A stretch of DNA of 64,000 bases from a virus (lineage: Duplodnaviria > Caudoviricetes), in IMG/VR virus record IMGVR_UViG_3300035498_000956; one strand, given 5' to 3'. The position numbers were made by a program, and so were the translations under genes. The notes beneath the pieces are model-generated. The model did not search any database. It had not been told where the DNA came from and was given only the letters and a program-made list of their open reading frames with translations. This document shows, piece after piece, positions 1 to 64,000 of the stretch; the stretch's first letter is position 1, and every line of letters begins with the position of its first letter.

Positions 1-1
1 C

Positions 2-3000
2 GTTTCTGGTAAGTGGAATATTGCTGATGATACAAAAAGATATGCAATGTTAATTGGTGATGGTACATCTGATACTAATCGTCATAACTTATTTGGCGTT
101 GGTTGGGATGGAAATATCTACATTAATGATATTGCTATTGATTTTACTAAACTTAATAATCTTAAAATTGAAGAAATTGACAGTGATGATACTACAGCAA
201 TAAAGGCATATAGATTAACTGATGGAACTGACACTTTAGGAGATATTATCAACATTCCTAAAGATTTAGTTGTAAAATCAGGTGAAGTACTTGAATGTAC
301 TGAAGAAAACAAGCCTCTAACTGGTTTGAAGGTTGGAGATAAATATATAGATTTGACTATTGCTAATTCTGATAACACTCATATTTACATTGATCTCAAG
401 GATTTAGTTGATCCATATGAATTACCAATAGCAACTGACACAATTCTTGGCGGCGTAAAAATTGATAAGTATACAATTCTTAGCAAAGATGATGGTACAA
501 TTTATGGTGTTGGCGCGGATGTAACTGGTAATGAATTTTCAATTACAACAACATCTGATAGTAACATAGAAACTACAACGTCATATACAGCAGGGACTGG
601 AGCAGAAGTCTTTAATGTATCTCAAAAGACCGCTAAAGGTATAATTAATGAAAATGTTGCGGCTGGTAATTATTCTCATGCAGAAGGTTTTGCAACTCAT
701 GCATTAGGAAATTACTCACATTCAGAAGGTAATCATACTACTGCATCAGGAGATAATGCTCATGCTGAAGGTATTGCAACTGAAGCTCAAGCTAATTTCT
801 CTCATGCTGAGGGTCAATCTACTATTGCATCAGGTTTATCAGCTCATGCAGAAGGAGCTGAAACTCATGCAACAAAAGATAATGCTCATGCTGAAGGTTC
901 TAATACTACTGCTAGTGGATACAATTCCCATGCAGAGGGCGCATCATCTCAAGCAACAGGCGATTTAGCTCATGCTGAAGGTCGTACAACTACTGCAAGT
1001 GGAGATTCATCTCACGCAGAGGGATATCAAACTCAAGCAACAGGTTATGTAACTCATGCAGAGGGCGTATCTACAAATGCATCAGGAGAATATTCTCACG
1101 CAGAGGGCAATGCTTCAATTGCAAGTGGATCTGTTTCTCATGCCGAAGGTAGTCAAACACAAGCAAATGGTATTAGTTCTCACTCAGAAGGATATTTTAT
1201 TGCAGAAACGGATGATACTAGTATAATTTATACTATAGCTGATGGAACAGGCTCTCACGCAGAGGGCGTTGGTACTCATGCTATTGAAGAGGGGTCACAC
1301 GCTGAAGGTTATAATACTATTGCAGGTCAAGAAGAAATTAAAAATGATTCAGACGAAATTACACAACAAAAGAGTACATATTGTCATGCAGAAGGATATA
1401 AGACTCAAGCTACTGGAGATATATCTCATGCAGAAGGTTGGAATACTCTCGCTAGTGGTACAAGATCTCACGCAGAGGGCGGAAAAACTACTGCAAGTGG
1501 AATTTATTCTCATGCAGAAGGAGTCAATACTACTGCAAGTAAGAGTTCTGCTCATGCAGAGGGCACTTCTACTAAAGCAATCGGACTCGGTTCACACGCA
1601 GAAGGCTTATATACTACTGCAAGTGGTAATTATGGTCATGCCGAAGGTAGTAATACAGAAGCGACTGGATATAACACTCATGCAGAAGGTGTATGGTCTA
1701 TTGCAAGCGGCGGAGCTTCTCACGCAGAAGGAACTTCTACTAAAGCACAAGGCGGCAATTCTCATGCAGAGGGTAGTAATACTACTGCAAGTGGTAATTA
1801 TTCTCACGCAGAGGGTACTGAATCAGTAGCATCTGGTGAAGCATCTCATGCACAAGGTACTGGTACTATCGCCGCGGGCGAAAATCAAGATGTTCTAGGT
1901 AAATGGAACATTTCTGATGACACTGAAAAATATGCGATGTTGATTGGCGATGGTACAGATGATGATAATCGTCATAATCTATTCGGTGTAGGCTGGGACG
2001 GAAATATCTATATCAATGATATTGCTATTGATATCAGAAAAATGGGAGATTTTAAAATTGAACAAATTGACAGTAGCAATAATTCAACAGTTAAATCCTA
2101 TAGATTAACCGATGGAACTCAAACTTTAGGTGATGTTATTGATATTCCTAAAGACTTGGTTGTAAAATCAGGTGAAGTTCTTGAATGTACTGAAGATGAT
2201 AAACCTTTAACTGGATTAAAAGTCGGGGATAAGTACATTGATTTGACTATTGCTAATACAGATAATACTCATATTTACATTGATTTAAAAGATTTAATCG
2301 ATCCATATGAATTGCCAATTGCTTCAGATACAGTTCTTGGCGGAGTTAAAATAGATAACTATACAATTTTAAATACAGAAGACGGAACAATTTATGGTGT
2401 CGGCGCGGATGTAACTGGTAATGAATTTTCAATTACTACCACTGATGCTGACAATCAAGATGTTACAAAGACATATACTGCTGGTACGGGAGCAGAAGTC
2501 TTTAATGTATCTCAAAAAACACCTAAGGGTATAACTAATGAAAATATTGCAACTGGTAACTATTCTCATGCAGAAGGATTGAATACTAAAGCATTGGGAA
2601 ATATGGCACACTCAGAAGGTAATAGAACAACGGCTAGTGGATATTATGCTCATGCCGAAGGTTATAGTACAACTGCAGAGGGTTATAATTCTCACGCAGA
2701 AGGATCAGGTAGTTCTACATCAGGAAGTGCTGCTCATGCAGAAGGATATAATACAATTGCTAGTGGCCATAGTGCTCATGCAGAAGGTAATGCTTCTACA
2801 GCTTCTGGCGCAACTACTCATGCGGAAGGTTCAGGAACTCAGGCAACAGGAGATACGTCTCACGCAGAAGGTAATACTTCAATAGCAAGCGGTAATAGTT
2901 CTCATGCTGAAGGTAGCACTACAATTGCGAATGGATTTAGCTCTCATGCAGAAGGCTCTGATTCAACTGTTGTTGGTGATGCAGGTCACGTTGAAGGATC

Positions 3001-4039
3001 TGCTAATATTTCTGCTGGTGAAGGTTCACACGCCGAAGGCGGAGCAACTCATGCTGGTGTAGATAGTAGTAATGTTTCTATTGATGATGATGGTAGCATT
3101 TCTATAGCAGAAGAAAATCAAGTTAATTATTGTCATGCTGAGGGTTATGGCACTCAAGCAAGTGGAGTAGCTGCTCATTCAGAGGGATATCAGACAAAAG
3201 CTACTGGAAATTATTCTCATGCTAGTGGCAATAAGACAATTGCTAGTGGTGAAGCATCATATGCACTTGGATATGACACTTTAGCTTCTGGAATTGGAAG
3301 CTTCGCGATAGGTATAAATACTCATGCTATTGGTGATTATAGCCATTCAGAAGGTAGCGATACTTACGCTTATGCTAAGCGCTCTCATGTTGAAGGATCT
3401 TTAACACATACAGGAAATAATGATAAAGTATTTACAGCTATCAATTTTTCAAATTCTTCCACAACAGAACAAGAAGTAAAAGAAGTAATTGATTTTAATA
3501 ATGATACAGGTCAGAATGCCCATGCAGAGGGCGATGCTACATACGCTTTAAGTTTATCTTCTCATGCAGAAGGCATTGAATCAATATCTGCAGGAAATTA
3601 TTCTCACGCTGAAGGTCAAAGCACAGCAGCTTTAGGTAAATGCGCACATTCAGAAGGCTATTACAGTAAAGCTAAAGGAAGTTCCTCTCATGCAGAAGGT
3701 TCAGGAACACTAGCACAAGGAGAATATTCTCATGCGGAAGGCCTAGAAACAACAGCACAAGGAAATTATTCTCATGCTAGTGGGCAAGGTACAGTAGCAG
3801 CAGCAGACGGATCTATGGCTATTGGTCAATATAATATAGCTGATGAAAATTATGCATTTACTATTGGTAATGGTACTAATAAGAACGATCGTAAAAATGC
3901 ATTTGCAATTGACTGGAATGGTAATATTTACTTAGGTGATACTACAGAAGGAATTAACTTAAATGATTTAAATGAAATGTTAGGTAACATTAAAGATGTT
4001 TTAGACACTATTGTAAACGCGGGAGGTAGTGAAGAATAA
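2..4039 (+). CDS. YadA-like (Hep/Hag) head-repeat adhesin / tail fibre, 5'-truncated by the window edge
   Basis: Dozens of 14-aa SHAEG repeats; the frame is open from position 2 (VSGKWNIADD, matching internal VLGKWNISDD); ~630-aa internal duplication. Confidence 0.8.
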   Translation, partial: VSGKWNIADDTKRYAMLIGDGTSDTNRHNLFGVGWDGNIYINDIAIDFTKLNNLKIEEIDSDDTTAIKAYRLTDGTDTLGDIINIPKDLVVKSGEVLECTEENKPLTGLKVGDKYIDLTIANSDNTHIYIDLKDLVDPYELPIATDTILGGVKIDKYTILSKDDGTIYGVGADVTGNEFSITTTSDSNIETTTSYTAGTGAEVFNVSQKTAKGIINENVAAGNYSHAEGFATHALGNYSHSEGNHTTASGDNAHAEGIATEAQANFSHAEGQSTIASGLSAHAEGAETHATKDNAHAEGSNTTASGYNSHAEGASSQATGDLAHAEGRTTTASGDSSHAEGYQTQATGYVTHAEGVSTNASGEYSHAEGNASIASGSVSHAEGSQTQANGISSHSEGYFIAETDDTSIIYTIADGTGSHAEGVGTHAIEEGSHAEGYNTIAGQEEIKNDSDEITQQKSTYCHAEGYKTQATGDISHAEGWNTLASGTRSHAEGGKTTASGIYSHAEGVNTTASKSSAHAEGTSTKAIGLGSHAEGLYTTASGNYGHAEGSNTEATGYNTHAEGVWSIASGGASHAEGTSTKAQGGNSHAEGSNTTASGNYSHAEGTESVASGEASHAQGTGTIAAGENQDVLGKWNISDDTEKYAMLIGDGTDDDNRHNLFGVGWDGNIYINDIAIDIRKMGDFKIEQIDSSNNSTVKSYRLTDGTQTLGDVIDIPKDLVVKSGEVLECTEDDKPLTGLKVGDKYIDLTIANTDNTHIYIDLKDLIDPYELPIASDTVLGGVKIDNYTILNTEDGTIYGVGADVTGNEFSITTTDADNQDVTKTYTAGTGAEVFNVSQKTPKGITNENIATGNYSHAEGLNTKALGNMAHSEGNRTTASGYYAHAEGYSTTAEGYNSHAEGSGSSTSGSAAHAEGYNTIASGHSAHAEGNASTASGATTHAEGSGTQATGDTSHAEGNTSIASGNSSHAEGSTTIANGFSSHAEGSDSTVVGDAGHVEGSANISAGEGSHAEGGATHAGVDSSNVSIDDDGSISIAEENQVNYCHAEGYGTQASGVAAHSEGYQTKATGNYSHASGNKTIASGEASYALGYDTLASGIGSFAIGINTHAIGDYSHSEGSDTYAYAKRSHVEGSLTHTGNNDKVFTAINFSNSSTTEQEVKEVIDFNNDTGQNAHAEGDATYALSLSSHAEGIESISAGNYSHAEGQSTAALGKCAHSEGYYSKAKGSSSHAEGSGTLAQGEYSHAEGLETTAQGNYSHASGQGTVAAADGSMAIGQYNIADENYAFTIGNGTNKNDRKNAFAIDWNGNIYLGDTTEGINLNDLNEMLGNIKDVLDTIVNAGGSEE

Positions 4040-5025
4040 TGGCTACAATTGCGGAACTCTTAAACGAATTAAAAGTTCAGCAGAAAAATTTAGCAGCTAA
4101 TCTAACTTCCAAAGGAGTCGAAGCCGAGGGGACTGAGAAACTTAATACCTTAGTCCCTAAGGTATTAGATATTCCTGTTGATGGAATAGATACAAGTGAT
4201 GCTACTGCTACTGCTGATGATATTTTATTAGATAAAACGGCATATGCCAATGGGAAAAAGATTACTGGTACTATTCTTTTACAAGAAGAACAAACAATCA
4301 TTCCTTCTACTATTAATAAAACAATTAGTAAGGGAATCTACATAAATGGAACTCAAACAATTCAAGGTGATGAAAATTTAATTCCCGAAAATATTAAAAA
4401 GGGGGTTTCAATTTTTGGAGTTGAAGGTACTTGTGAAGGTGGAGGAGATTCAACAGAAACACTAGACTCAATTCTATTTGACTCTTCAAGTTTTTCAAGT
4501 GCTCAAGAAACACTTAGTGCTTATGGCGACTTAATTTATATTACAGAAGACGATGGTGCAAGCTTTACTAAATTATCAGAAACTGATAAAATTGATAATA
4601 CAGATAATCAAAGTTATATTGGTGACAGCACTCGCCGTTATGGTATTTATATGGGTAACTGGGCAGATAATACAACAAAAAATGGCATTTTGTTTATGAA
4701 TCCAATTCAACTTAGTGCATCTCATATTTTATTCGTATTTAATTGTAATATTAATAGCTGGGCAAGCCAAACTCTTAATATGTATGCTATTAAAGCGACA
4801 GGAGAAACTGCAGATGAAATTGTAGCTTCTGTAGTAGAAAAAATTGCAGATGAAGATTTTGCAGCTACACAAACGGTTTCAATTAGCGGTACAAATAGTA
4901 ATACTAATTATTATATTCAAGCAAATGACATTTTAACCGCGGGAGATTACTATTTATATATTACAGGAACTCAAAAGGGACAAAATGATTTCTCATATGT
5001 CACTGTACAGGTAATCAATTATTAG
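4039..5025 (+). CDS. Tail-fibre-associated structural protein
   Basis: TSDATATADDILLDKTAYANG and ENLIPENIKKGVSIFGVEG motifs typical of clostridial phage tail fibres; coupled to the upstream gene; RBS GGAGG. Confidence 0.6.
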   Translation: MATIAELLNELKVQQKNLAANLTSKGVEAEGTEKLNTLVPKVLDIPVDGIDTSDATATADDILLDKTAYANGKKITGTILLQEEQTIIPSTINKTISKGIYINGTQTIQGDENLIPENIKKGVSIFGVEGTCEGGGDSTETLDSILFDSSSFSSAQETLSAYGDLIYITEDDGASFTKLSETDKIDNTDNQSYIGDSTRRYGIYMGNWADNTTKNGILFMNPIQLSASHILFVFNCNINSWASQTLNMYAIKATGETADEIVASVVEKIADEDFAATQTVSISGTNSNTNYYIQANDILTAGDYYLYITGTQKGQNDFSYVTVQVINY

Positions 5026-5035
5026 AGGTGATCAT

Positions 5036-5446
5036 ATGTATAGAATATCAAAAACAACTGTTGATGAAAGTAGTTATGAACTACTTTGTAGAACAATTTA
5101 TAAAATAACTTTAAGAGAAAATATTAAAAAAGTTGTTAAAAATTATACATATAATGAATATAATACCATCATTCAATATGATGGGGACGATATTCTTCAA
5201 TATATAGCAGACAATAGAGAAGCTTTAGTAGTGCAAGCAAAGAGGGATGAAGACGTTCAGACCGTTACAGATAAAATTGATAGTTATAATGCTAAGTTAA
5301 CAAAATATAGTAAAAAATTTGTTAATCTTTATCAAGATTATCTAGATGGTAACGCAACAGAAACAGAATTAAATGTTTTGTTAAAAACCATTTCGACTCT
5401 ACAGTCTTCAATTGAAACGCAACAGACAGAGTTGACAAATTTATAG
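5036..5446 (+). CDS. Hypothetical protein (possible tail-fibre chaperone)
   Basis: ORF with GAGGTG RBS; position after the fibre genes. Confidence 0.5.
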   Translation: MYRISKTTVDESSYELLCRTIYKITLRENIKKVVKNYTYNEYNTIIQYDGDDILQYIADNREALVVQAKRDEDVQTVTDKIDSYNAKLTKYSKKFVNLYQDYLDGNATETELNVLLKTISTLQSSIETQQTELTNL

Positions 5447-5458
5447 AGGTGAATATAA

Positions 5459-7054
5459 ATGGATATTAAATATAAATTAATAGACGTATCAAAGCATAAT
5501 GGGACTATTGATTTCTCAAGAGTAAAATCAGCAGGAATTGATGGCGTTATAATTCGTGCTGGGTATGGTAATAGCACAACTGATCCAAAGTTTGTAGAAT
5601 ACATTAAGGATGCTACAAATGCTGGTCTTCATGTTGGTGTCTATTGGTTTGGTTATGCTTATACAGATGCTTCTGCAAAACAGGAGGCAGAATATTGTAT
5701 TAGCGTTCTAAAACCATATCTTGGTAAAATTGATTTACCAGTTTATTACGATTGGGAATATGATAGTTATAATTATGCTGTTAAGAACGGTGTGACTCCA
5801 ACTAAGGCTACAATTTCTCAATGGACTAAAACATTCTGTTCTGCACTTGAAAAAGCAGGTTATTATGTTGGTGTCTATGGTAATGTTGATTATCTAACTA
5901 ATTACTTTACTGATGAGATTAAAAAGAATTATACAATTTGGGTAGCTCAATGGGCAAGTAAATGCACTTATAGTGGCAGTTATGATGTATGGCAATATGG
6001 AGCAGAAACTAATAAGATTGATAGTCAATATGTCGATGGTATTAGTGGTGTTGTTGATAAGGATTATTGCTATGTTGATTTTCCATCTATAATCAAGAGT
6101 AAAGGATTAAATGGATATACTGCAACTAAAACTACTGATACAACTACAACTACTGATACAACTACTAAATCAACTACAACAACTACTAGTTCCGCGGCGA
6201 AAAAAGGTGACGTTAATAATGATGGAAAAGTTGATGTTAATGATTTAGAAACTCTTGAACACGCTTATCTATATAAAGAAACTGATAAACTTGATAGTAC
6301 TGCGGCTGATATAAATGGCGATGGTAAAATTGATGCAAGTGATGTAACGGAATTAAAGAAAACTCTTATTGAGAGCGGACAGAGTGTTACAACTACTACT
6401 GATTCAACATCTACCAAAACAGAATCTACTACAACCAAAACAGAATCTACTACAACCAAAACAGAATCTACTTCAACAGCAACAGAATCTACTACGACTA
6501 AAACAACTACAACCTATCCAACTTTAACAAATTCTGTAGTGACTTATTCTCTAACGAAAGACGGTAGTACATATCTAAGCCCTCATTTCCAAGTTAAAGA
6601 ATTTGCGTCTACAAATGGCACGAAAACTTATTCAGATGATGTTTTAATTCATGGTAATCTAATCACAATGCTAGAGCAACTTTATGATAAACTAAATTGC
6701 ACATCAATAACAATCAATAGTGGCTATAGAACCGCAGCTCATGATAAAGCAATCGGCGGCTCTGGTTCTGGTCAACACGTTCTTGGTAAGGCGGCTGATA
6801 TCGTTTGCAAGAACAAGGATGGCGTTATAAATGCAAAAATAGTTTGTTGCGTTGCAGCCGATTTAGGTTTCGGTGGTGTAGCTAATATTTCTAGTAAATA
6901 TCAAGCAGTTCATGTTGATGTAAGATCTGGTAGTAAGTACTATGGCGATGAAATTAAAGGAACTAGTTCAATTTGGAAATACAACTCTAAGTGGACTGAT
7001 TTCTATACTTACTTTGGATTAACTGCTTCTGATGTAGCTAAATATACAGCATGA
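5459..7054 (+). CDS. Modular endolysin: GH25 muramidase + dockerin + peptidase M15A
   Basis: IDVSKHNG and YDWEY (GH25); GDVNNDGKVD..D / ADINGDGKIDASD (dockerin); SGYRT..H, SQH-like GQHVLGKAADI and VHVDVR (M15); Thr-rich linkers. Confidence 0.9.
   Translation: MDIKYKLIDVSKHNGTIDFSRVKSAGIDGVIIRAGYGNSTTDPKFVEYIKDATNAGLHVGVYWFGYAYTDASAKQEAEYCISVLKPYLGKIDLPVYYDWEYDSYNYAVKNGVTPTKATISQWTKTFCSALEKAGYYVGVYGNVDYLTNYFTDEIKKNYTIWVAQWASKCTYSGSYDVWQYGAETNKIDSQYVDGISGVVDKDYCYVDFPSIIKSKGLNGYTATKTTDTTTTTDTTTKSTTTTTSSAAKKGDVNNDGKVDVNDLETLEHAYLYKETDKLDSTAADINGDGKIDASDVTELKKTLIESGQSVTTTTDSTSTKTESTTTKTESTTTKTESTSTATESTTTKTTTTYPTLTNSVVTYSLTKDGSTYLSPHFQVKEFASTNGTKTYSDDVLIHGNLITMLEQLYDKLNCTSITINSGYRTAAHDKAIGGSGSGQHVLGKAADIVCKNKDGVINAKIVCCVAADLGFGGVANISSKYQAVHVDVRSGSKYYGDEIKGTSSIWKYNSKWTDFYTYFGLTASDVAKYTA
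6419..6505 (+). repeat. 21-bp coding repeat (TESTTTK) in the endolysin linker
   Basis: acagaatctactacaaccaaa repeated 3-4 times. Confidence 0.7.
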
Positions 7055-7896
7055 TAGAAAATAATGTAAAAAATATTGATGGGCTTGATGTCCATCAATA
7101 TTCTATTATACAGAACAATAGGACAAATCTTGATATGCCACAAAGATTAATGAAAAAAATTACTGGGATTTCATTATATCTTGAGGAACATCCAAATACT
7201 TATTCGGTAGAGGATTATCTAAATGATTTGTTTAATGGGGACAAAAAAGATTTTAGACCTCATTTTATAATTGATAGTAATCAAGTGTGGCAAATTTTGC
7301 CGCTAAAATTGTGTGGGTGGCATAGTGGAAAAGGTGGAGATGTCAGAAATAGACAACACATTTCAATTTTATGTATAGATATTCATGCGTTTGGAAGCGT
7401 TAGACAATTAATGGCAACGTTAATGTATCAGTTTAATATTTCAACAGATGATATTTATTTGTCAGATGGTTTTTCTTCTATTGATTTTAAATCAGAAAAA
7501 GAGGAATTAAAACAAATGGTAATTGATAGAAAAATTTTACATGGAGATAAGGTTATTTTGCCGTTTAAAATTAATTCAAACTTTTGGAAGAATTGCTCCA
7601 CAGATGGTGAGATTTATAGTATTAAAACTCCTATACAAAATTTTGAATGTGAGGGAATTGAATTTCGTACTCATACAATAAATGGAAAATGGACAGAATG
7701 GACTACTGGAGTAGCATATAAAATCAATCGTAGCCCTATTGATTTAATTGAATTTAGATCTCCTCAGTATGAGATTTATTATAAAGTTGGTAAGATGATT
7801 GGAAAAATGTCGAAATGGCAAAGTTCTGGTTCATATGGACAACAAATTAATAGAATACAGATATATGTGATTAAAAAGGAGGGAGAGGAATGTTAG
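7051..7896 (+). CDS. Amidase_2-like protein (catalytic residues apparently degenerate) with a C-terminal cell-wall-binding-like domain
   Basis: PHFIID..VWQILP....WHSG motif; no N-terminal HxT zinc ligand. Confidence 0.55.
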   Translation: MIENNVKNIDGLDVHQYSIIQNNRTNLDMPQRLMKKITGISLYLEEHPNTYSVEDYLNDLFNGDKKDFRPHFIIDSNQVWQILPLKLCGWHSGKGGDVRNRQHISILCIDIHAFGSVRQLMATLMYQFNISTDDIYLSDGFSSIDFKSEKEELKQMVIDRKILHGDKVILPFKINSNFWKNCSTDGEIYSIKTPIQNFECEGIEFRTHTINGKWTEWTTGVAYKINRSPIDLIEFRSPQYEIYYKVGKMIGKMSKWQSSGSYGQQINRIQIYVIKKEGEEC

Positions 7897-8192
7897 CAAC
7901 TCTTTTTGGAATTGATTCTACTACCTTATTAGGGTCGATTAGTGCTTTGGCGGCGATAACGAGTGTTATAGTAGAGATTTTAAAGAAGATTTTGCCAGAT
8001 AAAGTACCTACACAGATTGTGACTTTGATTGTGGGAATAATTGTTTCTTTGGTTTGTGTAATATTATTTTCTGGGATTAGTGTTTCTTCTATTGTTTTAG
8101 GAATATTAGAAGGATTTGGTGTTAGTTATGCTTCTATGTATGGATATGATACACTTAAGGATATTATTGATAAATTTGGTGGTGATGAGTAA
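7890..8192 (+). CDS. Putative holin
   Basis: 100 aa, about three hydrophobic segments, charged C-terminus, next to the lysins. Confidence 0.75.
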   Translation: MLATLFGIDSTTLLGSISALAAITSVIVEILKKILPDKVPTQIVTLIVGIIVSLVCVILFSGISVSSIVLGILEGFGVSYASMYGYDTLKDIIDKFGGDE

Positions 8193-10675
8193 TGGCTTCA
8201 GCTATTGGATATAAACAGACTACTGAAACAGAAACAGGTGAACAAGATACTCTATATATAAATGAAGTATGGGGTACTTTACCTGTGTTGATAGGAAATG
8301 TTTTAAGAGCAAATGCATGGACACCAATTCCTGAAAAGAATCGTCAAGGAAAACTTTATCGAACAGTGCGTACAGATGTTTATGAAACTGATTCTGATAA
8401 TATAGATTATACTTGTACTCAAGAAACAGGCGTTAGTCTTTTAATGCCTCAGTATGCGCGTAGAGTTGAAGTTGAAGATTTAGATAAAAATTTTTGGGTT
8501 ATTGGTAATTTATTAGATTCTGTTGTTAATGCATTATGGGGCGAAAAGAGTTTAGTAAAGACGGTTGAAGCATTGATTGATGAATTAAATGACGTAAAAA
8601 ATATGATTGGTGGTACAACAGTTGTAAGTGTTGATATGAGAATTGGAGATAATGATACTAAAAATGTATTTTCAACAATTGATTTACAAAATATGTATGT
8701 AGTTTTAAAAACAGATAGTTCATCAAGAGAATTTAAAGTGCCAATTTCACATTATAGCTCAACTACTAGTTCTAATGCACTGCGAGGTGTTTTTACTTCT
8801 TGGTCAGAAGTGTGCGCATATCATCGTGAACATCCAACAGTTGCTATTTTTGATGCAGATTTCTTTTTTGACTCAAATAATACGCAAATAGATCCTAATA
8901 ATAAGAAAACAGATGCTAATGGTAATGAAACGGAGATCAAGTGTTGTTCTCTTAGACAATATTTAAATTATATTATGACAAATGACATTGGTGTTGCAGA
9001 TTTACTTGATACAAATAATTATACATTACCAAACACTGCATATGTAGTTCTATTTGGTAAAGGGCAATATCAAATAGATAAGGAGAATAATACTTGTTTA
9101 AAAATGATTAAATATGACAGTGATGGAAATGAATTAGCTTGGACAAGATATCGATTTAATAGTAACACTTTATTTTTACAAGTAAATGATTTGTATAATT
9201 ATGAATTAGTTTCTTTTTCTTTAGGAACAAATAATCGTTATTTAGATTTGAGTAACAGCATAAAAAAATCATATTATGATCATCAGCAGAGTAATGTGAT
9301 TCATGACATTAACACTGAGCCACTTGATACACAATATAAAACAATGTTTTTGCAAAACAATTTTGGTGCATCAAATTATTTAGGAGACTTGTATACCTAT
9401 AGTGCAGTTCCTAATATTTTTATTAAAGATACTAATTCACCTGCATTAACAGATGGGACAGATTCTGAAGTAAAACGAGTAATCCCATTGACATATTTTA
9501 TACCCGAGTTAAATAACTATACTAATAATGTGACAAGTGTACAATTATATCAGCCAGATATTACTATTTGCAAATTTGATGTAGATGACTTTACTTATGA
9601 ACCAAAAACTTTACAGCATATTCAGTTATTAACTGATACGACTATTACTAATCCATTATTGGTTAATGAGTATAGTTTATCTGGCGTAAATGGTCAATGT
9701 GATTTATTTGCTGGACAAGGATATTTAGAGAATAATAAGTGTACGCAAACATTTGCAAATTTGTTTACTAATAGTAGTAATGCTGTAACAGCAAACGATA
9801 TCTCTCCAAGAATTAATCCTAGTGATTCAACAATCGTACAAGAAATTGATTCATTGAGAAAATTTTCTTTAGATTATAATAAATTTTATAGTGATGTAGT
9901 AAATTATACTCCTACAGCTCCAGCAACTAAATCTCTGTTTCATGATGCATTATATGGAGAATTATATGGAACAATATTATGGCAATTAATTAATAAATAT
10001 AATACAACAATCAGAAAATTAACGAATAATCAAACATCAAATCTATTAGAAACTTTAATGGGAAGCATTACTTATTATTATAGAAACATTATTTGTTGCA
10101 GTTTTGTTCGTGATAGGGCACGTAGAACGGCAAAACCTATTAATTTAGATAAGATGCAATTTAGGGGTACAGTAGGTAGTCACGCTTATCGTAATGCAAC
10201 ACATTATATGATCTTTGGAATTAGGAGACATGATCAGGTATATGAAACAGACGACTACATTAAAGACAATATAGGAGAACCTAAAAAGAATGAAATTAAT
10301 GCTTTATTTCCGGGTCGTATAGAATTAATTGATGTTGGAAAAACAGGATTGACAATTAGCAATTCTTCAGATAATGCTACATTACATACTGTTAAATTAT
10401 TTCAAATATATCAAGCAAATACAAAAGGTTGTTTTGATAGTGATTCATATGTAGGATTTAACGGTACTCATTTAAGTAATTATACATATTATCATGGTAC
10501 GAAAGAACAGGCACTAGGTGGAAGAAAAAATTTTATTGGTTATATAATATTATTATGGAGTCAAGATGGAGATAGTATAGAACATACAAATGAAGAAAAA
10601 GAAGGACAAACATTATGTCAAATTCGTAATTTCGCTTTATATGGTTCTACAGCTCCTGGATATGTTATTTATTAA
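8192..10675 (+). CDS. Large hypothetical protein (possibly virion-associated)
   Basis: 827-aa ORF at the end of the late operon. Confidence 0.6.
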   Translation: MASAIGYKQTTETETGEQDTLYINEVWGTLPVLIGNVLRANAWTPIPEKNRQGKLYRTVRTDVYETDSDNIDYTCTQETGVSLLMPQYARRVEVEDLDKNFWVIGNLLDSVVNALWGEKSLVKTVEALIDELNDVKNMIGGTTVVSVDMRIGDNDTKNVFSTIDLQNMYVVLKTDSSSREFKVPISHYSSTTSSNALRGVFTSWSEVCAYHREHPTVAIFDADFFFDSNNTQIDPNNKKTDANGNETEIKCCSLRQYLNYIMTNDIGVADLLDTNNYTLPNTAYVVLFGKGQYQIDKENNTCLKMIKYDSDGNELAWTRYRFNSNTLFLQVNDLYNYELVSFSLGTNNRYLDLSNSIKKSYYDHQQSNVIHDINTEPLDTQYKTMFLQNNFGASNYLGDLYTYSAVPNIFIKDTNSPALTDGTDSEVKRVIPLTYFIPELNNYTNNVTSVQLYQPDITICKFDVDDFTYEPKTLQHIQLLTDTTITNPLLVNEYSLSGVNGQCDLFAGQGYLENNKCTQTFANLFTNSSNAVTANDISPRINPSDSTIVQEIDSLRKFSLDYNKFYSDVVNYTPTAPATKSLFHDALYGELYGTILWQLINKYNTTIRKLTNNQTSNLLETLMGSITYYYRNIICCSFVRDRARRTAKPINLDKMQFRGTVGSHAYRNATHYMIFGIRRHDQVYETDDYIKDNIGEPKKNEINALFPGRIELIDVGKTGLTISNSSDNATLHTVKLFQIYQANTKGCFDSDSYVGFNGTHLSNYTYYHGTKEQALGGRKNFIGYIILLWSQDGDSIEHTNEEKEGQTLCQIRNFALYGSTAPGYVIY

Positions 10676-10681
10676 TAAATT

Positions 10682-10727
10682 AAGTCAAGCTTTACCGCTT
10701 GACTTTTTTTATAATCTATTCTATAAT
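10682..10727 (+). terminator. Intrinsic terminator overlapping a sigmaA promoter
   Basis: aagtcaagc/gcttgactt stem plus T-run; TTGACT(10699)-17 bp-TATAAT(10722). Confidence 0.8.
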
Positions 10728-10771
10728 AATAGAGTAAGATAAAAACACGACACATTAATGGAGGGATTAAT

Positions 10772-11860
10772 ATGGAGTTAAATCAAAATCAAAAGAAAGC
10801 AATCGAAGCCACTGAAAATAAAGTCCTTGTAGTTAGTTCTGCGGGCAGTGGAAAAACCACCACATTAACAGAAAGAATTAAATTCTTACTTAATCAAGGG
10901 GTTAATCCAAATCAAATTGTTGCCATATCTTTTACAAATATGTCAGCAGAAGAAATGAGACGTAGGATTCCTAACGCTCCTAAAGAATTATTTATAGGCA
11001 CACTACATAGTTACGCTAATAAAATTCTTCAATTAAACGGGGTAGATACTACCGATGCAATAGCAAATCAAAAATTCGATTGGTTAATAAATGAAGGCAT
11101 TAAAGCTAAAAAGATTCCAACAATTAGACATCTATTAATTGATGAATTTCAAGACTTATGTGATAATGAATATTCTTTTGCTTGTCATTTAAATGCTGAT
11201 AATTTCTACGCTGTAGGTGACCCAAAACAATATATCTATGGTTTTAAAGGAGCAAATGACGATTTCATTTTTAATCTATATTATGATAAAGCTTGTACAA
11301 AATACTATTTAAGGGAAAACTATCGTTCTTATGGCAACATCCTATCATTCGCAGAAGAAAAAATTCAATATTTAAAAAGAAAAATTCCTTGTAAGATAAT
11401 TCCTAAATTACAAGGCACAGGTTACATAGAAAAATGTAGCTTTTCTGACGCACTACAAGATCTCTACTATAGTGGAGACTGGAATAACTGGTTTATTCTA
11501 GCACGAACTAATGCTGAAATTGAATATGTAATGGGCGAATTAAGAAAGAAAAGTATTCCTTGCACAACTTTCAAACAAGCAGATATGAACTCATTTGAAT
11601 TAGACGATTTAATGCAAGAAGATACAGTCAAAGTCTTAACAGTTCATGCCGCGAAAGGACTTGAAAGAGAAAAAGTAATTGTTGTCGGGGCAAAAATGTA
11701 TAATGAAGATGAAGAAAGAATTAGTTATGTTGCGGCGACAAGAGCAAAGAAAGTTCTCTATTGGTGTCCTTCACCTAAAATAGCAAAAAACAAATATAAC
11801 AAGCACGTTGACAATCGTAAATCAACAAAACTATCAAATGTAAAAATGATGGAGTGGTAA
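10772..11860 (+). CDS. Compact UvrD/PcrA-like SF1 helicase
   Basis: SAGSGKT, IDEFQD, VGDPKQYIY, ENYRS, TVHAAKGLE, YVAATRAK. Confidence 0.9.
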   Translation: MELNQNQKKAIEATENKVLVVSSAGSGKTTTLTERIKFLLNQGVNPNQIVAISFTNMSAEEMRRRIPNAPKELFIGTLHSYANKILQLNGVDTTDAIANQKFDWLINEGIKAKKIPTIRHLLIDEFQDLCDNEYSFACHLNADNFYAVGDPKQYIYGFKGANDDFIFNLYYDKACTKYYLRENYRSYGNILSFAEEKIQYLKRKIPCKIIPKLQGTGYIEKCSFSDALQDLYYSGDWNNWFILARTNAEIEYVMGELRKKSIPCTTFKQADMNSFELDDLMQEDTVKVLTVHAAKGLEREKVIVVGAKMYNEDEERISYVAATRAKKVLYWCPSPKIAKNKYNKHVDNRKSTKLSNVKMMEW

Positions 11861-11863
11861 TAT

Positions 11864-12382
11864 ATGGCAATTTATGTAACAAGTGATAATCATTTTTGTG
11901 AGAAATGGGAGGAGAGAGGATTCTCCTCCGAGTCTCAATTGAATGATTACTTAATTGAAAAATGGAATCAAACAGTTCAACCTAATGATGAGGTCTATGC
12001 TCTTGGTAATTTTGCTCATGGACAAATTAAATCAATAGAAGATGTATTTAAAAGACTTAATGGAAAAATTACAATTTTTTATAATGATACTTGTGAACAG
12101 CTTTTACGTCCTATATGGGAAAATATTGGGGCTTATAAAGCAATTCACTATTCATATTTTTCAAGTAAACTAAAATTGAATTTTTACTATTATCAAGATA
12201 AAATCAAGAGACCTCTAGAAGAGGATTGGTTAATATGTTACGGCGGCGAACAAGACAGCAATCCTGTGTGGAGTGATTACGGTTTATCTGTCAACGCAGC
12301 TTATTGGGATAATTGCCCAGTAAATATAGATGATGTAAGAGATATTTGGGAGAGAATGAAGGACTGGCAGGAGGAAAAATAA
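11864..12382 (+). CDS. Calcineurin-like phosphoesterase, degenerate
   Basis: TSDNHF, WNQTV..D.VY.LGNF; GNHD missing; resembles 19667..20197. Confidence 0.6.
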   Translation: MAIYVTSDNHFCEKWEERGFSSESQLNDYLIEKWNQTVQPNDEVYALGNFAHGQIKSIEDVFKRLNGKITIFYNDTCEQLLRPIWENIGAYKAIHYSYFSSKLKLNFYYYQDKIKRPLEEDWLICYGGEQDSNPVWSDYGLSVNAAYWDNCPVNIDDVRDIWERMKDWQEEK

Positions 12383-12990
12383 TGATAAAGATTTTTAATA
12401 TAGAGATTGATGGATGGCAAGCGGCGATAAGAGGAATGAGAAATCCTATGAATAGTTGGTCTAAAAGCGATAGTACTTATTCTCCTCTTGAAATAGGTCA
12501 AGCGGATTTACAGCTCATGACAAATTTGTCTAAGGCGGGGACAGAACATGGTAAGTTCATGAGAATGATTAACATTACTTTTGATATTGAAGCACCATTA
12601 TATTATTGGAAAGAATTTGATACTTATAAAGTTGGCACAACTCGTAATAGTTGTAGCACTATGCATAAAATTCAATCTAAAGAATTTACTTTAAATGACT
12701 TTTCTTGTGAGCATTTAAATGAAGATTCTATTAGAGGATTGGGTACTATTGTTCAAATTTTAAATAAGTATCGAGGAGATTTTAATAGTACAAAAAATAA
12801 AGACGACTGGTGGCAAATGATTCAGCTTTTACCTTCCAGCTATAATCAAAAAGCAACCATATCAACAAATTATGCTGTATTAAAAAATATATATCATCAA
12901 AGAAAAAATCATAAGTTAGACGAGTGGAGAGAATTTTGCGATTGGATTGAAACGTTACCTTACGCACAAGAACTAATAGTAAACGCTTAA
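12382..12990 (+). CDS. ThyX-like (Thy1 family) protein
   Basis: EHGKFMRMI.ITFDIEAPLYYWKEFDTYK, LLPSSYNQ, NIYHQRKNHKLDEW; start placed at the ATG after RBS GGAGG. Confidence 0.65.
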   Translation: MIKIFNIEIDGWQAAIRGMRNPMNSWSKSDSTYSPLEIGQADLQLMTNLSKAGTEHGKFMRMINITFDIEAPLYYWKEFDTYKVGTTRNSCSTMHKIQSKEFTLNDFSCEHLNEDSIRGLGTIVQILNKYRGDFNSTKNKDDWWQMIQLLPSSYNQKATISTNYAVLKNIYHQRKNHKLDEWREFCDWIETLPYAQELIVNA

Positions 12991-13039
12991 AAATCGAGGG
13001 CTTTATGCCCTTGATTTTTTCTTTAAAATACGCTATAAT
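12991..13039 (+). terminator. Terminator overlapping a sigmaA promoter
   Basis: aaatcgagggc/gcccttgattt stem; TTGATT(13011)-17-TATAAT(13034). Confidence 0.75.
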
Positions 13040-13073
13040 ATAAATGTAATAAAAATTAAGGAGGACAATACTT

Positions 13074-13493
13074 ATGGAAATAGAAAATAAAGATTGGTAT
13101 AATAAGATGACAGATGATGAATCACAAAAGGTAATATCCGTTATAGCAAGTTACATTAATAAAATGGCAGAAAGCAATAAAAGATTACGTCAACGAATCA
13201 CTGAAATGCAAGATTCAACGACTTATAAAAAACTTGAAGAAGAAAATAAAACATTAAGAGAACAGCAGACTCATAGTGTTAATTTCGGTTTAAGTCAAGA
13301 GCAAGTTGACTATGGTAAACAATTATTTCAAGAACACGTTGAACAGACACATCCAGATTCTGGCAAGTCTTTAATGACCCCTTATCATTATGAGATTTGT
13401 TTAGACGGCGGTGGAATATTCTCTAATGGAAAATATGTTGTTTGTGATAAATGTAAACTTAAAATGGAAATTAATAAAGATGAAAGAGAATAG
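13074..13493 (+). CDS. Hypothetical coiled-coil protein
   Basis: ORF with RBS AAGGAGG. Confidence 0.7.
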   Translation: MEIENKDWYNKMTDDESQKVISVIASYINKMAESNKRLRQRITEMQDSTTYKKLEEENKTLREQQTHSVNFGLSQEQVDYGKQLFQEHVEQTHPDSGKSLMTPYHYEICLDGGGIFSNGKYVVCDKCKLKMEINKDERE

Positions 13494-13798
13494 TTCCTAT
13501 TGATTTTTAATAGAGGGTATGATATGATTAATTTGTTAAATGAAATCGGGACAGATGAAATTTGGTTATTGACCTTACAAGGATTGGAAATGTTGACAAT
13601 TATTTTTTATCACTTGATTAATTAAAAACAGTTGATTTTCTTTTTAAATTATGATATAATAATTATAGTGAAATTGAGAAAGGAGTTTAAAATGAAATTT
13701 TTATTAGTGTGTGCCGTGTTATTTTTGCTTTATTACACTGGTACAGATATATTGTTATCAATATTTTTTGACGATAGAAAGTAAAGGAGAATATTTAT

Positions 13799-14047
13799 AT
13801 GGTTAGAACTGTTATTAGTGTACAATTTAAAGACAAGAATAAAGTATTTAGGGGTAGAAACTATGATTACATACTTAATAGAGAGGAGGAAATTCCTGAA
13901 AAGGGAACTATTGTTCGCTTACTGGATGATGATTATAATTATGTTGTCCACGGAACTAGATTAAAGATAAATGATATTCAAGAGAAGGATGTAAATGAGG
14001 AGGAGTATGTTTCTGTTCGTTACATCAGAGCTTCATTAGATGATTAA
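13799..14047 (+). CDS. Hypothetical protein
   Basis: ORF with RBS AAGGAG. Confidence 0.65.
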   Translation: MVRTVISVQFKDKNKVFRGRNYDYILNREEEIPEKGTIVRLLDDDYNYVVHGTRLKINDIQEKDVNEEEYVSVRYIRASLDD

Positions 14048-14059
14048 AGGAGAGATAAT

Positions 14060-14347
14060 ATGGCTAAGCGTATTACTGATGAGATGATTGTTCAGATTAA
14101 TGAAGAGTATAGTCGTGACCCAGTAAAAAGTCATGTAGCTAAAAAGCTGGGGATTTCCCCAGCGACAGTTACAAAATATCTAAAGGATAATTATCAAGAG
14201 ATAAAGAATCAAGTTGTAGAAAAAACTAATTTTGAACTACCTGACGCGGCGACAATAAAACTAGGTGATGATTGGGGAGCGTTATGTGCTTTATCAGAAG
14301 AAGAATGGGCGGAGTTGAAGGAATTGCAAAAGTCTATTCTTGTATAG
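14060..14347 (+). CDS. HTH DNA-binding protein
   Basis: KSHVAKKLGISPATVTKY helix-turn-helix. Confidence 0.7.
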   Translation: MAKRITDEMIVQINEEYSRDPVKSHVAKKLGISPATVTKYLKDNYQEIKNQVVEKTNFELPDAATIKLGDDWGALCALSEEEWAELKELQKSILV

Positions 14348-14360
14348 AAAGGAGAATTAT

Positions 14361-14645
14361 ATGACTAGTTTTGTAGTACAAAAAGCGTGTGATATGGTTA
14401 AATATATGATAAGACCTGATACTGATGATTGGGTTATCAAAACTGAGGGGTCATATGGTGTTTTTGCGGCGAGAGTTGTGGGATTGTCGTTTGCACAATA
14501 TCTACAATATATTAGGGATAATTATAATGGGATAATTGTAGGTAATCAAGGCTATAGCTCTATTCAATTTAAGAATAAAGCTGATGCCGAAAGATGTGCT
14601 AAATTTCTTAATGAACGCCTATTGATTGTAAAGGAGAATGTATAA
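14361..14645 (+). CDS. Hypothetical protein
   Basis: ORF, RBS AAGGAG; start moved to the ATG. Confidence 0.65.
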   Translation: MTSFVVQKACDMVKYMIRPDTDDWVIKTEGSYGVFAARVVGLSFAQYLQYIRDNYNGIIVGNQGYSSIQFKNKADAERCAKFLNERLLIVKENV

Positions 14646-15634
14646 TGAAAAGATTAATTATATTAGTAGGTCTGCCCGCAAGTGGCAAAAGCACAATAGC
14701 AAAAAATTTAGTCATTCAACATGGCGGAGTAGTTGTAGCTACTGATAAGATTAGAGAAGAGCTATATGGTACTAGAAAAGAACTGGGTGGTAAAGAAATC
14801 TTTACTGAAGCAAAAAATCGTATTATTAAAGCTTTTAAAGATGGGGAGAAAAACGTTTATTTTGATGCAACAAATCTACGTAGTAAGAAACGAGCATCAT
14901 TTATTAGGTCAATTCAAGAACAGATTGATGAGAAAATTTCTGTTGTAGCTCTTTTGATTGCTGTATCAAAAGATACAGTGAGAATCCAAAATGAAAGGAG
15001 ACCTCAAGAGCATCAAGTTCCAGCTTATGTGATAGAGAGGATGTTAAGAAATTTTCAAATGCCGATGTATCATGAAGGATTTAGTCACATTATAGTTTTT
15101 TATAATGATATTTTTAATTTTATGCATGAGTACAATATACATAATCAACATTTCTTTGGGGCAATATTAGATTTAATGGATTTTGACCAAGAAAGTCATT
15201 ATCACTCATTAACACTAGGCGAACACTTGTACGCAACTTGTATAAATCTTAGAGAAATGATGCGTGGAGATGCATTTAGAGACGGGCAAGAGGATAGGTT
15301 TCAAACTGTTTCTGAGGCTGGTTTATTGCATGATATAGGAAAGCAGTATACGAAGACGTTTTATAATACAAAGGGAGTATTAGATGATACAGCTCATTAC
15401 TATGGTCATGAAAGTTTTGGGGCGTATGAATCTTTATTCTATCCAACTAAAGCTAAGAGTGGTATGAAAGCGATTATTTATAGGGCACAGCTCATAAGCA
15501 ATCATATGATGCCATATCATTTTAATACTAAATCTCAAACAGAGCTAAATAAAAAATTGTTAAGGAAATTTAAAGACCAAAATTTCGTTGATGATTTAAT
15601 GTTGTTACATATGAGTGACGTTAATAGTCACTAA
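14645..15634 (+). CDS. Polynucleotide kinase (AAA_33) fused to an HD domain
   Basis: GLPASGKST, TDKIR, FDATN; H...LGEH, LLHDIGK, GHE, HM, D. Confidence 0.85.
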   Translation: MKRLIILVGLPASGKSTIAKNLVIQHGGVVVATDKIREELYGTRKELGGKEIFTEAKNRIIKAFKDGEKNVYFDATNLRSKKRASFIRSIQEQIDEKISVVALLIAVSKDTVRIQNERRPQEHQVPAYVIERMLRNFQMPMYHEGFSHIIVFYNDIFNFMHEYNIHNQHFFGAILDLMDFDQESHYHSLTLGEHLYATCINLREMMRGDAFRDGQEDRFQTVSEAGLLHDIGKQYTKTFYNTKGVLDDTAHYYGHESFGAYESLFYPTKAKSGMKAIIYRAQLISNHMMPYHFNTKSQTELNKKLLRKFKDQNFVDDLMLLHMSDVNSH

Positions 15635-15742
15635 TTAAATGGGTACTCTTATTTTTCTAGAGTACCCTAAAAGTGTTGATACTTAATCGTTAGACTAAAA
15701 CGTAAGACAAATGTCTTATGTAAATAAATTGAGGTGAATATT

Positions 15743-16288
15743 ATGGCAACAAAAGAAATTATTGATGCTTCTGTACTAGCTAATAGAGAATGTAATTGTA
15801 GTACTTCTAGTTCTAGTAGCACTACTTCTACGAAGCCTGATTGTGTTCCATATCCTCCTCAGGGTTTCTATCCTCCTTATCCTCCTTATCCATATCCTGC
15901 ATCATATCCAGCAGGCGATGGTCCAGAGGCTATAAACCCTTGCAAAAATTCTATCGAAGTTCAAATTGCAAAAATGAGCAAGAAGGCTTCTGTAATCAGA
16001 AAGATGTTAAATAATCTACAAAAGAGACGTAAGCCAATCATCATTTCTATTGGTGGGGTGCAATATAATTTCGGTTGCTATTCTACTATATCTGAGAACG
16101 GTGAGGAAGTAAGCGTTGTAGATTCTACTTCTGCTGATGAAATTAATTATGGTGAGCAAGTAGAAGAAATGCTTGTTTACGAGTTAAAGGCAATTATAGC
16201 AAAGATTGAAGAATTATCTGCTGAATTGACTGAAAGTATTGAAATAGGGGATCTTCCTGAAGGTACTGAGTCAACAGTTACGGCTTAA
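15743..16288 (+). CDS. Hypothetical protein with a Pro/Tyr-rich segment
   Basis: PYPPQGFYPPYPPYPYP; followed by a terminator. Confidence 0.65.
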   Translation: MATKEIIDASVLANRECNCSTSSSSSTTSTKPDCVPYPPQGFYPPYPPYPYPASYPAGDGPEAINPCKNSIEVQIAKMSKKASVIRKMLNNLQKRRKPIIISIGGVQYNFGCYSTISENGEEVSVVDSTSADEINYGEQVEEMLVYELKAIIAKIEELSAELTESIEIGDLPEGTESTVTA

Positions 16289-16304
16289 TTAGTACAGAAC
16301 GAAA

Positions 16305-16338
16305 TAAGGAGAGGTATATTTACCTCTCTTTTTCTTTT
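16305..16338 (+). terminator. Intrinsic terminator
   Basis: aagagaggta/tacctctctt stem plus T-run. Confidence 0.75.
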
Positions 16339-16497
16339 CCTATTGATTTTGTTTAAAGACTATTATATAATTAATATAGAAAATCAAAAGCAAACAGCTA
16401 GAAAAAACGTTTAGAACTTAAACGTTAAAACCTAGTTGAAAAAATCTTTAGATTACGATATAATATTAATAGAAAATCAAGAGAGGAGAAATCGAGT

Positions 16498-16935
16498 ATG
16501 AAAGTAACTGTTAAAAAAATTCCAAAGGGTAAACAATCTTATAAGCATTGCCTTAAAGAAGAAATTCCTTTTTGGGAAAAGGATAACTTTGAGTGTAATG
16601 ATAAAGAATATTTTAAAGCATTCAAAAATACCTATGGTTTTAGCCCCGCTGAAGTGTGGAGCTTAGACTATACGATTGCACGTTTTGTATTACCTCGCCT
16701 TATTTACTTTAGAGATAATCTAAACGGTTGTCCATCTTCTTTTATAGAAGACCCACTTAATAGTGAATCTTGCAATGCAGGACATGAGAAATGGGAAGAG
16801 GCTTTAAATAAAATGATTAAGGCTTTCTATCTGCTCGCCAACTATGACTGGTTTGACTATAGACAAAAGGATAGAGAGACTATTAAAGAGGGGCTTGAGT
16901 TATTTGCTAAGCACTTTACAAACCTTTGGGATTAA
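16498..16935 (+). CDS. Conserved-looking phage hypothetical protein
   Basis: WSLDYTIA..LPRL..F and GLELFAKHFTNLWD pattern; own promoter and RBS. Confidence 0.7.
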   Translation: MKVTVKKIPKGKQSYKHCLKEEIPFWEKDNFECNDKEYFKAFKNTYGFSPAEVWSLDYTIARFVLPRLIYFRDNLNGCPSSFIEDPLNSESCNAGHEKWEEALNKMIKAFYLLANYDWFDYRQKDRETIKEGLELFAKHFTNLWD

Positions 16936-16949
16936 TAAGGAGGCACTAT

Positions 16950-17309
16950 ATGTATAAAATTGTTGATACCAATAGTGAAACTGCAGAGACTAAATTCTTT
17001 CATAATCTTTATGACGCTTGTTATTTCTTTGCTGAGCAAACTGTTGATTTTGATGCATATAATGATTTAATTGACGAATGTTATAACACATATGAAATTA
17101 TGGGGATGGAGTATTCACCATCATATGTGTTTAAAACAATTGACCCAATTGCATATGAGTGCAGTTATGATGATTATCTTGACGGCGTAGCAAGTGATTA
17201 CTATTACGAACTAGGCATGATAGATGCAGAAGAATTTCAAAAAGGATATGATTATGTAAGTTGTGGATATACAATTTACGAGATAGAAGGAGGAGCAATA
17301 AATGAATAA
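16950..17309 (+). CDS. Acidic hypothetical protein
   Basis: RBS AAGGAGG; FKTIDPIAY motif shared with 42209..42874. Confidence 0.7.
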   Translation: MYKIVDTNSETAETKFFHNLYDACYFFAEQTVDFDAYNDLIDECYNTYEIMGMEYSPSYVFKTIDPIAYECSYDDYLDGVASDYYYELGMIDAEEFQKGYDYVSCGYTIYEIEGGAINE

Positions 17310-17604
17310 TGTAGATACAATTAAAATTATCAATAGTATAATGAAGAAAACCTTTACATTTAAGGTAACCCAAGTAGATATTCTAGAAGATGACGGCGAA
17401 AAGAAGAAATTAGGGGTTTCTAATTGTGAGTATGAAAAGACTTCTAGAAAGAAATTTATCAAGGATTTAGTGGATACTTCTACTGATATACCAGTAGAGA
17501 TTTGCTATGGTGAGCCAGATAGATATCAAATGGGGCATATCTATTTAAGACGAGATGGTAAATTTGCATATATGCTTGCCCCAAGAATTGATACTGTTGA
17601 TTAA
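17302..17604 (+). CDS. Hypothetical protein
   Basis: ORF with RBS. Confidence 0.6.
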   Translation: MNNVDTIKIINSIMKKTFTFKVTQVDILEDDGEKKKLGVSNCEYEKTSRKKFIKDLVDTSTDIPVEICYGEPDRYQMGHIYLRRDGKFAYMLAPRIDTVD

Positions 17605-17682
17605 AATTGTAGATTATAATATAATAATTACAGTGATTGAGAGAAATATTTAAATGTTTTTAATTGAAAAGGAGAAAATTAT

Positions 17683-18027
17683 ATGAACGCAACAGAAAGA
17701 AAGAATTTTGCAAAGGATGTTTTAGTCAAAAACCTAGACCTAGAAGGTTTTACTCAAATTGGGGATTATGAATATGCGTTTCCTGTTTATATGCCCGATG
17801 ATACCGTAATGTACGCTCGTTTTGAGGTTAAGGCTTGTAGTGAAAAAGATGTAAATAGAAAGGATGGCACTGTATTAAAAGCATTTGATATTGATAGTGC
17901 TGTAGCTAAATATCAAGAGAAGCTAAATGAAAAGGCGGAGAAGTTAGCTAAGAAGGCACAAAAATCTAAGAAAACAACTAAGAAGAAAGAAACTGAAGAA
18001 ACTCCTACTGAGATGGTAGATTTTTAA
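17683..18027 (+). CDS. Hypothetical protein with a Lys-rich tail; possible distant relative of the 45777/47593/51845/56478 family
   Basis: Own promoter and RBS; similar architecture. Confidence 0.65.
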   Translation: MNATERKNFAKDVLVKNLDLEGFTQIGDYEYAFPVYMPDDTVMYARFEVKACSEKDVNRKDGTVLKAFDIDSAVAKYQEKLNEKAEKLAKKAQKSKKTTKKKETEETPTEMVDF

Positions 18028-18176
18028 AGGTATTGACTTTTTTCAAATAGTGTGATATAATAGACGTATAGCTTGGAAGTTCCCTCACTTCTAAGAAATA
18101 ATATAGTATTTATTTGTTAATTAGGACTAGCTTAATAGCTAGTCTTAATTATTAAAATTTGTATGGAGGGCTGACA

Positions 18177-18935
18177 ATGATTAATAATGATATACAAAAA
18201 TATACAGAGCGATGTATGTTGTTCTATTTTTTTGATTCAATACCATTATTGCGAAATGCTGAAAAAAATCGTGTTGTGCAAGACTTTATTGACATAAGAG
18301 ACATAGACAAAGAATTAGCAGATAAAATGGTATTATGTGCTAGAGATATAAGCAATGGATATGGAGAGCGTAGAGTTGGCAGAATTTTACTACAAACTTT
18401 AGCAACTTTAGACCCAACAAAAGTTATAAGGAATTTATCCACATTTGTTGAAATAGGTAGATGGGATGATTTATTTATATTAGAGGGCACTCCATGTGAA
18501 GATGCAATGTGGAAATTTATTAAAAAACAAATTAAACAAGATTTAGACGATATGAAAGATGGTAAAAATATTTCTTATTTATTCAAATGGATGCCATCTA
18601 TTAATACTTCTAGTAAAGAAAAAGTTAGATTAGCTAAAAAGATTTGTACACTCTTTGGTTACACTGAAAGAGAATATAGGAAAATGTTATCAAAAGGAAG
18701 GGAATATTTAAGAATAGTTGAAAGAAAAATGAGTGCAAATCAATGGGACGATATAATTTTTGAAGTTGTACCTGTCGCGGCGAAACGACAGTATCATAAA
18801 TCTTTCAAACGTCATTGTTCTTCTTTTGATTATGAACAAAAAGAATGTCCTATTCAAACTGTTGATGTTAATCAAGTGGAACAATCTCAATATGAACTAA
18901 TGATAGAAAAATTAAACAGTTACGAATATAAATAG
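18177..18935 (+). CDS. DUF2828 / TROVE-like protein, lacking a C-terminal vWA domain
   Basis: ARDI..GYGERRVGR, GRWDDL, KWMPS, YRKMLS, IVERKMS..QW. Confidence 0.75.
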   Translation: MINNDIQKYTERCMLFYFFDSIPLLRNAEKNRVVQDFIDIRDIDKELADKMVLCARDISNGYGERRVGRILLQTLATLDPTKVIRNLSTFVEIGRWDDLFILEGTPCEDAMWKFIKKQIKQDLDDMKDGKNISYLFKWMPSINTSSKEKVRLAKKICTLFGYTEREYRKMLSKGREYLRIVERKMSANQWDDIIFEVVPVAAKRQYHKSFKRHCSSFDYEQKECPIQTVDVNQVEQSQYELMIEKLNSYEYK

Positions 18936-18991
18936 GGTCAATGTTTAAAAGGAAACAGCTATCTCTGAGGTTCGAATCCTCAGTTGACCCA
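18935..18991 (+). ncRNA. tRNA-like RNA lacking an anticodon arm
   Basis: Acceptor stem GGGTCAA/TTGACCC, T-arm CTGAGG-TTCGAAT-CCTCAG, D-like hairpin TGTTT-AAAAGG-AAACA. Confidence 0.6.
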
Positions 18992-19024
18992 TCAGTAAGA
19001 GAGGTTCGCCTCACTTAATTTTAA

Positions 19025-19104
19025 AAGACTTTTACAGCTTTTTAATGTTTAAACGAAAGTCTTGCATTTAAGACCTACACAGCATTATTTTATTTAATAG
19101 GTCT
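19025..19104 (+). ncRNA. Two related AGAC...ACAGC...GTCT hairpins
   Basis: aagacttt/aaagtctt and agaccta/taggtct stems, each with ACAGC just 3' of the 5' arm. Confidence 0.45.
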
Positions 19105-19110
19105 AGTCAT

Positions 19111-19146
19111 AAAAGATAGGGGAGCTTTGCTTCCCTATTTTTGTTT
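19111..19146 (+). terminator. Intrinsic terminator
   Basis: atagggga gc/gc ttccctat stem plus T-run. Confidence 0.7.
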
Positions 19147-19248
19147 GCAGATTTTTATTGCTTTGTCTGTTGATTCTGCCCGCAAATTATGATATAATAA
19201 TTATAGTAAATGAGGAAAGCAGAGACCGCAGATGAAGGGAGAATGTGT

Positions 19249-19617
19249 ATGAGAGATACTATAGAGAAACCAAGGTTTATATGCACTGGTAAGGAAGAGA
19301 ACTATAATGTCCATACTTATGCTGTTGATAAGAACAGTTCTAAGAAATGGAATGAGTACACAATCTATAACATAGTGTTGTCAGATGGTCGTGTTACCAC
19401 GTACTTTGATGATGTATCAGAAGCTGTTGAGTATGCTAAGAAAAGGCTAGTTGTAAAGGGTAGAGGTAAGGTAACAAAGGCTCTTGCACAGATACTAATA
19501 CAAGATAGTAAAACTGGGGCGGAGCATCTAGTGGCTTTAGTTGAAAAGGAGATAGTCCGCCACTATAGAATGATAGGTAAACCTAAAGAGATAAAGTTAG
19601 AAGACGAAGAAATGTAG
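19249..19617 (+). CDS. Hypothetical protein
   Basis: Own promoter; start adjusted to the RBS. Confidence 0.6.
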   Translation: MRDTIEKPRFICTGKEENYNVHTYAVDKNSSKKWNEYTIYNIVLSDGRVTTYFDDVSEAVEYAKKRLVVKGRGKVTKALAQILIQDSKTGAEHLVALVEKEIVRHYRMIGKPKEIKLEDEEM

Positions 19618-19666
19618 ATTATAATGGGCGGGCGGATGGGATTAATACTTTAAAGGAGGGCTGTTT

Positions 19667-20197
19667 ATGAGAGAACTATTTACGGCAGATCTTCATATCG
19701 GGCATACAAATATTATCAAACATTGCAATCGCCCCTTTGAAGATACAGATGAAATGAATAAAATAATACTTGATAATTGGAATAAGACTGTACAAAGAGA
19801 TGACCTTGTATATATACTTGGTGATGTTGCTCTAAGTAATAGATATGGAGTTGAAGAATTTCTTCAAAAAGCTAAAGGTAGGAAAATTCTTATTAAAGGA
19901 AATCATGATGGCTGGGTTAAAGGTCATTTTAGATTTTTCTTTGAGGATGTGCTTTCTTATCTTCAAATCAGGAGAAATGGAAAAATCATTACAATGTGTC
20001 ATTATCCAATGATGAGTTGGGAGGGCATTAATAAAAATGGTATTATGCTATACGGACATATACATAATAATAGACCAATGATTTATCTACCTCAAATGTA
20101 TAATGTAGGAATGGATGTTAATGGATTTAGACCTGTTACTCTTGATGAGGCAGTAATGAATAATAAGGAATATTATGGAGAGGAGTATGATATATAA
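19667..20197 (+). CDS. Calcineurin-like metallophosphoesterase
   Basis: ADLH, LGDV, GNHD, CHYP, GHIH. Confidence 0.9.
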   Translation: MRELFTADLHIGHTNIIKHCNRPFEDTDEMNKIILDNWNKTVQRDDLVYILGDVALSNRYGVEEFLQKAKGRKILIKGNHDGWVKGHFRFFFEDVLSYLQIRRNGKIITMCHYPMMSWEGINKNGIMLYGHIHNNRPMIYLPQMYNVGMDVNGFRPVTLDEAVMNNKEYYGEEYDI

Positions 20198-21318
20198 TGT
20201 TAGAGATTCAAAAGTTTTTAATACAATATGATGATGCATTAGAGAGATTGACTAAACCTCCTTATAATTTAAAAATCAAAAGTAAGAATGGTCTTTATAT
20301 ATTTAGTTATCGTCAATTTGATAGTGATTTTACTTTAGAAATCGTTAAAGAGTCAAGAGGTCTAATACTTGAAGCTGATACGTGGAAAGTAGTTCGTTAC
20401 TCTTTTAAAAAGTTTGGTAATTATGGGGAATCTTACGCCGACAAAATTGATTGGGACAGTGCTGTTGTTACTGAAAAAATTGACGGCAGTATTATAGCTC
20501 TTTACTATTATAATGGAAAGTGGAATGTTGCAACAAATGGTATGATTGATGCAGAGGATGCTCCTTTAATGGAGACTTGCATTTATAAAAACTATAAAGA
20601 GTTGTTTGATTCCGCGGCGAAAAAGGTAGGATTGGATTATAGTCATTTAAACACTTCTATGTGTTATACTTTTGAACTGGTCAGTGAATTTAATAAAATT
20701 GTATTAGACTATCCTCTTGATTTATATCATTTATCTACAAGAAATCTTACTACCCTTGAGGAAATAGAGATTGATATTGGAATACGTAAACCGCAGACTT
20801 TCGCATTGTCCAGTTTAGCTGATGTTATTGACGCGGCGAAAGCGTTAGGTAAAAATGGGGAAGGATTTGTCGTTAAGGATAAAAATTGCAATCGTATTAA
20901 AGTTAAATCCCCTGAATATGTTTTGGGACATAAGCTAAGGGATAGTGTAACTACTGCAGAGCTATTGGATATTGTAAAGAGGGGTGAACAAGAAGAGTTT
21001 TTAACATATTTTTCTGGTCTAGAAAGTCGTATTCAAAGAATAGAGCAATACTATAAAGAGGTATCTAAAGCTATCAGCCAGCAAATCACCAATGCAATCA
21101 ATCTCTATAAAGAAAATTCTAATCGAAAGGATTTTGCTTTGGCTATTGATTCTCAAAAAATTCCTATAGCTTATAGACAATTTTATTTTACAGCTTATGG
21201 CGAGCTTACAGCTCATAGAGATTCGCCTTATAAGACTATTATAAAAAAGTATTTTGATAATACTCCTTCTGCTAAGATTTTAAAAACATTTCCTATTGAC
21301 GATTTTACGTTAAATTAG
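20197..21318 (+). CDS. T4 Rnl1-like RNA ligase
   Basis: ESRGLI, KFGN, EKIDGS (motif I), FEL, EGFVV, RIKVKS. Confidence 0.85.
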   Translation: MLEIQKFLIQYDDALERLTKPPYNLKIKSKNGLYIFSYRQFDSDFTLEIVKESRGLILEADTWKVVRYSFKKFGNYGESYADKIDWDSAVVTEKIDGSIIALYYYNGKWNVATNGMIDAEDAPLMETCIYKNYKELFDSAAKKVGLDYSHLNTSMCYTFELVSEFNKIVLDYPLDLYHLSTRNLTTLEEIEIDIGIRKPQTFALSSLADVIDAAKALGKNGEGFVVKDKNCNRIKVKSPEYVLGHKLRDSVTTAELLDIVKRGEQEEFLTYFSGLESRIQRIEQYYKEVSKAISQQITNAINLYKENSNRKDFALAIDSQKIPIAYRQFYFTAYGELTAHRDSPYKTIIKKYFDNTPSAKILKTFPIDDFTLN

Positions 21319-21875
21319 CCCGCTAATATCGCACTAAAAACATCTGCATAAATGAATAAAGCGGAGATTTAGTGAATCATGCGTTGAAAAAAATTACTTT
21401 AGAATTAATGTTTCTATTGATTTTTCTCAAAGGATATGATATAATAATATTACATTAATAAAAGGAGGAGATACCGATGATTACAATGAGTGTTGTTAAA
21501 TTTGTATGTATTTGTATCGTCTGCTTGTGTGGAGGGTGGAATGCTCATTACATCTATGATAGATACATCAGCTAAACCGAGTTGAAATTTTTCACAGAGT
21601 ATGATATAATAATAACATCATTGAAAAAGGAGTGATTTTTATGTTGAATGTTTCAACAATGTTATTACTTATTTGTGTTTTCGTTGAGTGTTTTTGCCTC
21701 GGCGGACAAGTTACTCTTTTATTGCTGGGGTCTCAGAGAGATAAGCATGAGAAAAGAGAAACTGAGAATGATGACTCAGTTGAAAAAAAATAGAGGTTAT
21801 GATATAATAATTACAGAGCTTTAAAAGAGCTGAAAAGAAAAAAAAGTTTAGAGTTAATTAAAAGGAGAACAGTTT

Positions 21876-22124
21876 ATGAGAAATAAAATTACACTTTTAG
21901 GTATGAGAGATATTCAAGAATTTGTTAACATCTGTGCTAACATCGATAGTGAGGTCGTACTTTATTGTCCAGTAAACGGATATAGAGTAAGTGCAAAGTC
22001 ACTATTAGGGGCAATTGCTTCTATGGAATGGAATGAGGTCTGGGTTGAATGTGATAAGGATATTTATTCCTCAATTGAAAAGTTTATTAAAGTTAGTTCT
22101 GATTCTACAGTATATCATTCATAA
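21876..22124 (+). CDS. HPr-like protein
   Basis: 82 aa; VSAKSLLG (Ser46-equivalent motif); no His15 equivalent. Confidence 0.65.
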   Translation: MRNKITLLGMRDIQEFVNICANIDSEVVLYCPVNGYRVSAKSLLGAIASMEWNEVWVECDKDIYSSIEKFIKVSSDSTVYHS

Positions 22125-22358
22125 AGAGAGATAAATAGAAAAGGTTTAACAAAAAGAAAGGGGAACATCAATGTTATTCTTATTTAAAATTTGTTTAGCT
22201 TTAATGGTAGGTTTTCTTGATTTCTTTTTAATGGATTATATTAAGGGGAATAAGAAAATCTCATCAGGAGCAAAACTAAGAAACCTATATCTATGTGTAG
22301 GTATTTACGTAATCGTTTGTTTTACTTTATTGTTTTCATAATCAAAAGGAGAATGTAT

Positions 22359-22814
22359 ATGGATAGATTTTTTATTAATGATAATAATGACGCTAACAAA
22401 AAGATTAGTGAACTATTCATTAGAATAGATTGTGCTTTAGCGAAATTAGAAAGTGAAGGAAAGATTGAAAGTAGGATTAATGAAGATGGAGAAGTGGTTT
22501 GGAGTTTAACTGATGCTGAACGCCAAAGATTAATAAATCAACAGGAAGATAATGGAGATTTAGAGAATGAACGTCACTTAATGAATGGGTATATGACATC
22601 AAAGATGGATGATATTCTCCAAGATATGGAGGAGTTTGAGATTTCTAGTTATGAAGATTTCTATAACTATATTGACTATCAATATGAAAACTTTAATAAA
22701 AAAGAAAAACAATTCTTGGAAGAGGAATGGGAGATTTCGAGTACAAGAGATTTAATGATAGCGATGTTTGATTTTTATAATGATTTTTATTTAAATGGAA
22801 TGACGGAGTGGTAA
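22359..22814 (+). CDS. Acidic hypothetical protein
   Basis: ORF with RBS AAGGAG. Confidence 0.6.
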   Translation: MDRFFINDNNDANKKISELFIRIDCALAKLESEGKIESRINEDGEVVWSLTDAERQRLINQQEDNGDLENERHLMNGYMTSKMDDILQDMEEFEISSYEDFYNYIDYQYENFNKKEKQFLEEEWEISSTRDLMIAMFDFYNDFYLNGMTEW

Positions 22815-22817
22815 ATT

Positions 22818-23183
22818 ATGGAAGTTAGTTATTCTATATTACAATATCGCCCCAGTAGCAAAAAAGTACCCACGGCAATTATTGGAACTCTTTATCAAGT
22901 TAAAGATATAGGGGAATATATTTTGATGCCGTCCTGTACTGGAGTAGAATATCATCTTGGAATTATTGACATGATTGTAGATGAGATTGAAGAAATGAAT
23001 AATCAAACAGTCGCAACTAGGTTAGAAGATTATATATCATTTTTTAAGAATGAGTATTTTTTTAGCCCAGTGATAGATTTTGAGATAGATGATTCACAGG
23101 ATGTAGATTGGGAACGTTTGTTTAAAAATCGTACAGAATTTATTTGGAACTATATTGTTGAATCTATTTTTGCAGATAGATAA
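22818..23183 (+). CDS. DUF3037-like protein
   Basis: N-terminal YSILQYRPS....IIG resembles the DUF3037 N-terminus. Confidence 0.4.
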   Translation: MEVSYSILQYRPSSKKVPTAIIGTLYQVKDIGEYILMPSCTGVEYHLGIIDMIVDEIEEMNNQTVATRLEDYISFFKNEYFFSPVIDFEIDDSQDVDWERLFKNRTEFIWNYIVESIFADR

Positions 23184-23212
23184 ATGACAATAATATTTTA
23201 GGAGGACAATAC

Positions 23213-23626
23213 ATGAGCAATAGAAATTATGGATACAAAATAGGTATAGGTATTACTCCTATTGGTCAGCTAGAAGGACATTCTATATTAGATTATAAGA
23301 ATGATTTAATTAATTATTTCTATAATCATAAGTTTGACTTAGATATTGAACTAGATGTTGACGTTATAGCTCAAGCAATAGACAATGAAATAGACCCCTT
23401 GAAGTGTTATTCATTACAGCTAACAAGAGAGGAGTTTGAATCTAATTTAGCTGATATGGTAAATGAATTGCGTCTATTGAGTGAAATGTCAGATAATCTA
23501 TATGTAACATTTGAAACTTATGGAGAATTATTCTCTGATTATCAACGCTATTATTATTACAAAGGCGAAGAATATATTGCTGATAAGATGCTTTCTTTTG
23601 GCAATTTTGACATATACGAAATATAG
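23213..23626 (+). CDS. Hypothetical protein
   Basis: RBS AGGAGG. Confidence 0.65.
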   Translation: MSNRNYGYKIGIGITPIGQLEGHSILDYKNDLINYFYNHKFDLDIELDVDVIAQAIDNEIDPLKCYSLQLTREEFESNLADMVNELRLLSEMSDNLYVTFETYGELFSDYQRYYYYKGEEYIADKMLSFGNFDIYEI

Positions 23627-23640
23627 GGAGGATTATTTAT

Positions 23641-23988
23641 ATGAAGAAGGTATATTCATGGGGAGAATTTGAAGCATTTGCAAAGGAAACTGGTTTGAAA
23701 TTTAATCCAAAGGAGAAAAAGGTAAATGAAGACAAGAGAGAAGCTCAAAGAAAGAAGTTTCTAGAGTGTAAGTCTTGCCATGGTCAACGTACTTATCTAG
23801 CAGGGACTAACTGCTTGATTTGTAATTGTGAAGTTGAGCGAGAAAAGGAGATTCCTGTTAAAGATAAGTTTGGTAAGGTTATTAATAAAAAGAAGGAAAT
23901 TGTTAAAGAATCTTGTGGCATAGTAGACTTGATAGCCCCTGAATATCAGGACTATGCACGTTATCTATTTGAAGATAATGAGAGTTAA
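23641..23988 (+). CDS. Cys-rich (zinc-ribbon-like) hypothetical protein
   Basis: CKSC, CLICNC, C. Confidence 0.65.
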   Translation: MKKVYSWGEFEAFAKETGLKFNPKEKKVNEDKREAQRKKFLECKSCHGQRTYLAGTNCLICNCEVEREKEIPVKDKFGKVINKKKEIVKESCGIVDLIAPEYQDYARYLFEDNES

Positions 23989-24099
23989 AAAAAATGATAA
24001 GACTAATGACAGTACGGATATAGTGAAAGCTTTTAAAGAACTTTCATCAAGACTACGTTTATATTCAAAGTCTATATAATTAATACGGAGGAATTTAAA

Positions 24100-24579
24100 A
24101 TGGGAAGAATTTATGAATGTCCAATATGTAAGAAGAAATATAATGCTCTACAGCCTATGATTGATTGTGCTAAGAAATGTGAAGCACAAGAGCAAGAGGC
24201 AGAAGCAAAAAGACTTAAGCAAGAAGCTCAAGAACAGCTCATTAAGCAAACCTATGCTGATGTGCAGAGAGTTTATAAAGAACTTTGCAATAAGGTTACT
24301 GCTTATAATAGATTAATTGCAGGTACTAACAAGACCGCACTAACAGCCACACTTACATCTGAGGATTATAATAAGCAGTGTAAATGCGGGGCAAAGACTA
24401 GTACTATTAAGAATAATAAGGATGTAGAAAAGACAGAGACACCTAAGAAGGCAACTGCTAAGCAAGAGCAAGATAATCAAAAGGTAATTCGCACTGACAT
24501 AAACAAGCTTGAAGAAGAGCTTTTAAAGGACGAAGATATAAGCAAGCTAATAGAAACTTTAGCAGGTTTCTTCATATAG
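24100..24579 (+). CDS. Zinc-finger coiled-coil protein
   Basis: YECPICKKKY...C...C; followed by a terminator at 24583-24612. Confidence 0.65.
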   Translation: MGRIYECPICKKKYNALQPMIDCAKKCEAQEQEAEAKRLKQEAQEQLIKQTYADVQRVYKELCNKVTAYNRLIAGTNKTALTATLTSEDYNKQCKCGAKTSTIKNNKDVEKTETPKKATAKQEQDNQKVIRTDINKLEEELLKDEDISKLIETLAGFFI

Positions 24580-24633
24580 TTTAAAAGGGGCAAATTTTTG
24601 CCCCTTATTTTTATATATAGGAGTTGGTAAAAT

Positions 24634-24828
24634 ATGGTATTTAATGTGTACAAGGGCGGTGAGTTCTATGGAAAAGCAGATAGCTTTTACAGCTTGGCAA
24701 AGTTAGTTATTTCTCCTGATGACGACTTCGTGAGTAAGGCAATTGAATTAAAAGACAAATTCTATTTGGCTAATGTAAAAGACATCCGAGAAATCTTTTT
24801 TGAAGATTACAGAATTACTTTCTCTTGA
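24634..24828 (+). CDS. Small hypothetical protein
   Basis: RBS AGGAG. Confidence 0.5.
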   Translation: MVFNVYKGGEFYGKADSFYSLAKLVISPDDDFVSKAIELKDKFYLANVKDIREIFFEDYRITFS

Positions 24829-24885
24829 ATTTTTCTTTAGACTATTATATAATTAATATAGAAAATCAAGAGAGGAGAATGTGGA

Positions 24886-25116
24886 ATGAAATTCTATGTT
24901 TGTGATGTTAAAGCGGGTCTGGTGATTGGTAATATGAAATCAATAGATGATGTTATCACATACCTAACTAGCGGTCAAAATTACGTAGATTCAGTAGACC
25001 GCCTGCTGGACGAAACAATGATTAAAACTCATTACCAAAGCAGTGCTGATAGACGCTACTTTGAAATCTATCGTATGCCTCTTAATGTAATAAAAGTTTT
25101 TTGGAAGACAGATTAA
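24886..25116 (+). CDS. Small hypothetical protein
   Basis: Own promoter and RBS. Confidence 0.6.
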   Translation: MKFYVCDVKAGLVIGNMKSIDDVITYLTSGQNYVDSVDRLLDETMIKTHYQSSADRRYFEIYRMPLNVIKVFWKTD

Positions 25117-25181
25117 GCTAATTGATTTTATTTACAACCTGTGATATAATAATTATAGTGAATTTGAAAAGGAGAGCTGAA

Positions 25182-25502
25182 ATGGGAAAGAAATATTTTA
25201 AAATTGATAATCCTAATTCTATCGATAAAGCCATCATTGAGGTGTTAGAAAAATATAGAACAGGGGATAGAGAATTTTATCTCTATCTGACTAGACGGCA
25301 AATTAATGGTGGGTTTATCTCAATGGAGCAAGAGATAGATTTACTACTTGATAATTTAATTGAGAATCAACAACTAATAACTGCAAAATTTATTTGTGAA
25401 AATATTTCTTTCTTTTCAGTTATTACTATCGCATATGTGTTGCCTAATGGAAATCTTAGGCTCTTACAAGATGAGTTATGTTGTACAAACGCTGAGGGTT
25501 AA
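25182..25502 (+). CDS. Hypothetical protein
   Basis: Own promoter; start adjusted to the RBS. Confidence 0.6.
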   Translation: MGKKYFKIDNPNSIDKAIIEVLEKYRTGDREFYLYLTRRQINGGFISMEQEIDLLLDNLIENQQLITAKFICENISFFSVITIAYVLPNGNLRLLQDELCCTNAEG

Positions 25503-25521
25503 ATAAGGAGGACGTTAGCTT

Positions 25522-25926
25522 ATGGAAATGAATAGTAATGTGGCTATTAATAATCTTTTTCTAGACGTTTTAGCAAAGTATAAAACGCCTACAGGACATT
25601 ATAAAACCAAGAGAACGGTTACCGTAGAGCATGAGGACAGTGGAGAATATGGTTCTTATGTAATAGAGCTAGATGAGGAGATAAATAATGTAATAAATGA
25701 GCATGATAATGTAGTGCTAGATGGTGAGATTTTAGCGGGCGGATGTAGTGCCTATGAGATTACACCTGATAAGCGTTACATATCCTTATCTATTGGTATT
25801 GCTGTACTAAGACAAACTGATGTTGAGCCTGATTTGTCATTTTATGATACATACAGAGGTGGAGTATACTATCAAATGCATGAGTTCTTACCACTATCTC
25901 CATTTGAAATTGAAAAATTGACATAA
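25522..25926 (+). CDS. Hypothetical protein
   Basis: RBS GGAGG. Confidence 0.6.
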   Translation: MEMNSNVAINNLFLDVLAKYKTPTGHYKTKRTVTVEHEDSGEYGSYVIELDEEINNVINEHDNVVLDGEILAGGCSAYEITPDKRYISLSIGIAVLRQTDVEPDLSFYDTYRGGVYYQMHEFLPLSPFEIEKLT

Positions 25927-25994
25927 AAACATAATTGATTTTTCTTAAAGAGTATGATATAATAATTACAGAAAATGAGAAAGGGGTTTTGCAT

Positions 25995-26159
25995 ATGGCA
26001 AAAATCGTAATACTTTGTATAGGTGGAATAGCAATGAAGAATTATACAAACTATATGGAAGAGGAACAATGTAGTATTTTCAATCCTGATGATACTATTC
26101 AATTCTATTTCCTATTGGCATTTTATCTTGTCCTCTGTTTGGTATTTTTCTTCTTGTAA
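25995..26159 (+). CDS. Small membrane protein
   Basis: Own promoter; hydrophobic C-terminus. Confidence 0.45.
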   Translation: MAKIVILCIGGIAMKNYTNYMEEEQCSIFNPDDTIQFYFLLAFYLVLCLVFFFL

Positions 26160-26248
26160 TACACTTGATTTCGCCCGCAAATTATGATATAATAATTATA
26201 GAAAATGAGAGTTAAGTTTGACAGTTTCTTTTGAAAGGAGAACTGAGT

Positions 26249-26548
26249 ATGAATAGTTTTGATATGTTTATGCAAGTAGAAGATATGTATAGTGAAGATG
26301 AAGAGTCAGCTCTAAGAGAATATCTCAAGGAGTTAACTATAGAGGACGCAAATAAAGTAGTGGCTGATACAGTCACTGCCATCAATGCAATCAGAACTCA
26401 AAAGAGAAGTCTAGACAGCTGGCATCAATACATCACCTATAGATATAAGAATATTCTAACTCAAGATAATAAGGCGGTACTACGTATCGTATTTAATATC
26501 AACAGTAGTGAAGAGTTCTTCCTATTGATAATTAGAAACTTATTTTAA
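26249..26548 (+). CDS. Hypothetical protein
   Basis: Own promoter and RBS. Confidence 0.6.
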   Translation: MNSFDMFMQVEDMYSEDEESALREYLKELTIEDANKVVADTVTAINAIRTQKRSLDSWHQYITYRYKNILTQDNKAVLRIVFNINSSEEFFLLIIRNLF

Positions 26549-26559
26549 GGAGGGTGAAT

Positions 26560-26955
26560 ATGGTTACTTATAGTGATAAAACTCTCCGAGAGATACATAA
26601 TGAATGTTTCAAGGTCTATGTCACTGATGGCTCATTTGAGCCATTAAGTGATGGCTTTGATTTCATTGAGGAAAAATATCAAGTGAAAGAAAGATTAGAG
26701 CATATTTTTAAAGATGTGGAAGTTCAAACTCAACGATGTATTTTAATAGGGACAGTATTTTGTTGCATCGTGCCTAACAAAACTTTTATAGAAATTCAAA
26801 GCGTGTTTGCTACAATGGTTATGATGATGCGTGAATTAGATATTCCACAAATTATCATTCCAGAATTTTCTAATAATTGGAATGACATCAAAATTGCACT
26901 TGAAAACAGCTGTGATATTATTCCAGCTGATATAAAGATTTGTAAGGAGGTATAG
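26560..26955 (+). CDS. Hypothetical protein
   Basis: RBS AAGGAGG. Confidence 0.6.
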   Translation: MVTYSDKTLREIHNECFKVYVTDGSFEPLSDGFDFIEEKYQVKERLEHIFKDVEVQTQRCILIGTVFCCIVPNKTFIEIQSVFATMVMMMRELDIPQIIIPEFSNNWNDIKIALENSCDIIPADIKICKEV

Positions 26956-27046
26956 CTATGGTAAATATAGTTATTAATAATGATATTAATAATTCAGTAG
27001 TTGAATTGAACGTGCCAGTTCAAATAGCTTATGAATTAGCCGACTA

Positions 27047-27577
27047 ATGTCGATAATGGAAGAGATTTATATTATGACGCATTTAATACATCAGTTTGAT
27101 GAAGGAGGCAACGTGTTTAGTTTGATTTCACAAGGTTCTTCAAAATCAGTTTGGGAAGTTGCTGAGGGTTATGTCATAAAAACTCCCAATATGGAATATG
27201 ATTATTGTCAAGACGAGATTAATTTATATAATGAAGCTCGTGAACAAGGACTAAGTAAATTCTTTGCTTTGACTTTTAAGTTTGATAATCATGAAATTCA
27301 AGAGCGGGTTGAACCAGTAGAGATGGTTCAATGCCAAGATACAAAGCAGATAGTTCAATGGAATACAGATATGACTGGTAAAGGATTTGAAACTATTCAA
27401 TATGAAATGTCTGTTAATTTACAGCAGAAACTTCTAGAAAAATATGGTGAGGAAGAGCTACTAAAGTTTGATGAGTTCGTTACTAATTTTGGTATTAATG
27501 ATATTAGAGATAATAACTGGGGTTATAATGAACGAGGTAATCTAGTATTATTTGATTTTAGTGGTTACGCCGATTAG
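27047..27577 (+). CDS. Minimal protein-kinase-like protein (paralog 1); start uncertain
   Basis: GSSKSV..YVIKTP, E, QE, DIRDNNWG, LFDFSG. Confidence 0.75.
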   Translation: MSIMEEIYIMTHLIHQFDEGGNVFSLISQGSSKSVWEVAEGYVIKTPNMEYDYCQDEINLYNEAREQGLSKFFALTFKFDNHEIQERVEPVEMVQCQDTKQIVQWNTDMTGKGFETIQYEMSVNLQQKLLEKYGEEELLKFDEFVTNFGINDIRDNNWGYNERGNLVLFDFSGYAD

Positions 27578-27589
27578 GGGAATAGATAG

Positions 27590-28174
27590 ATGGATTTAAA
27601 CAAAAGAAAGAAGTTATCGAATTTATGGGTGATTTCAGGTTTTGTAGTAAATTTAGTATCATCTTTTGTTTATCCCTTCGTCTATTATATAGCACTGCAA
27701 GCTATTCCATCGAGTTTATTGTCTTTTGAGCAGATAATAAGTTGCCTTGGAGTAGCTTTTTTTGGTTTTCTATGGAATAGAATAGGGGATAAACTGTTTC
27801 GACATTTTACTAGTGCAATTCTTATCAACATCATAGGAACGATTGCTATTATTATAGTTACGTTATTGACTAAAAATTTATCAGCTTATTATTTAATCAA
27901 CGTGGTTATCGCCGCGACAGTATCAACGAATGTAACCTGCGGGCATATTAAAATGAAGACATTGATTAATCCGACAAGCGAAGAACGAGAACATTTTGAC
28001 AACCGCAATAACACAGCTTATTCAATAGGAACACTATGTGGGGCGACGCTGGCATTGTTTTCTTCTATTGACTTTACAACGGCATTTGTGGCATCGAATA
28101 TAATATACATAATAGATGATATCGTGTCCATCTATATTTATAAGCAGATAAAATCAAATGAAAAACAGAGTTGA
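27590..28174 (+). CDS. Multi-pass membrane protein (half-MFS-like)
   Basis: About six hydrophobic segments. Confidence 0.65.
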   Translation: MDLNKRKKLSNLWVISGFVVNLVSSFVYPFVYYIALQAIPSSLLSFEQIISCLGVAFFGFLWNRIGDKLFRHFTSAILINIIGTIAIIIVTLLTKNLSAYYLINVVIAATVSTNVTCGHIKMKTLINPTSEEREHFDNRNNTAYSIGTLCGATLALFSSIDFTTAFVASNIIYIIDDIVSIYIYKQIKSNEKQS

Positions 28175-28224
28175 TTTTATTTTTAGCTTACGTTATAATA
28201 ATAAAAGAAAGTGAGGGGATGCCA

Positions 28225-28452
28225 ATGGAGAAAATTATTCTAAAATATAGATGGCAAGTTTATTTAATGTTGACAGGTTTGAGATTATTTAATGTGGATG
28301 AAAAAGTATTAGTTGCAATTTCTATTATTATATGCGGAGTTAAGTTAAAGGATGCGTATAATAGACAAGAGAAAGACGGTACTATTATTAATGGAACTAG
28401 TCTTTCTCTTAATATAATTAGTTTAATGAGCAGTCTATTGAATTGGACTTAA
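28225..28452 (+). CDS. Small membrane protein
   Basis: Own promoter; hydrophobic. Confidence 0.45.
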   Translation: MEKIILKYRWQVYLMLTGLRLFNVDEKVLVAISIIICGVKLKDAYNRQEKDGTIINGTSLSLNIISLMSSLLNWT

Positions 28453-28530
28453 TTGAAAGTGACGACAGATTATGATATAATAATTACAGTAAATGAGAAA
28501 AGCAGAGACAAATAAGAAAGGATGATGTAT

Positions 28531-28998
28531 ATGACAAACATCGCAACTGAGCTATATAATTGTGGAGGCTATGCCCTCGAGACATATGATTGGTATGACC
28601 CATCTCCTCTTGATATTAACATAGACTACTATGATGAGTTTATCAATGAGGATTTACATATTGATGACGGCGTTGTGTATGATACAATATATGAAGCTTT
28701 ATTAGACGGCGACTTAACAGAATCCCACCTTATGGAATACATGGTACACAATATTCTTATCGATGTTCATAGAAAGATTAGAAGAATCAATGACCTTTCT
28801 GAATTACAAGAGAATGAATATGGTGTACTATTTAGAGGAGGCTGTGACGATTTTCACTTCATCAAATATGAAGACGGAGTATTCAGCCATAAAATGGGCG
28901 GAAGAAAAGTTGAAATATTGGACATTTCAGAAGAATGGGAGATAGATTGGTTAGGTTATACAAGCGAAACTTATTATTTCGCTATTGCTAGGAGGTAG
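28531..28998 (+). CDS. Putative papain-like Cys/His enzyme
   Basis: YNCGGYAL ... DFHF ... FSHKMG. Confidence 0.5.
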   Translation: MTNIATELYNCGGYALETYDWYDPSPLDINIDYYDEFINEDLHIDDGVVYDTIYEALLDGDLTESHLMEYMVHNILIDVHRKIRRINDLSELQENEYGVLFRGGCDDFHFIKYEDGVFSHKMGGRKVEILDISEEWEIDWLGYTSETYYFAIARR

Positions 28999-29002
28999 TT
29001 AT

Positions 29003-29875
29003 ATGCAAGATTTTACTTTTTATGGAAAAATAAAATATAAGGGTACTATTACTTCAGATGGAAAGTTAATAGGTGAATCTTATCTAGACAATGATTATAA
29101 AATAGTTAGAAGTGTTCGTTATCATGGTGGAGAAAAGTGTTCGGATTATACTAATTCTTCTCATTCAGTAACAATAGCAGGAGCTAAATTCTATGTTAAA
29201 GAGCAGGTGGGCTTAAATTTAAAATCTGTGTTTACATATGATGAGCTAATGAGGTTGATATCTGTTGAGGTTTATGATTTAGAAGAAAACAAACTCGATA
29301 CTCTTTATATTTATAGCTATATTCAAGATACTAATATTGTAGCAACATATCTAGACGCAATTAAGCACGAATATATTACTGTTTATTATAATAAAAATAA
29401 TCTCTATACGTATATAAATATGAATACTCAAAAAATAGTTGCAACCTATTCTAACACAGACAAAAAATGTATAACATATTATGATACAGAGGGCAATGTT
29501 GTACAAACAATGTATAAAGATGATACTTCAGAGGTTGCTGATTGCAGTGATGGTAGTTACATCTATTCTGCATATAATAAAGACGGCGAATTAATTAAGT
29601 ATATTAGTATCATGCCCGATGAAGATAATAAAGCTCCTAGTACTATTAGTGTACAAACTTTCCGTTATGATGATGAGAATCGAGAAATTTATAGCTCAAT
29701 TGAAAGTAGATGGGATAATTTATATGACCTTGAAGAAACAGAATCTTATTATAATAAAGAGGGGCTAATCGATAAAGAAGTTATTTCTGTAACTCAAATA
29801 GATAAGGACGGACGCAGAATAAATGAACAATATGAGTATAACTATAATTGGGAAATTATAGACGAAGAGGAATAA
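29003..29875 (+). CDS. YD-repeat-like hypothetical protein
   Basis: Repeated Y(D/N)xxG motifs; RBS GGAGG. Confidence 0.6.
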   Translation: MQDFTFYGKIKYKGTITSDGKLIGESYLDNDYKIVRSVRYHGGEKCSDYTNSSHSVTIAGAKFYVKEQVGLNLKSVFTYDELMRLISVEVYDLEENKLDTLYIYSYIQDTNIVATYLDAIKHEYITVYYNKNNLYTYINMNTQKIVATYSNTDKKCITYYDTEGNVVQTMYKDDTSEVADCSDGSYIYSAYNKDGELIKYISIMPDEDNKAPSTISVQTFRYDDENREIYSSIESRWDNLYDLEETESYYNKEGLIDKEVISVTQIDKDGRRINEQYEYNYNWEIIDEEE

Positions 29876-29892
29876 AGAGGAGGAGTAATAAA

Positions 29893-30312
29893 ATGATTCG
29901 AGATTTAGAAGTTTGTTTTTTAAATGAAACTGGTATGGAGTTAAGATATTTTGATTTGTTAGATGATGAATATGTAATGACACATCTCTCAGGAAAAGAA
30001 AAATGTATGAATGACCTTCCTGAATTAAAATACATAATTTTACCATCATCTGAAGCACAAGATGAATTTATTGACATCATGCATAAAGCGGGCGAAATGT
30101 GCGGATGTAATTTTGATTTGCCAAAAAGTGATATCAAAAATGGTATTATATATCGTTATGATAAAGATAAGTGGAGCGTAATTCCAATTGAAGAACTGCA
30201 AGAAGCAAAACATATATTTATGACTGGCTCAGGATTTAATGAACATTGGTTCGTTATTAATAAGTTAATAGACTTAAAAGATTTTCGTAGAAAACACCTA
30301 AAATTAACATAA
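29893..30312 (+). CDS. Hypothetical protein
   Basis: RBS GGAGGAG. Confidence 0.6.
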   Translation: MIRDLEVCFLNETGMELRYFDLLDDEYVMTHLSGKEKCMNDLPELKYIILPSSEAQDEFIDIMHKAGEMCGCNFDLPKSDIKNGIIYRYDKDKWSVIPIEELQEAKHIFMTGSGFNEHWFVINKLIDLKDFRRKHLKLT

Positions 30313-30401
30313 TAACATAGTTGCAAAAATCAGCAGACTATGATATAATAATTATAGAAAATCAAAAAGCCGAGGGTTAAATTGAAAAGGAGAAAATGCA
30401 T

Positions 30402-30908
30402 ATGAAAAAGATTTATGTTGCTTTTGATGGTTGCCAATTCAATAGTGCTTATGAGTGTCTCGTTTATGAGGAAGCTCGTAATAAAAACATATCAGAGTCT
30501 TTCAAAAAGACTATTAGAGCATATGATACTAATGGCGAAGAACTAGAAATTCCTAGTCTTATAGGAATCCTTCCTACTGATTATGATAATCAAAACGCAT
30601 ATCAAGAGATAAAAGATACTTTTCCTGATGAAGCAGAAGAATGTTTTGCGTTTGCAGAAGAAATGACATATATTAGCTGTGGAGACGCAGGTAATCTACA
30701 AAAGTTCAAAGAACAGATGAAAGCTCTAGGCGTGTTAACTGGATTTGATATAGACCTACCAGTAGAACAAATCTTTTATTCTCACGGGGTTTTCTATTTT
30801 AATGAGGAGACTCAAAAATTTGAAGCCATTACAGAACAGCAATATAAAACAGCAAGAACTCTATCTGCTGTGTGTGACATGATTGATGAAGAGTTTCTCC
30901 CATTTTAG
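30402..30908 (+). CDS. Hypothetical protein (A.DG..F....EC..YE family, like 55508 and 58559)
   Basis: Shared N-terminal motif; own promoter. Confidence 0.65.
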   Translation: MKKIYVAFDGCQFNSAYECLVYEEARNKNISESFKKTIRAYDTNGEELEIPSLIGILPTDYDNQNAYQEIKDTFPDEAEECFAFAEEMTYISCGDAGNLQKFKEQMKALGVLTGFDIDLPVEQIFYSHGVFYFNEETQKFEAITEQQYKTARTLSAVCDMIDEEFLPF

Positions 30909-31007
30909 GGAGGAAGACAACTCAACTGAGTTGATTTCTTTCATAAATCATGATATAATAATTATAGAAAATCGGAAATCAAGTGTAAAGAATAAAGGAG
31001 AATGTTT

Positions 31008-31607
31008 ATGGAACTAAAGAAAAATATTACAAATGCAATCGAGTTCGTTGACGGTTTCGACCTTTCAGTCGAGGACAAGGAAAAGCTTATGTGTAAGCTG
31101 GTTACACTAGAATGTGTAAAGAGCAAGAACGAAGAGTTAAGGAATGAAATTAAAGAACTAAAACAGGGAGTCAAGAATTGTCAATCTCCTTATAAAAAAT
31201 CTAAAGAACACAAAAAAGTGGTCGATAGATATAATGAGATTGAATTTAGAATAGACTATCAGCACAACGGCATGACAGAAATCTATTCTGATTACGACCT
31301 ATGGAACTTTATCTACTATCTCTACGTTGATGCCGACGAGGTAATTGGTAGGTATCTAGATAAATATGCGTGGGACGAAATGAACGGAGCTGATGGTATT
31401 ATTAAGGAACTAAATGATAATCCACAGTTTATCTCTCAAATGAGATTGTCTATTGCAACAGCACTCTATAATGAAATTTTGGCAAGATGTGTATTAAATT
31501 ATCAGAGGGGCAATAGAGAGACTCGATTTGAATTAGATATATATTCCTCTACACCTAAGATTGAAAACAGAATTTACATAAAAATGTTAAATGATTTAGA
31601 AGACTAG
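31008..31607 (+). CDS. Hypothetical protein
   Basis: Own promoter and RBS. Confidence 0.65.
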   Translation: MELKKNITNAIEFVDGFDLSVEDKEKLMCKLVTLECVKSKNEELRNEIKELKQGVKNCQSPYKKSKEHKKVVDRYNEIEFRIDYQHNGMTEIYSDYDLWNFIYYLYVDADEVIGRYLDKYAWDEMNGADGIIKELNDNPQFISQMRLSIATALYNEILARCVLNYQRGNRETRFELDIYSSTPKIENRIYIKMLNDLED

Positions 31608-31646
31608 TAAAGAGCTGTAAAGAATCAGTAGAAAGGGGAGATTGAT

Positions 31647-32063
31647 ATGAAATCATTCACTTGTAGTTTAGTGTTATATTTCTATAATGAAGGTGAGTGT
31701 ATTTACACGTTTGACCATGAAGTGTGGTCTAATCAATTTCCTCTTAAGAATGCCTTTGAGGGCATAGCTGATTGTTTACAGCTCATTTCTGTTTCTGATG
31801 AGCTGGGATACCACTATGATTTGACCGTAAAACAAGTTAGATATTGTTACGATTTTCTTCAAAGATTTTATAGAGATTACTATAATAGTAGTAAAGCAAG
31901 AGCATTACTATCTCTCTTGAAAGACTATAATACGGACGCTTATTTCGCCCGCATAAGCACAGATAGTCGCATGGAGTGGGAATTGAATCATGAGTTTGCG
32001 TTAAAAGTATTAGAGTTTGATAATATAAAAATTCGTTATTTCTATGAGGAATATCCCTCTTGA
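31647..32063 (+). CDS. Hypothetical protein
   Basis: RBS GGGGAG. Confidence 0.6.
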   Translation: MKSFTCSLVLYFYNEGECIYTFDHEVWSNQFPLKNAFEGIADCLQLISVSDELGYHYDLTVKQVRYCYDFLQRFYRDYYNSSKARALLSLLKDYNTDAYFARISTDSRMEWELNHEFALKVLEFDNIKIRYFYEEYPS

Positions 32064-32137
32064 TTTTGTTCGCAGAGTGTGATATAATTATTACAGTAAA
32101 TGAGAAAAACAGAAACGAGTTTGAAAGGGGAGTGCAT

Positions 32138-32911
32138 ATGTTAAGAATGATTAGCGAGCAAGAGCAAGAGAGAGTTACAGCTATGGTTAAAATGATAGTT
32201 GGTGACGCTAAGAGAATATATAATCTCCGTGATGATTGTGACTACATAGTAATTTCCTCTGAAACAGAGGGGAATACTCTCTATTCAATTGACGACATTC
32301 AGGACTTGTTAATAGAGCAAATGAAAAAGCAGTTCGGCACAGCTCAAAATTATGAATGTAATATATCAGTTAGTAAAGGTCTTACTAAACTTGTAATTGT
32401 TGATTCTACAAGAGAATATGCAATCAAGATACCATTTACGGGGAGTGCATATGCAATAAATGAAGATTATACAGATTATAATTTCTATCCACTAAACTGT
32501 AATTATTGTAAAGAGGAGCAGGATATTTATAATAGTCTACCTGACAGTGTTAAGCCTATATTCGCAGAAACTAGATATCTATTATCAGTGAACGATTATA
32601 TCGAAGTATACATACAAGAGCAGGTAGAAGAAGCCTTTGACGAAAGCTGGAAAAATGACGGTAGTTTGACTATTGATGATTTACCAGAAAAAGAGAAAGC
32701 ACCAATGCAAAGCTTTAGAAAAAAGGGATATGTGTGGGATTTAGACCAGCAGTTTATCTATGATATTCTACTACGTTATGGCGAAATGACTGTTGAGGAG
32801 CTTATGGATACAATTTATGATGAGAATATTAATGATTTACACAACGGAAATTATGGATATACAAGAGACGAAGAGCCAAAGATATTTGATTACAGTGGAT
32901 GGAGAGACTAA
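32138..32911 (+). CDS. Minimal protein-kinase-like protein (paralog 2)
   Basis: GLTKLV..YAIKIP, YIQE, DLHNGNYG, IFDYSG. Confidence 0.8.
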   Translation: MLRMISEQEQERVTAMVKMIVGDAKRIYNLRDDCDYIVISSETEGNTLYSIDDIQDLLIEQMKKQFGTAQNYECNISVSKGLTKLVIVDSTREYAIKIPFTGSAYAINEDYTDYNFYPLNCNYCKEEQDIYNSLPDSVKPIFAETRYLLSVNDYIEVYIQEQVEEAFDESWKNDGSLTIDDLPEKEKAPMQSFRKKGYVWDLDQQFIYDILLRYGEMTVEELMDTIYDENINDLHNGNYGYTRDEEPKIFDYSGWRD

Positions 32912-33008
32912 AATAGAGGCGGTGACCTAGTTGCCTTAATGCCCAGCTTATGATATAATTATTATAGTAAATGAGAAAAGCAGAGACGAGTTTGAAAGGG
33001 GAATGCAT

Positions 33009-33782
33009 ATGTTAAGAGAGATTAACAAACAAGAGGTAGAGGAAATCAAAGCTATAGTACAGGTTGCAACACTCTACGGTAAAGCAGTCTATTCAACTGT
33101 CGAAGATAATGACTTAGCTATAATAGAATTTGAAGATGATATGATGGTATGCTATACAGTAGGCGAGCTACTCAATAAACTTAAATGGGACATTGCAACT
33201 AAACTGGGCGGAAGTAAAGAAGATTATATGGATAGATTCCACATTTATAAAGGAGCAACTAAGCTTGTCATAGATGATGTTGAGAGAGATTATGTGATAA
33301 AGATACCTCTAGAAGGCGAAGCATCTACAGATGATGATGGTATTTACTACCAATCTTTTAATTACGAGTATGACTACTGTGACATAGAAAAGAATATATA
33401 CGAAGACTTACCTTACTGCGTTAAGCCTCTATTTGCAGAGACTCAATTCCTCTGCACTCTTGATAATTCAATATCAATCTATATACAAGAAAAGGTTACT
33501 GAATCATTCTACGACAGCGAGCAGGGTAGTAGAGAGTTTATATATGGCGACCTACCAGAAAATGAAAAGGCTACAATGAGGAACTTTAACGAAAAAAGAT
33601 ATACATGGACACTTGAACCTCAATTCATTTACGATATATTATTACGCTATGGCGAAATGACTGTTGAAGAGCTAATGTACGTGATTGATTACTTCAGTAT
33701 TACTGATTTACACAGCAGAAACTATGGATATCAAAAGGACGGCAAGCCTAAAATATATGACTATAGTGGTTACGAGTTTTAA
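33009..33782 (+). CDS. Minimal protein-kinase-like protein (paralog 3)
   Basis: GATKLV..YVIKIP, YIQE, DLHSRNYG, IYDYSG. Confidence 0.8.
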   Translation: MLREINKQEVEEIKAIVQVATLYGKAVYSTVEDNDLAIIEFEDDMMVCYTVGELLNKLKWDIATKLGGSKEDYMDRFHIYKGATKLVIDDVERDYVIKIPLEGEASTDDDGIYYQSFNYEYDYCDIEKNIYEDLPYCVKPLFAETQFLCTLDNSISIYIQEKVTESFYDSEQGSREFIYGDLPENEKATMRNFNEKRYTWTLEPQFIYDILLRYGEMTVEELMYVIDYFSITDLHSRNYGYQKDGKPKIYDYSGYEF

Positions 33783-33796
33783 TGGAGGGATGTAAA

Positions 33797-34063
33797 ATGG
33801 AAAGAATTTATTACGTGATACGAGATAACGAGTTTATCCCATATACAGACCTATGGGATATAGCAAAGGAATGCATTACCGATGAGCGTATAGGTCAGTA
33901 CTATGGTACTGACAGCTTTTCGGCGGAGCAAAAGGAATACCATCTAGGTCAATGTCACACACATTTAAAAAGAGACAGCTTAAAATCAAGAGAAGGAACA
34001 ACATATTACGTTGATGACTCTTTAGGTCAGGATATTTTAATCTACTGGGTTTCACGCAATTGA
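33797..34063 (+). CDS. Hypothetical protein
   Basis: RBS GGAGG. Confidence 0.55.
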   Translation: MERIYYVIRDNEFIPYTDLWDIAKECITDERIGQYYGTDSFSAEQKEYHLGQCHTHLKRDSLKSREGTTYYVDDSLGQDILIYWVSRN

Positions 34064-34138
34064 TTTAATCAACAGACTATGATATAATAATTACAGTAAA
34101 TGAGAAAAGAAAAAGTGAGTTTTGAAAGGGGAATGTAT

Positions 34139-34879
34139 ATGATTAGAATTACTCAATTGGATTATAACAGAATTAATAATGTACTATCTCAAGTATATGA
34201 CGAAGACAGAGGTGGCATTTTTGATAATGAAGAAGGAGTCATTACATTAGCTTATTCATACTTAGATTATGTCGGCGAAATAACAAGTGGGTCATCAAAA
34301 TTAGTTTACTTTCCACCTGATACAAACTATGTTGTAAAGATTCCAATAACTGGAATAATAGAAGAGAATTACTATTCTGAGTCTGATACAATAGAGGTTG
34401 AAGAAGTAGTTTATGATGGATTTAGAACATCATCCTCTTGTGAAGACGAGATGTTCCTCTATAAGGAGGCTAAGGTTCTTGGCATTAGTGATTTCTTTCC
34501 AGAAATTGTAGAGATAGAAACAATTCTGAACGAGAAAGTCTATGCACAAGAGAAAGTAGAAGCATTTCTTTCTAGCGATTTAACAAAGACTGAATCGGTT
34601 CTACAAAAAACTGTAGATAGTAAAGCTAAATCATCACAATCGCAGGACATAAGAACGGCAGAGGAGCAATGGTTTGAAGATAATTATCTCGGCTATTTAG
34701 GTCAAGTGGCAGAGCAAGAAATTATTTTTAGATTAATTGAGCAATATGGAATAGACAAAGTTAAAAAACTCAATACATTCTGCAAGTTACATGATATTAA
34801 CGACATAAAGTATTATAACGTGGGCGTTAATTCAAAAGGTAAAATAGTAATCTTTGACTATAGTGGCTGGGGTAATTAA
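34139..34879 (+). CDS. Minimal protein-kinase-like protein (paralog 4)
   Basis: GSSKLV..YVVKIP, YAQE, DIKYYNVG, IFDYSG. Confidence 0.8.
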   Translation: MIRITQLDYNRINNVLSQVYDEDRGGIFDNEEGVITLAYSYLDYVGEITSGSSKLVYFPPDTNYVVKIPITGIIEENYYSESDTIEVEEVVYDGFRTSSSCEDEMFLYKEAKVLGISDFFPEIVEIETILNEKVYAQEKVEAFLSSDLTKTESVLQKTVDSKAKSSQSQDIRTAEEQWFEDNYLGYLGQVAEQEIIFRLIEQYGIDKVKKLNTFCKLHDINDIKYYNVGVNSKGKIVIFDYSGWGN

Positions 34880-34970
34880 TAACTCTAACTCAGTTGAAGA
34901 AAATTTCAGTCTATGATATAATAATCACAGTAAATGAGAAAAAAAGGTGAGTTTTGAAAGGGGAATGTAT

Positions 34971-35273
34971 ATGGTATACTATGTTGAAACTCAAGAGGAT
35001 GGATTCGTAGGTCTATGTAAAATTGATGAGTACAAAGAGTTCTTTAAGAACTACTACACTCGTGAGAGAGTTGAGAATTACCTACTGGCGAATGGTTATT
35101 CCGCCGTTGACCTTATTATGTTTAACAATGTAGACTATGAAATGCTAAGAGATAAGCTCGCTCAGATTGAGATTGAAAAGTACGAAAAGGTAAGAGAGAA
35201 TATTAGAAATGGCAGAGGATATGGCTCTAATTTCTATAGTGGCAATTTCCACTTTTTCTTTGACTATGACTAA
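34971..35273 (+). CDS. Hypothetical protein
   Basis: Own promoter and RBS. Confidence 0.6.
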   Translation: MVYYVETQEDGFVGLCKIDEYKEFFKNYYTRERVENYLLANGYSAVDLIMFNNVDYEMLRDKLAQIEIEKYEKVRENIRNGRGYGSNFYSGNFHFFFDYD

Positions 35274-35286
35274 GGAGGAATGTGTA

Positions 35287-35406
35287 ATGTTTGCAACTGT
35301 TACTGGTGTTATAGCTCTTGTCTTAGCAATCGCATTTTTGGTGATTGCTATTGCGGGCGGATGTGGAGAATTTCTTACAGAACAAGACAACAGAGAGGAG
35401 GAGTAA
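35287..35406 (+). CDS. Small single-pass membrane protein
   Basis: RBS AAGGAGG; hydrophobic N-terminus. Confidence 0.5.
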   Translation: MFATVTGVIALVLAIAFLVIAIAGGCGEFLTEQDNREEE

Positions 35407-35497
35407 ATAACTCAATTGAAAAAATCTCTAAGCTATGATATAATTATTATAGTAAATGAGAAAAGAAACTAAGACTTATTTTTAAGGAGAGTTGTTT

Positions 35498-36244
35498 ATG
35501 ATTAAGGTTACTCAATATGATTACAGTAAGATTAATGACGTATTATCTCAATTATATGATTATGAGAGAGAAGGAATTTTTGATTATGATGATGGAGACT
35601 TTGTCTCTTGTTGCAATTACGTTGATTATGCGGGCGGAGAGTTAGCCACTGGAGCTTCCAAAGTAGTCTATATGCCCCCTCAAGCAGATTTTGTTGTTAA
35701 AGTTCCTATCACTGGCTCAATTCAATCTGTATATGATGAGGATACAGACGAGTATTTAGAGGATGATGAAGAGATTTATGACGGCTTTAGAACATCTTCC
35801 TATTGTGAGGACGAAATGTTTCTCTATGAGGAAGCAAAGGTTCTAGGTATCAATGAGTTTTTTCCTGAGATAATGGAAATAGAGACAATTCTAGAAGAAA
35901 AAGTATTCGCACAAGAGAAAGTAACGCCTTTATATGCAGTAGTTGATTTAGACATCCTAAATTCTAAGATTAAAGACGAAATAGATAGTAAAGCAAAACT
36001 ACAATCAAAAGACGTTAGACAATCAGAGCTAAAATGGTTTGATGACAATATGCTTGGCTATCTAAGTCAAGTGACAAATAGAGAAATAATCTTTGCATTA
36101 ATAGAACAATATGGTATAGATAAGGTTAGAAAGCTCAACACACTTTGCAAACTCCACGGCATCAACGATATAGAAGACCGAAATGTTGGCGTTAATAAAA
36201 ACGGCAAAATTGTAATCTTTGACTATAGCGGTTGGAATTGTTAA
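35498..36244 (+). CDS. Minimal protein-kinase-like protein (paralog 5)
   Basis: GASKVV..FVVKVP, FAQE, DIEDRNVG, IFDYSG. Confidence 0.8.
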   Translation: MIKVTQYDYSKINDVLSQLYDYEREGIFDYDDGDFVSCCNYVDYAGGELATGASKVVYMPPQADFVVKVPITGSIQSVYDEDTDEYLEDDEEIYDGFRTSSYCEDEMFLYEEAKVLGINEFFPEIMEIETILEEKVFAQEKVTPLYAVVDLDILNSKIKDEIDSKAKLQSKDVRQSELKWFDDNMLGYLSQVTNREIIFALIEQYGIDKVRKLNTLCKLHGINDIEDRNVGVNKNGKIVIFDYSGWNC

Positions 36245-36336
36245 GCCGATTAACTTAGTTGAAAAAATCTTTAGGCTATGATATAATAATTATAGTAAAT
36301 GAGAAAAGCAAACAGACCTTTGAAAGGGGAATGTGT

Positions 36337-36459
36337 ATGTTAGAATATGGTTATTTTGGTATAGTTTATGATGATGAAGAATACTACGAGGGCGACAGCT
36401 ATTATTTCGCTGGTCGTGGTAGAACCGATAGCTATGAGGAGGAGTATGATGAAGCTTAA
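36337..36459 (+). CDS. Small acidic peptide
   Basis: Own promoter and RBS. Confidence 0.45.
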   Translation: MLEYGYFGIVYDDEEYYEGDSYYFAGRGRTDSYEEEYDEA

Positions 36460-36676
36460 AAAGATAAGAAAGTTGATACCATCCTATGCGAGAGACAGAA
36501 TTAGAGTAATCCAATATCAAAAGCACGAAGTAAAGGGGTTCTGGTTATCAAATGATAAGAAATTTTCTAAGTATAAGGATTATCAAATAGTTGAGATTAC
36601 GCCTTTTACTTCGGGCGATGGAGTTTCTTTAATCGGTGTAACAATTCAAAGCGATGAGATAGCTACTGTAGCGTAG
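36449..36676 (+). CDS. Small protein of the MK(I/L)K family
   Basis: MKLKKI...YKDYQIVEI, similar to 50500 and 62276. Confidence 0.55.
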   Translation: MKLKKIRKLIPSYARDRIRVIQYQKHEVKGFWLSNDKKFSKYKDYQIVEITPFTSGDGVSLIGVTIQSDEIATVA

Positions 36677-37025
36677 CGGAAAGAAGGTTTATATGTTAAA
36701 AACTGTTTATGTTGTAACTAAAGGTAAAATGGCTGGCACAAAGGGTACAATTCAATACTGTACTCAATCAAGAGAGAAGGTAATATTTCACCCATTGAAA
36801 AATAGTCTCTCTACAATCGTGCTTGATAGAACAGCTGTAAAAGGAACGAGGAAGAGAGCTTAGGCTCTCTTTTTCTTTTGCCCGAAAAAACTAGGTTGAT
36901 GATTCGTAGTTTCGCCGTGAAATAAAGTCGCTTGAATAACTGAGTTGAAATACTCCTCAAGCTATGATATAATTATTATAGTAAATGAGAGAAACAAAGG
37001 TTAATTTGAAAGGGGAACTGTAAGT

Positions 37026-37817
37026 ATGAGAAAGTTTACAAAAATGGAAATAGAGAAAATCAGTGACATGGTTGAATTAATAATGGGCGAGGGCATAAAC
37101 TTTGTTGATACAGAGATACTATCCGTTATAAAGTTTAATGAGAATGATTATGATGACTACGAATCCTATACTCTAGCATATCTAGCAGAACTAATCCAAG
37201 ATGAGTTTGATATAGATGTTACTATTGATATGGGAGCTACAAAGCTAGTAATAATGGAAAAAGGGCAAGACTATGTAATTAAAGTCCCACTAGAAGGAAT
37301 CATTGAAGCAAGATTTGATGAGGACGCAGAGGAAGAGGGCGACTTTGGTAATATGTATTACTATTGTATAGATGATGCAGAACATTTCAGTGTTGACTAT
37401 TGTCAGATTGAAGCAGAGAACTATAAGAAAATGCCTGAAAGCGTAAAGAAAATATTATGTGAGAGTGTTGAACTCGGTCAACTAAGCAATGGTACAGCAT
37501 TTTACGTACAAGAAAGAATTGACCATACTTTTCCTAGTGATAATTGCATGAGGGACATCCGCCGTTTTTCAGAAGAACAAAGGGATAAAGCCTATAGCTT
37601 AATCTCTAGTATTAAAGAGAAAGAGAATTTTAATTACCAGTATGAACTAAGAACTGTTCTTGTTAATGAATTAATCCTAGCCTATGGAGAAGCTACTACA
37701 TACGAACTCTATCAAGCTTTAATAGACCTACAAATCAATGATATTCATCTCGGTAATCTTGGTTTTGACGAAGAGGGAGCTTTAAAAATATTCGACTATT
37801 CAGGCTTCTTCCGTTAA
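37026..37817 (+). CDS. Minimal protein-kinase-like protein (paralog 6)
   Basis: GATKLV..YVIKVP, YVQE, DIHLGNLG, IFDYSG. Confidence 0.8.
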   Translation: MRKFTKMEIEKISDMVELIMGEGINFVDTEILSVIKFNENDYDDYESYTLAYLAELIQDEFDIDVTIDMGATKLVIMEKGQDYVIKVPLEGIIEARFDEDAEEEGDFGNMYYYCIDDAEHFSVDYCQIEAENYKKMPESVKKILCESVELGQLSNGTAFYVQERIDHTFPSDNCMRDIRRFSEEQRDKAYSLISSIKEKENFNYQYELRTVLVNELILAYGEATTYELYQALIDLQINDIHLGNLGFDEEGALKIFDYSGFFR

Positions 37818-37904
37818 CTCAATTGCTTTTGACCGCAGTTTATGATATAATTATTATAGTAAATGAGAAAAGCAGAGATAAAAATTGAAAGGGGAACTGT
37901 AAGT

Positions 37905-38684
37905 ATGAGAGAGTTTACAAACAGCGAATTAAAGAAAATTGAAAGCATTGTTGAGTTCATTGTCGGCGGAGCTGAAAAGCTTTTAGGCGATAGGGATGAC
38001 GACATAATACTTAGATATACGAAAGGAGAAGGATTTGATGATTTCTTTGAGTTTTATGATTTAGAGGAATTAATTCAAGAAGAATTAGGTCTTGATGTTA
38101 TTATTAGTGCTGGGGCAACTAAAATTGTAGCAATAGAAAGAAAACAGAATTACGTAATTAAAATTCCTATGGACGGCTCTATTGTTGCTCAAGTTGATAT
38201 TACTACAAATGATAACTATACTACTTACACATCTACATATAAAGAAAAAGATATCAAGTACTATGATTGCGACTATTGTCAAATTGAAGCAGATAACTAT
38301 TCTGCAATGCCCGACAATCTAAAAAAATTATTCTTTGAAACTATTAAACTGGGCGAGCTAGAAAACGGAATCTCATACTACGTTCAAGAGAGAATGGCTG
38401 AAGCTTATGACTTTAGCTTTGGAGAGGGACATATCTCATATCTAACAAAAAATAAGCTTAACGACCTACTTACTACAATCAAAAGCAATGGTATCTATAA
38501 CAAAAACTATATGCTTAATTTCGGTATAATCAATGCTCTACTCTATCTATATGACGAAGCTACTGTCTATCAACTATATCAAGCTTTAATGGATTTAAAA
38601 ATCAACGATATCCACTTTGCAAATCTCGGCTATGATATAAATGGCGACTTAAAAATATTCGATTATTCAGGATACCACAATTAA
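37905..38684 (+). CDS. Minimal protein-kinase-like protein (paralog 7)
   Basis: GATKIV..YVIKIP, YVQE, DIHFANLG, IFDYSG. Confidence 0.8.
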   Translation: MREFTNSELKKIESIVEFIVGGAEKLLGDRDDDIILRYTKGEGFDDFFEFYDLEELIQEELGLDVIISAGATKIVAIERKQNYVIKIPMDGSIVAQVDITTNDNYTTYTSTYKEKDIKYYDCDYCQIEADNYSAMPDNLKKLFFETIKLGELENGISYYVQERMAEAYDFSFGEGHISYLTKNKLNDLLTTIKSNGIYNKNYMLNFGIINALLYLYDEATVYQLYQALMDLKINDIHFANLGYDINGDLKIFDYSGYHN

Positions 38685-38770
38685 TCGAATTGCTTTTTTC
38701 GATAGCCTATGCTATAATTATTATAGTAAATGAGAGAAAGAAACCGAGAGTTAAAAGAAAGTAGGTACAT

Positions 38771-40189
38771 ATGGGTAATTTAGATTATAAAATAGCGTCC
38801 GCATTTCCAAAGGCATCTTTAAAGAAAAGTAAGAGTAGCTCTGCTATTCTTTCTTTCCTAGAGCTACCAAGCGAGGTTAAAGACTGGTTGCTAATGAAGT
38901 TCACTGACGGCAATAACAGACTAGACGCTTATGGTTTGTCAACCTACATAGAAGAAATGCGTCTCGCCGTTGAAGAGTTCAACATTAAAATGCTAGAAGC
39001 ACGCCATTCTAAGAGGGGAACTATTACACTTCTAACTAAGATTAAAATTGAATTTGACTATGCAAAAGATTTAATCCTATTCGAGCTACCAGAATATGGT
39101 TTTCCTCAAAAGAAGGGAACGGCATTAGCAGACTGGTCAACAGTAAGCGACCACAAGAAATATCTTCTTACTCCTGATGGAGCATTCGGCGAGGTAACCC
39201 TTTGCTATGATTGTGGCACTATTAATCTACAAAGCTTTAAGCCACTTTGTCCTTATACTTTTGATTTAAAAGAATATGCCGAGGGACGTAAGCAATTCAC
39301 TACTGAAGAATGGATTGATGTAATACTTGCATCAATGGGGTATAATCCTGATGGTTATACAAATGAAACAGAAAAGCTTACTATGATACAGAGATTTTTG
39401 CCAATGGTTGAGAAAAGGGTTAACCTAGTAGACCTCGGCGGAAAAGGTACTAGTAAGAGCTATTGTTATTCTCAAACATCCGCCCACGGCTGGTTAACAT
39501 CTGGTAGTGGTGCAACAAGAGCAAAAATGTTTTATGATATTACAAGGAGAAAGGTTGGTTATTTTGGTATAAACGATTTTGTTGCTTTGGATGAAGTACA
39601 AAGTTTACGTCCTAAGGATGGAGCTGAGCTTAGCGGTATTTTGAAAGCTTATCTTGAGAATGGACAAATAAGAGTCGGTGATTTTATGGGTAACGGCGAT
39701 GCTGGTTGTATCCTATTAGGTAATATACCTGAAGCAAAAATGGATACAAACAAGAATATGTTCGCCACGCTACCCAACATTTGGAAGGAGAGTGCATTAG
39801 TAGATAGATTTCACGGCATAATCCGTTCATGGAATATTCCTCGTGTTCATGAGGGATTGAAAATGGAGGGTACTGCTCTATCAACAGACTACATAACAGA
39901 AATATTCCACCAATTGAGAGACAAATTCTATTTCCGTGCATTTGTTGACGACATGATTAAAATTGAAGGACGTGCAGATACACGTAATACTGAAGCAGTA
40001 AAACGTCTAGCAACAGCATTTCTCAAACTACTATTCCCTCACGTTACATCAGTAGACGAAATCGATAAGGACGAATTTAAAAAGTATTGTCTTGACCCAG
40101 CATATCAAATGAGAGAAGACGTTCTAAAACAACTACGTTTGCTTGATAGCGAGTACGAGGATAAACTAATGCCAAACATTAGTCTATAA
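38771..40189 (+). CDS. BrxL-like AAA+ ATPase without the Lon protease domain
   Basis: FTTEEWID..L.S.GY.P, R.LP.VE...NL..LG.KGT.KS, VALDEV, ALVDRFHG. Confidence 0.8.
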   Translation: MGNLDYKIASAFPKASLKKSKSSSAILSFLELPSEVKDWLLMKFTDGNNRLDAYGLSTYIEEMRLAVEEFNIKMLEARHSKRGTITLLTKIKIEFDYAKDLILFELPEYGFPQKKGTALADWSTVSDHKKYLLTPDGAFGEVTLCYDCGTINLQSFKPLCPYTFDLKEYAEGRKQFTTEEWIDVILASMGYNPDGYTNETEKLTMIQRFLPMVEKRVNLVDLGGKGTSKSYCYSQTSAHGWLTSGSGATRAKMFYDITRRKVGYFGINDFVALDEVQSLRPKDGAELSGILKAYLENGQIRVGDFMGNGDAGCILLGNIPEAKMDTNKNMFATLPNIWKESALVDRFHGIIRSWNIPRVHEGLKMEGTALSTDYITEIFHQLRDKFYFRAFVDDMIKIEGRADTRNTEAVKRLATAFLKLLFPHVTSVDEIDKDEFKKYCLDPAYQMREDVLKQLRLLDSEYEDKLMPNISL

Positions 40190-40202
40190 AGGAGGAGATA
40201 TA

Positions 40203-40559
40203 ATGGAAAATCAAACTCATTATTTCTATGACGAAGACGGTAGACCTACTACCCCATATCAAGTCTATTTCTACTATAATGATGGGCGACAACCAGTAAT
40301 GGTTGAGGCTTCAAATCTAAGAAACGCTCTAGCAAAGGCAATGTCCTCTATTGATTTCCAAAACAATATTGACAAGCAATGGAACGGCACATCAATTGAG
40401 CCTAATTTCAAACAAGAACTCTACTATCGAAACCTAATTCAAGAGATTATGTCGGCGGAGCAAGTAGACCAAGAGTGTAGGGCGAATAAGACTCCTCTCT
40501 TATACAAAATGAATATGCCCAATTCAATACAAATCGAAATCTATAGAGAGAACGATTAA
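40203..40559 (+). CDS. Hypothetical protein
   Basis: RBS AGGAGG. Confidence 0.6.
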   Translation: MENQTHYFYDEDGRPTTPYQVYFYYNDGRQPVMVEASNLRNALAKAMSSIDFQNNIDKQWNGTSIEPNFKQELYYRNLIQEIMSAEQVDQECRANKTPLLYKMNMPNSIQIEIYREND

Positions 40560-40655
40560 ACTTAATTGAAAAAAATTCTCCCCTATGCTATAATTATTAT
40601 AGTAAATGAGAGAGATAAACCTAGAGATTAAGCCCACTGTGGCGGAGGAAATAAC

Positions 40656-40859
40656 ATGGTTGTTAATGAAAAGTTTATTGAAAATGGAAAAGTTGAAATC
40701 AGAGACTTTATACTACTTTGTATGGATGCCGATAAAATGGATGAGGACGGCTTTATCTGTTCTCAATGTGGAGATACAGTGACTGCTGTTGATTTCCCTT
40801 ATCTTGAAGTCAATAGCAAAAACGAAGCAATCTGTCCAATCTGCGGGCAAGTAATATAG
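40656..40859 (+). CDS. Zinc-ribbon protein
   Basis: CSQC...CPIC; own promoter. Confidence 0.65.
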   Translation: MVVNEKFIENGKVEIRDFILLCMDADKMDEDGFICSQCGDTVTAVDFPYLEVNSKNEAICPICGQVI

Positions 40860-40870
40860 GAGGGGTGTTA

Positions 40871-41197
40871 ATGAAAAAGCAATTATATGTTGTGCTTATC
40901 AACGAAGACAACGAGTTCGTTAAGGAATATGGTTTCCTTACTCTAGAAAAAGCTTATTCCTTTATCTATGAAACAATAGGACGCTACATGATAGAACAGC
41001 TACTTGATGACAATCCAATCCAACAAGGTGCGGGCGGAATTGGTAGAATGGCAGAAGGAAAGAATCTTGGAGTTCTAGAAGAGTTCTCCTTTAGAGATTG
41101 GAATTGTACTCATGATACTAATTGTCCTAATGAGGAATGGAATTTTGACGACAATGCCCTTTATATTAGGATTAAGACAATTGAATTAAAAGATTAG
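40871..41197 (+). CDS. Hypothetical protein
   Basis: RBS GGAGG. Confidence 0.6.
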   Translation: MKKQLYVVLINEDNEFVKEYGFLTLEKAYSFIYETIGRYMIEQLLDDNPIQQGAGGIGRMAEGKNLGVLEEFSFRDWNCTHDTNCPNEEWNFDDNALYIRIKTIELKD

Positions 41198-41307
41198 CCC
41201 GAGTAACTCAATTGAAAAAACCCACAGTCTATGGTATAATAACTATAGTAAATGAGAAAAGCAAAGTTAAAGAGCCGACTGCTTAAGTGTCGGAGAAAGA
41301 GGCTTAT

Positions 41308-42054
41308 ATGAGTATTTTAATCTTTACTGCTGATGGTACTGAATTTATCGAATCTTGCATCAACTACGCTCAAGTAGGTACAGTGCTTGATTTCCATCCA
41401 AGACTAACAGAGACTTTACCTTATCTTTGTGCGGGCAAAGCAACACAAATAGGTAACTACCTATTGATTAAAGACATATGTGAGGGGGAATATGAGGATG
41501 ATGACGATTGTTGTATTGATAGCGACCTTGATAGAATCTTATCAGAGGGTGTGGTAGACGAGCCAGTCTTCTCCCAAAGAGAGATGGACATTCTTACAGA
41601 GGAAGACATAGAGGAGCTAGAGAGTGAAAGCGAGAGAGAAAACGACTTAGAGAAAATTGCTTTAAAAGCCAAATATCTTAATTCAAAAAGAGACCTCCCA
41701 GACTATGCAGTAGAGCAAATACTAGACAAGTGGAATGATACTGGAAAGATTCAATTCTCAACCTACCATCTTACAAATGACGACTTACTAGCTTTTGATA
41801 AGCAATATTCCTCTATTGATGAATACGTTAATGACTATATCAACACTACATACCCAACAGAGGACGACCTAATCGAAGCTTTCGAATCATATTATGACGG
41901 CGATGAACCAAGTGAAGGAGACCTAGAAGGCTTTACTAGAGAATTAGTAAGTGATACAAACGAATACATTAGCTATAGATTCCACGAAGCTTTAAGTTCA
42001 AATCTCAAATACGTTCAAGTATTCGACCAAATAGTTTGTTTCTATATGAGGTAA
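41308..42054 (+). CDS. Very acidic hypothetical protein
   Basis: D/E-rich; own promoter and leader hairpin. Confidence 0.7.
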   Translation: MSILIFTADGTEFIESCINYAQVGTVLDFHPRLTETLPYLCAGKATQIGNYLLIKDICEGEYEDDDDCCIDSDLDRILSEGVVDEPVFSQREMDILTEEDIEELESESERENDLEKIALKAKYLNSKRDLPDYAVEQILDKWNDTGKIQFSTYHLTNDDLLAFDKQYSSIDEYVNDYINTTYPTEDDLIEAFESYYDGDEPSEGDLEGFTRELVSDTNEYISYRFHEALSSNLKYVQVFDQIVCFYMR

Positions 42055-42096
42055 TTTCGCCCGCAAATCAAGTAAGTAAAAACCACGTTAAGTAGA

Positions 42097-42180
42097 CGAC
42101 ACTTGGAGCTACGCTCCAAGATGTCGCCGTGTCTGGTAATTGTAAATACTCCGAGCTACGCTCTCCGTATTTACAATTAC
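42097..42180. repeat. Two hairpins with a GAGC-TAC-GCTC apex (REP-like)
   Basis: cgacacttgg/ccaagatgtcg and gtaattgtaaatac/gtatttacaattac stems. Confidence 0.6.
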
Positions 42181-42208
42181 CATCCATATCTTAAAGGAGG
42201 AAAAGCAT

Positions 42209-42874
42209 ATGAACGAATCAAACCTATTCTTAAATAAACTATGTCAAAAGGAAAACATAAATCAAATCTGTTCCAACTACATCTATCGAGTAAACGGAAA
42301 TGATTTTGAGACGGCGGACGAAATAATTGAGAAGTCAAACTACTACGAAACAATCGATACTCGTCTAGTCTATGCCCATGAATCAATAGTGCTTCCAACT
42401 GGAGTAGCTTACGAGTATGACGAAGTATTTAAAACCCTTGACCCTGAGGGTTATGACGCTTTTATTGACCGCCAAATATCAATAGCAATTAACGATTTAA
42501 AAGAAATGATTGCAGACGCAGTTAATAGCGGGCAAACCTATTGTGAGTATGAGGATGTAACGGTTGAAATAATTCCTAAAGAAAGCCGTTTCCCTTATTC
42601 CGTAAAAGGCTACTATAGTGATGGAACGTGCTTTATGACGGCTGGGGCAGAAACACTACTAGATGCTGTAACAATTTTCTTTAGTGAGCCTGAGGTTGAA
42701 ACCTACATTAAAGAGCAAATCCAATCTGACCACCCCTACTATCGAGATAACAAAGTTAATCAAATCTATACTAAAAGAATCCTTGAATCCTATCAACAAA
42801 TAATAGAGTCAAAAACCACAGGACTACTTATAACAACAGACAAAGGCAATCGATTCATAATAGAGAGGAAATAA
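42209..42874 (+). CDS. Hypothetical protein
   Basis: RBS AAGGAGG; FKTLDPEGY motif. Confidence 0.7.
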   Translation: MNESNLFLNKLCQKENINQICSNYIYRVNGNDFETADEIIEKSNYYETIDTRLVYAHESIVLPTGVAYEYDEVFKTLDPEGYDAFIDRQISIAINDLKEMIADAVNSGQTYCEYEDVTVEIIPKESRFPYSVKGYYSDGTCFMTAGAETLLDAVTIFFSEPEVETYIKEQIQSDHPYYRDNKVNQIYTKRILESYQQIIESKTTGLLITTDKGNRFIIERK

Positions 42875-42875
42875 A

Positions 42876-43196
42876 ATGGGACTAACAGACGATATTAAAA
42901 TGGACGCAGAGTTTGGACTAAGCGTTGAAGAAATAGCGAGATTAAGGGGAGTTCCAGTGGAGCTTCCCCAATTAATTTTAAAGGGCAAGGCAAGTGATAC
43001 TCCAGTACTGATTTCCCCTAGTGGAATCGACTACTCATATTGCCCCGAAAACCTACTCAATGACTATAGCGTGAGGGAGTTGATTAGTATTGGTAAGGAT
43101 TTTAACGGCGGGCGTAGTAGTTGGAGATTTAATTCTAAAGGACTAGAGGTCTTTAATAGGTTTTTAAATTCCTATTTGGGGTGGACGAAAAATTAA
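42876..43196 (+). CDS. Hypothetical protein with an N-terminal HTH-like segment
   Basis: GLSVEEIARLRGVP. Confidence 0.55.
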   Translation: MGLTDDIKMDAEFGLSVEEIARLRGVPVELPQLILKGKASDTPVLISPSGIDYSYCPENLLNDYSVRELISIGKDFNGGRSSWRFNSKGLEVFNRFLNSYLGWTKN

Positions 43197-43687
43197 AGAG
43201 AAAATTTTGTTTGTTGTTACTTAGGTTTTGTTAGTCGTATTACTATTACTTCCTTCTTTTTTCTTTTCCTCTTGATTTAAATTTAAAAAAAAAGAAAGAA
43301 CGGAAATTTTTTGCTACAAACGAACAGCGGAGCGGAGCGTAGCTGTGAGGCTTGTTGCAAAACAATTTCCGAAGAGGAAAAATTTTTTGCAATAAACGAA
43401 CAGCGGAGCTGTGAGGCTTATTGCAAAACAATTTTTCCCAGTAGTCCTTTAACGTTTAACGTTAACGTAAATTTTGACGGCAATAAGAGGGAGGAAAAGA
43501 TTTGAGAAAATTGTGTTTGTTATTACTTAAGAGGTGTTAAAGGAGAGTTGGTTCTTTTTCTTTTGATTAATTAAAGAGGAGGGTTACTGGTTTGAGGTTA
43601 TGGGTTGAGGTTAATCGGCATAGTAAGGGAGTAAGGTTATGGGTTGATTTCCTTTTGATTTAAAGAGCAATCAAAAAAGAAAAAAAT

Positions 43688-44050
43688 TGATAGACCTACA
43701 TAAAATTTTGATAAGACCTACCTAAAAAATTGACAGGAAAATTGATAGGGATTGACAGAACTTTTTGTGATTTTCGGTAGAACTTTTTGTGAAGTTTGGT
43801 AGAACTTTTTGTGATTTTTCCTTTTGGTTAACTATTGAAAAAAATTTTTGTGAGAATTTTCCATATCGTTATCCGAACTAAAATTCCAATAAAGAGTTCG
43901 TTATTTTCTACGTTATCTTTCTACCTTGTCCCATATCATACTATATGATAGAAAAATTTCCGAAGAACGGTAGAAAAAAATCCGAGGAACGGTAGAAAAA
44001 TTTTCTAAGAACGGTAGAAAAATTTTCGAGAACGGTAGAAAAAAATCCGA
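43688..44050. repeat. 22-bp-period iteron-like arrays (putative replication origin)
   Basis: agaactttttgtga at 43757/43779/43801; tagaaaaa..gaacgg at 43949/43971/43993/44015/44036. Confidence 0.7.
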
Positions 44051-44139
44051 TTCCGACTTTTCTATAATTCCTAACTGGGAATTATACATAAATTATAGGT
44101 AAGCAATTACCAGAAAATAAAAACAGGAGGAATGTAATA

Positions 44140-44967
44140 ATGCATAAGCAACAACCAGAAAATTCTGCATCAATGCCAGTAAAGGAGGAGAAGATTGTGG
44201 ATAATCCAATGAAACTATATACGTATTTAAATTGTATTTCAGGTTTAGCTTCATACCCTGAGAACACTAGAATGTTCAGACAAAAAGATTTAATGCTAAC
44301 TAAAATAAAAGAAGCAATTGGTATTACTGACAAGACAGTTAAAAGATATATGTATCAATTAGAACAATCACAATTAGTCTCTTATAATGGAGAATATCAA
44401 TTTACATATATTAATGAGGGGGATTATGAAGACCGTAAAGAATATCTAAAAGCAGTTGATAAAGAATGTTTTAGCGTTTGGACATCCAGATATAGATATG
44501 AAAAGAATGGAGTGTACTATATACCATGTCCAAAACCTTTTACTCCAGTGCCAGAGACTACACTAGAAACGTTAAACAAGACATTTAAGGTATCAGAATT
44601 AGAATTAAAACTATATTTATTATGTTGTGCCTATAGAGATACTTGTGTATTCCAGCATAGACAATTTAAAGTGTTAACCTTTGAACAAATTAGAGATACA
44701 CTAGGTTATACTATCAGTGCCCATACAGATGCAGAGATAAGAAAAGCTTTAATATTTCTTAGAGGGGTAGGTCTAATTGAATACAGGGAGGGTATTATTC
44801 CTAATCGAAAAGGCGGGGCTATCCCATCATTTAAGATTAGTGAAGTTTATTACTATATCAGCTATAAGATTGATGATTTTAGTCTAGAGGAGTTAGAAAC
44901 TAATAATGAAGCAAAAGAGATGTATGACAGAATAAAGGGACAGTATAATATTCAAGAAGAAACCTAG
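44140..44967 (+). CDS. Putative replication initiator (two winged-helix domains)
   Basis: IKEAIGITDKTVKRYMYQLEQSQLV and EQIRDTLGY...IRKALIFLRGVGLIEY; directly downstream of the iteron-like arrays. Confidence 0.55.
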   Translation: MHKQQPENSASMPVKEEKIVDNPMKLYTYLNCISGLASYPENTRMFRQKDLMLTKIKEAIGITDKTVKRYMYQLEQSQLVSYNGEYQFTYINEGDYEDRKEYLKAVDKECFSVWTSRYRYEKNGVYYIPCPKPFTPVPETTLETLNKTFKVSELELKLYLLCCAYRDTCVFQHRQFKVLTFEQIRDTLGYTISAHTDAEIRKALIFLRGVGLIEYREGIIPNRKGGAIPSFKISEVYYYISYKIDDFSLEELETNNEAKEMYDRIKGQYNIQEET

Positions 44968-45465
44968 AGGCGTTCCAGCTCATAGCTTTTTACAGCTCGC
45001 GGGCACAATTATATTGACAAAACTCCTCTAGAAAACATCAAATACATTCAATTTTATACATAAAAAGGGGCGTATTCTACACAAAATCAAACAGAATCGT
45101 CCTTTATTCTATCAAAACCAATACATTTTTCGCCGCGAAACCACATAAAATCGTCCACACTATACAATTTCTAATATACTTTTTAACTGTTTTATGGCGG
45201 GCTTTGTTCTTTTCCTATTGATTTAGTTGAAAAATTTCACAAACTATGCTATAATTATAATAGAAAATGAGGGGAGGGATACCCCAGACCTATTCCTATT
45301 GATTAAAGGGGGGACTACCCTAGAGGAGCTTTTGGTCATATAAACTAGAGGGGCTATCCTCTAGAGGCTCACAAAATAGGCGGGGTCACCCAGTTGAAAA
45401 AACCTCCACTCTATGATATAATATCTATAGTAAATGAGAGAGAGAAACCGAAAGGAGAAAAGCTT

Positions 45466-45678
45466 ATGTATACAGTTTATGATAAGGAAACCAACAGATA
45501 CCATGAGTGCTTTGATGGAGTAGAGCTAAAACTATTCCTTGACGAATACATCCCATCAAAGACCTCAGCCTTTAGACTTTGGCTCGACAACCTAGACTCA
45601 CGTATCAGAGAGGGTCAATCTCCATCAGCACACTTCACCGAGAGATTCTACATCACCTACTCTAGCAAGAGCAACTAA
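45466..45678 (+). CDS. Small hypothetical protein
   Basis: Own promoter and RBS. Confidence 0.6.
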   Translation: MYTVYDKETNRYHECFDGVELKLFLDEYIPSKTSAFRLWLDNLDSRIREGQSPSAHFTERFYITYSSKSN

Positions 45679-45776
45679 GTTGAAAAAGTCCACAGCCTGT
45701 GGTATAATAATTATAGTAAATGAGAGAAACGAATAGTGAGGTCGCCAACTACCTAGTGTTGGAGAAAGAGGTCGTT

Positions 45777-46334
45777 ATGACAAATACTACTGCTAATACT
45801 AATGTTAATGAAGTTGTAAACCAAGAGAACCTAGAGGTAAAGGAGAGTACTATGAGAGTTGATTTTAGCGATTTAACTACAAAGCAATCCACAACCGTTA
45901 AGAATAGAGCAAAGGAAGCTTTAGACAAACTAATAATGAAAAAACTCCTAGAGGTCTTCGGAGAAGAGAATGTGAGTGAGGTCTTTAAGGATGCTAATGG
46001 TAAGGGCAGAGCAATCAGTGTGGCAGTTGGAACTGTTGAAGATGAGGGCGGTTTCCCAATCGAGGTTTGTGTCAACGTTGAGCTTACTGCAAAGGCAATC
46101 ACAGCTACCTCTAGGAAGACAGCATCTGGCACATCCTACACCGACATCTACGACAGACTAACAGAGGCAGAAATCTATAAGAACGCCCTAGAGGAAAAGG
46201 CACAGACCAAGGCGAATAAGGAAAAGGAAAAGGAAGCCAAGAAGCAAAAGGACAAGGAGAGAAGAGAAGCTATCAAGGCTCAAAAGGAATCCAAGAGCGA
46301 CACAGCTCAAGAGGAAACTAAGGAGGGGGAATAA
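45777..46334 (+). CDS. Four-copy family protein (copy 1)
   Basis: STTVKN.AKE...AISVAVGTV.DEGGFPIEVCVNVE; Lys/Glu-rich tail. Confidence 0.8.
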   Translation: MTNTTANTNVNEVVNQENLEVKESTMRVDFSDLTTKQSTTVKNRAKEALDKLIMKKLLEVFGEENVSEVFKDANGKGRAISVAVGTVEDEGGFPIEVCVNVELTAKAITATSRKTASGTSYTDIYDRLTEAEIYKNALEEKAQTKANKEKEKEAKKQKDKERREAIKAQKESKSDTAQEETKEGE

Positions 46335-46419
46335 CCCCTCCTCTTTTTTATATCCCTAGAGGTACTCCTCTAGGGTTTTTTTCTTATAGTGGTAACAAAC
46401 ACCAACTCCTCTAGGGTTT

Positions 46420-46860
46420 CCAGCCCACACAGCTCCTAGAGGTTGACAATTTGTAATTTCGCGGCGAAACCATTAAACGTTTTTCCAGCTCATCAGCCTT
46501 TATCTAGTTGACAATTCGCCCGCGTCCAGCTAACCTAGAGATTTCACAGCTCACACAGCTCACTGGAGTTGACGCGGCGGCGAAAATATGGGAGGGTCTC
46601 AATTCTTTTCCTATTGATTTTCCAGCTCCTAGAGGTCTCCAGCTCCTAGAGGTCTCCAGCTCCCCAGCTCACTTCCTATTGACCCAGCTCACAGCTCCTT
46701 CCAGCTCACAGCTCCTTCCAGCTCCTATTGACACGCAGCTCCTTCCAGCTTTTTCCAGCTCATCCACAGCTCCTAGAGGCCTCCAGCTCCTCTAGGTCTC
46801 CAGCTCATAGACCCTCCAGCTCACAGCTCACACAGCTCCTTCCAGCTTTTTCCAGCTCAT
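46420..46860 (+). repeat. CCAGCT(C) array 1
   Basis: Dense ttccagctc / cacagctc units. Confidence 0.85.
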
Positions 46861-47592
46861 TGAAACCTCGTACCTATTGAGGGGCGATACCTACGCATCT
46901 ACAATCCACCCCAGAATTTTCCAAGGGGTCAGTATGCGAATGGGTGCGGAGAACTGCATAGGTGTGTTGTTTGGAGGGGTTCAACTTTTTAACCCCATCT
47001 ATTGGTTAATAGGGTCGAAAGCGGTAGACTGCGTGAAAATTGGGAGGGGTTGGTAATTCGCACTGGTGGAGATTGGAAAAATAGAGGGCGTACCTACGTT
47101 GTTACCAGAGTTTAACAGGGGCGTATCTACGTGGTTTGGCAAAAAATGGAAGGCGGGCTTATGGGCGGCTCCCAATTCTTACCATTCCTCCTGATTTTTT
47201 GGCAGTAATTGTATTTACAAACTGTTCATAATTTATTTACAGAATGTTAACACATCCGCCCGTAGAATGTGCTATAATATAGGTACAGTAAAGATAAGGA
47301 ACGCCCTAGAGGGGCAGAAAGGCAGGGGATGGAAATGTAGATACCAAGAAATGTATTAATAAAATGTTTACAATTAAGGGGTTGACTTTCTGCTCTAGAT
47401 GTGCTATAATAGAAGTACAGTAAAGGGAAAGACACCAGCGGACAGAGAGCCGACTACCAAGAAAAACCTTAATAAAATGTTTACAATTAAGGGGTTGACA
47501 AATCGGCTAGAATATGATATAATAGTATCATAGAAAAGAGATAAAAACTTGATTAAACCGCCTACTGGTTAGTGTAGGAGAAAGAGGTCTAT

Positions 47593-48132
47593 ATGGCTAA
47601 CTATGTTAATTTCACTGAAGAGATGGGTCTAACTACCAAGAACAGCACTACTGTTAAAAATAAGGCAAAGGAAATCCTTAACAAATTCATACTAGAGAAA
47701 CTAGTGGAAGAGTTTGGTATGGAAAATGTTTCTGAAGTCTTTAAGGATACAAATGGTAAAGGCTATGCAATCAGCGTAGCGGTAGGAACTGTTAATGACG
47801 AGGGCGGATTCCCTATAGAGGTATGCGTTAACGTGGAAATGACTGCCAAAGCAATAACTACCACCTCTAGGAAAACCTCTAGTGGAGTGTCAGTTACTGA
47901 CATCTACGACAGATTAACAGAAGCTGAGATATACCAAAATGAGATGGAAAAGAAAGCCAAAGAGAAAGCTGAAAAGGAAAAGGTAAAGAATGACAAAAAG
48001 GAAAAGGATGCCAAGAGAAGAGAAGAGCTAAGAATTGCCAAGGAGCAAGCCAAGGCAGAAACTGACAGAAAGCAAAAGGAACTAGAGGAAAAGGCTACCA
48101 AGGCAGAGGTTGCCAATGAGGAAGAGGAATAG
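47593..48132 (+). CDS. Four-copy family protein (copy 2)
   Basis: Near-identical core to the other copies. Confidence 0.85.
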   Translation: MANYVNFTEEMGLTTKNSTTVKNKAKEILNKFILEKLVEEFGMENVSEVFKDTNGKGYAISVAVGTVNDEGGFPIEVCVNVEMTAKAITTTSRKTSSGVSVTDIYDRLTEAEIYQNEMEKKAKEKAEKEKVKNDKKEKDAKRREELRIAKEQAKAETDRKQKELEEKATKAEVANEEEE

Positions 48133-48198
48133 ATTACCAAGGAAATAAACTGGAAAATGGAGTGGCAAGGATTACCTTGTCACTCTTTTCCATTTTCA

Positions 48199-48382
48199 TG
48201 TAATCGTTTACATGGCAAAAATTTCCTCCTAGAGGAACACTGGCAACCTCTGGAAATGTAATCGTTTACATGGTAAAAATTTCCAGGCGGCTCCACATCT
48301 TTTTTCTTTTTTCTATTGGTAAAAATTTCCTAGAGGTCCACCAGAATCTGGGAACGTAGTTATGCGGTTGTAATCGATTACA
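48199..48382. promoter_or_regulatory. Three cre/LacI-like palindromes
   Basis: TGTAATCG(T/A)TTACA at 48199, 48257 and 48369. Confidence 0.55.
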
Positions 48383-48420
48383 TGGTAAAAATTGGAAGCA
48401 ACGGGCGATACAGGTCGAGG

Positions 48421-48668
48421 TTCCAGCTCCTTCCATGGTAATGAGCTTCCAGCTCATTCAGCTCCCAGCTCCTTCCAGCTCACAGGGATGGCAACCTCTT
48501 CCAGCTCATTTGGTAATGGCAACCTTTTCCAGCTCCTAGAGGTGGTAACCTTTTCCAGCTCATTTGACTTCCAGCTCCTTCCAGCTCATTTGACTTCCAG
48601 CTCCTTCCAGCTCACAGAGCTGGCAGCTTTTTCCAGCTCATACGGTTTCCAGCTCCTTCCAGCTCATA
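48421..48668 (+). repeat. CCAGCT(C) array 2
   Basis: Dense ttccagctc units. Confidence 0.85.
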
Positions 48669-49151
48669 CGTATGGTAGAAATTTCCATGGAAATTTCCAT
48701 GGTAAACTTTTCCAATTCCTAGAGGAATTGGTAAAAATTGGAAAAGCGCGACCTGCTCTGGAAATTTTTGGTAAACCACATACCTATGTGGATTGCGACC
48801 TATTGGTAAAGATTGGTAAACCACGTACCTGTGTGTATTGGCAGAAACTGGAAACGGGCCTGATCGGCGCGGCTGGAATTTTTTGGTAAACCACATACCT
48901 GTGTGGTTTCCGACTCCCAGATTTTACCATCTGGTCGGCAATGCCTGCACCAGTGCGGTTTGGCAGAAACTGGAAGCCTGGACCCCTCTAGAGGAATACC
49001 TTATTACATAAGGTATTAATGTAGTAATGCCTTGCCAGATAAGATAACGAGATGATGTCTTACATGGTAAGACAATAGACAGACCCAATATTTTATATAA
49101 TAAGGTATTGACTATATAAAAGAATAGGGAGGGGATACTATCCCCTCTCGA

Positions 49152-49919
49152 TTACATTCCCAACTCTTGCATTGTCCTATTCAATATTGTATATAGATGA
49201 GTGCCTTTTTCTTCTTTATACCTTTTTTGTTTTTGCCTTAATGCGACTAGTAAGATTTGGTATTCATCCAGTGCATCGTACACACCTATGTGCTTTTCAA
49301 TATAATTGTTATCCCCGAATAGATACCTATATACTACCTCTTCTTTAGTTTGAATATTGCCACAAGGAGTGAGGTAATTATTGACAATGCACCAGTCTAT
49401 GTACTTCTTCTTGTTTAATTTGGTGTGGAAAATCTCCCTTTGAATGTCACACCATTGTATTTTTAATACGTCTTTAAGGTATTTCCAGCAGTCCATATTA
49501 TCCGCCATTAGTCTAAGTGTTGCGTTTTTGTCAAAGATTACGTTATATGCCCATATTTCCCCGATTTGGTATCTATCGATTAAGGCAAACAATAACTTGA
49601 TGTAGTTATCTTTTGACACTCTTTGGAACTCTCCCTTATAGTTGGGATTCTTTTCCATTTCTGATATCTCTACCGCCATTGCGTACGCAGTCATGTTGGT
49701 ACTGGTAAGGTTTTCCTCTAGGAACTCGGGGATGATTAGTGACGTTTTATAGTATATCCTATTTTTGTCACCTATTACGATACCCACGTTATATGGTCGT
49801 TTGTTGCTTGCTCCCTCGTAGTCGATAACCATGTACTTTTTAGTCTTTGGTAACTGGTGGAATGCTCTCCACTCTACGTTTCTAGTCTTTACCTCTTTGA
49901 TTACTTCTTGTACATTCAT
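49152..49919 (-). CDS. DEDDh-type 3'-5' exonuclease-like protein (copy 1)
   Basis: VIDYEG, AYNVIFD, H.GVYDALDE. Confidence 0.75.
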   Translation of the reverse strand: MNVQEVIKEVKTRNVEWRAFHQLPKTKKYMVIDYEGASNKRPYNVGIVIGDKNRIYYKTSLIIPEFLEENLTSTNMTAYAMAVEISEMEKNPNYKGEFQRVSKDNYIKLLFALIDRYQIGEIWAYNVIFDKNATLRLMADNMDCWKYLKDVLKIQWCDIQREIFHTKLNKKKYIDWCIVNNYLTPCGNIQTKEEVVYRYLFGDNNYIEKHIGVYDALDEYQILLVALRQKQKRYKEEKGTHLYTILNRTMQELGM

Positions 49920-50069
49920 TTTTATACATTCCTTTCTATTAGTCCGCCGTGGGTTCTCTCTCCCTCGACTGTACTTATATTATACCACACTACCGCCCCG
50001 ATGTCAAGAAAAAAATTGCACAAATCGAAAAAAATTTTTCGGCTGTTTTTTATGCACATTGCACAAGCG

Positions 50070-50410
50070 GGCAGTACCAGAACTTTCTAGTAATAGTACA
50101 CAAAAGTTTTCAACATTCCAAAGATTTTTTGTGCAAATTGACTACCAGATTTTAGGCGGCGAAATATACAAAGACTTTCAACATTTCCTATTGATTTTTA
50201 TGCAGAATGACTACCAGAATCTGGGTAGCAGATTAAACAAAAGTTTTCAACATTTTTTAAAATTTTTGTACAAATTGACTACCAGAATCTGGGTAGCAGA
50301 ATGTACAAAGACTTTCAACATTTCCTATTGATTTTTATGCAGAATGACTACCAGAATTTTCTAGTCAAACTATACAAAACCTAACTAAAAAGTTTGTGCA
50401 ATTTGCCTAT
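50070..50410. repeat. ~69-bp degenerate tandem repeat between divergent promoters
   Basis: gactaccaga at 50140/50209/50277/50347, each preceded by tttcaacatt. Confidence 0.75.
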
Positions 50411-50499
50411 TGCTTTTTTTGTGGGGGTGTGGTATAATATAAGTACACTAAAGGAAAGAAAGACCGCCCACTGGTACAGTGTGGGAGAAAGAGGTTCTT

Positions 50500-50733
50500 A
50501 TGAAAATCAAAGAGTTATTAACAGTAGTTGGACGTTATACCCTAGTGACTATCACTCAAGAAATAGACTATAAACCAATAGAACTATACAGAGGAGAGTC
50601 CCAGAACGTACCAAAGAGATTCTACGACTTAACAATCAATACAGTATACGCCGAGCAAGACCAATCTATATTAAACGGTTTTGACGCAAAACTGGAAATA
50701 TTAATCAATCAAGAGACACCACTAGAGGACTAA
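50500..50733 (+). CDS. MK(I/L)K-family small protein
   Basis: Cassette promoter and leader; paralog of 62276. Confidence 0.7.
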   Translation: MKIKELLTVVGRYTLVTITQEIDYKPIELYRGESQNVPKRFYDLTINTVYAEQDQSILNGFDAKLEILINQETPLED

Positions 50734-50913
50734 CAGAGATTGGTAAAATCTAGAGGGGCAACCCTCTAGAGACTACCAAAAAATGTTTTCACAAAACTTT
50801 CACAAAAAAGTACTTGACAAACGGCTTTAAAAGTGGTATAATAAATACATAAGGTAAAGGAAATAAACCAACGTAAACCGCCCACTGGTACAGTGTGGGA
50901 GAAAGAGGTCTAT

Positions 50914-51126
50914 ATGAAATTAGCAGATTTAGTTAATGTAGTAAACTATTACGAGTTCTTAAGAATAAGGGTATCCGGTGAGTACAAAAGCCGTTTTATC
51001 GGACAATGTAATGACTTAAGAGAACAAAAGCCCGACTATCTAAAAAAGGAAGTTCTTGCCGTCTTTACGTGCATAGACGAGGACTTCGGCGATGATACGC
51101 CAGTAATGGATATTTACATAGAATAA
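50914..51126 (+). CDS. MK(I/L)K-family small protein
   Basis: Cassette promoter and leader. Confidence 0.7.
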   Translation: MKLADLVNVVNYYEFLRIRVSGEYKSRFIGQCNDLREQKPDYLKKEVLAVFTCIDEDFGDDTPVMDIYIE

Positions 51127-51304
51127 CAGAAACTGGTAAAATCTAGAGGGGCATATCCCTCTAGAGACTACCAAAAAAATCCTTAATAAAATGTTTACAA
51201 TTAAAAGCTTGACTTTTTCCGCTGGATGTGTTATAATAGTATTACAGTAAAGGAAAGAAACCAAGACCACCGCCCACTGGTTAGTGTGGGAGAAAGTAGG
51301 AAAT

Positions 51305-51517
51305 ATGAAAATCAAAGACCTATTCAAGATACTAGAAAGCTACGAAACCATAGAAATTATGCAAGAGGATAATGGTATGCTATGTTGTGGGGATTGTGTT
51401 GACATATGGCACGAACACAAAGAATACCTCGAACTGGAAGTTGACTATATCTGTATTGAAATGAGCGAGGACTACCAAGAAGAACCAATACCTGTACTGG
51501 TAATCGAAGTCAAGTAG
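51305..51517 (+). CDS. MK(I/L)K-family small protein
   Basis: Cassette promoter and leader. Confidence 0.7.
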   Translation: MKIKDLFKILESYETIEIMQEDNGMLCCGDCVDIWHEHKEYLELEVDYICIEMSEDYQEEPIPVLVIEVK

Positions 51518-51844
51518 TCAACTGGTAAAATCTAGAGGGGCATATCCCTCTAGAGACTACCAAAAAAATCCTTAATAAAATGTTTACAAATAGGGGCTTG
51601 ACTTCTCCTCTTGAATGTGGTATAATAGATATAATGAAAGAGGGGGATTAAACCCCACGGAAAGAAGGCGGTTGAAATGTAGAGGGGCTGAAAAATTGGT
51701 AAAGGCTGGCTTAAAATTTGTTCACAAAATGTTTACAAATAGGGGCTTGACAAAACGGCTTAAAAGTGATATAATAGTATCATAGAGAAAAGAAAAAACA
51801 TTGATTAACCGCCCACTGGTTAGTGTGGGAGAAAGAGGAAGATT

Positions 51845-52342
51845 ATGGCAAACATGATTAACTTTACTGAAGAGATGGGTCTAACTACCAAGAACAGCAC
51901 TACTGTTAAGAATAAGGCAAAAGAAATGCTAAATGCCTTTATAATCCAAAAACTCCTAGAGGAGTATGGAGAAGAAAGCGTAAGCGAAGTATTCAAGGAT
52001 ACTAATGGAAAAGGCTATGCAATCAGCGTAGCAGTGGGGACGGTAGAAGATGAAGGCGGTTTTCCGATTGAAGTTTGTGTAAATGTGGAAATGACTGCCA
52101 AGGCAATTACTACCACTAGTCGTAAGACCTCCGCTGGTGTATCTGTTACTGACATCTACGACAGACTAACAGAGGCGGAAGTATATGCCAAATCCATCCA
52201 ATCTAAGGCGGACGAAAAAGCGAAGAAAGAAAAGGAAAAGGCTGACAAAAAGGAAAAGGATGCCAAGAGAAGAGAAGAGTTAAGGATTGCTAAAGAAAAG
52301 GCAAAGGAAGAAAGAACCAAGGAAGAGACTGGAGACTGCTAG
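51845..52342 (+). CDS. Four-copy family protein (copy 3)
   Basis: Near-identical core. Confidence 0.85.
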   Translation: MANMINFTEEMGLTTKNSTTVKNKAKEMLNAFIIQKLLEEYGEESVSEVFKDTNGKGYAISVAVGTVEDEGGFPIEVCVNVEMTAKAITTTSRKTSAGVSVTDIYDRLTEAEVYAKSIQSKADEKAKKEKEKADKKEKDAKRREELRIAKEKAKEERTKEETGDC

Positions 52343-52388
52343 TCTCCGCCCCTACTGGGGCAGATTACCAAAAGGAAGGAGTCACCAT

Positions 52389-52706
52389 ATGACAATTTGG
52401 GAGAATGAAAATCTGGAATACATTACCACTGGCGAGGGAAACTACGAAGATACGTGCATTTATAACATTTTCCAGTGGGGCGATATTGACTCTTTAATTG
52501 ACTACTGGCACAGATTTACATATGTCAAAATCGACACCGACCGAGCAAGCACATACCTATGCGGTTTGCTAGAGGGGAACGGCTTAGACAGTAACGGACT
52601 GGCAGGAGCTGGAATTTATGCATGGTTTGACCGATACAGTAAATGGGTGAGACTGAAAAAAGACAACGACTGGAACGAGTTGGTAATCAAAAAATTTTTG
52701 GAATAG
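52389..52706 (+). CDS. Hypothetical protein
   Basis: RBS AAGGAG; C-terminus resembles 55508. Confidence 0.6.
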   Translation: MTIWENENLEYITTGEGNYEDTCIYNIFQWGDIDSLIDYWHRFTYVKIDTDRASTYLCGLLEGNGLDSNGLAGAGIYAWFDRYSKWVRLKKDNDWNELVIKKFLE

Positions 52707-52750
52707 GTTGGCAGTGGTAAGGATTTCCTTACCACTTTTTTCTATTTTCA

Positions 52751-52835
52751 TGTAATCGTTTACATGGTAGACCCTACCATTTTTCTGTAATCGTTTACAT
52801 GGTAAACTTTTCCTAGAGGGGTGTAATCGTTTACA
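52751..52835. promoter_or_regulatory. Three cre/LacI-like palindromes
   Basis: TGTAATCGTTTACA at 52751, 52786 and 52822. Confidence 0.55.
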
Positions 52836-53009
52836 TGGTAAACTTTTCCTCCTAGAGGAGTTGGTAAAAATTGGAAGCGAGCGCCCATAAATTTTAGGTT
52901 TTTCCTATTGGTAAAAATTGGAAGGAGCGGGCGATCCTGGTCGAGGTTTACTCTTGGTAGAAACTGGAAAAATGCGGGTAGCCAGCCGAGCCTAGCGCCA
53001 TGGTAGGAG

Positions 53010-53262
53010 CTTCCAGCTCCTCGCCTAGAGGAGCCTTCCAGCTCCTTCCAATTTGGGAGGAGCTTCCAGCTCCTCCACTGGAAATTTTTTTCCAGCTCCT
53101 CGGGAGCTTCCAGCTCCTTCCAGCTCATCTGATGGTAAACTTTTCCAGCTCCTAGAGGAATTTCCAGCTCCTGCCAGCTCATGGAGCTGGCAGCTCCTTC
53201 CAGCTCCTTCCAGCTCCTGCCAGCTCACAGAGCTGGCAGCTCCTTCCAGCTCATGGAGCTGG
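53010..53262 (+). repeat. CCAGCT(C) array 3
   Basis: Dense ttccagctc units. Confidence 0.85.
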
Positions 53263-53709
53263 TAGAAATTTCCATGGAAATTTCCATGGTAAAAATTGGT
53301 AATGCGCGGGCCGCGCCCCTATGGTAAAAGCTGGAAGCTTGCGGCACGTACCTATGTGGTTTCTTATTGGTAGGAACTGGTAAAAGGCTTGATCAATACC
53401 TACTGGTAAACCTTACCAGTGCTAGTGCTGCAATGATCCACCCCTTCCAATTCTTACCAATAGCAGACCTCTAGAGTGCTGCACCGCCTGCTTCCAATTC
53501 TTACCAATTGATAAGCCTCTAGAGGGACCCGCCGCTGGTAAACTTTACCAGTGCCCGCCTTGAGAATTTATTGGTAATTCTTGTTAATATCAATAGGAAC
53601 AGAACAACTGGTAACCTCTAGGAGAAATTGTGAATAAATTGTGAACGTAAAATTTGGCAGAGTTTGGATGTAAAAATGTAAAGAGGGATGTAAAATCCCC
53701 CTTGTAAAA

Positions 53710-54477
53710 TTATATTGTCAATTCTGCTCTTAGTTCGTTTAATATCATGTAAAGCGGTTTTCCTTTACGTTCATTAACTCTTTTTTTCTTTTGACTTAAT
53801 GCTACTAGTAAGATTTGGTACTCGTCTAGTGCATCGTACACACCTATGTGCTTTTCTGTATAGTCGGTATTTTTAAATAAATACCTATATACGACTTCTT
53901 CTTTTGTTTGTATGTTTCCACTAGGGGTTAAGTACTGATTTTTTAAGCACCATTTTATATATTTTTGATTGTAAAGTTTGGTGTAAAATATTTCTCTTTG
54001 TATGTCGTACCATTCTATTTGATTGTCAAACACTTGCCAAAGTACAGAATTTTCACCGCCCATTAGTCTTTTAGTTGCCCCTCTATCAAAAGCCACGTTA
54101 TACGCCCATATGCCTTTGATATCATATCTGTTAACCAGTGCATAAAGTAACTTTATGCAGTCGTTAGCGGTTACCCTTGTAAACTCGTTTTTATATTGGG
54201 GGTCTTCTGCTAACTTTATTATATCCATTGCCATTGAATAAGCAGTTAGATTAGTATTGGTAAGGTTTTCCTCTAGGAACTCGGGCATTAGAATAGAACT
54301 TTTATAGTATATTCTATTCTTATCTCCTATTACTATTCCTAAGTTATATGGTCTCTTATCGCTTGCCCCTTCGTAGTCGATAACCATATACTTTTTAGTC
54401 TTTGGTAGTTTGTTAACTGCTTTCCATGTGCTGTTGATTGCCTTTACTTCTTGTAATACCTCTTGAATTTCTAACAT
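53710..54477 (-). CDS. DEDDh-type 3'-5' exonuclease-like protein (copy 2)
   Basis: VIDYEG, AYNVAFD, HIGVYDALDE; paralog of 49152..49919. Confidence 0.75.
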   Translation of the reverse strand: MLEIQEVLQEVKAINSTWKAVNKLPKTKKYMVIDYEGASDKRPYNLGIVIGDKNRIYYKSSILMPEFLEENLTNTNLTAYSMAMDIIKLAEDPQYKNEFTRVTANDCIKLLYALVNRYDIKGIWAYNVAFDRGATKRLMGGENSVLWQVFDNQIEWYDIQREIFYTKLYNQKYIKWCLKNQYLTPSGNIQTKEEVVYRYLFKNTDYTEKHIGVYDALDEYQILLVALSQKKKRVNERKGKPLYMILNELRAELTI

Positions 54478-54706
54478 TTTAATCAAACCTTCCTATTAGT
54501 TAATCTTGTCTTCGGGACTCGTTCCCTTGACTGTATTTATATTATATCATATCCCCTCTAGAAAGTCAAGAAAAAAATTGCACAAATCGAAAAAAATTTT
54601 TATCTAAAAGTTTGTGCAATTTGCCTATTGCTTTTTAGTTGGGGGTATGTTATAATATAGGTACAGTCGAGGGAGACAAAGATCAAACAGAAAGGAATTA
54701 AAAGTT

Positions 54707-54904
54707 ATGAGTAGAAAACTACAAAAGGTAGAAATACCAATCGGGAAATCAAGTCAATGGATAAAGAAAGTAACAGAACGTTACCTCTTTGAAGAGTTAT
54801 ACTGTTGCCGTGGAGTAGCAGAAAGACATAAGAAAGTAGCAAAAAAGCAACAGAAAAAACAGATACGTGCCATTGGCAAACGTTACCTTAAAGAGTGGGA
54901 CTAG
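54707..54904 (+). CDS. Small basic protein
   Basis: Own promoter and RBS. Confidence 0.6.
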   Translation: MSRKLQKVEIPIGKSSQWIKKVTERYLFEELYCCRGVAERHKKVAKKQQKKQIRAIGKRYLKEWD

Positions 54905-55056
54905 TTCCCCTCTAGGGGTTACCAAAAAAAGTTTTCACAAAACTTTCACAAAAAAATGCTTGACAAAAAGTTTTGAATGTGCTATAATATAAGTACAGTA
55001 AAGGAAAAAAACCAAATAGACCGCCTACTGGTTTAGTGTAGGAGAAAGAGGAAACT

Positions 55057-55347
55057 ATGAGAGTTAAAGCAATAATCAAGAAAATGGCAAACAACGACAT
55101 AATCGCTATCAACTGCTTATGCAAAACACAAAACGAGGTAGAAACTGACAACGAGTTCTACAACGGTACAGTCAAAGAAATGCCCAAGGAATACGGCAAA
55201 CTAAAGGTATTAAACATAACTAGCCTATACGTAGAGGACGAAGAACCCTATAGTTGCTTAGTCCTAAGCACAATTGACGATAAAGCAGTCCTCCCCGATA
55301 CATGGATAACAACAGAAAACGAGGACGAAGACGAAGATTGGGATTAA
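55057..55347 (+). CDS. MK(I/L)K-family-like small protein with an acidic tail
   Basis: Cassette unit; FYNG.VKEMPKEY..L.V. Confidence 0.7.
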   Translation: MRVKAIIKKMANNDIIAINCLCKTQNEVETDNEFYNGTVKEMPKEYGKLKVLNITSLYVEDEEPYSCLVLSTIDDKAVLPDTWITTENEDEDEDWD

Positions 55348-55507
55348 ATCCCAATCGCCCCCTCTAGGGGTTACCAAAAAAATCCTTAATAAATTGTTTA
55401 CAAATTAGGGGTTGACAAAAAGTTTTGAATGTGCTATAATATAAGTACAGTAAAGGAAATAAACCGATTGAACCGCCCACTGGTTAGTGTGGGAGAAAGA
55501 AGGAATT

Positions 55508-55894
55508 ATGAAAGAATTAACAATCTTTATGGCAAATGACGGCACTTACTTTGGTACTGCTGAAGAATGTCAAGAGTACGAAGCAATGCCAAAAGCACCA
55601 AAGAAAGACTATGAAACAATATTAAAAGGTATTACCTTTTACACCTTTGAAGGGATTATCCACCCAAAAACAATAGAAGACGTTAACGAGTGGGCGACTT
55701 ACAGTACTGCAGTAAAAATTGACAGTTACGACTCCCTCTTCTTTCTCCTTGATATTCTCGAGGAAAAAGAGTATTGGACTAGAGGCTTAGAAAGTTGCGG
55801 AATCTTCCATAAAGATAGTTTTACTAAATGGTGGATTAACGTTAATGCAGTAATAGAGGACTACACCAAATTAAAAGAAGAGTTTAACAAATAG
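55508..55894 (+). CDS. Hypothetical protein (ANDG..F...EC family)
   Basis: Cassette unit; paralog of 58559. Confidence 0.7.
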   Translation: MKELTIFMANDGTYFGTAEECQEYEAMPKAPKKDYETILKGITFYTFEGIIHPKTIEDVNEWATYSTAVKIDSYDSLFFLLDILEEKEYWTRGLESCGIFHKDSFTKWWINVNAVIEDYTKLKEEFNK

Positions 55895-56079
55895 TAAGAT
55901 TAGTAAAGATTGGTAACCCTAGAGGGGTATCCCTCTAGGAATTACCAAAAAAAATCCTTAATAAATTGTTTACAATTAAATGCTTGACAAACTAGTTTGA
56001 ATGTGCTATAATATAAGTACAGTAAAGGAAAAACCAAGACTAACCGCCCACGGGTTTCCAGTGGGAGAAAGAGGAAGTT

Positions 56080-56340
56080 ATGAGAATAAAACATATAACT
56101 GATAAAATAACAAACAGAGACTGTTATATTATCGTTGAAGTAATAACAGAAAATGGCGTTACCCCTTTAACAACACGTTTCTTACAGAATGTACCAAAAC
56201 CACATAAGGTTAAAGAGTTAAAAGTCGCCAGTATGAGAACATACTCCAATATAGAAGAAGATGGAAACGCTAGTAATGGTATAATCTTTACAGTGTTTTA
56301 CAATAAAAGAATTTTGGGGGATATGTCTCAAAATTACTAA
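56080..56340 (+). CDS. MK(I/L)K-family-like small protein
   Basis: Cassette unit. Confidence 0.65.
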   Translation: MRIKHITDKITNRDCYIIVEVITENGVTPLTTRFLQNVPKPHKVKELKVASMRTYSNIEEDGNASNGIIFTVFYNKRILGDMSQNY

Positions 56341-56477
56341 AAAATGTTTTCACAAAACTTTCACAAAAAATGCTTGACAAAAAATTTTAAATGTGCTATA
56401 ATATAAGTACAGTAAAGGAAAGAAAATAAACCAAAGATTAACCGCCCACGGGTTTACAGTGGGAGAAAGTAGGAATT

Positions 56478-57008
56478 ATGAGAAATCTAGTTAACTTTAC
56501 CGAAGAAATGTCCCTAACCACAAAGAACAGTACAACAGTAAAAAATAAGGCAAAAGAATTATTAAATGCCTTTATCCTAAGCAAACTACTAGAGGAATAC
56601 GGCGAAGAAAACGTCAGCGAGGTATTTAAAGATACCAGTGGTAAAGGCTACGCTATTAGCGTAGCAGTGGGGACGGTAGAAGATGAAGGGGGATTCCCTA
56701 TAGAAGTATGCGTCAATGTAGAAATGACGGCAAAAGCAATAACAGAAACCTCTAGAAAAACATCAAGCGGTATTTCAACCACTGAAATCTACGACAGACT
56801 AACAGAAGCGGAAGTATACGCCAAATCTGTACAATCAAAAGCAGAAGAGAAAGCCAAAAAGCAAGCAGAAAAGAACGCTAAAAAAGAAAAAGACTTGAAA
56901 AGAAGAGAAGAGTTGAAACTTGCAAAAGAAAAAGCAAAAGAGGAAACAGACAAAAAGCAAAAAGCCCTAGAGGAAAAAGCAAAAGAAAAAGCACAAGACC
57001 AAGAATAG
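56478..57008 (+). CDS. Four-copy family protein (copy 4)
   Basis: Near-identical core; followed by a terminator at 57013-57040. Confidence 0.85.
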   Translation: MRNLVNFTEEMSLTTKNSTTVKNKAKELLNAFILSKLLEEYGEENVSEVFKDTSGKGYAISVAVGTVEDEGGFPIEVCVNVEMTAKAITETSRKTSSGISTTEIYDRLTEAEVYAKSVQSKAEEKAKKQAEKNAKKEKDLKRREELKLAKEKAKEETDKKQKALEEKAKEKAQDQE

Positions 57009-57417
57009 AACCAAGGCGGTACACTGTACCGCCTTTTTATTTGGTATTTTTTCGGCGGCGAAATGCACAAAAAGAAACAAAAATTTAAATCAAAGTTTGT
57101 GTAATTTGCCTATTGATTTTCTAGTGTGGATATGGTATAATAATATTGTAATCAAGAGGAGAAAGAAAGGAGAAATGCAAAATGGTATTAATTTATATAT
57201 TACTATTTTTCTGTGTTCTATCTGTTGATACTAACAAACAGACCACAAGGAAAAGCACAAGAAAGAAAAGCAGAAAATAACTAGAGGGGTCTCCCTCTAG
57301 AGGGAGACCAAAAAAAATTTTTAAAAAATTTTTAAAAAACGCTTGACAAACTAATTTAAATGTGCTATAATATAAGTACAGTAAAGGAAAACAAAAGATT
57401 GAAAGGAAGTAATGATT

Positions 57418-57900
57418 ATGAAAACAAAAGTTTACTTTGATATGGACGGTACAATAGCAGACCTATACAACGTAGAGGACTGGTTACCAAAAATAGTAAA
57501 AGAAGAAAAAGGGGCATACCTATCGGCTAAACCTCTATTCAATCAAAGAGACCTAGAGGAGATACTAACTAAACTATTCCACAAAGGGGTAGAATTTGGG
57601 GTTATCTCATGGGGTGCAAAAAATTCTAGTACCGACTACTTAAAGCAGACCGAAAAAGAAAAAAGAACATGGTTAAAAATGTATATACCTACTCTTGAAA
57701 ATGATGTTACAGTACAACCTTATGGAACACCAAAACACATGGCAATCACTGGAAAATATGATAATATCTATCTAGTTGACGACAATGCCGAAGTATTAAC
57801 AGAATGGGAAGAAGATTCCAATAGAAAAGGGGTTAAGGTCTCCAGTACTTATGACGTAGTAATGGCACTATATGGCATTCTAGAGGAATTAGAGGGGTAA
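57418..57900 (+). CDS. HAD-superfamily phosphatase / 5'-nucleotidase-like protein
   Basis: FDMDGTIAD motif I, S, K, LVDD motif IV. Confidence 0.8.
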   Translation: MKTKVYFDMDGTIADLYNVEDWLPKIVKEEKGAYLSAKPLFNQRDLEEILTKLFHKGVEFGVISWGAKNSSTDYLKQTEKEKRTWLKMYIPTLENDVTVQPYGTPKHMAITGKYDNIYLVDDNAEVLTEWEEDSNRKGVKVSSTYDVVMALYGILEELEG

Positions 57901-58057
57901 CCCTCTAGACCTCTAGAGGAAAGCACCAAAAAAAATTTTTAAAAAATTTTTAAAAAACGCTTGACAAACTAGTTTGAATGTGTTATAATATAAGTACAGT
58001 AAAGGAAATAAACCGATTGAACCGCCCACGGGTTTACAGTGGGAGAAAGAGGAAATT

Positions 58058-58375
58058 ATGGTAAAGATGTATGTTACTAATGAGTTAGAAGTAGTTACAA
58101 TGAACATTCAACAATTCACTAAAGCAGTACTAAATAGACAACTCAAAGGAATAATCTTCCAAGACCAAGAGGAAAAGAAAAAATTCATAGAAACGATACC
58201 AGAAAGATATAAATGGAAAATCGCAAATATAACTACAGTCCTAGAGGGGTCTAATAGTCTAAAATACGGTATGATAGCGGGCGAGTACGTCCCAATTACC
58301 GAAGATAACGAAATCGTGTTCTTCAGTTGGTACAGTGCCTATAACTGTTGGGACTTTATCGGAAAAACTCGTTAA
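58058..58375 (+). CDS. Hypothetical protein
   Basis: Cassette unit. Confidence 0.65.
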   Translation: MVKMYVTNELEVVTMNIQQFTKAVLNRQLKGIIFQDQEEKKKFIETIPERYKWKIANITTVLEGSNSLKYGMIAGEYVPITEDNEIVFFSWYSAYNCWDFIGKTR

Positions 58376-58558
58376 ACCTCTAGAGGGGTCTCCCTCTAGA
58401 CCCCTAGAGGGAGACCAAAAAAATTAAAAAAAATTAAAAAAATTTTTAAAAAACGCTTGACAAACTCGTTTGAGTATGTTATAATATAAGTACAGTAAAG
58501 GAAAGAAAACAAACCAAGAGAGACCGCCCACTGGTTAGTGTGGGAGAAAGTTGGAATT

Positions 58559-58948
58559 ATGAAAAAGATAAATGCATACATGGCAAATGATGGAAGAGTA
58601 TTCACAAGCCTAATCGAGTGCTTAAAGCATGACGGAATAAAGCTACAAGCAGACAAAGACGATTGGGACGCAGAAAGCGGAATAACCGTCCTAGTTGAAG
58701 ATATGGTAATAGATACCATGACAGACGAAACACTCTACGCTCTTATGGAATACGCTCAAATAGTAAGAGTAGAGGACGAAGACAGTTACAACGCCTTAAT
58801 AGACGTACTAGACGATATTGGAAGAACCACTAAAGGACTAGACAACACCGAAGGGACAACGTTCTATTATAATGATAGATTAGGGGAATGGATATGCCTA
58901 GAGGAAATACAAACCAAAATAAAAAAGACAATGGAAAAATTAAAATAG
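58559..58948 (+). CDS. Hypothetical protein (ANDG..F...EC family)
   Basis: Cassette unit; terminator at 58951-58980. Confidence 0.7.
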   Translation: MKKINAYMANDGRVFTSLIECLKHDGIKLQADKDDWDAESGITVLVEDMVIDTMTDETLYALMEYAQIVRVEDEDSYNALIDVLDDIGRTTKGLDNTEGTTFYYNDRLGEWICLEEIQTKIKKTMEKLK

Positions 58949-59089
58949 TGAAATGGCGGTTGAACCGCCATTTTTTTTATACCTAGAGGATTACCATTTT
59001 ATACCATGGCGGCGAAATTATCTACTATTCCTATTGGTTTACTACGTCAGTATATAAAAAAAAGAGGGTGTAAAATTACACCCTCTTTA

Positions 59090-59560
59090 TTATAGATTTT
59101 TGTTAATTTCAACCACGTTATATTTTACGTTATATTCTTGCAAAATGTTTTTAATTATTTCACTTTCTTTTTTTCCTTCGCTAAACATTTCATAGTAAAA
59201 GTATTTTTTACCCTTGCATTCAACACTATTGCATATATAAGATATATTATACTTTAATAGTATTGACTCTATATCAGTAGCAGACGTTACCGAAATTTTC
59301 CATAGACTATCTTTCTTTATTGCTTCAATAATAGTTAAACTAATATATACACCAATTAAATTAGTTAAGATAGCAACTATAACAGTTGTAAGGGTATCTA
59401 ACGAAGTCAACTGCTTTAATACTATAGCATTAAAGCCATATGCAAAAGCATTAATAAATGACGCTGTTTGCTTATTTGCTTTAACAGTCAACACGGTTTT
59501 TAATGTGGATAACATCACATTAATTAAACTACATACAAAGAAAATAATTACTAATTGCAT
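59090..59560 (-). CDS. DUF5698-like membrane protein
   Basis: NVMLSTLKT.L.VK..K..A hydrophobic N-terminal half. Confidence 0.6.
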   Translation of the reverse strand: MQLVIIFFVCSLINVMLSTLKTVLTVKANKQTASFINAFAYGFNAIVLKQLTSLDTLTTVIVAILTNLIGVYISLTIIEAIKKDSLWKISVTSATDIESILLKYNISYICNSVECKGKKYFYYEMFSEGKKESEIIKNILQEYNVKYNVVEINKNL

Positions 59561-59635
59561 ATAATCACAATCCCTTCTAATATTCAATTTTCAAGATGTT
59601 TTTTCTAGAGGGGCGGTACCCCTCTAGAGTATCCT

Positions 59636-59839
59636 CTAGGAGTTTTTTAATATTTTTCCTAGATAAGTGTTATTTGCCGTTTCTTTGGCTTTCTCCCTTT
59701 GGTATTTCTTTTTTGCTATTTCTCTTTTTAGTTGCTTGTTTTCTTTTGCCTCTTGTTTTAGAGTTGCCATTAATTCTAGAAACTCCTCTTTATCAAGTTG
59801 CTTTCTTTCTCCAGTCATTTTATTAGTATACTCTACCAT
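59636..59839 (-). CDS. Small basic protein
   Basis: RBS GAAAGGTGG on the - strand; divergent promoter. Confidence 0.55.
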   Translation of the reverse strand: MVEYTNKMTGERKQLDKEEFLELMATLKQEAKENKQLKREIAKKKYQREKAKETANNTYLGKILKNS

Positions 59840-60053
59840 AAAACATCCACCTTTCTAATTATCTCTTGTTTTGTTTTATCTTATGTATATATTATACCAC
59901 GACTTTAGAAAAAAGTCAATATGGCATTATGCACAAAGTTATAGTTTAAAGTTTGTGCAATTTGACTATTGATTTTTTATTGGGGATATGCTATAATATA
60001 AGTACAGTAAAGGAAACGACAAACACAACACAATTGAAAGGATTTGATTAAGT

Positions 60054-60221
60054 ATGAAAAAGTTTGAAAAGGTTATGACAACAATAGGAATAGTAATAAT
60101 AGTGTGGGTTCTAGTCTCTTTCCTAGAGGTGAACGCCAACAACAAGATTGACGGCGGAACGCTTTCAAGTTGGAATACATTCCAAATAGTGGCAACCCTA
60201 CTACAGAAAGGGGGTTGCTAA
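60054..60221 (+). CDS. Small membrane protein (55 aa, below the ORF-track cutoff)
   Basis: MKKFEKVMTTIGIVIIVWVLVSFLEV...; promoter and RBS. Confidence 0.6.
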   Translation: MKKFEKVMTTIGIVIIVWVLVSFLEVNANNKIDGGTLSSWNTFQIVATLLQKGGC

Positions 60222-60222
60222 T

Positions 60223-60393
60223 ATGAAAAAAAGAACCGTGACTTTACGAGTTTTTCAATGTCCAACTTGTGGTGTTAAAATGGTAATGCCTAAAAAAGCA
60301 AACAGAATAACGAAGAATGGACATTTAAAAACCCTCTACTGCTACCAATGTAAAACCGACAAACAAATGGTACAGATTAGCAATTCTTACTAG
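60223..60393 (+). CDS. Zinc-ribbon protein with a bL33-like Cys pattern (56 aa)
   Basis: FQCPTCG...KNGHLKTLYCYQCK; RBS GAAAGGGGG. Confidence 0.6.
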   Translation: MKKRTVTLRVFQCPTCGVKMVMPKKANRITKNGHLKTLYCYQCKTDKQMVQISNSY

Positions 60394-60526
60394 AGGGGTA
60401 TCCCTCTAGAAGAATACCAAAAAAAATTTAAAAAATTTTAAAAAAATGCTTGACAAACTAGTTTGAATGTGGTATAATATAAGTACAGTAAAGGAAAGAA
60501 ACAAAAACCGAAAGGAAGTAATCATT

Positions 60527-60802
60527 ATGAAAAAAGTTTATGGATACGAGGAAAAAGCTGGATACTGCTACATAGTAGAACCAAGAGAGATAAAGGAAAA
60601 CTACATCTTGATTGGAACGCTATCCGAAAACTATCAACTTGTTAAAGCAGAAAGCACGCCAACTAAAATAGTAGAAGGCTTTATCTCTATGCTTAGTATC
60701 TGCTACAATGAAACAGTAATGGCAAATGGTGTAAAAGAGTCCGTGTTTAATCCACAAAAGACTTTTAAAGAAACTATCAAGAGACTAAACGAAAAAGCCT
60801 AA
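60527..60802 (+). CDS. Hypothetical protein
   Basis: Cassette promoter and RBS. Confidence 0.65.
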   Translation: MKKVYGYEEKAGYCYIVEPREIKENYILIGTLSENYQLVKAESTPTKIVEGFISMLSICYNETVMANGVKESVFNPQKTFKETIKRLNEKA

Positions 60803-60978
60803 TAGTAAAACCTCTAGAGGGGCAAACCCTCTAGAGGAATACCAAAAAAAAATTAAAAAATTTTAAAAAAATGCTTGACAAACTAGTTTGAATGTGCTAT
60901 AATATAAGTACAGTAAAGGAAAGAAACAAACTAGAGACAAACCGCCCACGGGTTACAGTGGGAGAAAGTAGGTAAATT

Positions 60979-61338
60979 ATGAAAACATATGAAATCAAGG
61001 AAATGAAAAAAAGTGTTGACTACGTAGACGGAAAAAGAGTAGTAGAGTGGGTATACATGGTGACTAGAGACTATACAGTATATCAAACAAGAGAAGACGC
61101 AAAGAAACATCTAACATATCTAAAGAGTAAACAGAATAGACAATGGAAAGCAGTTACTCAAGCATACATGGAAGACAAAATCGACTGGATAATAGAAAGA
61201 GATAACGAGGACTATATAGCAACAGTGACAAACCTAGAAACTAACGAAAGCAGTACAAGAAAATTAGAGGGGACTAAACCACACCAAAGGAAAGAAGCAG
61301 TAATACAAGCCTTTAAGGAATTAAAAATTAAAAAATAA
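60979..61338 (+). CDS. Hypothetical protein (paralog of 63430)
   Basis: KKSVDYVDGKRVVEWVYMVTRD. Confidence 0.75.
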   Translation: MKTYEIKEMKKSVDYVDGKRVVEWVYMVTRDYTVYQTREDAKKHLTYLKSKQNRQWKAVTQAYMEDKIDWIIERDNEDYIATVTNLETNESSTRKLEGTKPHQRKEAVIQAFKELKIKK

Positions 61339-61630
61339 GAGGGGCGGTACCCCTCTAGAGGGGTACCAACTTTTAAATCACTAGAGGGATACTAAATTTT
61401 ACCAACGAGCGGAATAGGGGATAGTATTTTCTACGGCTTTAATTTAGGGGATTGAAAATTTTAAACTGTTTCTCTTTTTCTCTTGATTTTTGGTAAGAAA
61501 TGTATTCACAATTTATTAAAAAAATGTTTACAATTTGTTCATTGACTTTTAGGTCAATTAGGTGTATAATATATACATAAGATAAAACAAAACAACAACC
61601 GCCCTAGAGGGGCAGAAAGTGAGTATTATT

Positions 61631-62071
61631 ATGAAATATACAGTTTATTCTCAAAAGTTTCTATCAAACCCAATCGTTGCATTAGAGACAAACGACTTAA
61701 AAGAAGTAATTGAGTATTACTTCTATTATGGTAAAAACGTTATAGAGTTTAGAAACGAACTAGACAAGGTAATCAAAAAGAATAACGACAAACAAAACCA
61801 AAAGCACCACATCAATATAAAACAATCTCGAGTTAATACTACTGGAATAGACGGCGAAAAGATAAACTTATCAATCAATACACTAATAGAAACATACGTA
61901 CAAATATATGAGTATTACCAAAAAAGTTTTACTATGAACGGAATCGAAAGAAAAATATATGAATATACACTCAAACAGATATGGAAAGTACTACCAAAAC
62001 TTGACGGCGAAATAACAGCAGTACGTAACAATCACGGTGAAATAATAGGAACGTTCGGCACGGAAAAGTAA
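61631..62071 (+). CDS. Hypothetical protein
   Basis: Cassette promoter; gccctagaggggc leader. Confidence 0.65.
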   Translation: MKYTVYSQKFLSNPIVALETNDLKEVIEYYFYYGKNVIEFRNELDKVIKKNNDKQNQKHHINIKQSRVNTTGIDGEKINLSINTLIETYVQIYEYYQKSFTMNGIERKIYEYTLKQIWKVLPKLDGEITAVRNNHGEIIGTFGTEK

Positions 62072-62275
62072 ATAAAAAAGCAACCTAGAGGAGTACTCCT
62101 CTAGGACTTGCGAAACGTTAAAAGAAAATTACTAGTATTTACCTTAATAAATTTATTAATAAATGTTCACAAATTGTTTACAATTAAAAACTTGACATTC
62201 TCTCTTGATTATGGTATAATATAATTACAGTAAAGGAAAGAAAACAAAACCAACAGAAAGGTTAAAGGTGATTGT

Positions 62276-62488
62276 ATGAAAATCAAAGAAATGTTAACAA
62301 TGGTAGGAACTCTAGAGACTATAAGCATTATAAAAGAGGTTGATTATCTCGATAAAGAAATCTATTTCGGCGGAAAAGAAAAAATGCCCAAAGAATACCA
62401 AGACCTAGAGGTGCGACAAATACGAGCAGTCGCAACAGAGGTCTACCAATCAGAAGACTTGATTACCTTAGAAATAATAACGAAATAA
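62276..62488 (+). CDS. MK(I/L)K-family small protein
   Basis: Paralog of 50500; terminator at 62490-62520. Confidence 0.7.
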   Translation: MKIKEMLTMVGTLETISIIKEVDYLDKEIYFGGKEKMPKEYQDLEVRQIRAVATEVYQSEDLITLEIITK

Positions 62489-62822
62489 AAAAGAGGTGGG
62501 AGAAATCCCACCTCTTTTTATTACTTTAGAACTAACAAAAATTACCATCTGCTGAAAGCCTAGAGGGAAATTTAAAATTTCCATCTCCTACCATCCCTAG
62601 AGGAGCGAAAAAAATTTTTCTTATTATCACTGTGGAATTAACAAAAATTGGAAGCAAGCGGTCCTAAAGGAGCGGTCCTAGAGGAGCACGATTTATCGCT
62701 TTAGTGTGCTAAAGCGTCGCCCGATCGGCGGCCAGGATCAGCCGCCAGTGCTGGGACTGGTAAGCTCTACCAGCCAGCGGCGCGGCAGCGCTCCGCCGTG
62801 AGCCTAGGCCACGGAGCACCGC

Positions 62823-62912
62823 TCACGAGCTGGAAAAAATTTTCCAGCTCCTCGCAGCTCCAGCTCCTCGCAGCTCCTCTAGGAGCTTCCAGCTCCTTCC
62901 AGCTCCAGCTCA
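62823..62912 (+). repeat. CCAGCT(C) array 4
   Basis: ccagctcc units. Confidence 0.75.
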
Positions 62913-63033
62913 TTTACCAATTTTCTGGAAATGGTAATGTTTTCCAGAATTGGAAAAAAATTTCCAATTTTCAATTGGAAATTTCTACCAGTATGCGGAG
63001 TTGTCAAAATTGGCATCTTATACCAATTTTGAA

Positions 63034-63204
63034 CTGTACTAGTCACCATAGAACAGTGCTGTACTAGTCACCATAGAACAGTGCTGTACTAGTCACCATA
63101 GAACAGTGCTGTACTAGTTGCCGTAGAACAGTGCTGTACTAGTTGCCGTAGAACAGTGCTGTACTAGTTGCCGTAGAACAGTGCTGTACTAGTTGCCGTA
63201 GAAC
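63034..63204. repeat. 25-bp tandem repeat, about 7 copies in two variants
   Basis: ctgtactagtcaccatagaacagtg x3, then ctgtactagttgccgtagaacagtg x3 plus a partial copy. Confidence 0.95.
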
Positions 63205-63429
63205 GGCTGACTGTATACTATTATAGTCTAAATTTAACCCCTTATACTATTATAATAGTATAAAACCAACAGAAAAAACGTTCATAATTTTTTAATTGAT
63301 TGTTAACAAATTGTTTACAATTAAAATGTTGACATTTCCGCCCTAGTATGCTATAATGTAAGTACAGTAAAGGAAACAAACCAAAGACTAAACCGCCCAC
63401 TGGTACAGTGTGGGAGAAAGTAGGAAATT

Positions 63430-63801
63430 ATGAAAACAATAGGAACAGTAAGCGAAATCAAAGAGTTTAAGAAAAGCGTTGACTACGTAGACGGCAAAAG
63501 AGTCGTAGAGTGGGTATACATGGTGACTAGGGACTGTAAAATGTTCTCTACAAGAGAAGAAGCAAAAAAACACCTAAGATACCTAAAGGATAAGCAAGCA
63601 AGACAATGGAAGAAAGTCACCAAAGCATACATGGAAGACAAAATCGACTGGATAATCCTCCCCGAACATGACTACCACTTTACAGTGGTAACAAACCTAG
63701 AAACTAACGAAAAAGGCTGGTGCAAGCTAGAAGGCACTAAACCATATCAACGAAAAGAGGCAATAATAAAAGCCTTTAAGGAATTAAACATTAAGGACTA
63801 A
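63430..63801 (+). CDS. Hypothetical protein (paralog of 60979)
   Basis: Cassette unit. Confidence 0.75.
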   Translation: MKTIGTVSEIKEFKKSVDYVDGKRVVEWVYMVTRDCKMFSTREEAKKHLRYLKDKQARQWKKVTKAYMEDKIDWIILPEHDYHFTVVTNLETNEKGWCKLEGTKPYQRKEAIIKAFKELNIKD

Positions 63802-63804
63802 AGA

Positions 63805-63840
63805 AAAAAGCGTATTTCGTAAGAAATACGCTTTTTTTTC
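63805..63840 (+). terminator. Intrinsic terminator (likely bidirectional)
   Basis: aaaaagcgtatttc/gaaatacgcttttt. Confidence 0.8.
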
Positions 63841-63846
63841 GCCCGT

Positions 63847-64000
63847 CTAAGCAGTACCCTAAGCCTAAGCAGTAGCCTAAGCAGTACCCTAAGCCTAAGC
63901 AGTAGCCTAAGCAGTACCCTAAGCAGTACCCTAAGCCTAAGCAGTACCCTAAGCCTAAGCCTAAGCCTAAGCAGTACCCTAGAGGTACCCTAAGCCTAAG
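63847..64000. repeat. CTAAGC / CTAAGCAGTA(C/G)C microsatellite-like repeat running off the window
   Basis: Alternating 6- and 12-bp units. Confidence 0.9.

Follow-up and report, generated by a model that had tools for sequence, protein, structure and literature searches.

A phage array of seven predicted minimal kinase-like proteins that end at the DFG-type motif

The stretch of DNA analysed here, from an uncultured phage (the window, 64,000 nt), carries seven paralogous open reading frames on the + strand, K1–K7, which encode proteins of 176–263 aa. An earlier sequence-only reading of this DNA had described them as an array of diverged minimal protein kinases, and all seven were found where it placed them, with the catalytic loops that it quoted. 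The genes and the promoter-leader units that precede six of them are as follows.

27047..27577, + strand: K1, 176 aa, the shortest paralogue; loop DIRDNN; C-terminal end ...DFSGYAD; family HMM E-value 1.3e-28
32052..32137, + strand: K2 promoter-leader unit; −35 box TTGATT at 32060, TG-extended TATAAT, conserved leader and GAAAGGGGA ribosome-binding site
32138..32911, + strand: K2, 257 aa; loop DLHNGN; family HMM E-value 2e-49; sister of K3
32923..33008, + strand: K3 promoter-leader unit
33009..33782, + strand: K3, 257 aa; loop DLHSRN; the copy modelled with a deep alignment
34052..34138, + strand: K4 promoter-leader unit
34139..34879, + strand: K4, 246 aa; loop DIKYYN; sister of K5
35408..35497, + strand: K5 promoter-leader unit
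35498..36244, + strand: K5, 248 aa; loop DIEDRN
36937..37025, + strand: K6 promoter-leader unit
37026..37817, + strand: K6, 263 aa; loop DIHLGN; sister of K7
37815..37904, + strand: K7 promoter-leader unit
37905..38684, + strand: K7, 259 aa; loop DIHFAN

The seven proteins are homologous by pairwise BLASTP (E-values 1e-66 to 1e-6) and each is matched by a family HMM (E 1e-28 to 1e-52), which recovered exactly K1–K7, and no eighth copy, in a six-frame scan of the window. The shared motifs of the original description hold in the alignment, where the G of G-x-S/T-K, the K of (Y/F)(V/A)(I/V)KxP, the C..E of helix C, QE, D....N.G and D(Y/F)SG are invariant. The PKL catalytic residues (beta3 Lys, helix-C Glu, catalytic Asp, Asn and metal-binding Asp) thus occur in order in all seven copies. 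The residue at position +2 from the catalytic Asp departs from the His of the wider family in three of them (Arg in K1, Lys in K4, Glu in K5). Each protein terminates 6 residues past the DFG-type Asp, that is 3 past D-Y/F-S-G, and nothing follows this motif, in keeping with the claim that the remainder of the C-lobe is missing. The reported strong acidity of all copies is likewise real (pI 4.2–4.4, net charge −19 to −33), although the window proteome is itself acidic (median pI 5.0, with 21% of ORFs of at least 100 aa equally acidic), so the acidity is a general trait of this genome region.

The statement that the copies have their own strong promoters stands for six of the seven. Upstream of K2–K7 lies a TTGnnn-N17-(TG)TATAAT element with a conserved leader, 78–82 nt before the ATG and identified by consensus match only; K1 lacks one, and the closest promoter lies 882 nt upstream of it. 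As a trait particular to the kinases the promoter does not stand, since the pattern occurs 17 times between 24.8 and 40.6 kb and has 37 matches window-wide. Longer ORF-finder calls with TTG starts at 32060 and 35492 were rejected, as these ORFs begin inside the −35 box; the genes in fact start at the ATGs that follow the GAAAGGGGA ribosome-binding site. Small genes surround the array in a promoter-dense, early-type region that is separate from the genes for tail fibres and lysis, and the kinases would probably be made early, from host-type, sigma-70-like promoters.

Structure prediction points to a kinase-like fold. The AlphaFold2 model of K3, built on a deep alignment (pLDDT 88.3, pTM 0.87), arranges its strands and helices as a kinase does, and the sequence of the catalytic residues fits these predicted elements; in a Foldseek search of the PDB all the matches listed were kinase-like, nearly all of them protein kinases (best E 4.6e-4), and with VIA-align the same was true of 50 of the 50 matches listed (Z 5.8–7.3), with alignments that reach roughly to the DFG position in the target structures. 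For K1 (pLDDT 77) the best PDB matches were OspG (E 2.4e-4), NleH2, Rio2 and Lpg2603, with HopBF1 and PRPK lower; the choline kinase LicA also matched, and SAICAR synthetases ranked among the kinases. The predicted architecture is bilobal: a hinge joins a five-stranded N-lobe that includes helix C to helix E, after which comes the catalytic loop. Structural scores are moderate (TM about 0.35–0.5, Z below 8). T7-like kinases are among the structural matches in BFVD, and in a protein atlas the two nearest annotated clusters carry Phage_T7_kinase and Kinase-PolyVal; in one neighbouring cluster 17% of members have PF27024 (Phage_T7_kinase). A PDB profile search aligned the catalytic segment of the family to the catalytic loop of ribulosamine/fructosamine kinase.

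The seven proteins belong to a large phage family. Its profile recovers 2,631 clusters of metagenomic phage proteins (50% identity) at E≤1e-3 and 1,804 at E≤1e-10, with lengths of 128–278 aa in the best 150 of the 2,631 clusters and 128–291 aa over all members seen. All of 147 members compared share G82, K98, D233, N238 and D251; E127 is kept in 139, His at +2 from the catalytic Asp in 128, and Tyr or Phe directly after the metal-binding Asp in 141. Since 101 of the 147 relatives end exactly 6 residues past D251, the stop after the DFG-type motif is native, a property of the whole family of thousands of clusters and not of this phage alone. Every member seen stands alone, and a search among proteins of 488–2000 aa, which is weak evidence, turned up none that forms part of a longer fusion. 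Four related phage genomes hold a single copy each (in one of them read as two adjacent pieces) and a fifth holds three, and four further relative contigs have one copy within 10 kb either side. Set against the one to three copies of the relatives sampled, the seven found here represent an expansion.

Neither Pfam, in a release without PF27024 in which the T7 kinase itself is unmatched, nor NCBIfam gave a passing match for the family, and no sequence search linked K1–K7 significantly to any named kinase family. Membership of the eukaryotic-type protein kinases (PF00069, Pkinase) was rejected: there is no Pkinase HMM hit, and the complete C-lobe (activation segment, APE, helices F–I) is absent, and with it all the peptide-binding elements of classical kinases (activation segment, P+1 loop, helices F–G). 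The only Pfam family with any hit was Kinase-PolyVal (PF18762), a short kinase domain (160 positions) of the polyvalent proteins of phages and conjugative elements, which has been placed in the Pfam PKinase clan (PMC9758233). This hit was confined to K1 and fell below the gathering threshold (E 0.019, 15.4 bits against 27), with none in the other six copies, 41 family members or the related phage genomes; the proteins here stand alone and are not domains of giant polyvalent proteins, and membership was rejected. PHROG 4301 (phrog_4301) is matched at E≤1e-3 by 14 of 41 family members (best 1.9e-7), among them K3 (E 4.9e-4), and in a separate scan by K4 (E 6.9e-5), with no hit for the other five copies. 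It is a phage protein family without annotation, and the link is weak and carries no functional information.

Among characterised proteins, the effector kinases OspG, NleH1/2 and HopBF1 resemble the family in having reduced kinase domains of ~170–200 residues that lack an activation loop; the K3 model, too, is matched by OspG (Z 6.0). The resemblance to OspG and NleH is structural only, at 12–15% identity, with no detectable sequence relationship. These effectors are type III secreted proteins that act in eukaryotic cells, whereas the present family is encoded by phages, and they keep a short C-lobe past the DFG-type Asp (OspG is aligned as far as chain residue 160, beyond which its chain runs on), whereas the phage family stops at the motif. 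Rio and Bud32/PRPK are also compact kinase-like folds without an activation segment (K1 model against Rio2, TM 0.48–0.51), but they are cellular housekeeping ATPases/kinases of ribosome and tRNA biogenesis with further C-lobe helices, and no sequence match of K1–K7 to either was found.

A phage kinase close in kind is gp0.7 of T7 (T7K), an early gene product, as K1–K7 probably are too, with a small kinase-like catalytic domain and with stand-alone short forms such as Cronobacter phage Dev2 gp0.5 (244 aa). BLAST and HMM searches gave no relationship between the two families. When the family alignment was compared with a 7-member T7K alignment by hhalign, D-M-H-S-G-N...I-T-D-P-V of T7K aligned to D-L-H-x-x-N...I-F-D-Y-S of the family (probability 82.5%, E 1e-5) over 31 columns only, spanning just the catalytic loop to DFG. 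The two also differ. All seven copies have D-(Y/F)-S-G where T7K has D-P-V, its variant of the DFG motif (PMC13645617). Dev2 gp0.5, the shortest T7K relative fetched, extends ~20 residues past the Asp compared with 6 here, and T7K itself then carries a shut-off domain, whereas this family stops at the motif. The T7K phages sampled usually have a single copy (881 places in 879 records) as against seven, and the likely host here is of Clostridia type rather than an enterobacterium.

Adjacent copies are the closest relatives, as had been proposed: K2/K3, K4/K5 and K6/K7 are 43%, 62% and 42% identical, against 22–33% for all other pairs, and the tree agrees with three tandem pairs (branch supports 88, 98 and 99). 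Of the proposed serial duplication and diversification, the three tandem pairs bear out the duplication, but the events are ancient. The paralogues are only 22–62% identical with saturated synonymous sites, and a deep split divides them into two groups, both of which take in family members from other contigs as well. In the dN/dS check on strain orthologues, K6 (0.05 against that in L016) and K7 (0.02–0.03 against those in L016 and L017) are individually under strong purifying selection. There is thus no sign of ongoing rapid diversification, and such selection speaks against a rapid arms race today. K5 is 78% identical to a relative in L015, with a dN/dS of 0.09 and synonymous sites near saturation. 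The array may have grown when repeated promoter-leader units recombined unequally, an exchange that long ago would have duplicated promoter-plus-gene cassettes of 867–1365 bp.

We think it somewhat probable that K1–K7 are stand-alone, catalytically competent PKL phosphotransferases of a large, unnamed phage family, which act on proteins and divide their targets. Members of the family retain the N-lobe and hinge, then helix E, the catalytic loop and the metal-binding Asp, and end there. By analogy with the T7 kinase, the enzymes would transfer phosphate from ATP to proteins in the infected cell, either the host's or the phage's own. Protein substrates and an anti-defence role are inferred, and the acidic surfaces might, as the earlier reading proposed, recruit nucleic-acid-binding targets. 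Mean identity among the copies is 53% from the catalytic loop to the end, compared with 21% in the N-terminal extension, 25% in the beta3–helix C insert and 17% in the post-hinge segment. K1 lacks both the extension and the insert, and the predicted secondary structure of the diverged regions differs between K1 and K3. It is these segments, around a conserved core, that might set differences in target choice. Several observations weigh against the preferred reading: the lack of a significant sequence match to a named kinase family, the moderate structural scores, a catalytic loop also typical of small-molecule kinases, the missing peptide-binding elements, the departure of K1, K4 and K5 from His at +2, the absence of Ser/Thr/Tyr depletion in neighbouring early proteins, the purifying selection, and promoters recognised by consensus alone.

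A different substrate class is one that we consider unlikely: K1–K7 might be small-molecule, or nucleic-acid/nucleotide, PKL kinases, with the copies covering different metabolites, signalling nucleotides, envelope precursors or antibiotics-like compounds. The D-L-H-x-x-N loop is typical of small-molecule kinases too (APH, choline kinase, fructosamine kinase), and the family consensus resembles that of the APH/ChoK/FN3K group. The sole PDB sequence match is the ribulosamine/fructosamine kinase, APH(2'') enzymes are among the structural matches (Z 5.8–6.0), LicA and SAICAR synthetases match the K1 model, and a peptide-binding C-lobe is absent. However, the helical C-terminal subdomain that forms the APH/ChoK substrate pocket is absent too, protein kinases and minimal effector kinases supply both the top structural matches and the largest number of them, the T7 kinase, a proven protein kinase, carries the same type of loop (D-M-H-S-G-N), and no metabolic genes linked to the array were found. 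Rather less probable still is that the fold serves some purpose other than phosphotransfer to a substrate, as an ATP-binding decoy or scaffold of pseudokinase type, a Bud32-like ATPase or an enzyme of SelO/SidJ-type AMPylation/glutamylation, with acidic surfaces as mimics that sequester basic host proteins. The loss of more than half of the usual C-lobe, the low pI, the PRPK/Bud32 and Rio2 matches of the K1 model, and the Glu of K5 and Arg of K1 at +2 from the catalytic Asp would suit such a role. Against it, the K, D, N and D residues are invariant in the 147 family members compared and throughout the array, which is the pattern of active enzymes rather than pseudokinases, and acidity is common in this phage's proteome.

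The copies could also be redundant, providing one broad activity at high dose or at different times with undivided targets. The T7 kinase is reported to be hyperpromiscuous, phosphorylating host proteins very broadly and disarming defence systems (PMC13645617), and K1–K7 keep the same catalytic core and, except for K1, similar promoters. We regard redundancy as very improbable given the old, saturated divergence of the copies and the variation of their peripheral regions in length and predicted structure; nor does it predict the conservation of K6 and K7 between strains. In addition, Ser, Thr and Tyr are not depleted in the neighbouring, co-expressed early proteins, in contrast to reports on T7-kinase phages.

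If the preferred reading of protein-directed phosphotransferases with divided targets is followed, seven copies where relatives have one to three suggest that the phage commands an unusually large set of phosphorylating enzymes for taking over its host. The bolder version, a true viral 'kinome' of seven autonomous, substrate-specialised protein kinases that each switch off a different host process or defence early in infection, is possible but doubtful. Were it true, these kinases would be built on the smallest known self-sufficient kinase domain, ending at the DFG motif without any further C-lobe, and the thousands of single-copy relatives would constitute a class of enzymes for counter-defence or takeover that is widespread but has gone unrecognised.

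Two gut metatranscriptome libraries contain contigs that fall within K3, K5 and K7 at 95–99% identity; this is weak support for expression because DNA carry-over is possible. Separately, one of the seven genes is carried on a contig of up to about 158 kb.

The seven kinase-like genes, all on the plus strand, are referred to here as K1–K7 in 5′ to 3′ order.

Kinase-like paralogues in the window
27047–27577, plus strand: K1, with the shared kinase motifs
32138–32911, plus strand: K2, with the shared kinase motifs
33009–33782, plus strand: K3, with the shared kinase motifs
34139–34879, plus strand: K4, with the shared kinase motifs
35498–36244, plus strand: K5, with the shared kinase motifs
37026–37817, plus strand: K6, with the shared kinase motifs
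37905–38684, plus strand: K7, with the shared kinase motifs

The motif set that a sequence-only reading had assigned to these open reading frames is present in all seven. They match one another in BLASTP with E-values of 1e-66 to 1e-6, and the HMM of the family, a large group of metagenomic phage proteins, recovers each of them at E 1e-28 to 1e-52; judged by these matches, K1–K7 are true paralogues. A six-frame HMM scan of the whole window found no eighth copy. Neighbouring copies had been described as the closest relatives, and this is borne out both by pairwise identity (K2/K3 43%, K4/K5 62%, K6/K7 42%; remaining pairs 22–33%) and by a maximum likelihood tree of 153 family members, in which the adjacent pairs are sisters (supports 88, 98 and 99). 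The proteins are very acidic, as claimed (pI 4.2–4.4), but this does not distinguish them, as a fifth of the larger ORFs in the window are similarly acidic; for that reason the idea that their charge recruits nucleic-acid-binding targets stays speculative.

The fold was examined using two AlphaFold2 models. For K1, modelled from an alignment of seven sequences (pLDDT 77), the best PDB matches are the minimal kinases OspG, NleH2, Rio2, Lpg2603, HopBF1 and PRPK, with SAICAR synthetases and a choline kinase also ranking high. The K3 model, built from 147 family sequences (pLDDT 88.3, pTM 0.87), has its elements in the canonical kinase order. These are β1, a Gly-containing loop (G82, K85), β2 and β3 with K98, followed by a β-hairpin insert and helix C, which bears E127; β4 and β5 terminate in QE (residues 160–161), and several helices lead to the catalytic loop D233-x4-N238, two short strands, D251-Y-S-G and the C-terminus. 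The PDB matches that Foldseek listed for this model are all kinase-like folds, nearly all of them protein kinases (best E 4.6e-4), and an independent all-against-representatives search listed 50 matches, every one a kinase-like fold (Z 5.8–7.3). In this second search the aligned part of the targets goes no further than about the DFG position, as with residues 4–160 of PknB and 10–159 of CDK7. These structural scores are moderate, and the case for the fold therefore rests on the uniformity of the matches and on the residue pattern: G82, K98, D233, N238 and D251 are invariant across 147 relatives, E127 is present in 139 of them, and 128 have histidine two residues after the catalytic aspartate. 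The structural comparison that had been suggested as a check thus yielded kinase-like matches only among those listed for K3 and minimal kinases as the best for K1. We consider a kinase-like fold for K1–K7 very probable, and their putative enzymatic competence probable.

Scans of K1–K7 and their relatives against Pfam, NCBIfam and PHROGs gave no named family; NCBIfam had no match for the kinase copies, and the sole, weak Pfam match was that of K1 to PF18762, Kinase-PolyVal (15.4 bits, cut-off 27). PF18762 also had no match in two related phage genomes, but the control genomes gave none either. A profile search of 1.84 billion cluster representatives returned 2,631 clusters with E ≤ 1e-3, of which 1,804 reach E ≤ 1e-10. 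In the collections searched, the family's clusters (more than 2,600 at 50% identity) come almost only from viral or metagenomic contigs; the family's sources are all metagenomes, where its members are named no more than ‘hypothetical protein’. In the protein atlas the nearest clusters are viral (Uroviricota) and share no common Pfam family, even with Pfam 38.1. A few uncharacterised members, from gut phage assemblies, are present in BFVD. Among GenBank phages (50,697 records), neither megablast with the region nor tblastn with K3 and with P0017, a central member of the family, found a match.

Family proteins are 128–278 residues long among the best 150 of the 2,631 clusters. The seven copies do end near the DFG equivalent, as had been noted, but this is not peculiar to the present phage: 101 of the 147 aligned members end exactly six residues past the DFG-type aspartate and 120 within eight. 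Truncation after this motif is thus native and family-wide; a search for longer, fused forms found none, which is weak evidence. If family members are active, a kinase would work with nothing after the DFG motif, which would bear on what in the kinase fold is indispensable. No conserved partner gene recurs beside the kinases across loci, synteny being local and confined to subgroups, and the idea of a small neighbouring protein standing in for the missing C-lobe was given up.

Five family-bearing IMG/VR phage records of 43–186 kb, searched whole, hold 1, 1, 1, 1 and 3 copies; CheckV puts four at 94–100% completeness, and the 43-kb record is a fragment (33%). In one single-copy record the gene appears as two adjacent pieces and has an in-frame stop, and the three-copy genome, L006, is 178.7 kb long. 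Four further long contigs have one copy each within 10 kb either side. The comparison of copy number across relatives therefore gives one to three per genome sampled, against seven here, and the only stretch checked outside the window, 10 kb beyond its end on a strain contig, adds no further copy. In the tree, each pair clade also takes in a metagenomic relative. K2, K3, K6 and K7 fall inside one clade of eight sequences (support 96), K4, K5 and K1 cluster with a single further relative (support 94), and no supported branch joins the two groups. Synonymous divergence between paralogues is saturated (dS 1.8–3.0), and by this measure the seven-copy expansion is old. Against strain orthologues from other samples, dN/dS is 0.05 for K6 and 0.03 for K7, at dS 0.06–0.13, so at least these two copies are maintained by purifying selection. 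Of the serial duplication and diversification proposed earlier, the former agrees with the sister pairs, but saturated dS and low dN/dS show no sign of recent, rapid diversification.

Seventeen copies of a conserved 61-nt promoter-leader unit lie between 24.8 and 40.6 kb. In each, TTGnnn is followed by 17 nt with a TG-extended TATAAT, then by a conserved leader and the ribosome-binding site GAAAGGGGA; the 17 are among the 37 matches that a stricter promoter pattern, TTGnnn-N12-14-TrTGnTATAAT, has on the plus strand between 13632 and 63329. Six kinase genes have this promoter 78–82 nt upstream of the ATG, but K1 does not, in keeping with the earlier claim of individual promoters for most copies. 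The spacing at which the paired units repeat (K2 to K3 871 bp, K4 to K5 1365 bp, K6 to K7 867–879 bp) shows the unit of duplication to have been promoter plus gene. In the 24.8–40.6 kb region nearly every small gene is served by a promoter of its own, so that the layout is cassette-like. In Bacillus phage SPO1 the host-takeover module consists of numerous small early genes with a strong host-type promoter before each, an arrangement that the present one would seem to resemble.

At 95–99% identity, contigs of two metatranscriptome libraries from the gut fall within K3, K5 and K7; these are Logan contigs, which carry no strand, transcript ends or level and may reflect DNA carry-over, and they cover parts of the region, the uncovered parts being uninformative. 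Some contigs from other samples join promoter-leader copies and skip the genes between them (28498/30380, 24869/36252 and 28182/38712). The 28498–30380 joint is found in two RNA libraries with an identical 19 letters in between; each of the two larger skips comes from a single contig of low depth and short sides. Such joints reflect either recombination between promoter repeats, giving strain variants, or misassembly at those repeats.

Among K2–K7, conservation is confined to the core, and the periphery has diverged.

Mean pairwise identity among K2–K7, by region
Catalytic loop to C-terminus: 53%
β1–β3: 43%
N-terminal extension: 21%
β3–helix C insert: 25%
Post-hinge segment: 17%

The N-terminal extension and the β3–helix C insert are absent from K1, whose model has a β-hairpin where K3 has helices. 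On the most likely reading, K1–K7 are active protein-kinase-like phosphotransferases that would be made early and act on proteins of the infected cell, the copies dividing the targets through their divergent peripheral parts. For protein substrates together with a role in takeover or counter-defence, we put the chances at about even. The array amounts to a natural variant set with one catalytic core and differing peripheral parts, a convenient entry to target choice by minimal kinases, and it also bears on whether phages split host takeover among several kinases.

To our knowledge, few families of phage kinases have yet been studied. Phosphorylation by the T7 gp0.7 protein kinase (T7K) was recently reported as a broad counter-defence mechanism, and the T7K family is marked by its D-P-V motif and in most cases by a shut-off domain at the C-terminus (PMC13645617). 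When a purpose-built alignment of seven gp0.7-type kinase domains was compared with the family profile, the match had a probability of 82.5% and E 1e-5, over 31 columns only, and placed family D-L-H-x-x-N...P-V-I-F-D-Y-S on T7K D-M-H-S-G-N...L-V-I-T-D-P-V. This alignment fits a common type of catalytic core. Membership of the T7K family is not established by it, however, since the D-L-H-x-x-N loop type is also found in fructosamine and aminoglycoside kinases. A sequence-profile search of the PDB gave one match, below threshold, and the nearest annotated atlas clusters carry Phage_T7_kinase (17% of members) and Kinase-PolyVal (80% of members). Depletion of Ser/Thr/Tyr in early proteins has been reported for phages with T7K; no such depletion is seen here, the fraction being 0.180 in the promoter array and 0.166–0.185 in other non-structural parts, which counts against an indiscriminate activity like that of T7K. 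As kinds, phage kinases and minimal kinases are already established. The new elements are a very large, unannotated phage family ending at the DFG-type motif, and its expansion to seven conserved copies in one genome; the literature searched describes nothing resembling either, in line with the sequence-only reading, which knew of no phage with such a kinome.

The window, a portion of a phage genome, also carries a tail-fibre-like giant protein and a UvrD-type helicase; G+C is 30–36% in this part of the genome, and one window protein is recorded on a contig of up to 158,465 bases. An endolysin (5459–7054, plus strand) unites GH25 muramidase, type I dockerin and M15 peptidase domains, and to find a dockerin in a phage lysin is unusual. 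In a narrow motif scan of species-representative genomes, the one family match lay on a 15.8-kb contig of a Clostridium sp. MAG (L022), in itself a weak hint as to host; together with the dockerin endolysin it hints at a Clostridia-type host.

Several neighbouring genes deserve mention. The start codon of a 93-aa ORF (33782–34063, plus strand) overlaps the K3 stop codon, an arrangement that suggests translational coupling; the ORF has no Pfam match and no counterpart beside kinases at other loci. Directly 3′ of K1 lies a 194-aa membrane protein (27590–28174, plus strand) whose match to the Major Facilitator Superfamily covers the first half of the family and falls below threshold (E 2.9e-6, 26.9 bits, cut-off 33.4), and a Pfam scan of the ORFs between kinases was uninformative. 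An 82-aa ORF (21876–22124, plus strand) contains VSAKSLLG, a candidate HPr-like resemblance, and has no Pfam match at E ≤ 1e-3. An RNA-repair-type set (14645–15634, 18159–18935, 19667–20197 and 20197–21318) comprises an AAA_33/PNK-like kinase, a DUF2828 protein, a metallophosphoesterase and a T4 Rnl1-like ligase; in three other phages (L003, L006, L007) the ligase lies within about 3 kb of the family kinase gene, as does the PNK-like gene in L007. Directly after K7, behind its own promoter, is a BrxL-like protein (38771–40189, plus strand) with BrxL_N and the BrxL ATPase domain (E 4.8e-98) and without a Lon protease domain; a homologue 60.6% identical to it lies between kinase copies of L006 (3127–4572).

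Follow-up and report, generated by a model that had tools for sequence, protein, structure and literature searches.

Self-promoted small genes at the end of a large-phage window form a putatively early module whose cassettes differ between relatives

The terminal 19 kb of the window (the whole 64,000-nucleotide stretch of DNA analyzed, from an uncultured phage with a genome of about 158 kb) strings together small, putatively early genes, most of them unknown (Table 1), and 17 of 20 cassette proteins had no PHROG family. Promoters and ribosome sites point to a Bacillota bacterium as the probable host. Perfect (12/12) TTGACA-17-TATAAT sites occur 15 times in 44.5-64 kb, 14 times on the + strand, compared with a chance expectation of ~0.015 (mononucleotide estimate); when 11/12 matches were included, 18 near-consensus sigma-A promoters were found on the + strand at 47.3-63.4 kb. 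In most cases the promoter leads into the start-site string AAGTACAGTAAAGGAAA and then a 5-bp leader hairpin adjoining the ribosome site, and AAGTACAG was found 13 times in 44-64 kb and 0 times in 1-43 kb. The leader hairpin, CCNAC-loop(8-9)-GTNGG immediately 5' of AGAAAG(A/T)(G/A)GG, was counted 15 times over the window, including 13 times within the array region. Its middle pair covaries (C:G, 11; A:U, 3; U:A, 3; G:C, 1), with a covariation score reached by 0 of 500 shuffles. The promoter-leader unit that the initial annotation claimed for each gene was thus borne out.

Table 1. Coordinates of features in the terminal domain of the window
Feature	Position	Strand	Details
CTAGAGG-rich, class-II-promoter domain	44880..64000		runs on to ~64335, past window
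Two "empty" cassettes	47220..47494	+	promoter plus start-site string but no real ORF; first has CTAGAGG leader hairpin, ATG-GAA-ATG-TAG mini-frame
Cassette, 179-aa family-A gene	47495..48132	+	promoter, leader hairpin 47561-47578; terminator 48159-48186
Reverse unit R1	49152..50007	-	promoter 50007-49979; 255-aa RNase T/DEDDh-exonuclease-like gene (lead only)
Cassette, 77-aa family-B gene	50410..50733	+	block-leading TTGCTT-17-TATAAT behind AAAGTTTGTGCAATTTGCC box, leader hairpin
CTAGAGG palindrome	50749..50770	+	9-bp stem inside TGGTA/TACCA, A-run 3'
Cassette, 70-aa gene	50814..51126	+	TTTCACAA boxes, promoter, leader hairpin
CTAGAGG palindrome, A-run	51142..51165	+	
Cassette, 70-aa gene	51209..51517	+	divergent allele in type-2 strains (40 differences per 400 bp)
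CTAGAGG palindrome, A-run	51531..51554	+	crossover site, extra 69-aa cassette of type-2 strains
Empty cassette	51598..51746	+	promoter, then start-stop ATGTAG 51677-51682
Cassette, 165-aa family-A gene and 105-aa gene	51747..52736	+	promoter, leader hairpin, canonical terminator 52713-52736
Reverse unit R2, 255-aa exonuclease-like gene	53710..54569	-	CTAGAGG within promoter spacer
Block-leading promoter, basic 65-aa gene	54628..54904	+	
Mini palindrome CCCCTCTAGGGG plus TTACCAAAAAAA	54907..54918	+	
Cassette, 96-aa gene	54960..55347	+	leader/ribosome site 55024-55056 is left junction, six-gene L037 difference
Mini palindrome, A-run	55358..55370	+	
Cassette, 128-aa gene	55412..55894	+	
CTAGAGG palindrome, A-run	55918..55939	+	
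Cassette, 86-aa gene	55984..56340	+	without 3' hairpin
Cassette, 176-aa family-A gene	56374..57035	+	canonical terminator 57013-57035
Block-leading promoter, 32-aa hydrophobic-basic ORF	57113..57280	+	placed elsewhere in L037
Double overlapping CTAGAGG palindrome, A-run	57281..57309	+	
Cassette, 160-aa HAD-type gene	57343..57900	+	phased A-tracts upstream; phrog_2643, 5'-3' deoxyribonucleotidase, E 5e-7
Compound palindrome, A-run	57888..57919	+	
Cassette, 105-aa gene	57961..58375	+	leader/ribosome site is right junction, six-gene L037 difference
Compound 13-bp CTAGAGG palindrome, A-run	58377..58416	+	
Cassette, 129-aa gene	58457..58973	+	canonical terminator 58951-58973
Reverse operon	59090..59919	-	promoter, 67-aa gene, 156-aa membrane protein, terminator 59088-59061
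Palindrome in reverse operon	59604-59628	-	between 67-aa and 156-aa genes; A-run on - strand
Block-leading promoter, 55-aa membrane ORF, 56-aa zinc-ribbon ORF (phrog_1257)	59969..60393	+	stop TAG at end falls within CTAGAGG
CTAGAGG palindrome, A-run	60390..60409	+	left junction, two-gene L037 difference
Cassette, 91-aa gene	60450..60802	+	
11-bp CTAGAGG palindrome, A-run	60811..60837	+	
Cassette, 119-aa family-C gene	60875..61338	+	leader/ribosome site 60945-60984 is junction, type-2 170-aa cassette
Palindrome GGTACCCCTCTAGAGGGGTACC	61338..61367	+	right junction, two-gene L037 difference
Cassette, 146-aa gene	61542..62071	+	leader hairpin GCCC-TAGA-GGGGC, includes CTAGAGG
11-bp palindrome CCTAGAGGAGTACTCCTCTAGG	62084..62105	+	no + T-run; T-run 3' on -
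Cassette, 70-aa family-B gene	62192..62519	+	canonical terminator 62488-62519
Cassette, 123-aa family-C gene	63329..63837	+	canonical terminator 63804-63837

Twelve perfect-stem palindromes containing CTAGAGG (stems of 8 to 13 bp) begin 0 to 24 nt past a stop codon, and two mini palindromes of the form CCCC-TCTA-GGGG lie at 54907 and 55358. Predicted folding energies of the palindromes were -17 to -28 kcal/mol (z, -2.8 to -7.0). All nine palindromes that the initial annotation had located are real, the nesting in TGGTA...TACCA is found at 50749, 51142, 51531, and 55918, and the count of about 20 is fair once palindromes inside non-coding arrays are included. Of the 12 + strand nucleotides that come after the stem, 0 to 2 are T for most palindromes (5 at 61346 and 4 each at 57288 and 59604), and 7 to 10 are A for ten palindromes. 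The generalization to every gene stood in part: CTAGAGG palindromes follow twelve genes, whereas seven + strand genes end in canonical hairpin-plus-T-run terminators. By these features, the palindromes do not look like intrinsic terminators. In 14 cases, a - copy of CTAGAGG lies no more than 30 nt past a + copy, compared with ~3 estimated for random placement, and the palindromes consist of a lineage-specific word, (C)CTAGAGG, in inverted pairs.

The word itself, counted on both strands, is present in 94 copies in 43-64 kb and in 2 copies in the first 43 kb; 60 copies are on the + strand and 37 on the - strand, all but 3 past 44.8 kb. The domain ceases after a CCTAAG array. Copies are not restricted to palindromes and also occur in coding DNA and non-coding arrays. 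Leu-Glu-Gxx codons are spelled CTAGAGG in 18 of 24 cases within the domain and in 1 of 27 elsewhere, and antisense coding opportunities were taken in 4 of 7 cases and 0 of 23, respectively, the antisense copies tracing to about two independent sites within one paralogue family. Enrichment at the amino acid level was confined to the Leu-Glu-Gxx tripeptide. Coding copies are oriented 19 sense to 4 antisense, and solitary copies 36 + to 13 -. In the intermediate relative L037, 22 of 32 copies are intact, against a background of 42% (P = 0.002). The word is absent from three complete sister genomes despite the same promoters. We read CTAGAGG as a putative lineage-specific recognition word.

Cassette content was compared across nine contigs from separate samples, L037, and the three sister genomes. 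Among the contigs and L037, whole cassettes were inserted, deleted, duplicated, moved, or replaced. The contigs fall into two strain types, found in 5 and 4 samples, with 96 to 99% identity across aligned blocks; repeat-rich assemblies can err, but each arrangement recurs in 4 or 5 independent samples. Type-2 strains carry an extra 69-aa cassette (~386 bp) flanked by identical palindrome/A-run units and an extra 170-aa cassette (631 bp) with junctions within the leader and ribosome site. Compared with the window, L037 lacks one set of six cassettes and one of two, carries three others, and has one unit relocated, and its neighboring genes are a mosaic with 46 to 100% identity to those of the window. 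Both junctions of the six-gene difference lie in the leader/ribosome site, and both junctions of the two-gene difference lie in the palindrome. Of the four junctions from the strain types and L037 taken together, two map to the palindrome/A-run unit and two to the leader and ribosome site. The sister genomes have the same one-promoter-per-gene module on a collinear backbone with cassette presence/absence. Across this set (two lineages plus the three sister genomes), gene order is not fixed; content varies, and shared cassettes are almost collinear.

These differences and the position of the junctions inside repeated control units agree with the initial annotation in its description of a recombination-shuffled library of self-expressing genes. 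We consider it quite probable that the region is a hyperplastic immediate-early module of the "host-takeover" type, in which cassettes are swapped by ordinary homologous recombination between control units. The repeated unit runs from a hairpin through an A-run or TTTACAA/TTTCACAA box, a consensus sigma-A promoter, the conserved start-site string, the 5-bp leader hairpin, and a strong ribosome site to a small ORF. Four or five operon-like blocks of such units make up the module, each opening at a promoter with a weaker -35 element and closing at a canonical terminator, with U-less CTAGAGG palindromes between genes inside the block; we infer that transcription reads through them. Because the control units are near-identical repeats of 45 to 150 bp, ordinary homologous recombination could shuffle genes, and recombination there would insert, delete, duplicate, move, or replace whole self-expressing genes. 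A Sak4-type annealase may contribute (an AAA_24/Sak4-like match is present in the sister genomes), and a site-specific recombinase would not be required.

As an alternative, the initial annotation had offered an integron-like array, with a crossover site as one of several possible roles of the palindrome; the integron-like reading was not supported. In favor of attC-type sites for cassette excision and insertion by a dedicated recombinase, the palindromes sit at cassette boundaries, two of the four junctions lie in them, and cassette content does differ between relatives. Integron arrays (IntI, attI, Pc, and attC) are likewise single-gene units bounded by imperfect palindromes and variable in content. 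However, every cassette here bears a promoter of its own. At 20 to 40 bp, the palindromes are short, and they are near perfect, unlike attC, and the leader/ribosome site serves as a junction as often as the palindrome; this spread fits homologous exchange between dispersed repeats and not site-specific exchange. Sister phages, moreover, shuffle their cassettes although they lack these palindromes. The window ORFs that were scanned yielded no tyrosine or serine recombinase (integrase/resolvase), in line with the remark that none was visible there, and the three complete sister genomes gave no Phage_integrase, Resolvase, or RecA family matches. An integron-like system is therefore largely refuted, and we regard it as highly improbable. 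It is also unlikely that the palindromes are unusual terminators, U-less or factor dependent, that share sequence only through recombinational copying. They do sit right after stop codons, the PeSL stem-loops of phage RB49 (see below) are terminators, and five palindromes have TTTT straight after the hairpin on the - strand. Nevertheless, the scarcity of T past most stems contrasts with the canonical terminators used in the same region, about half of sister-phage gene ends have no hairpin at all, and copying cannot account for the 18 coding copies that lie in frame within genes unrelated to one another.

A role at the RNA level only deserves somewhat more weight, as a possible but doubtful alternative: the hairpins would stop 3'-exonucleases, or flag sites of processing, on early transcripts that read through, and CUAGAGG would be an RNA tag, much as the T4 RegB endoribonuclease acts at GGAG, clearing early messages. 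The hairpins are stable and close to the stops, hairpin and A-run track the direction of transcription even in the reverse operon at 59604, canonical terminators are confined to block ends, and the word is sense biased. The + bias of solitary copies and the enrichment of Leu-Glu-Gxx alone would indeed be better explained by an RNA-level reader than by a DNA-level one. Yet antisense coding opportunities are used as well, the word stands in both arms, both palindrome polarities occur, the word is frequent in non-coding arrays, and there was no Rfam match. Under the reading based on homologous recombination, a putative protein would most likely recognize CTAGAGG at the DNA level throughout the domain, with the stable RNA hairpins acting secondarily as intercistronic 3' barriers.

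The host-takeover module of SPO1 packs small early genes densely, most with no assigned function, into short units whose host-RNA-polymerase promoters and ribosome sites are strong. The present module is similar in its dense cluster of small, mostly unknown genes, in its strong promoters and ribosome sites, and in being carried by a large phage whose host is probably Gram-positive. SPO1 is not known to have a domain-wide heptamer. Its module is a cluster of 26 genes in the terminal region (PMC6873191). No sequence similarity was found in the phage database. The closest known system is the PeSL (promoter-early stem-loop) cassette, described from the hyperplastic regions of T4-like phages (Arbiol et al. 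2010, PMC2839356; Comeau et al. 2014, PMC4122927), where stem-loop sequences are specific to a lineage and junctions are of two classes, -10 to ATG and ribosome site to -10. Both systems place a repeated composite of stem-loop and near-consensus sigma-70-type promoter between genes that are ORFans, and in both, whole genes distinguish close relatives. Crossovers fall in the stretch defined by -10, ribosome site, and ATG or within the stem-loop unit, the stem-loop sequence is lineage specific (G-run/C-run in RB49), and no dedicated recombinase is known. In contrast, the present phage is not T4-like by the tests made here, and its signals indicate a Bacillota-type host; on their 3' side its stem-loops have A-runs and no T-run, its unit adds the conserved start-site string and covarying leader hairpin, and its stem word saturates the whole domain, including coding DNA.

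The DUS/USS of Neisseria and Haemophilus are short asymmetric words selected for density. Inside genes they occur singly and make use of particular codons, and past gene ends they occur as hairpin-forming inverted pairs; there is turnover of individual sites, and the words are genome-wide and serve uptake by the competence machinery. The likeness, by analogy only, is that of a dense short word found in codons and as inverted-pair hairpins after genes, whereas CTAGAGG is limited to a 19.5-kb phage domain.

The region at ~44 to 64 kb is built from small-gene cassettes, each comprising a promoter, a start-site string, a leader hairpin, a ribosome site, and a short open reading frame. A scan for perfect TTGACA-17-TATAAT sites found 15 in 44.5-64 kb, nearly all with a TG extension, against a chance expectation of ~0.015 (mononucleotide estimate). 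When one mismatch was allowed, the + strand had 18 promoters from 47.3 to 63.4 kb, and the initial annotation was right that a promoter-leader unit is repeated at each small gene. Most of these promoters continue into ATAAGTACAGTAAAGGAAA, and they are preceded by (c)cttaataaa(a/t)tgtttacaa, by ttttcacaaaactttcacaa, or by phased A/T tracts. The leader hairpin, with a 5-bp stem of the form (A)CCG-CCNAC-loop(8-9)-GTNGG, is present in 13 units of the region and in two class-I units upstream, and it adjoins AGAAAG(A/T)(G/A)GG and the ATG. Among 18 copies, the middle pair was C:G in 11, A:U in 3, U:A in 3, and G:C in 1, and it was unpaired in none; its covariation score was reached by 0 of 500 shuffles, and sliding the partner by one column lowered pairing to ~32%. 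The leader stem is therefore a genuine RNA structure under selection, and its loops are conserved too. A second promoter family (~12 copies at 16436-45708, in the kinase-rich 16-46 kb region) reads (A)GTTGAAAaa-N-TATGaTATAAT and then (T)ATAGTAAATGAGA, with TTGAAA at -35 and TAGTAAATGAGA after the -10 element.

Four or five blocks can be distinguished among the cassettes, each opening with a promoter that has a weaker -35 element and lies behind a AAAGTTTGTGCAATTTGCC box, continuing with consensus promoters separated by palindromes that lack U-tracts, and closing with a canonical terminator. In promoter and gene pattern the array resembles an SPO1-type host-takeover module, in which clustered small early genes with strong sigma-A promoters lie in the terminal redundancy, and it may be a module of that type. 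Two “empty” cassettes, at 47330-47345 (ATG-GAA-ATG-TAG) and 51677-51682 (start-stop ATGTAG), retain only a consensus promoter and a ribosome-site-like leader; they resemble remnants left when cassettes were deleted, or else small regulatory RNAs. At 50010-50440 and 54570-54660, divergent promoters serving an exonuclease-like gene and a block leader are bracketed by the inverted repeat TTGCACAAA ... TTTGTGCAA, which may be an operator; TGCACAA-type words are the most frequent 7-mers in L026, a more distant relative. In 43-64 kb, every Rfam match fell below its gathering score and no tRNAs were found.

Comparison of strains and relatives indicated how the array changes. Exact-protein look-ups recovered the region from nine samples; five of the nine contigs matched the window at 99.97-100% identity, and the other four represented a second strain type (type 2) with aligned blocks 96-99% identical. 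Type 2 carries an extra cassette of ~386 bp, complete with box, promoter, covarying leader hairpin, a 69-amino-acid (aa) family-B paralogue, and palindrome, with the same 45-bp TGGTAAAATCTAGAGGGGCATATCCCTCTAGAG(A/G)CTACCAAAAAA unit at both ends. It also carries a second extra cassette of 631 bp, whose 170-aa product is paralogous to that of the gene at 61631 and whose junctions lie in the leader hairpin/ribosome-site stretch and not in a palindrome. The allele of the cassette at 51305-51517 is divergent in type 2, with 40 differences over 400 bp within a near-identical background. An intermediate relative, L037, follows the same cassette grammar but is a clear mosaic: neighboring genes range from 46 to 100% identity to the window, six cassettes (55057-58057) and two cassettes (60527-61338) are missing, three genes absent from the window are present, and the 57053-57390 unit is at a different place. 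The junction of the six-gene difference falls between leader hairpin and ATG, and that of the two-gene difference falls in the CTAGAGGGGTA(T/C)C palindrome. Thus, of the four junctions read, two were in the palindrome/A-run unit and two were in the leader and ribosome site. These relatives are metagenome assemblies of repeat-rich DNA, but every arrangement was seen again in independent samples. Three complete sister genomes hold the promoter and start-site string in one ~13-kb one-strand cluster, with cassettes present or absent on a collinear backbone. Small contigs were considered as possible excised circles and rejected, as they break at repeats and have no circular signature.

The earlier proposal of a recombination-shuffled library is thus upheld, with strains, L037, and sister genomes differing by whole cassettes and with junctions in repeated units, and the natural strain variants show cassette exchanges in the act. 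The array is probably an early-gene module reshuffled through homologous exchange between control units. The accompanying description of the array as integron-like was not supported. In integrons, attC sites span 57-141 bp as imperfect palindromes whose outer core sites are conserved; the palindromes here measure 20-40 bp and have perfect stems of 8-13 bp made from CTAGAGG. The cassettes carry consensus promoters of their own rather than being promoterless and read from a common Pc, and crossovers occur at two kinds of place, the leader/ribosome site and the palindrome unit, rather than at a fixed point. No IntI tyrosine recombinase was found next to the array among the window proteins scanned or in the sister genomes: Phage_integrase matched none of 20 window proteins, and Phage_integrase, Resolvase, RecA, RecT, and ERF had no match in the three complete sister genomes, which do carry an AAA_24 (Sak4-like) gene. 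This gene is whole in G003 and lies in two pieces ~1.1 kb apart in the other two sister genomes, where an intron, intein, or inserted gene may split it.

[quoted passage not shown] Here, too, a composite of stem-loop (12 palindromes and 2 mini versions) and strong sigma-70-type promoter is repeated in ORFan-rich spaces, near relatives differ by inserted, deleted, or replaced flanked genes, and the junctions read are inside the repeated units. PeSL systems are further marked by stem-loops that terminate transcription effectively and by excised mini-circles that inverse PCR can pick up. The known PeSL phages are T4-like myoviruses, however, whereas this phage had no cultured-phage match to the queries tried. 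By analogy, the array closely fits a system that would work like PeSLs, in a phage that does not belong to the T4-like group used to define them. PeSL-style building and reshuffling of early genes would then reach beyond T4-like phages, whose hosts are Gram-negative, to a large uncultured phage whose signals are of Bacillota type.

Gene ends in the region are of two kinds. In twelve genes, a perfect 8-13-bp CTAGAGG palindrome (an inverted pair of the word, with a folding energy of -17 to -28 kcal/mol) begins 0-24 nt past the stop codon, and a CCCC-TCTA-GGGG mini version ends two more. In an intrinsic terminator, a T-run on the transcribed strand comes immediately after a G+C-rich hairpin; seven other hairpins of the region show this arrangement, and the 12 CTAGAGG palindromes do not. 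The 12 nt after the palindrome hold 0-2 T residues in most cases (4-5 in three) and 7-10 A residues in ten. The initial annotation had held that the palindromes lack + strand U-tracts and are not ordinary terminators, and by sequence they are indeed not canonical ones.

The word CTAGAGG is far commoner than its palindromes. It occurs 60 times on the + strand and 37 times on the - strand, against ~3 per strand expected by chance for the whole window, and only two copies, both on the - strand, lie in the first 43 kb; CCTAGAGG has 35 copies versus 0 in the first 43 kb. Solitary copies are biased to the + strand, 36 to 13. Within genes, Leu-Glu-Gxx is written CTA-GAG-G in 18 of 24 cases in the domain, with ~3 predicted from codon usage, versus 1 of 27 cases in the first 43 kb, and the tripeptide itself is 3 times more frequent in the domain. 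Antisense opportunities ([SPTA]-Ser-[Ser/Arg]) are used in 4 of 7 versus 0 of 23 cases, but the four trace back to roughly two independent sites within a single gene family. Copies were kept in L037 at 22 of 32 sites versus 42% for background 7-mers (p 0.002); individual coding copies turn over while L037 maintains the density (45 copies in 11.8 kb). Its asymmetry is genuine for the word as such, because the only spacers in CCT-NN-AGG are AG and CT, and a symmetric CCT-NN-AGG dimer site was rejected on the same count. Positional clustering within genes was also rejected. CTAGAGG is the new element here, a seven-letter word under selection for density in one genome domain, even against codon and amino-acid choice.

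CTAGAGG is absent from the sister phages that share the promoters. Their early module has TTATTCATAA...TTATGAATAA palindromes and GTTCATA words in weaker excess; about half of its gene ends are without a hairpin, and at no gene end is a hairpin joined to an A-run. As the sisters do without them, the palindromes are, on sequence comparison, a lineage-specific overlay dispensable to the conserved cassette architecture. A CTAGAGGGG-N-CCCTCTAG scan of IMG/VR viral contigs gave 14 unrelated single matches, and in no other phage did the word reach saturation.

Other repeats accompany the word. TCCAGCTC (41 copies in 44-64 kb, 0 in 1-43 kb) forms strongly polarized noncoding arrays of (T)TCCAGCTC(C/A), three of four preceded by a family-A gene, and is often fused to CTAGAGG as TCCAGCTCCTAGAGG. 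Two triplets of TGTAATCG(T/A)TTACA (48205-48390 and 52750-52840) have TGGTAAA after each copy, often with CTAGAGG next, and match the catabolite-responsive element (CcpA cre) consensus of Bacillota. CTAGAGG ends after a CCTAAG array at 63840-64000, which runs on to ~64335 in the related contig L040 as ~500 bp of irregular CCTAAG, CAGTA(C/G)C, and GTACCCTAGAGGTACC modules; a 62-kb contig runs across this array and on to a promoter and an exonuclease-like gene of 210 aa.

We lean toward the view that CTAGAGG and its palindromes are the site of a predicted sequence-specific protein acting on DNA across the domain, because the word is selected for density, occurs in both orientations, forms palindromes of both polarities, extends into noncoding arrays, and is lineage specific. 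A density-selected word would point to a sequence-specific reader acting on the early region; candidates for it are the basic 65-aa protein, the 56-aa zinc ribbon, the family-A proteins, and a winged-helix-like protein of 275 aa encoded at 44140-44967. More tentatively, and with considerable doubt, (C)CTAGAGG may be a domain-marking word for a lineage-specific phage factor, labeling all 19.5 kb of the immediate-early hyperplastic domain along with its genes. Such marking could serve for domain-wide silencing at the early-to-middle switch, Chi-like protection of DNA against the phage's own or host nucleases, or stimulation of cassette-shuffling recombination. As to nucleases, the domain has genes for two to three DEDDh-exonuclease-like proteins and for one deoxyribonucleotidase-like protein, which recall T5 pre-early functions.

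Alternatively, the palindromes or the word could act at the RNA level, as a 3' barrier, processing site, or decay tag. Such a role would account better for the strand bias of the word and for the single reverse-strand case, in which hairpin and A-run lie along the direction of transcription; we regard it as a serious though less likely alternative. U-less termination at the palindromes could occur but is unlikely, as block ends in this region have proper terminators. N4-type hairpin promoters were set aside because both palindrome polarities occur, and avoidance of type III restriction was set aside because inverted pairs of the word abound. A BREX-site decoy was likewise set aside, as the word matches no BREX motif known to us.

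The window as a whole has a G+C content of ~33%, with genes almost all on the + strand and recognizable phage-like functions (endolysin, helicase, polynucleotide kinase, and RNA ligase), and the same genes were located by exact-protein look-up on contigs as long as 158 kb. Cultured phage records gave no match to 54.5-61.4 kb by megablast or blastn beyond A/T-rich chance hits, and tblastn with two proteins against a phage database gave nothing above such hits. A related-locus search with two cassette proteins found none, two pattern scans of metagenome contigs (palindrome unit and leader hairpin) gave no match, and neither did a leader pattern scan of viral contigs. For 17 of 20 cassette proteins scanned there was no PHROG family, and ten cassette proteins had weak Pfam matches only. 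A HAD-type protein matched phrog_2643 (5'-3' deoxyribonucleotidase, E 5e-7), a zinc-ribbon protein matched phrog_1257, and two reverse-strand 255-aa paralogues matched phrog_20187. Language-model and structure look-up offers, as a lead only, that the latter may be RNase T/DEDDh exonucleases; a PDB sequence search with the HAD-like and exonuclease-like proteins gave no match. The three phrog_20187 paralogues are diverged, with DxE, NxxFD, and Hx4D motifs discernible by eye, and their closest named look-alikes are RNase T-family exonucleases.

Coordinates of recurrent genes and elements in the window and its relatives
Feature	Location	Strand	Remark
phrog_20187 paralogue	49152-49919	-	widespread phage protein
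phrog_20187 paralogue	53710-54477	-	widespread phage protein
phrog_20187 paralogue	210-aa gene just past window end, in L040		widespread phage protein
Family-A genes	45777-46334, 47593-48132, 51845-52342, 56478-57008		four window copies
Family-A relatives	L025 (related contig) 5730-5330 and 3690-3315	-	conservation reaches sister lineage
AAA_24 (Sak4-like) gene	G001:C1:46078-47766; G002:C1:149854-151521; G003:C1:88944-89537		sister genomes
Block-opening promoters	50410, 54628, 57113, 59969		weaker -35
Canonical hairpin + T-run terminators	46321/46354, 48159, 52713, 57013, 58951, 62488, 63804		end seven genes
(T)TCCAGCTC(C/A) arrays	46420-46870, 48390-48700, 53000-53260, 62830-62910		noncoding

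The array holds several paralogue families: family A with four genes, family B with four or five, and three more represented by pairs. In family-A proteins, a conserved core of ~110 aa is joined to a variable Lys/Glu-rich tail; these proteins matched no Pfam or PHROG family, and their Atlas model was poor (pLDDT 0.53). The array offers a ready source of candidate host-takeover and anti-defense genes, each with its own strong promoter. Outside the array, the window gene at 38771-40189 strongly matched the BREX Lon-like ATPase BrxL (BrxL_ATPase, E 5e-98, plus BrxL_N).
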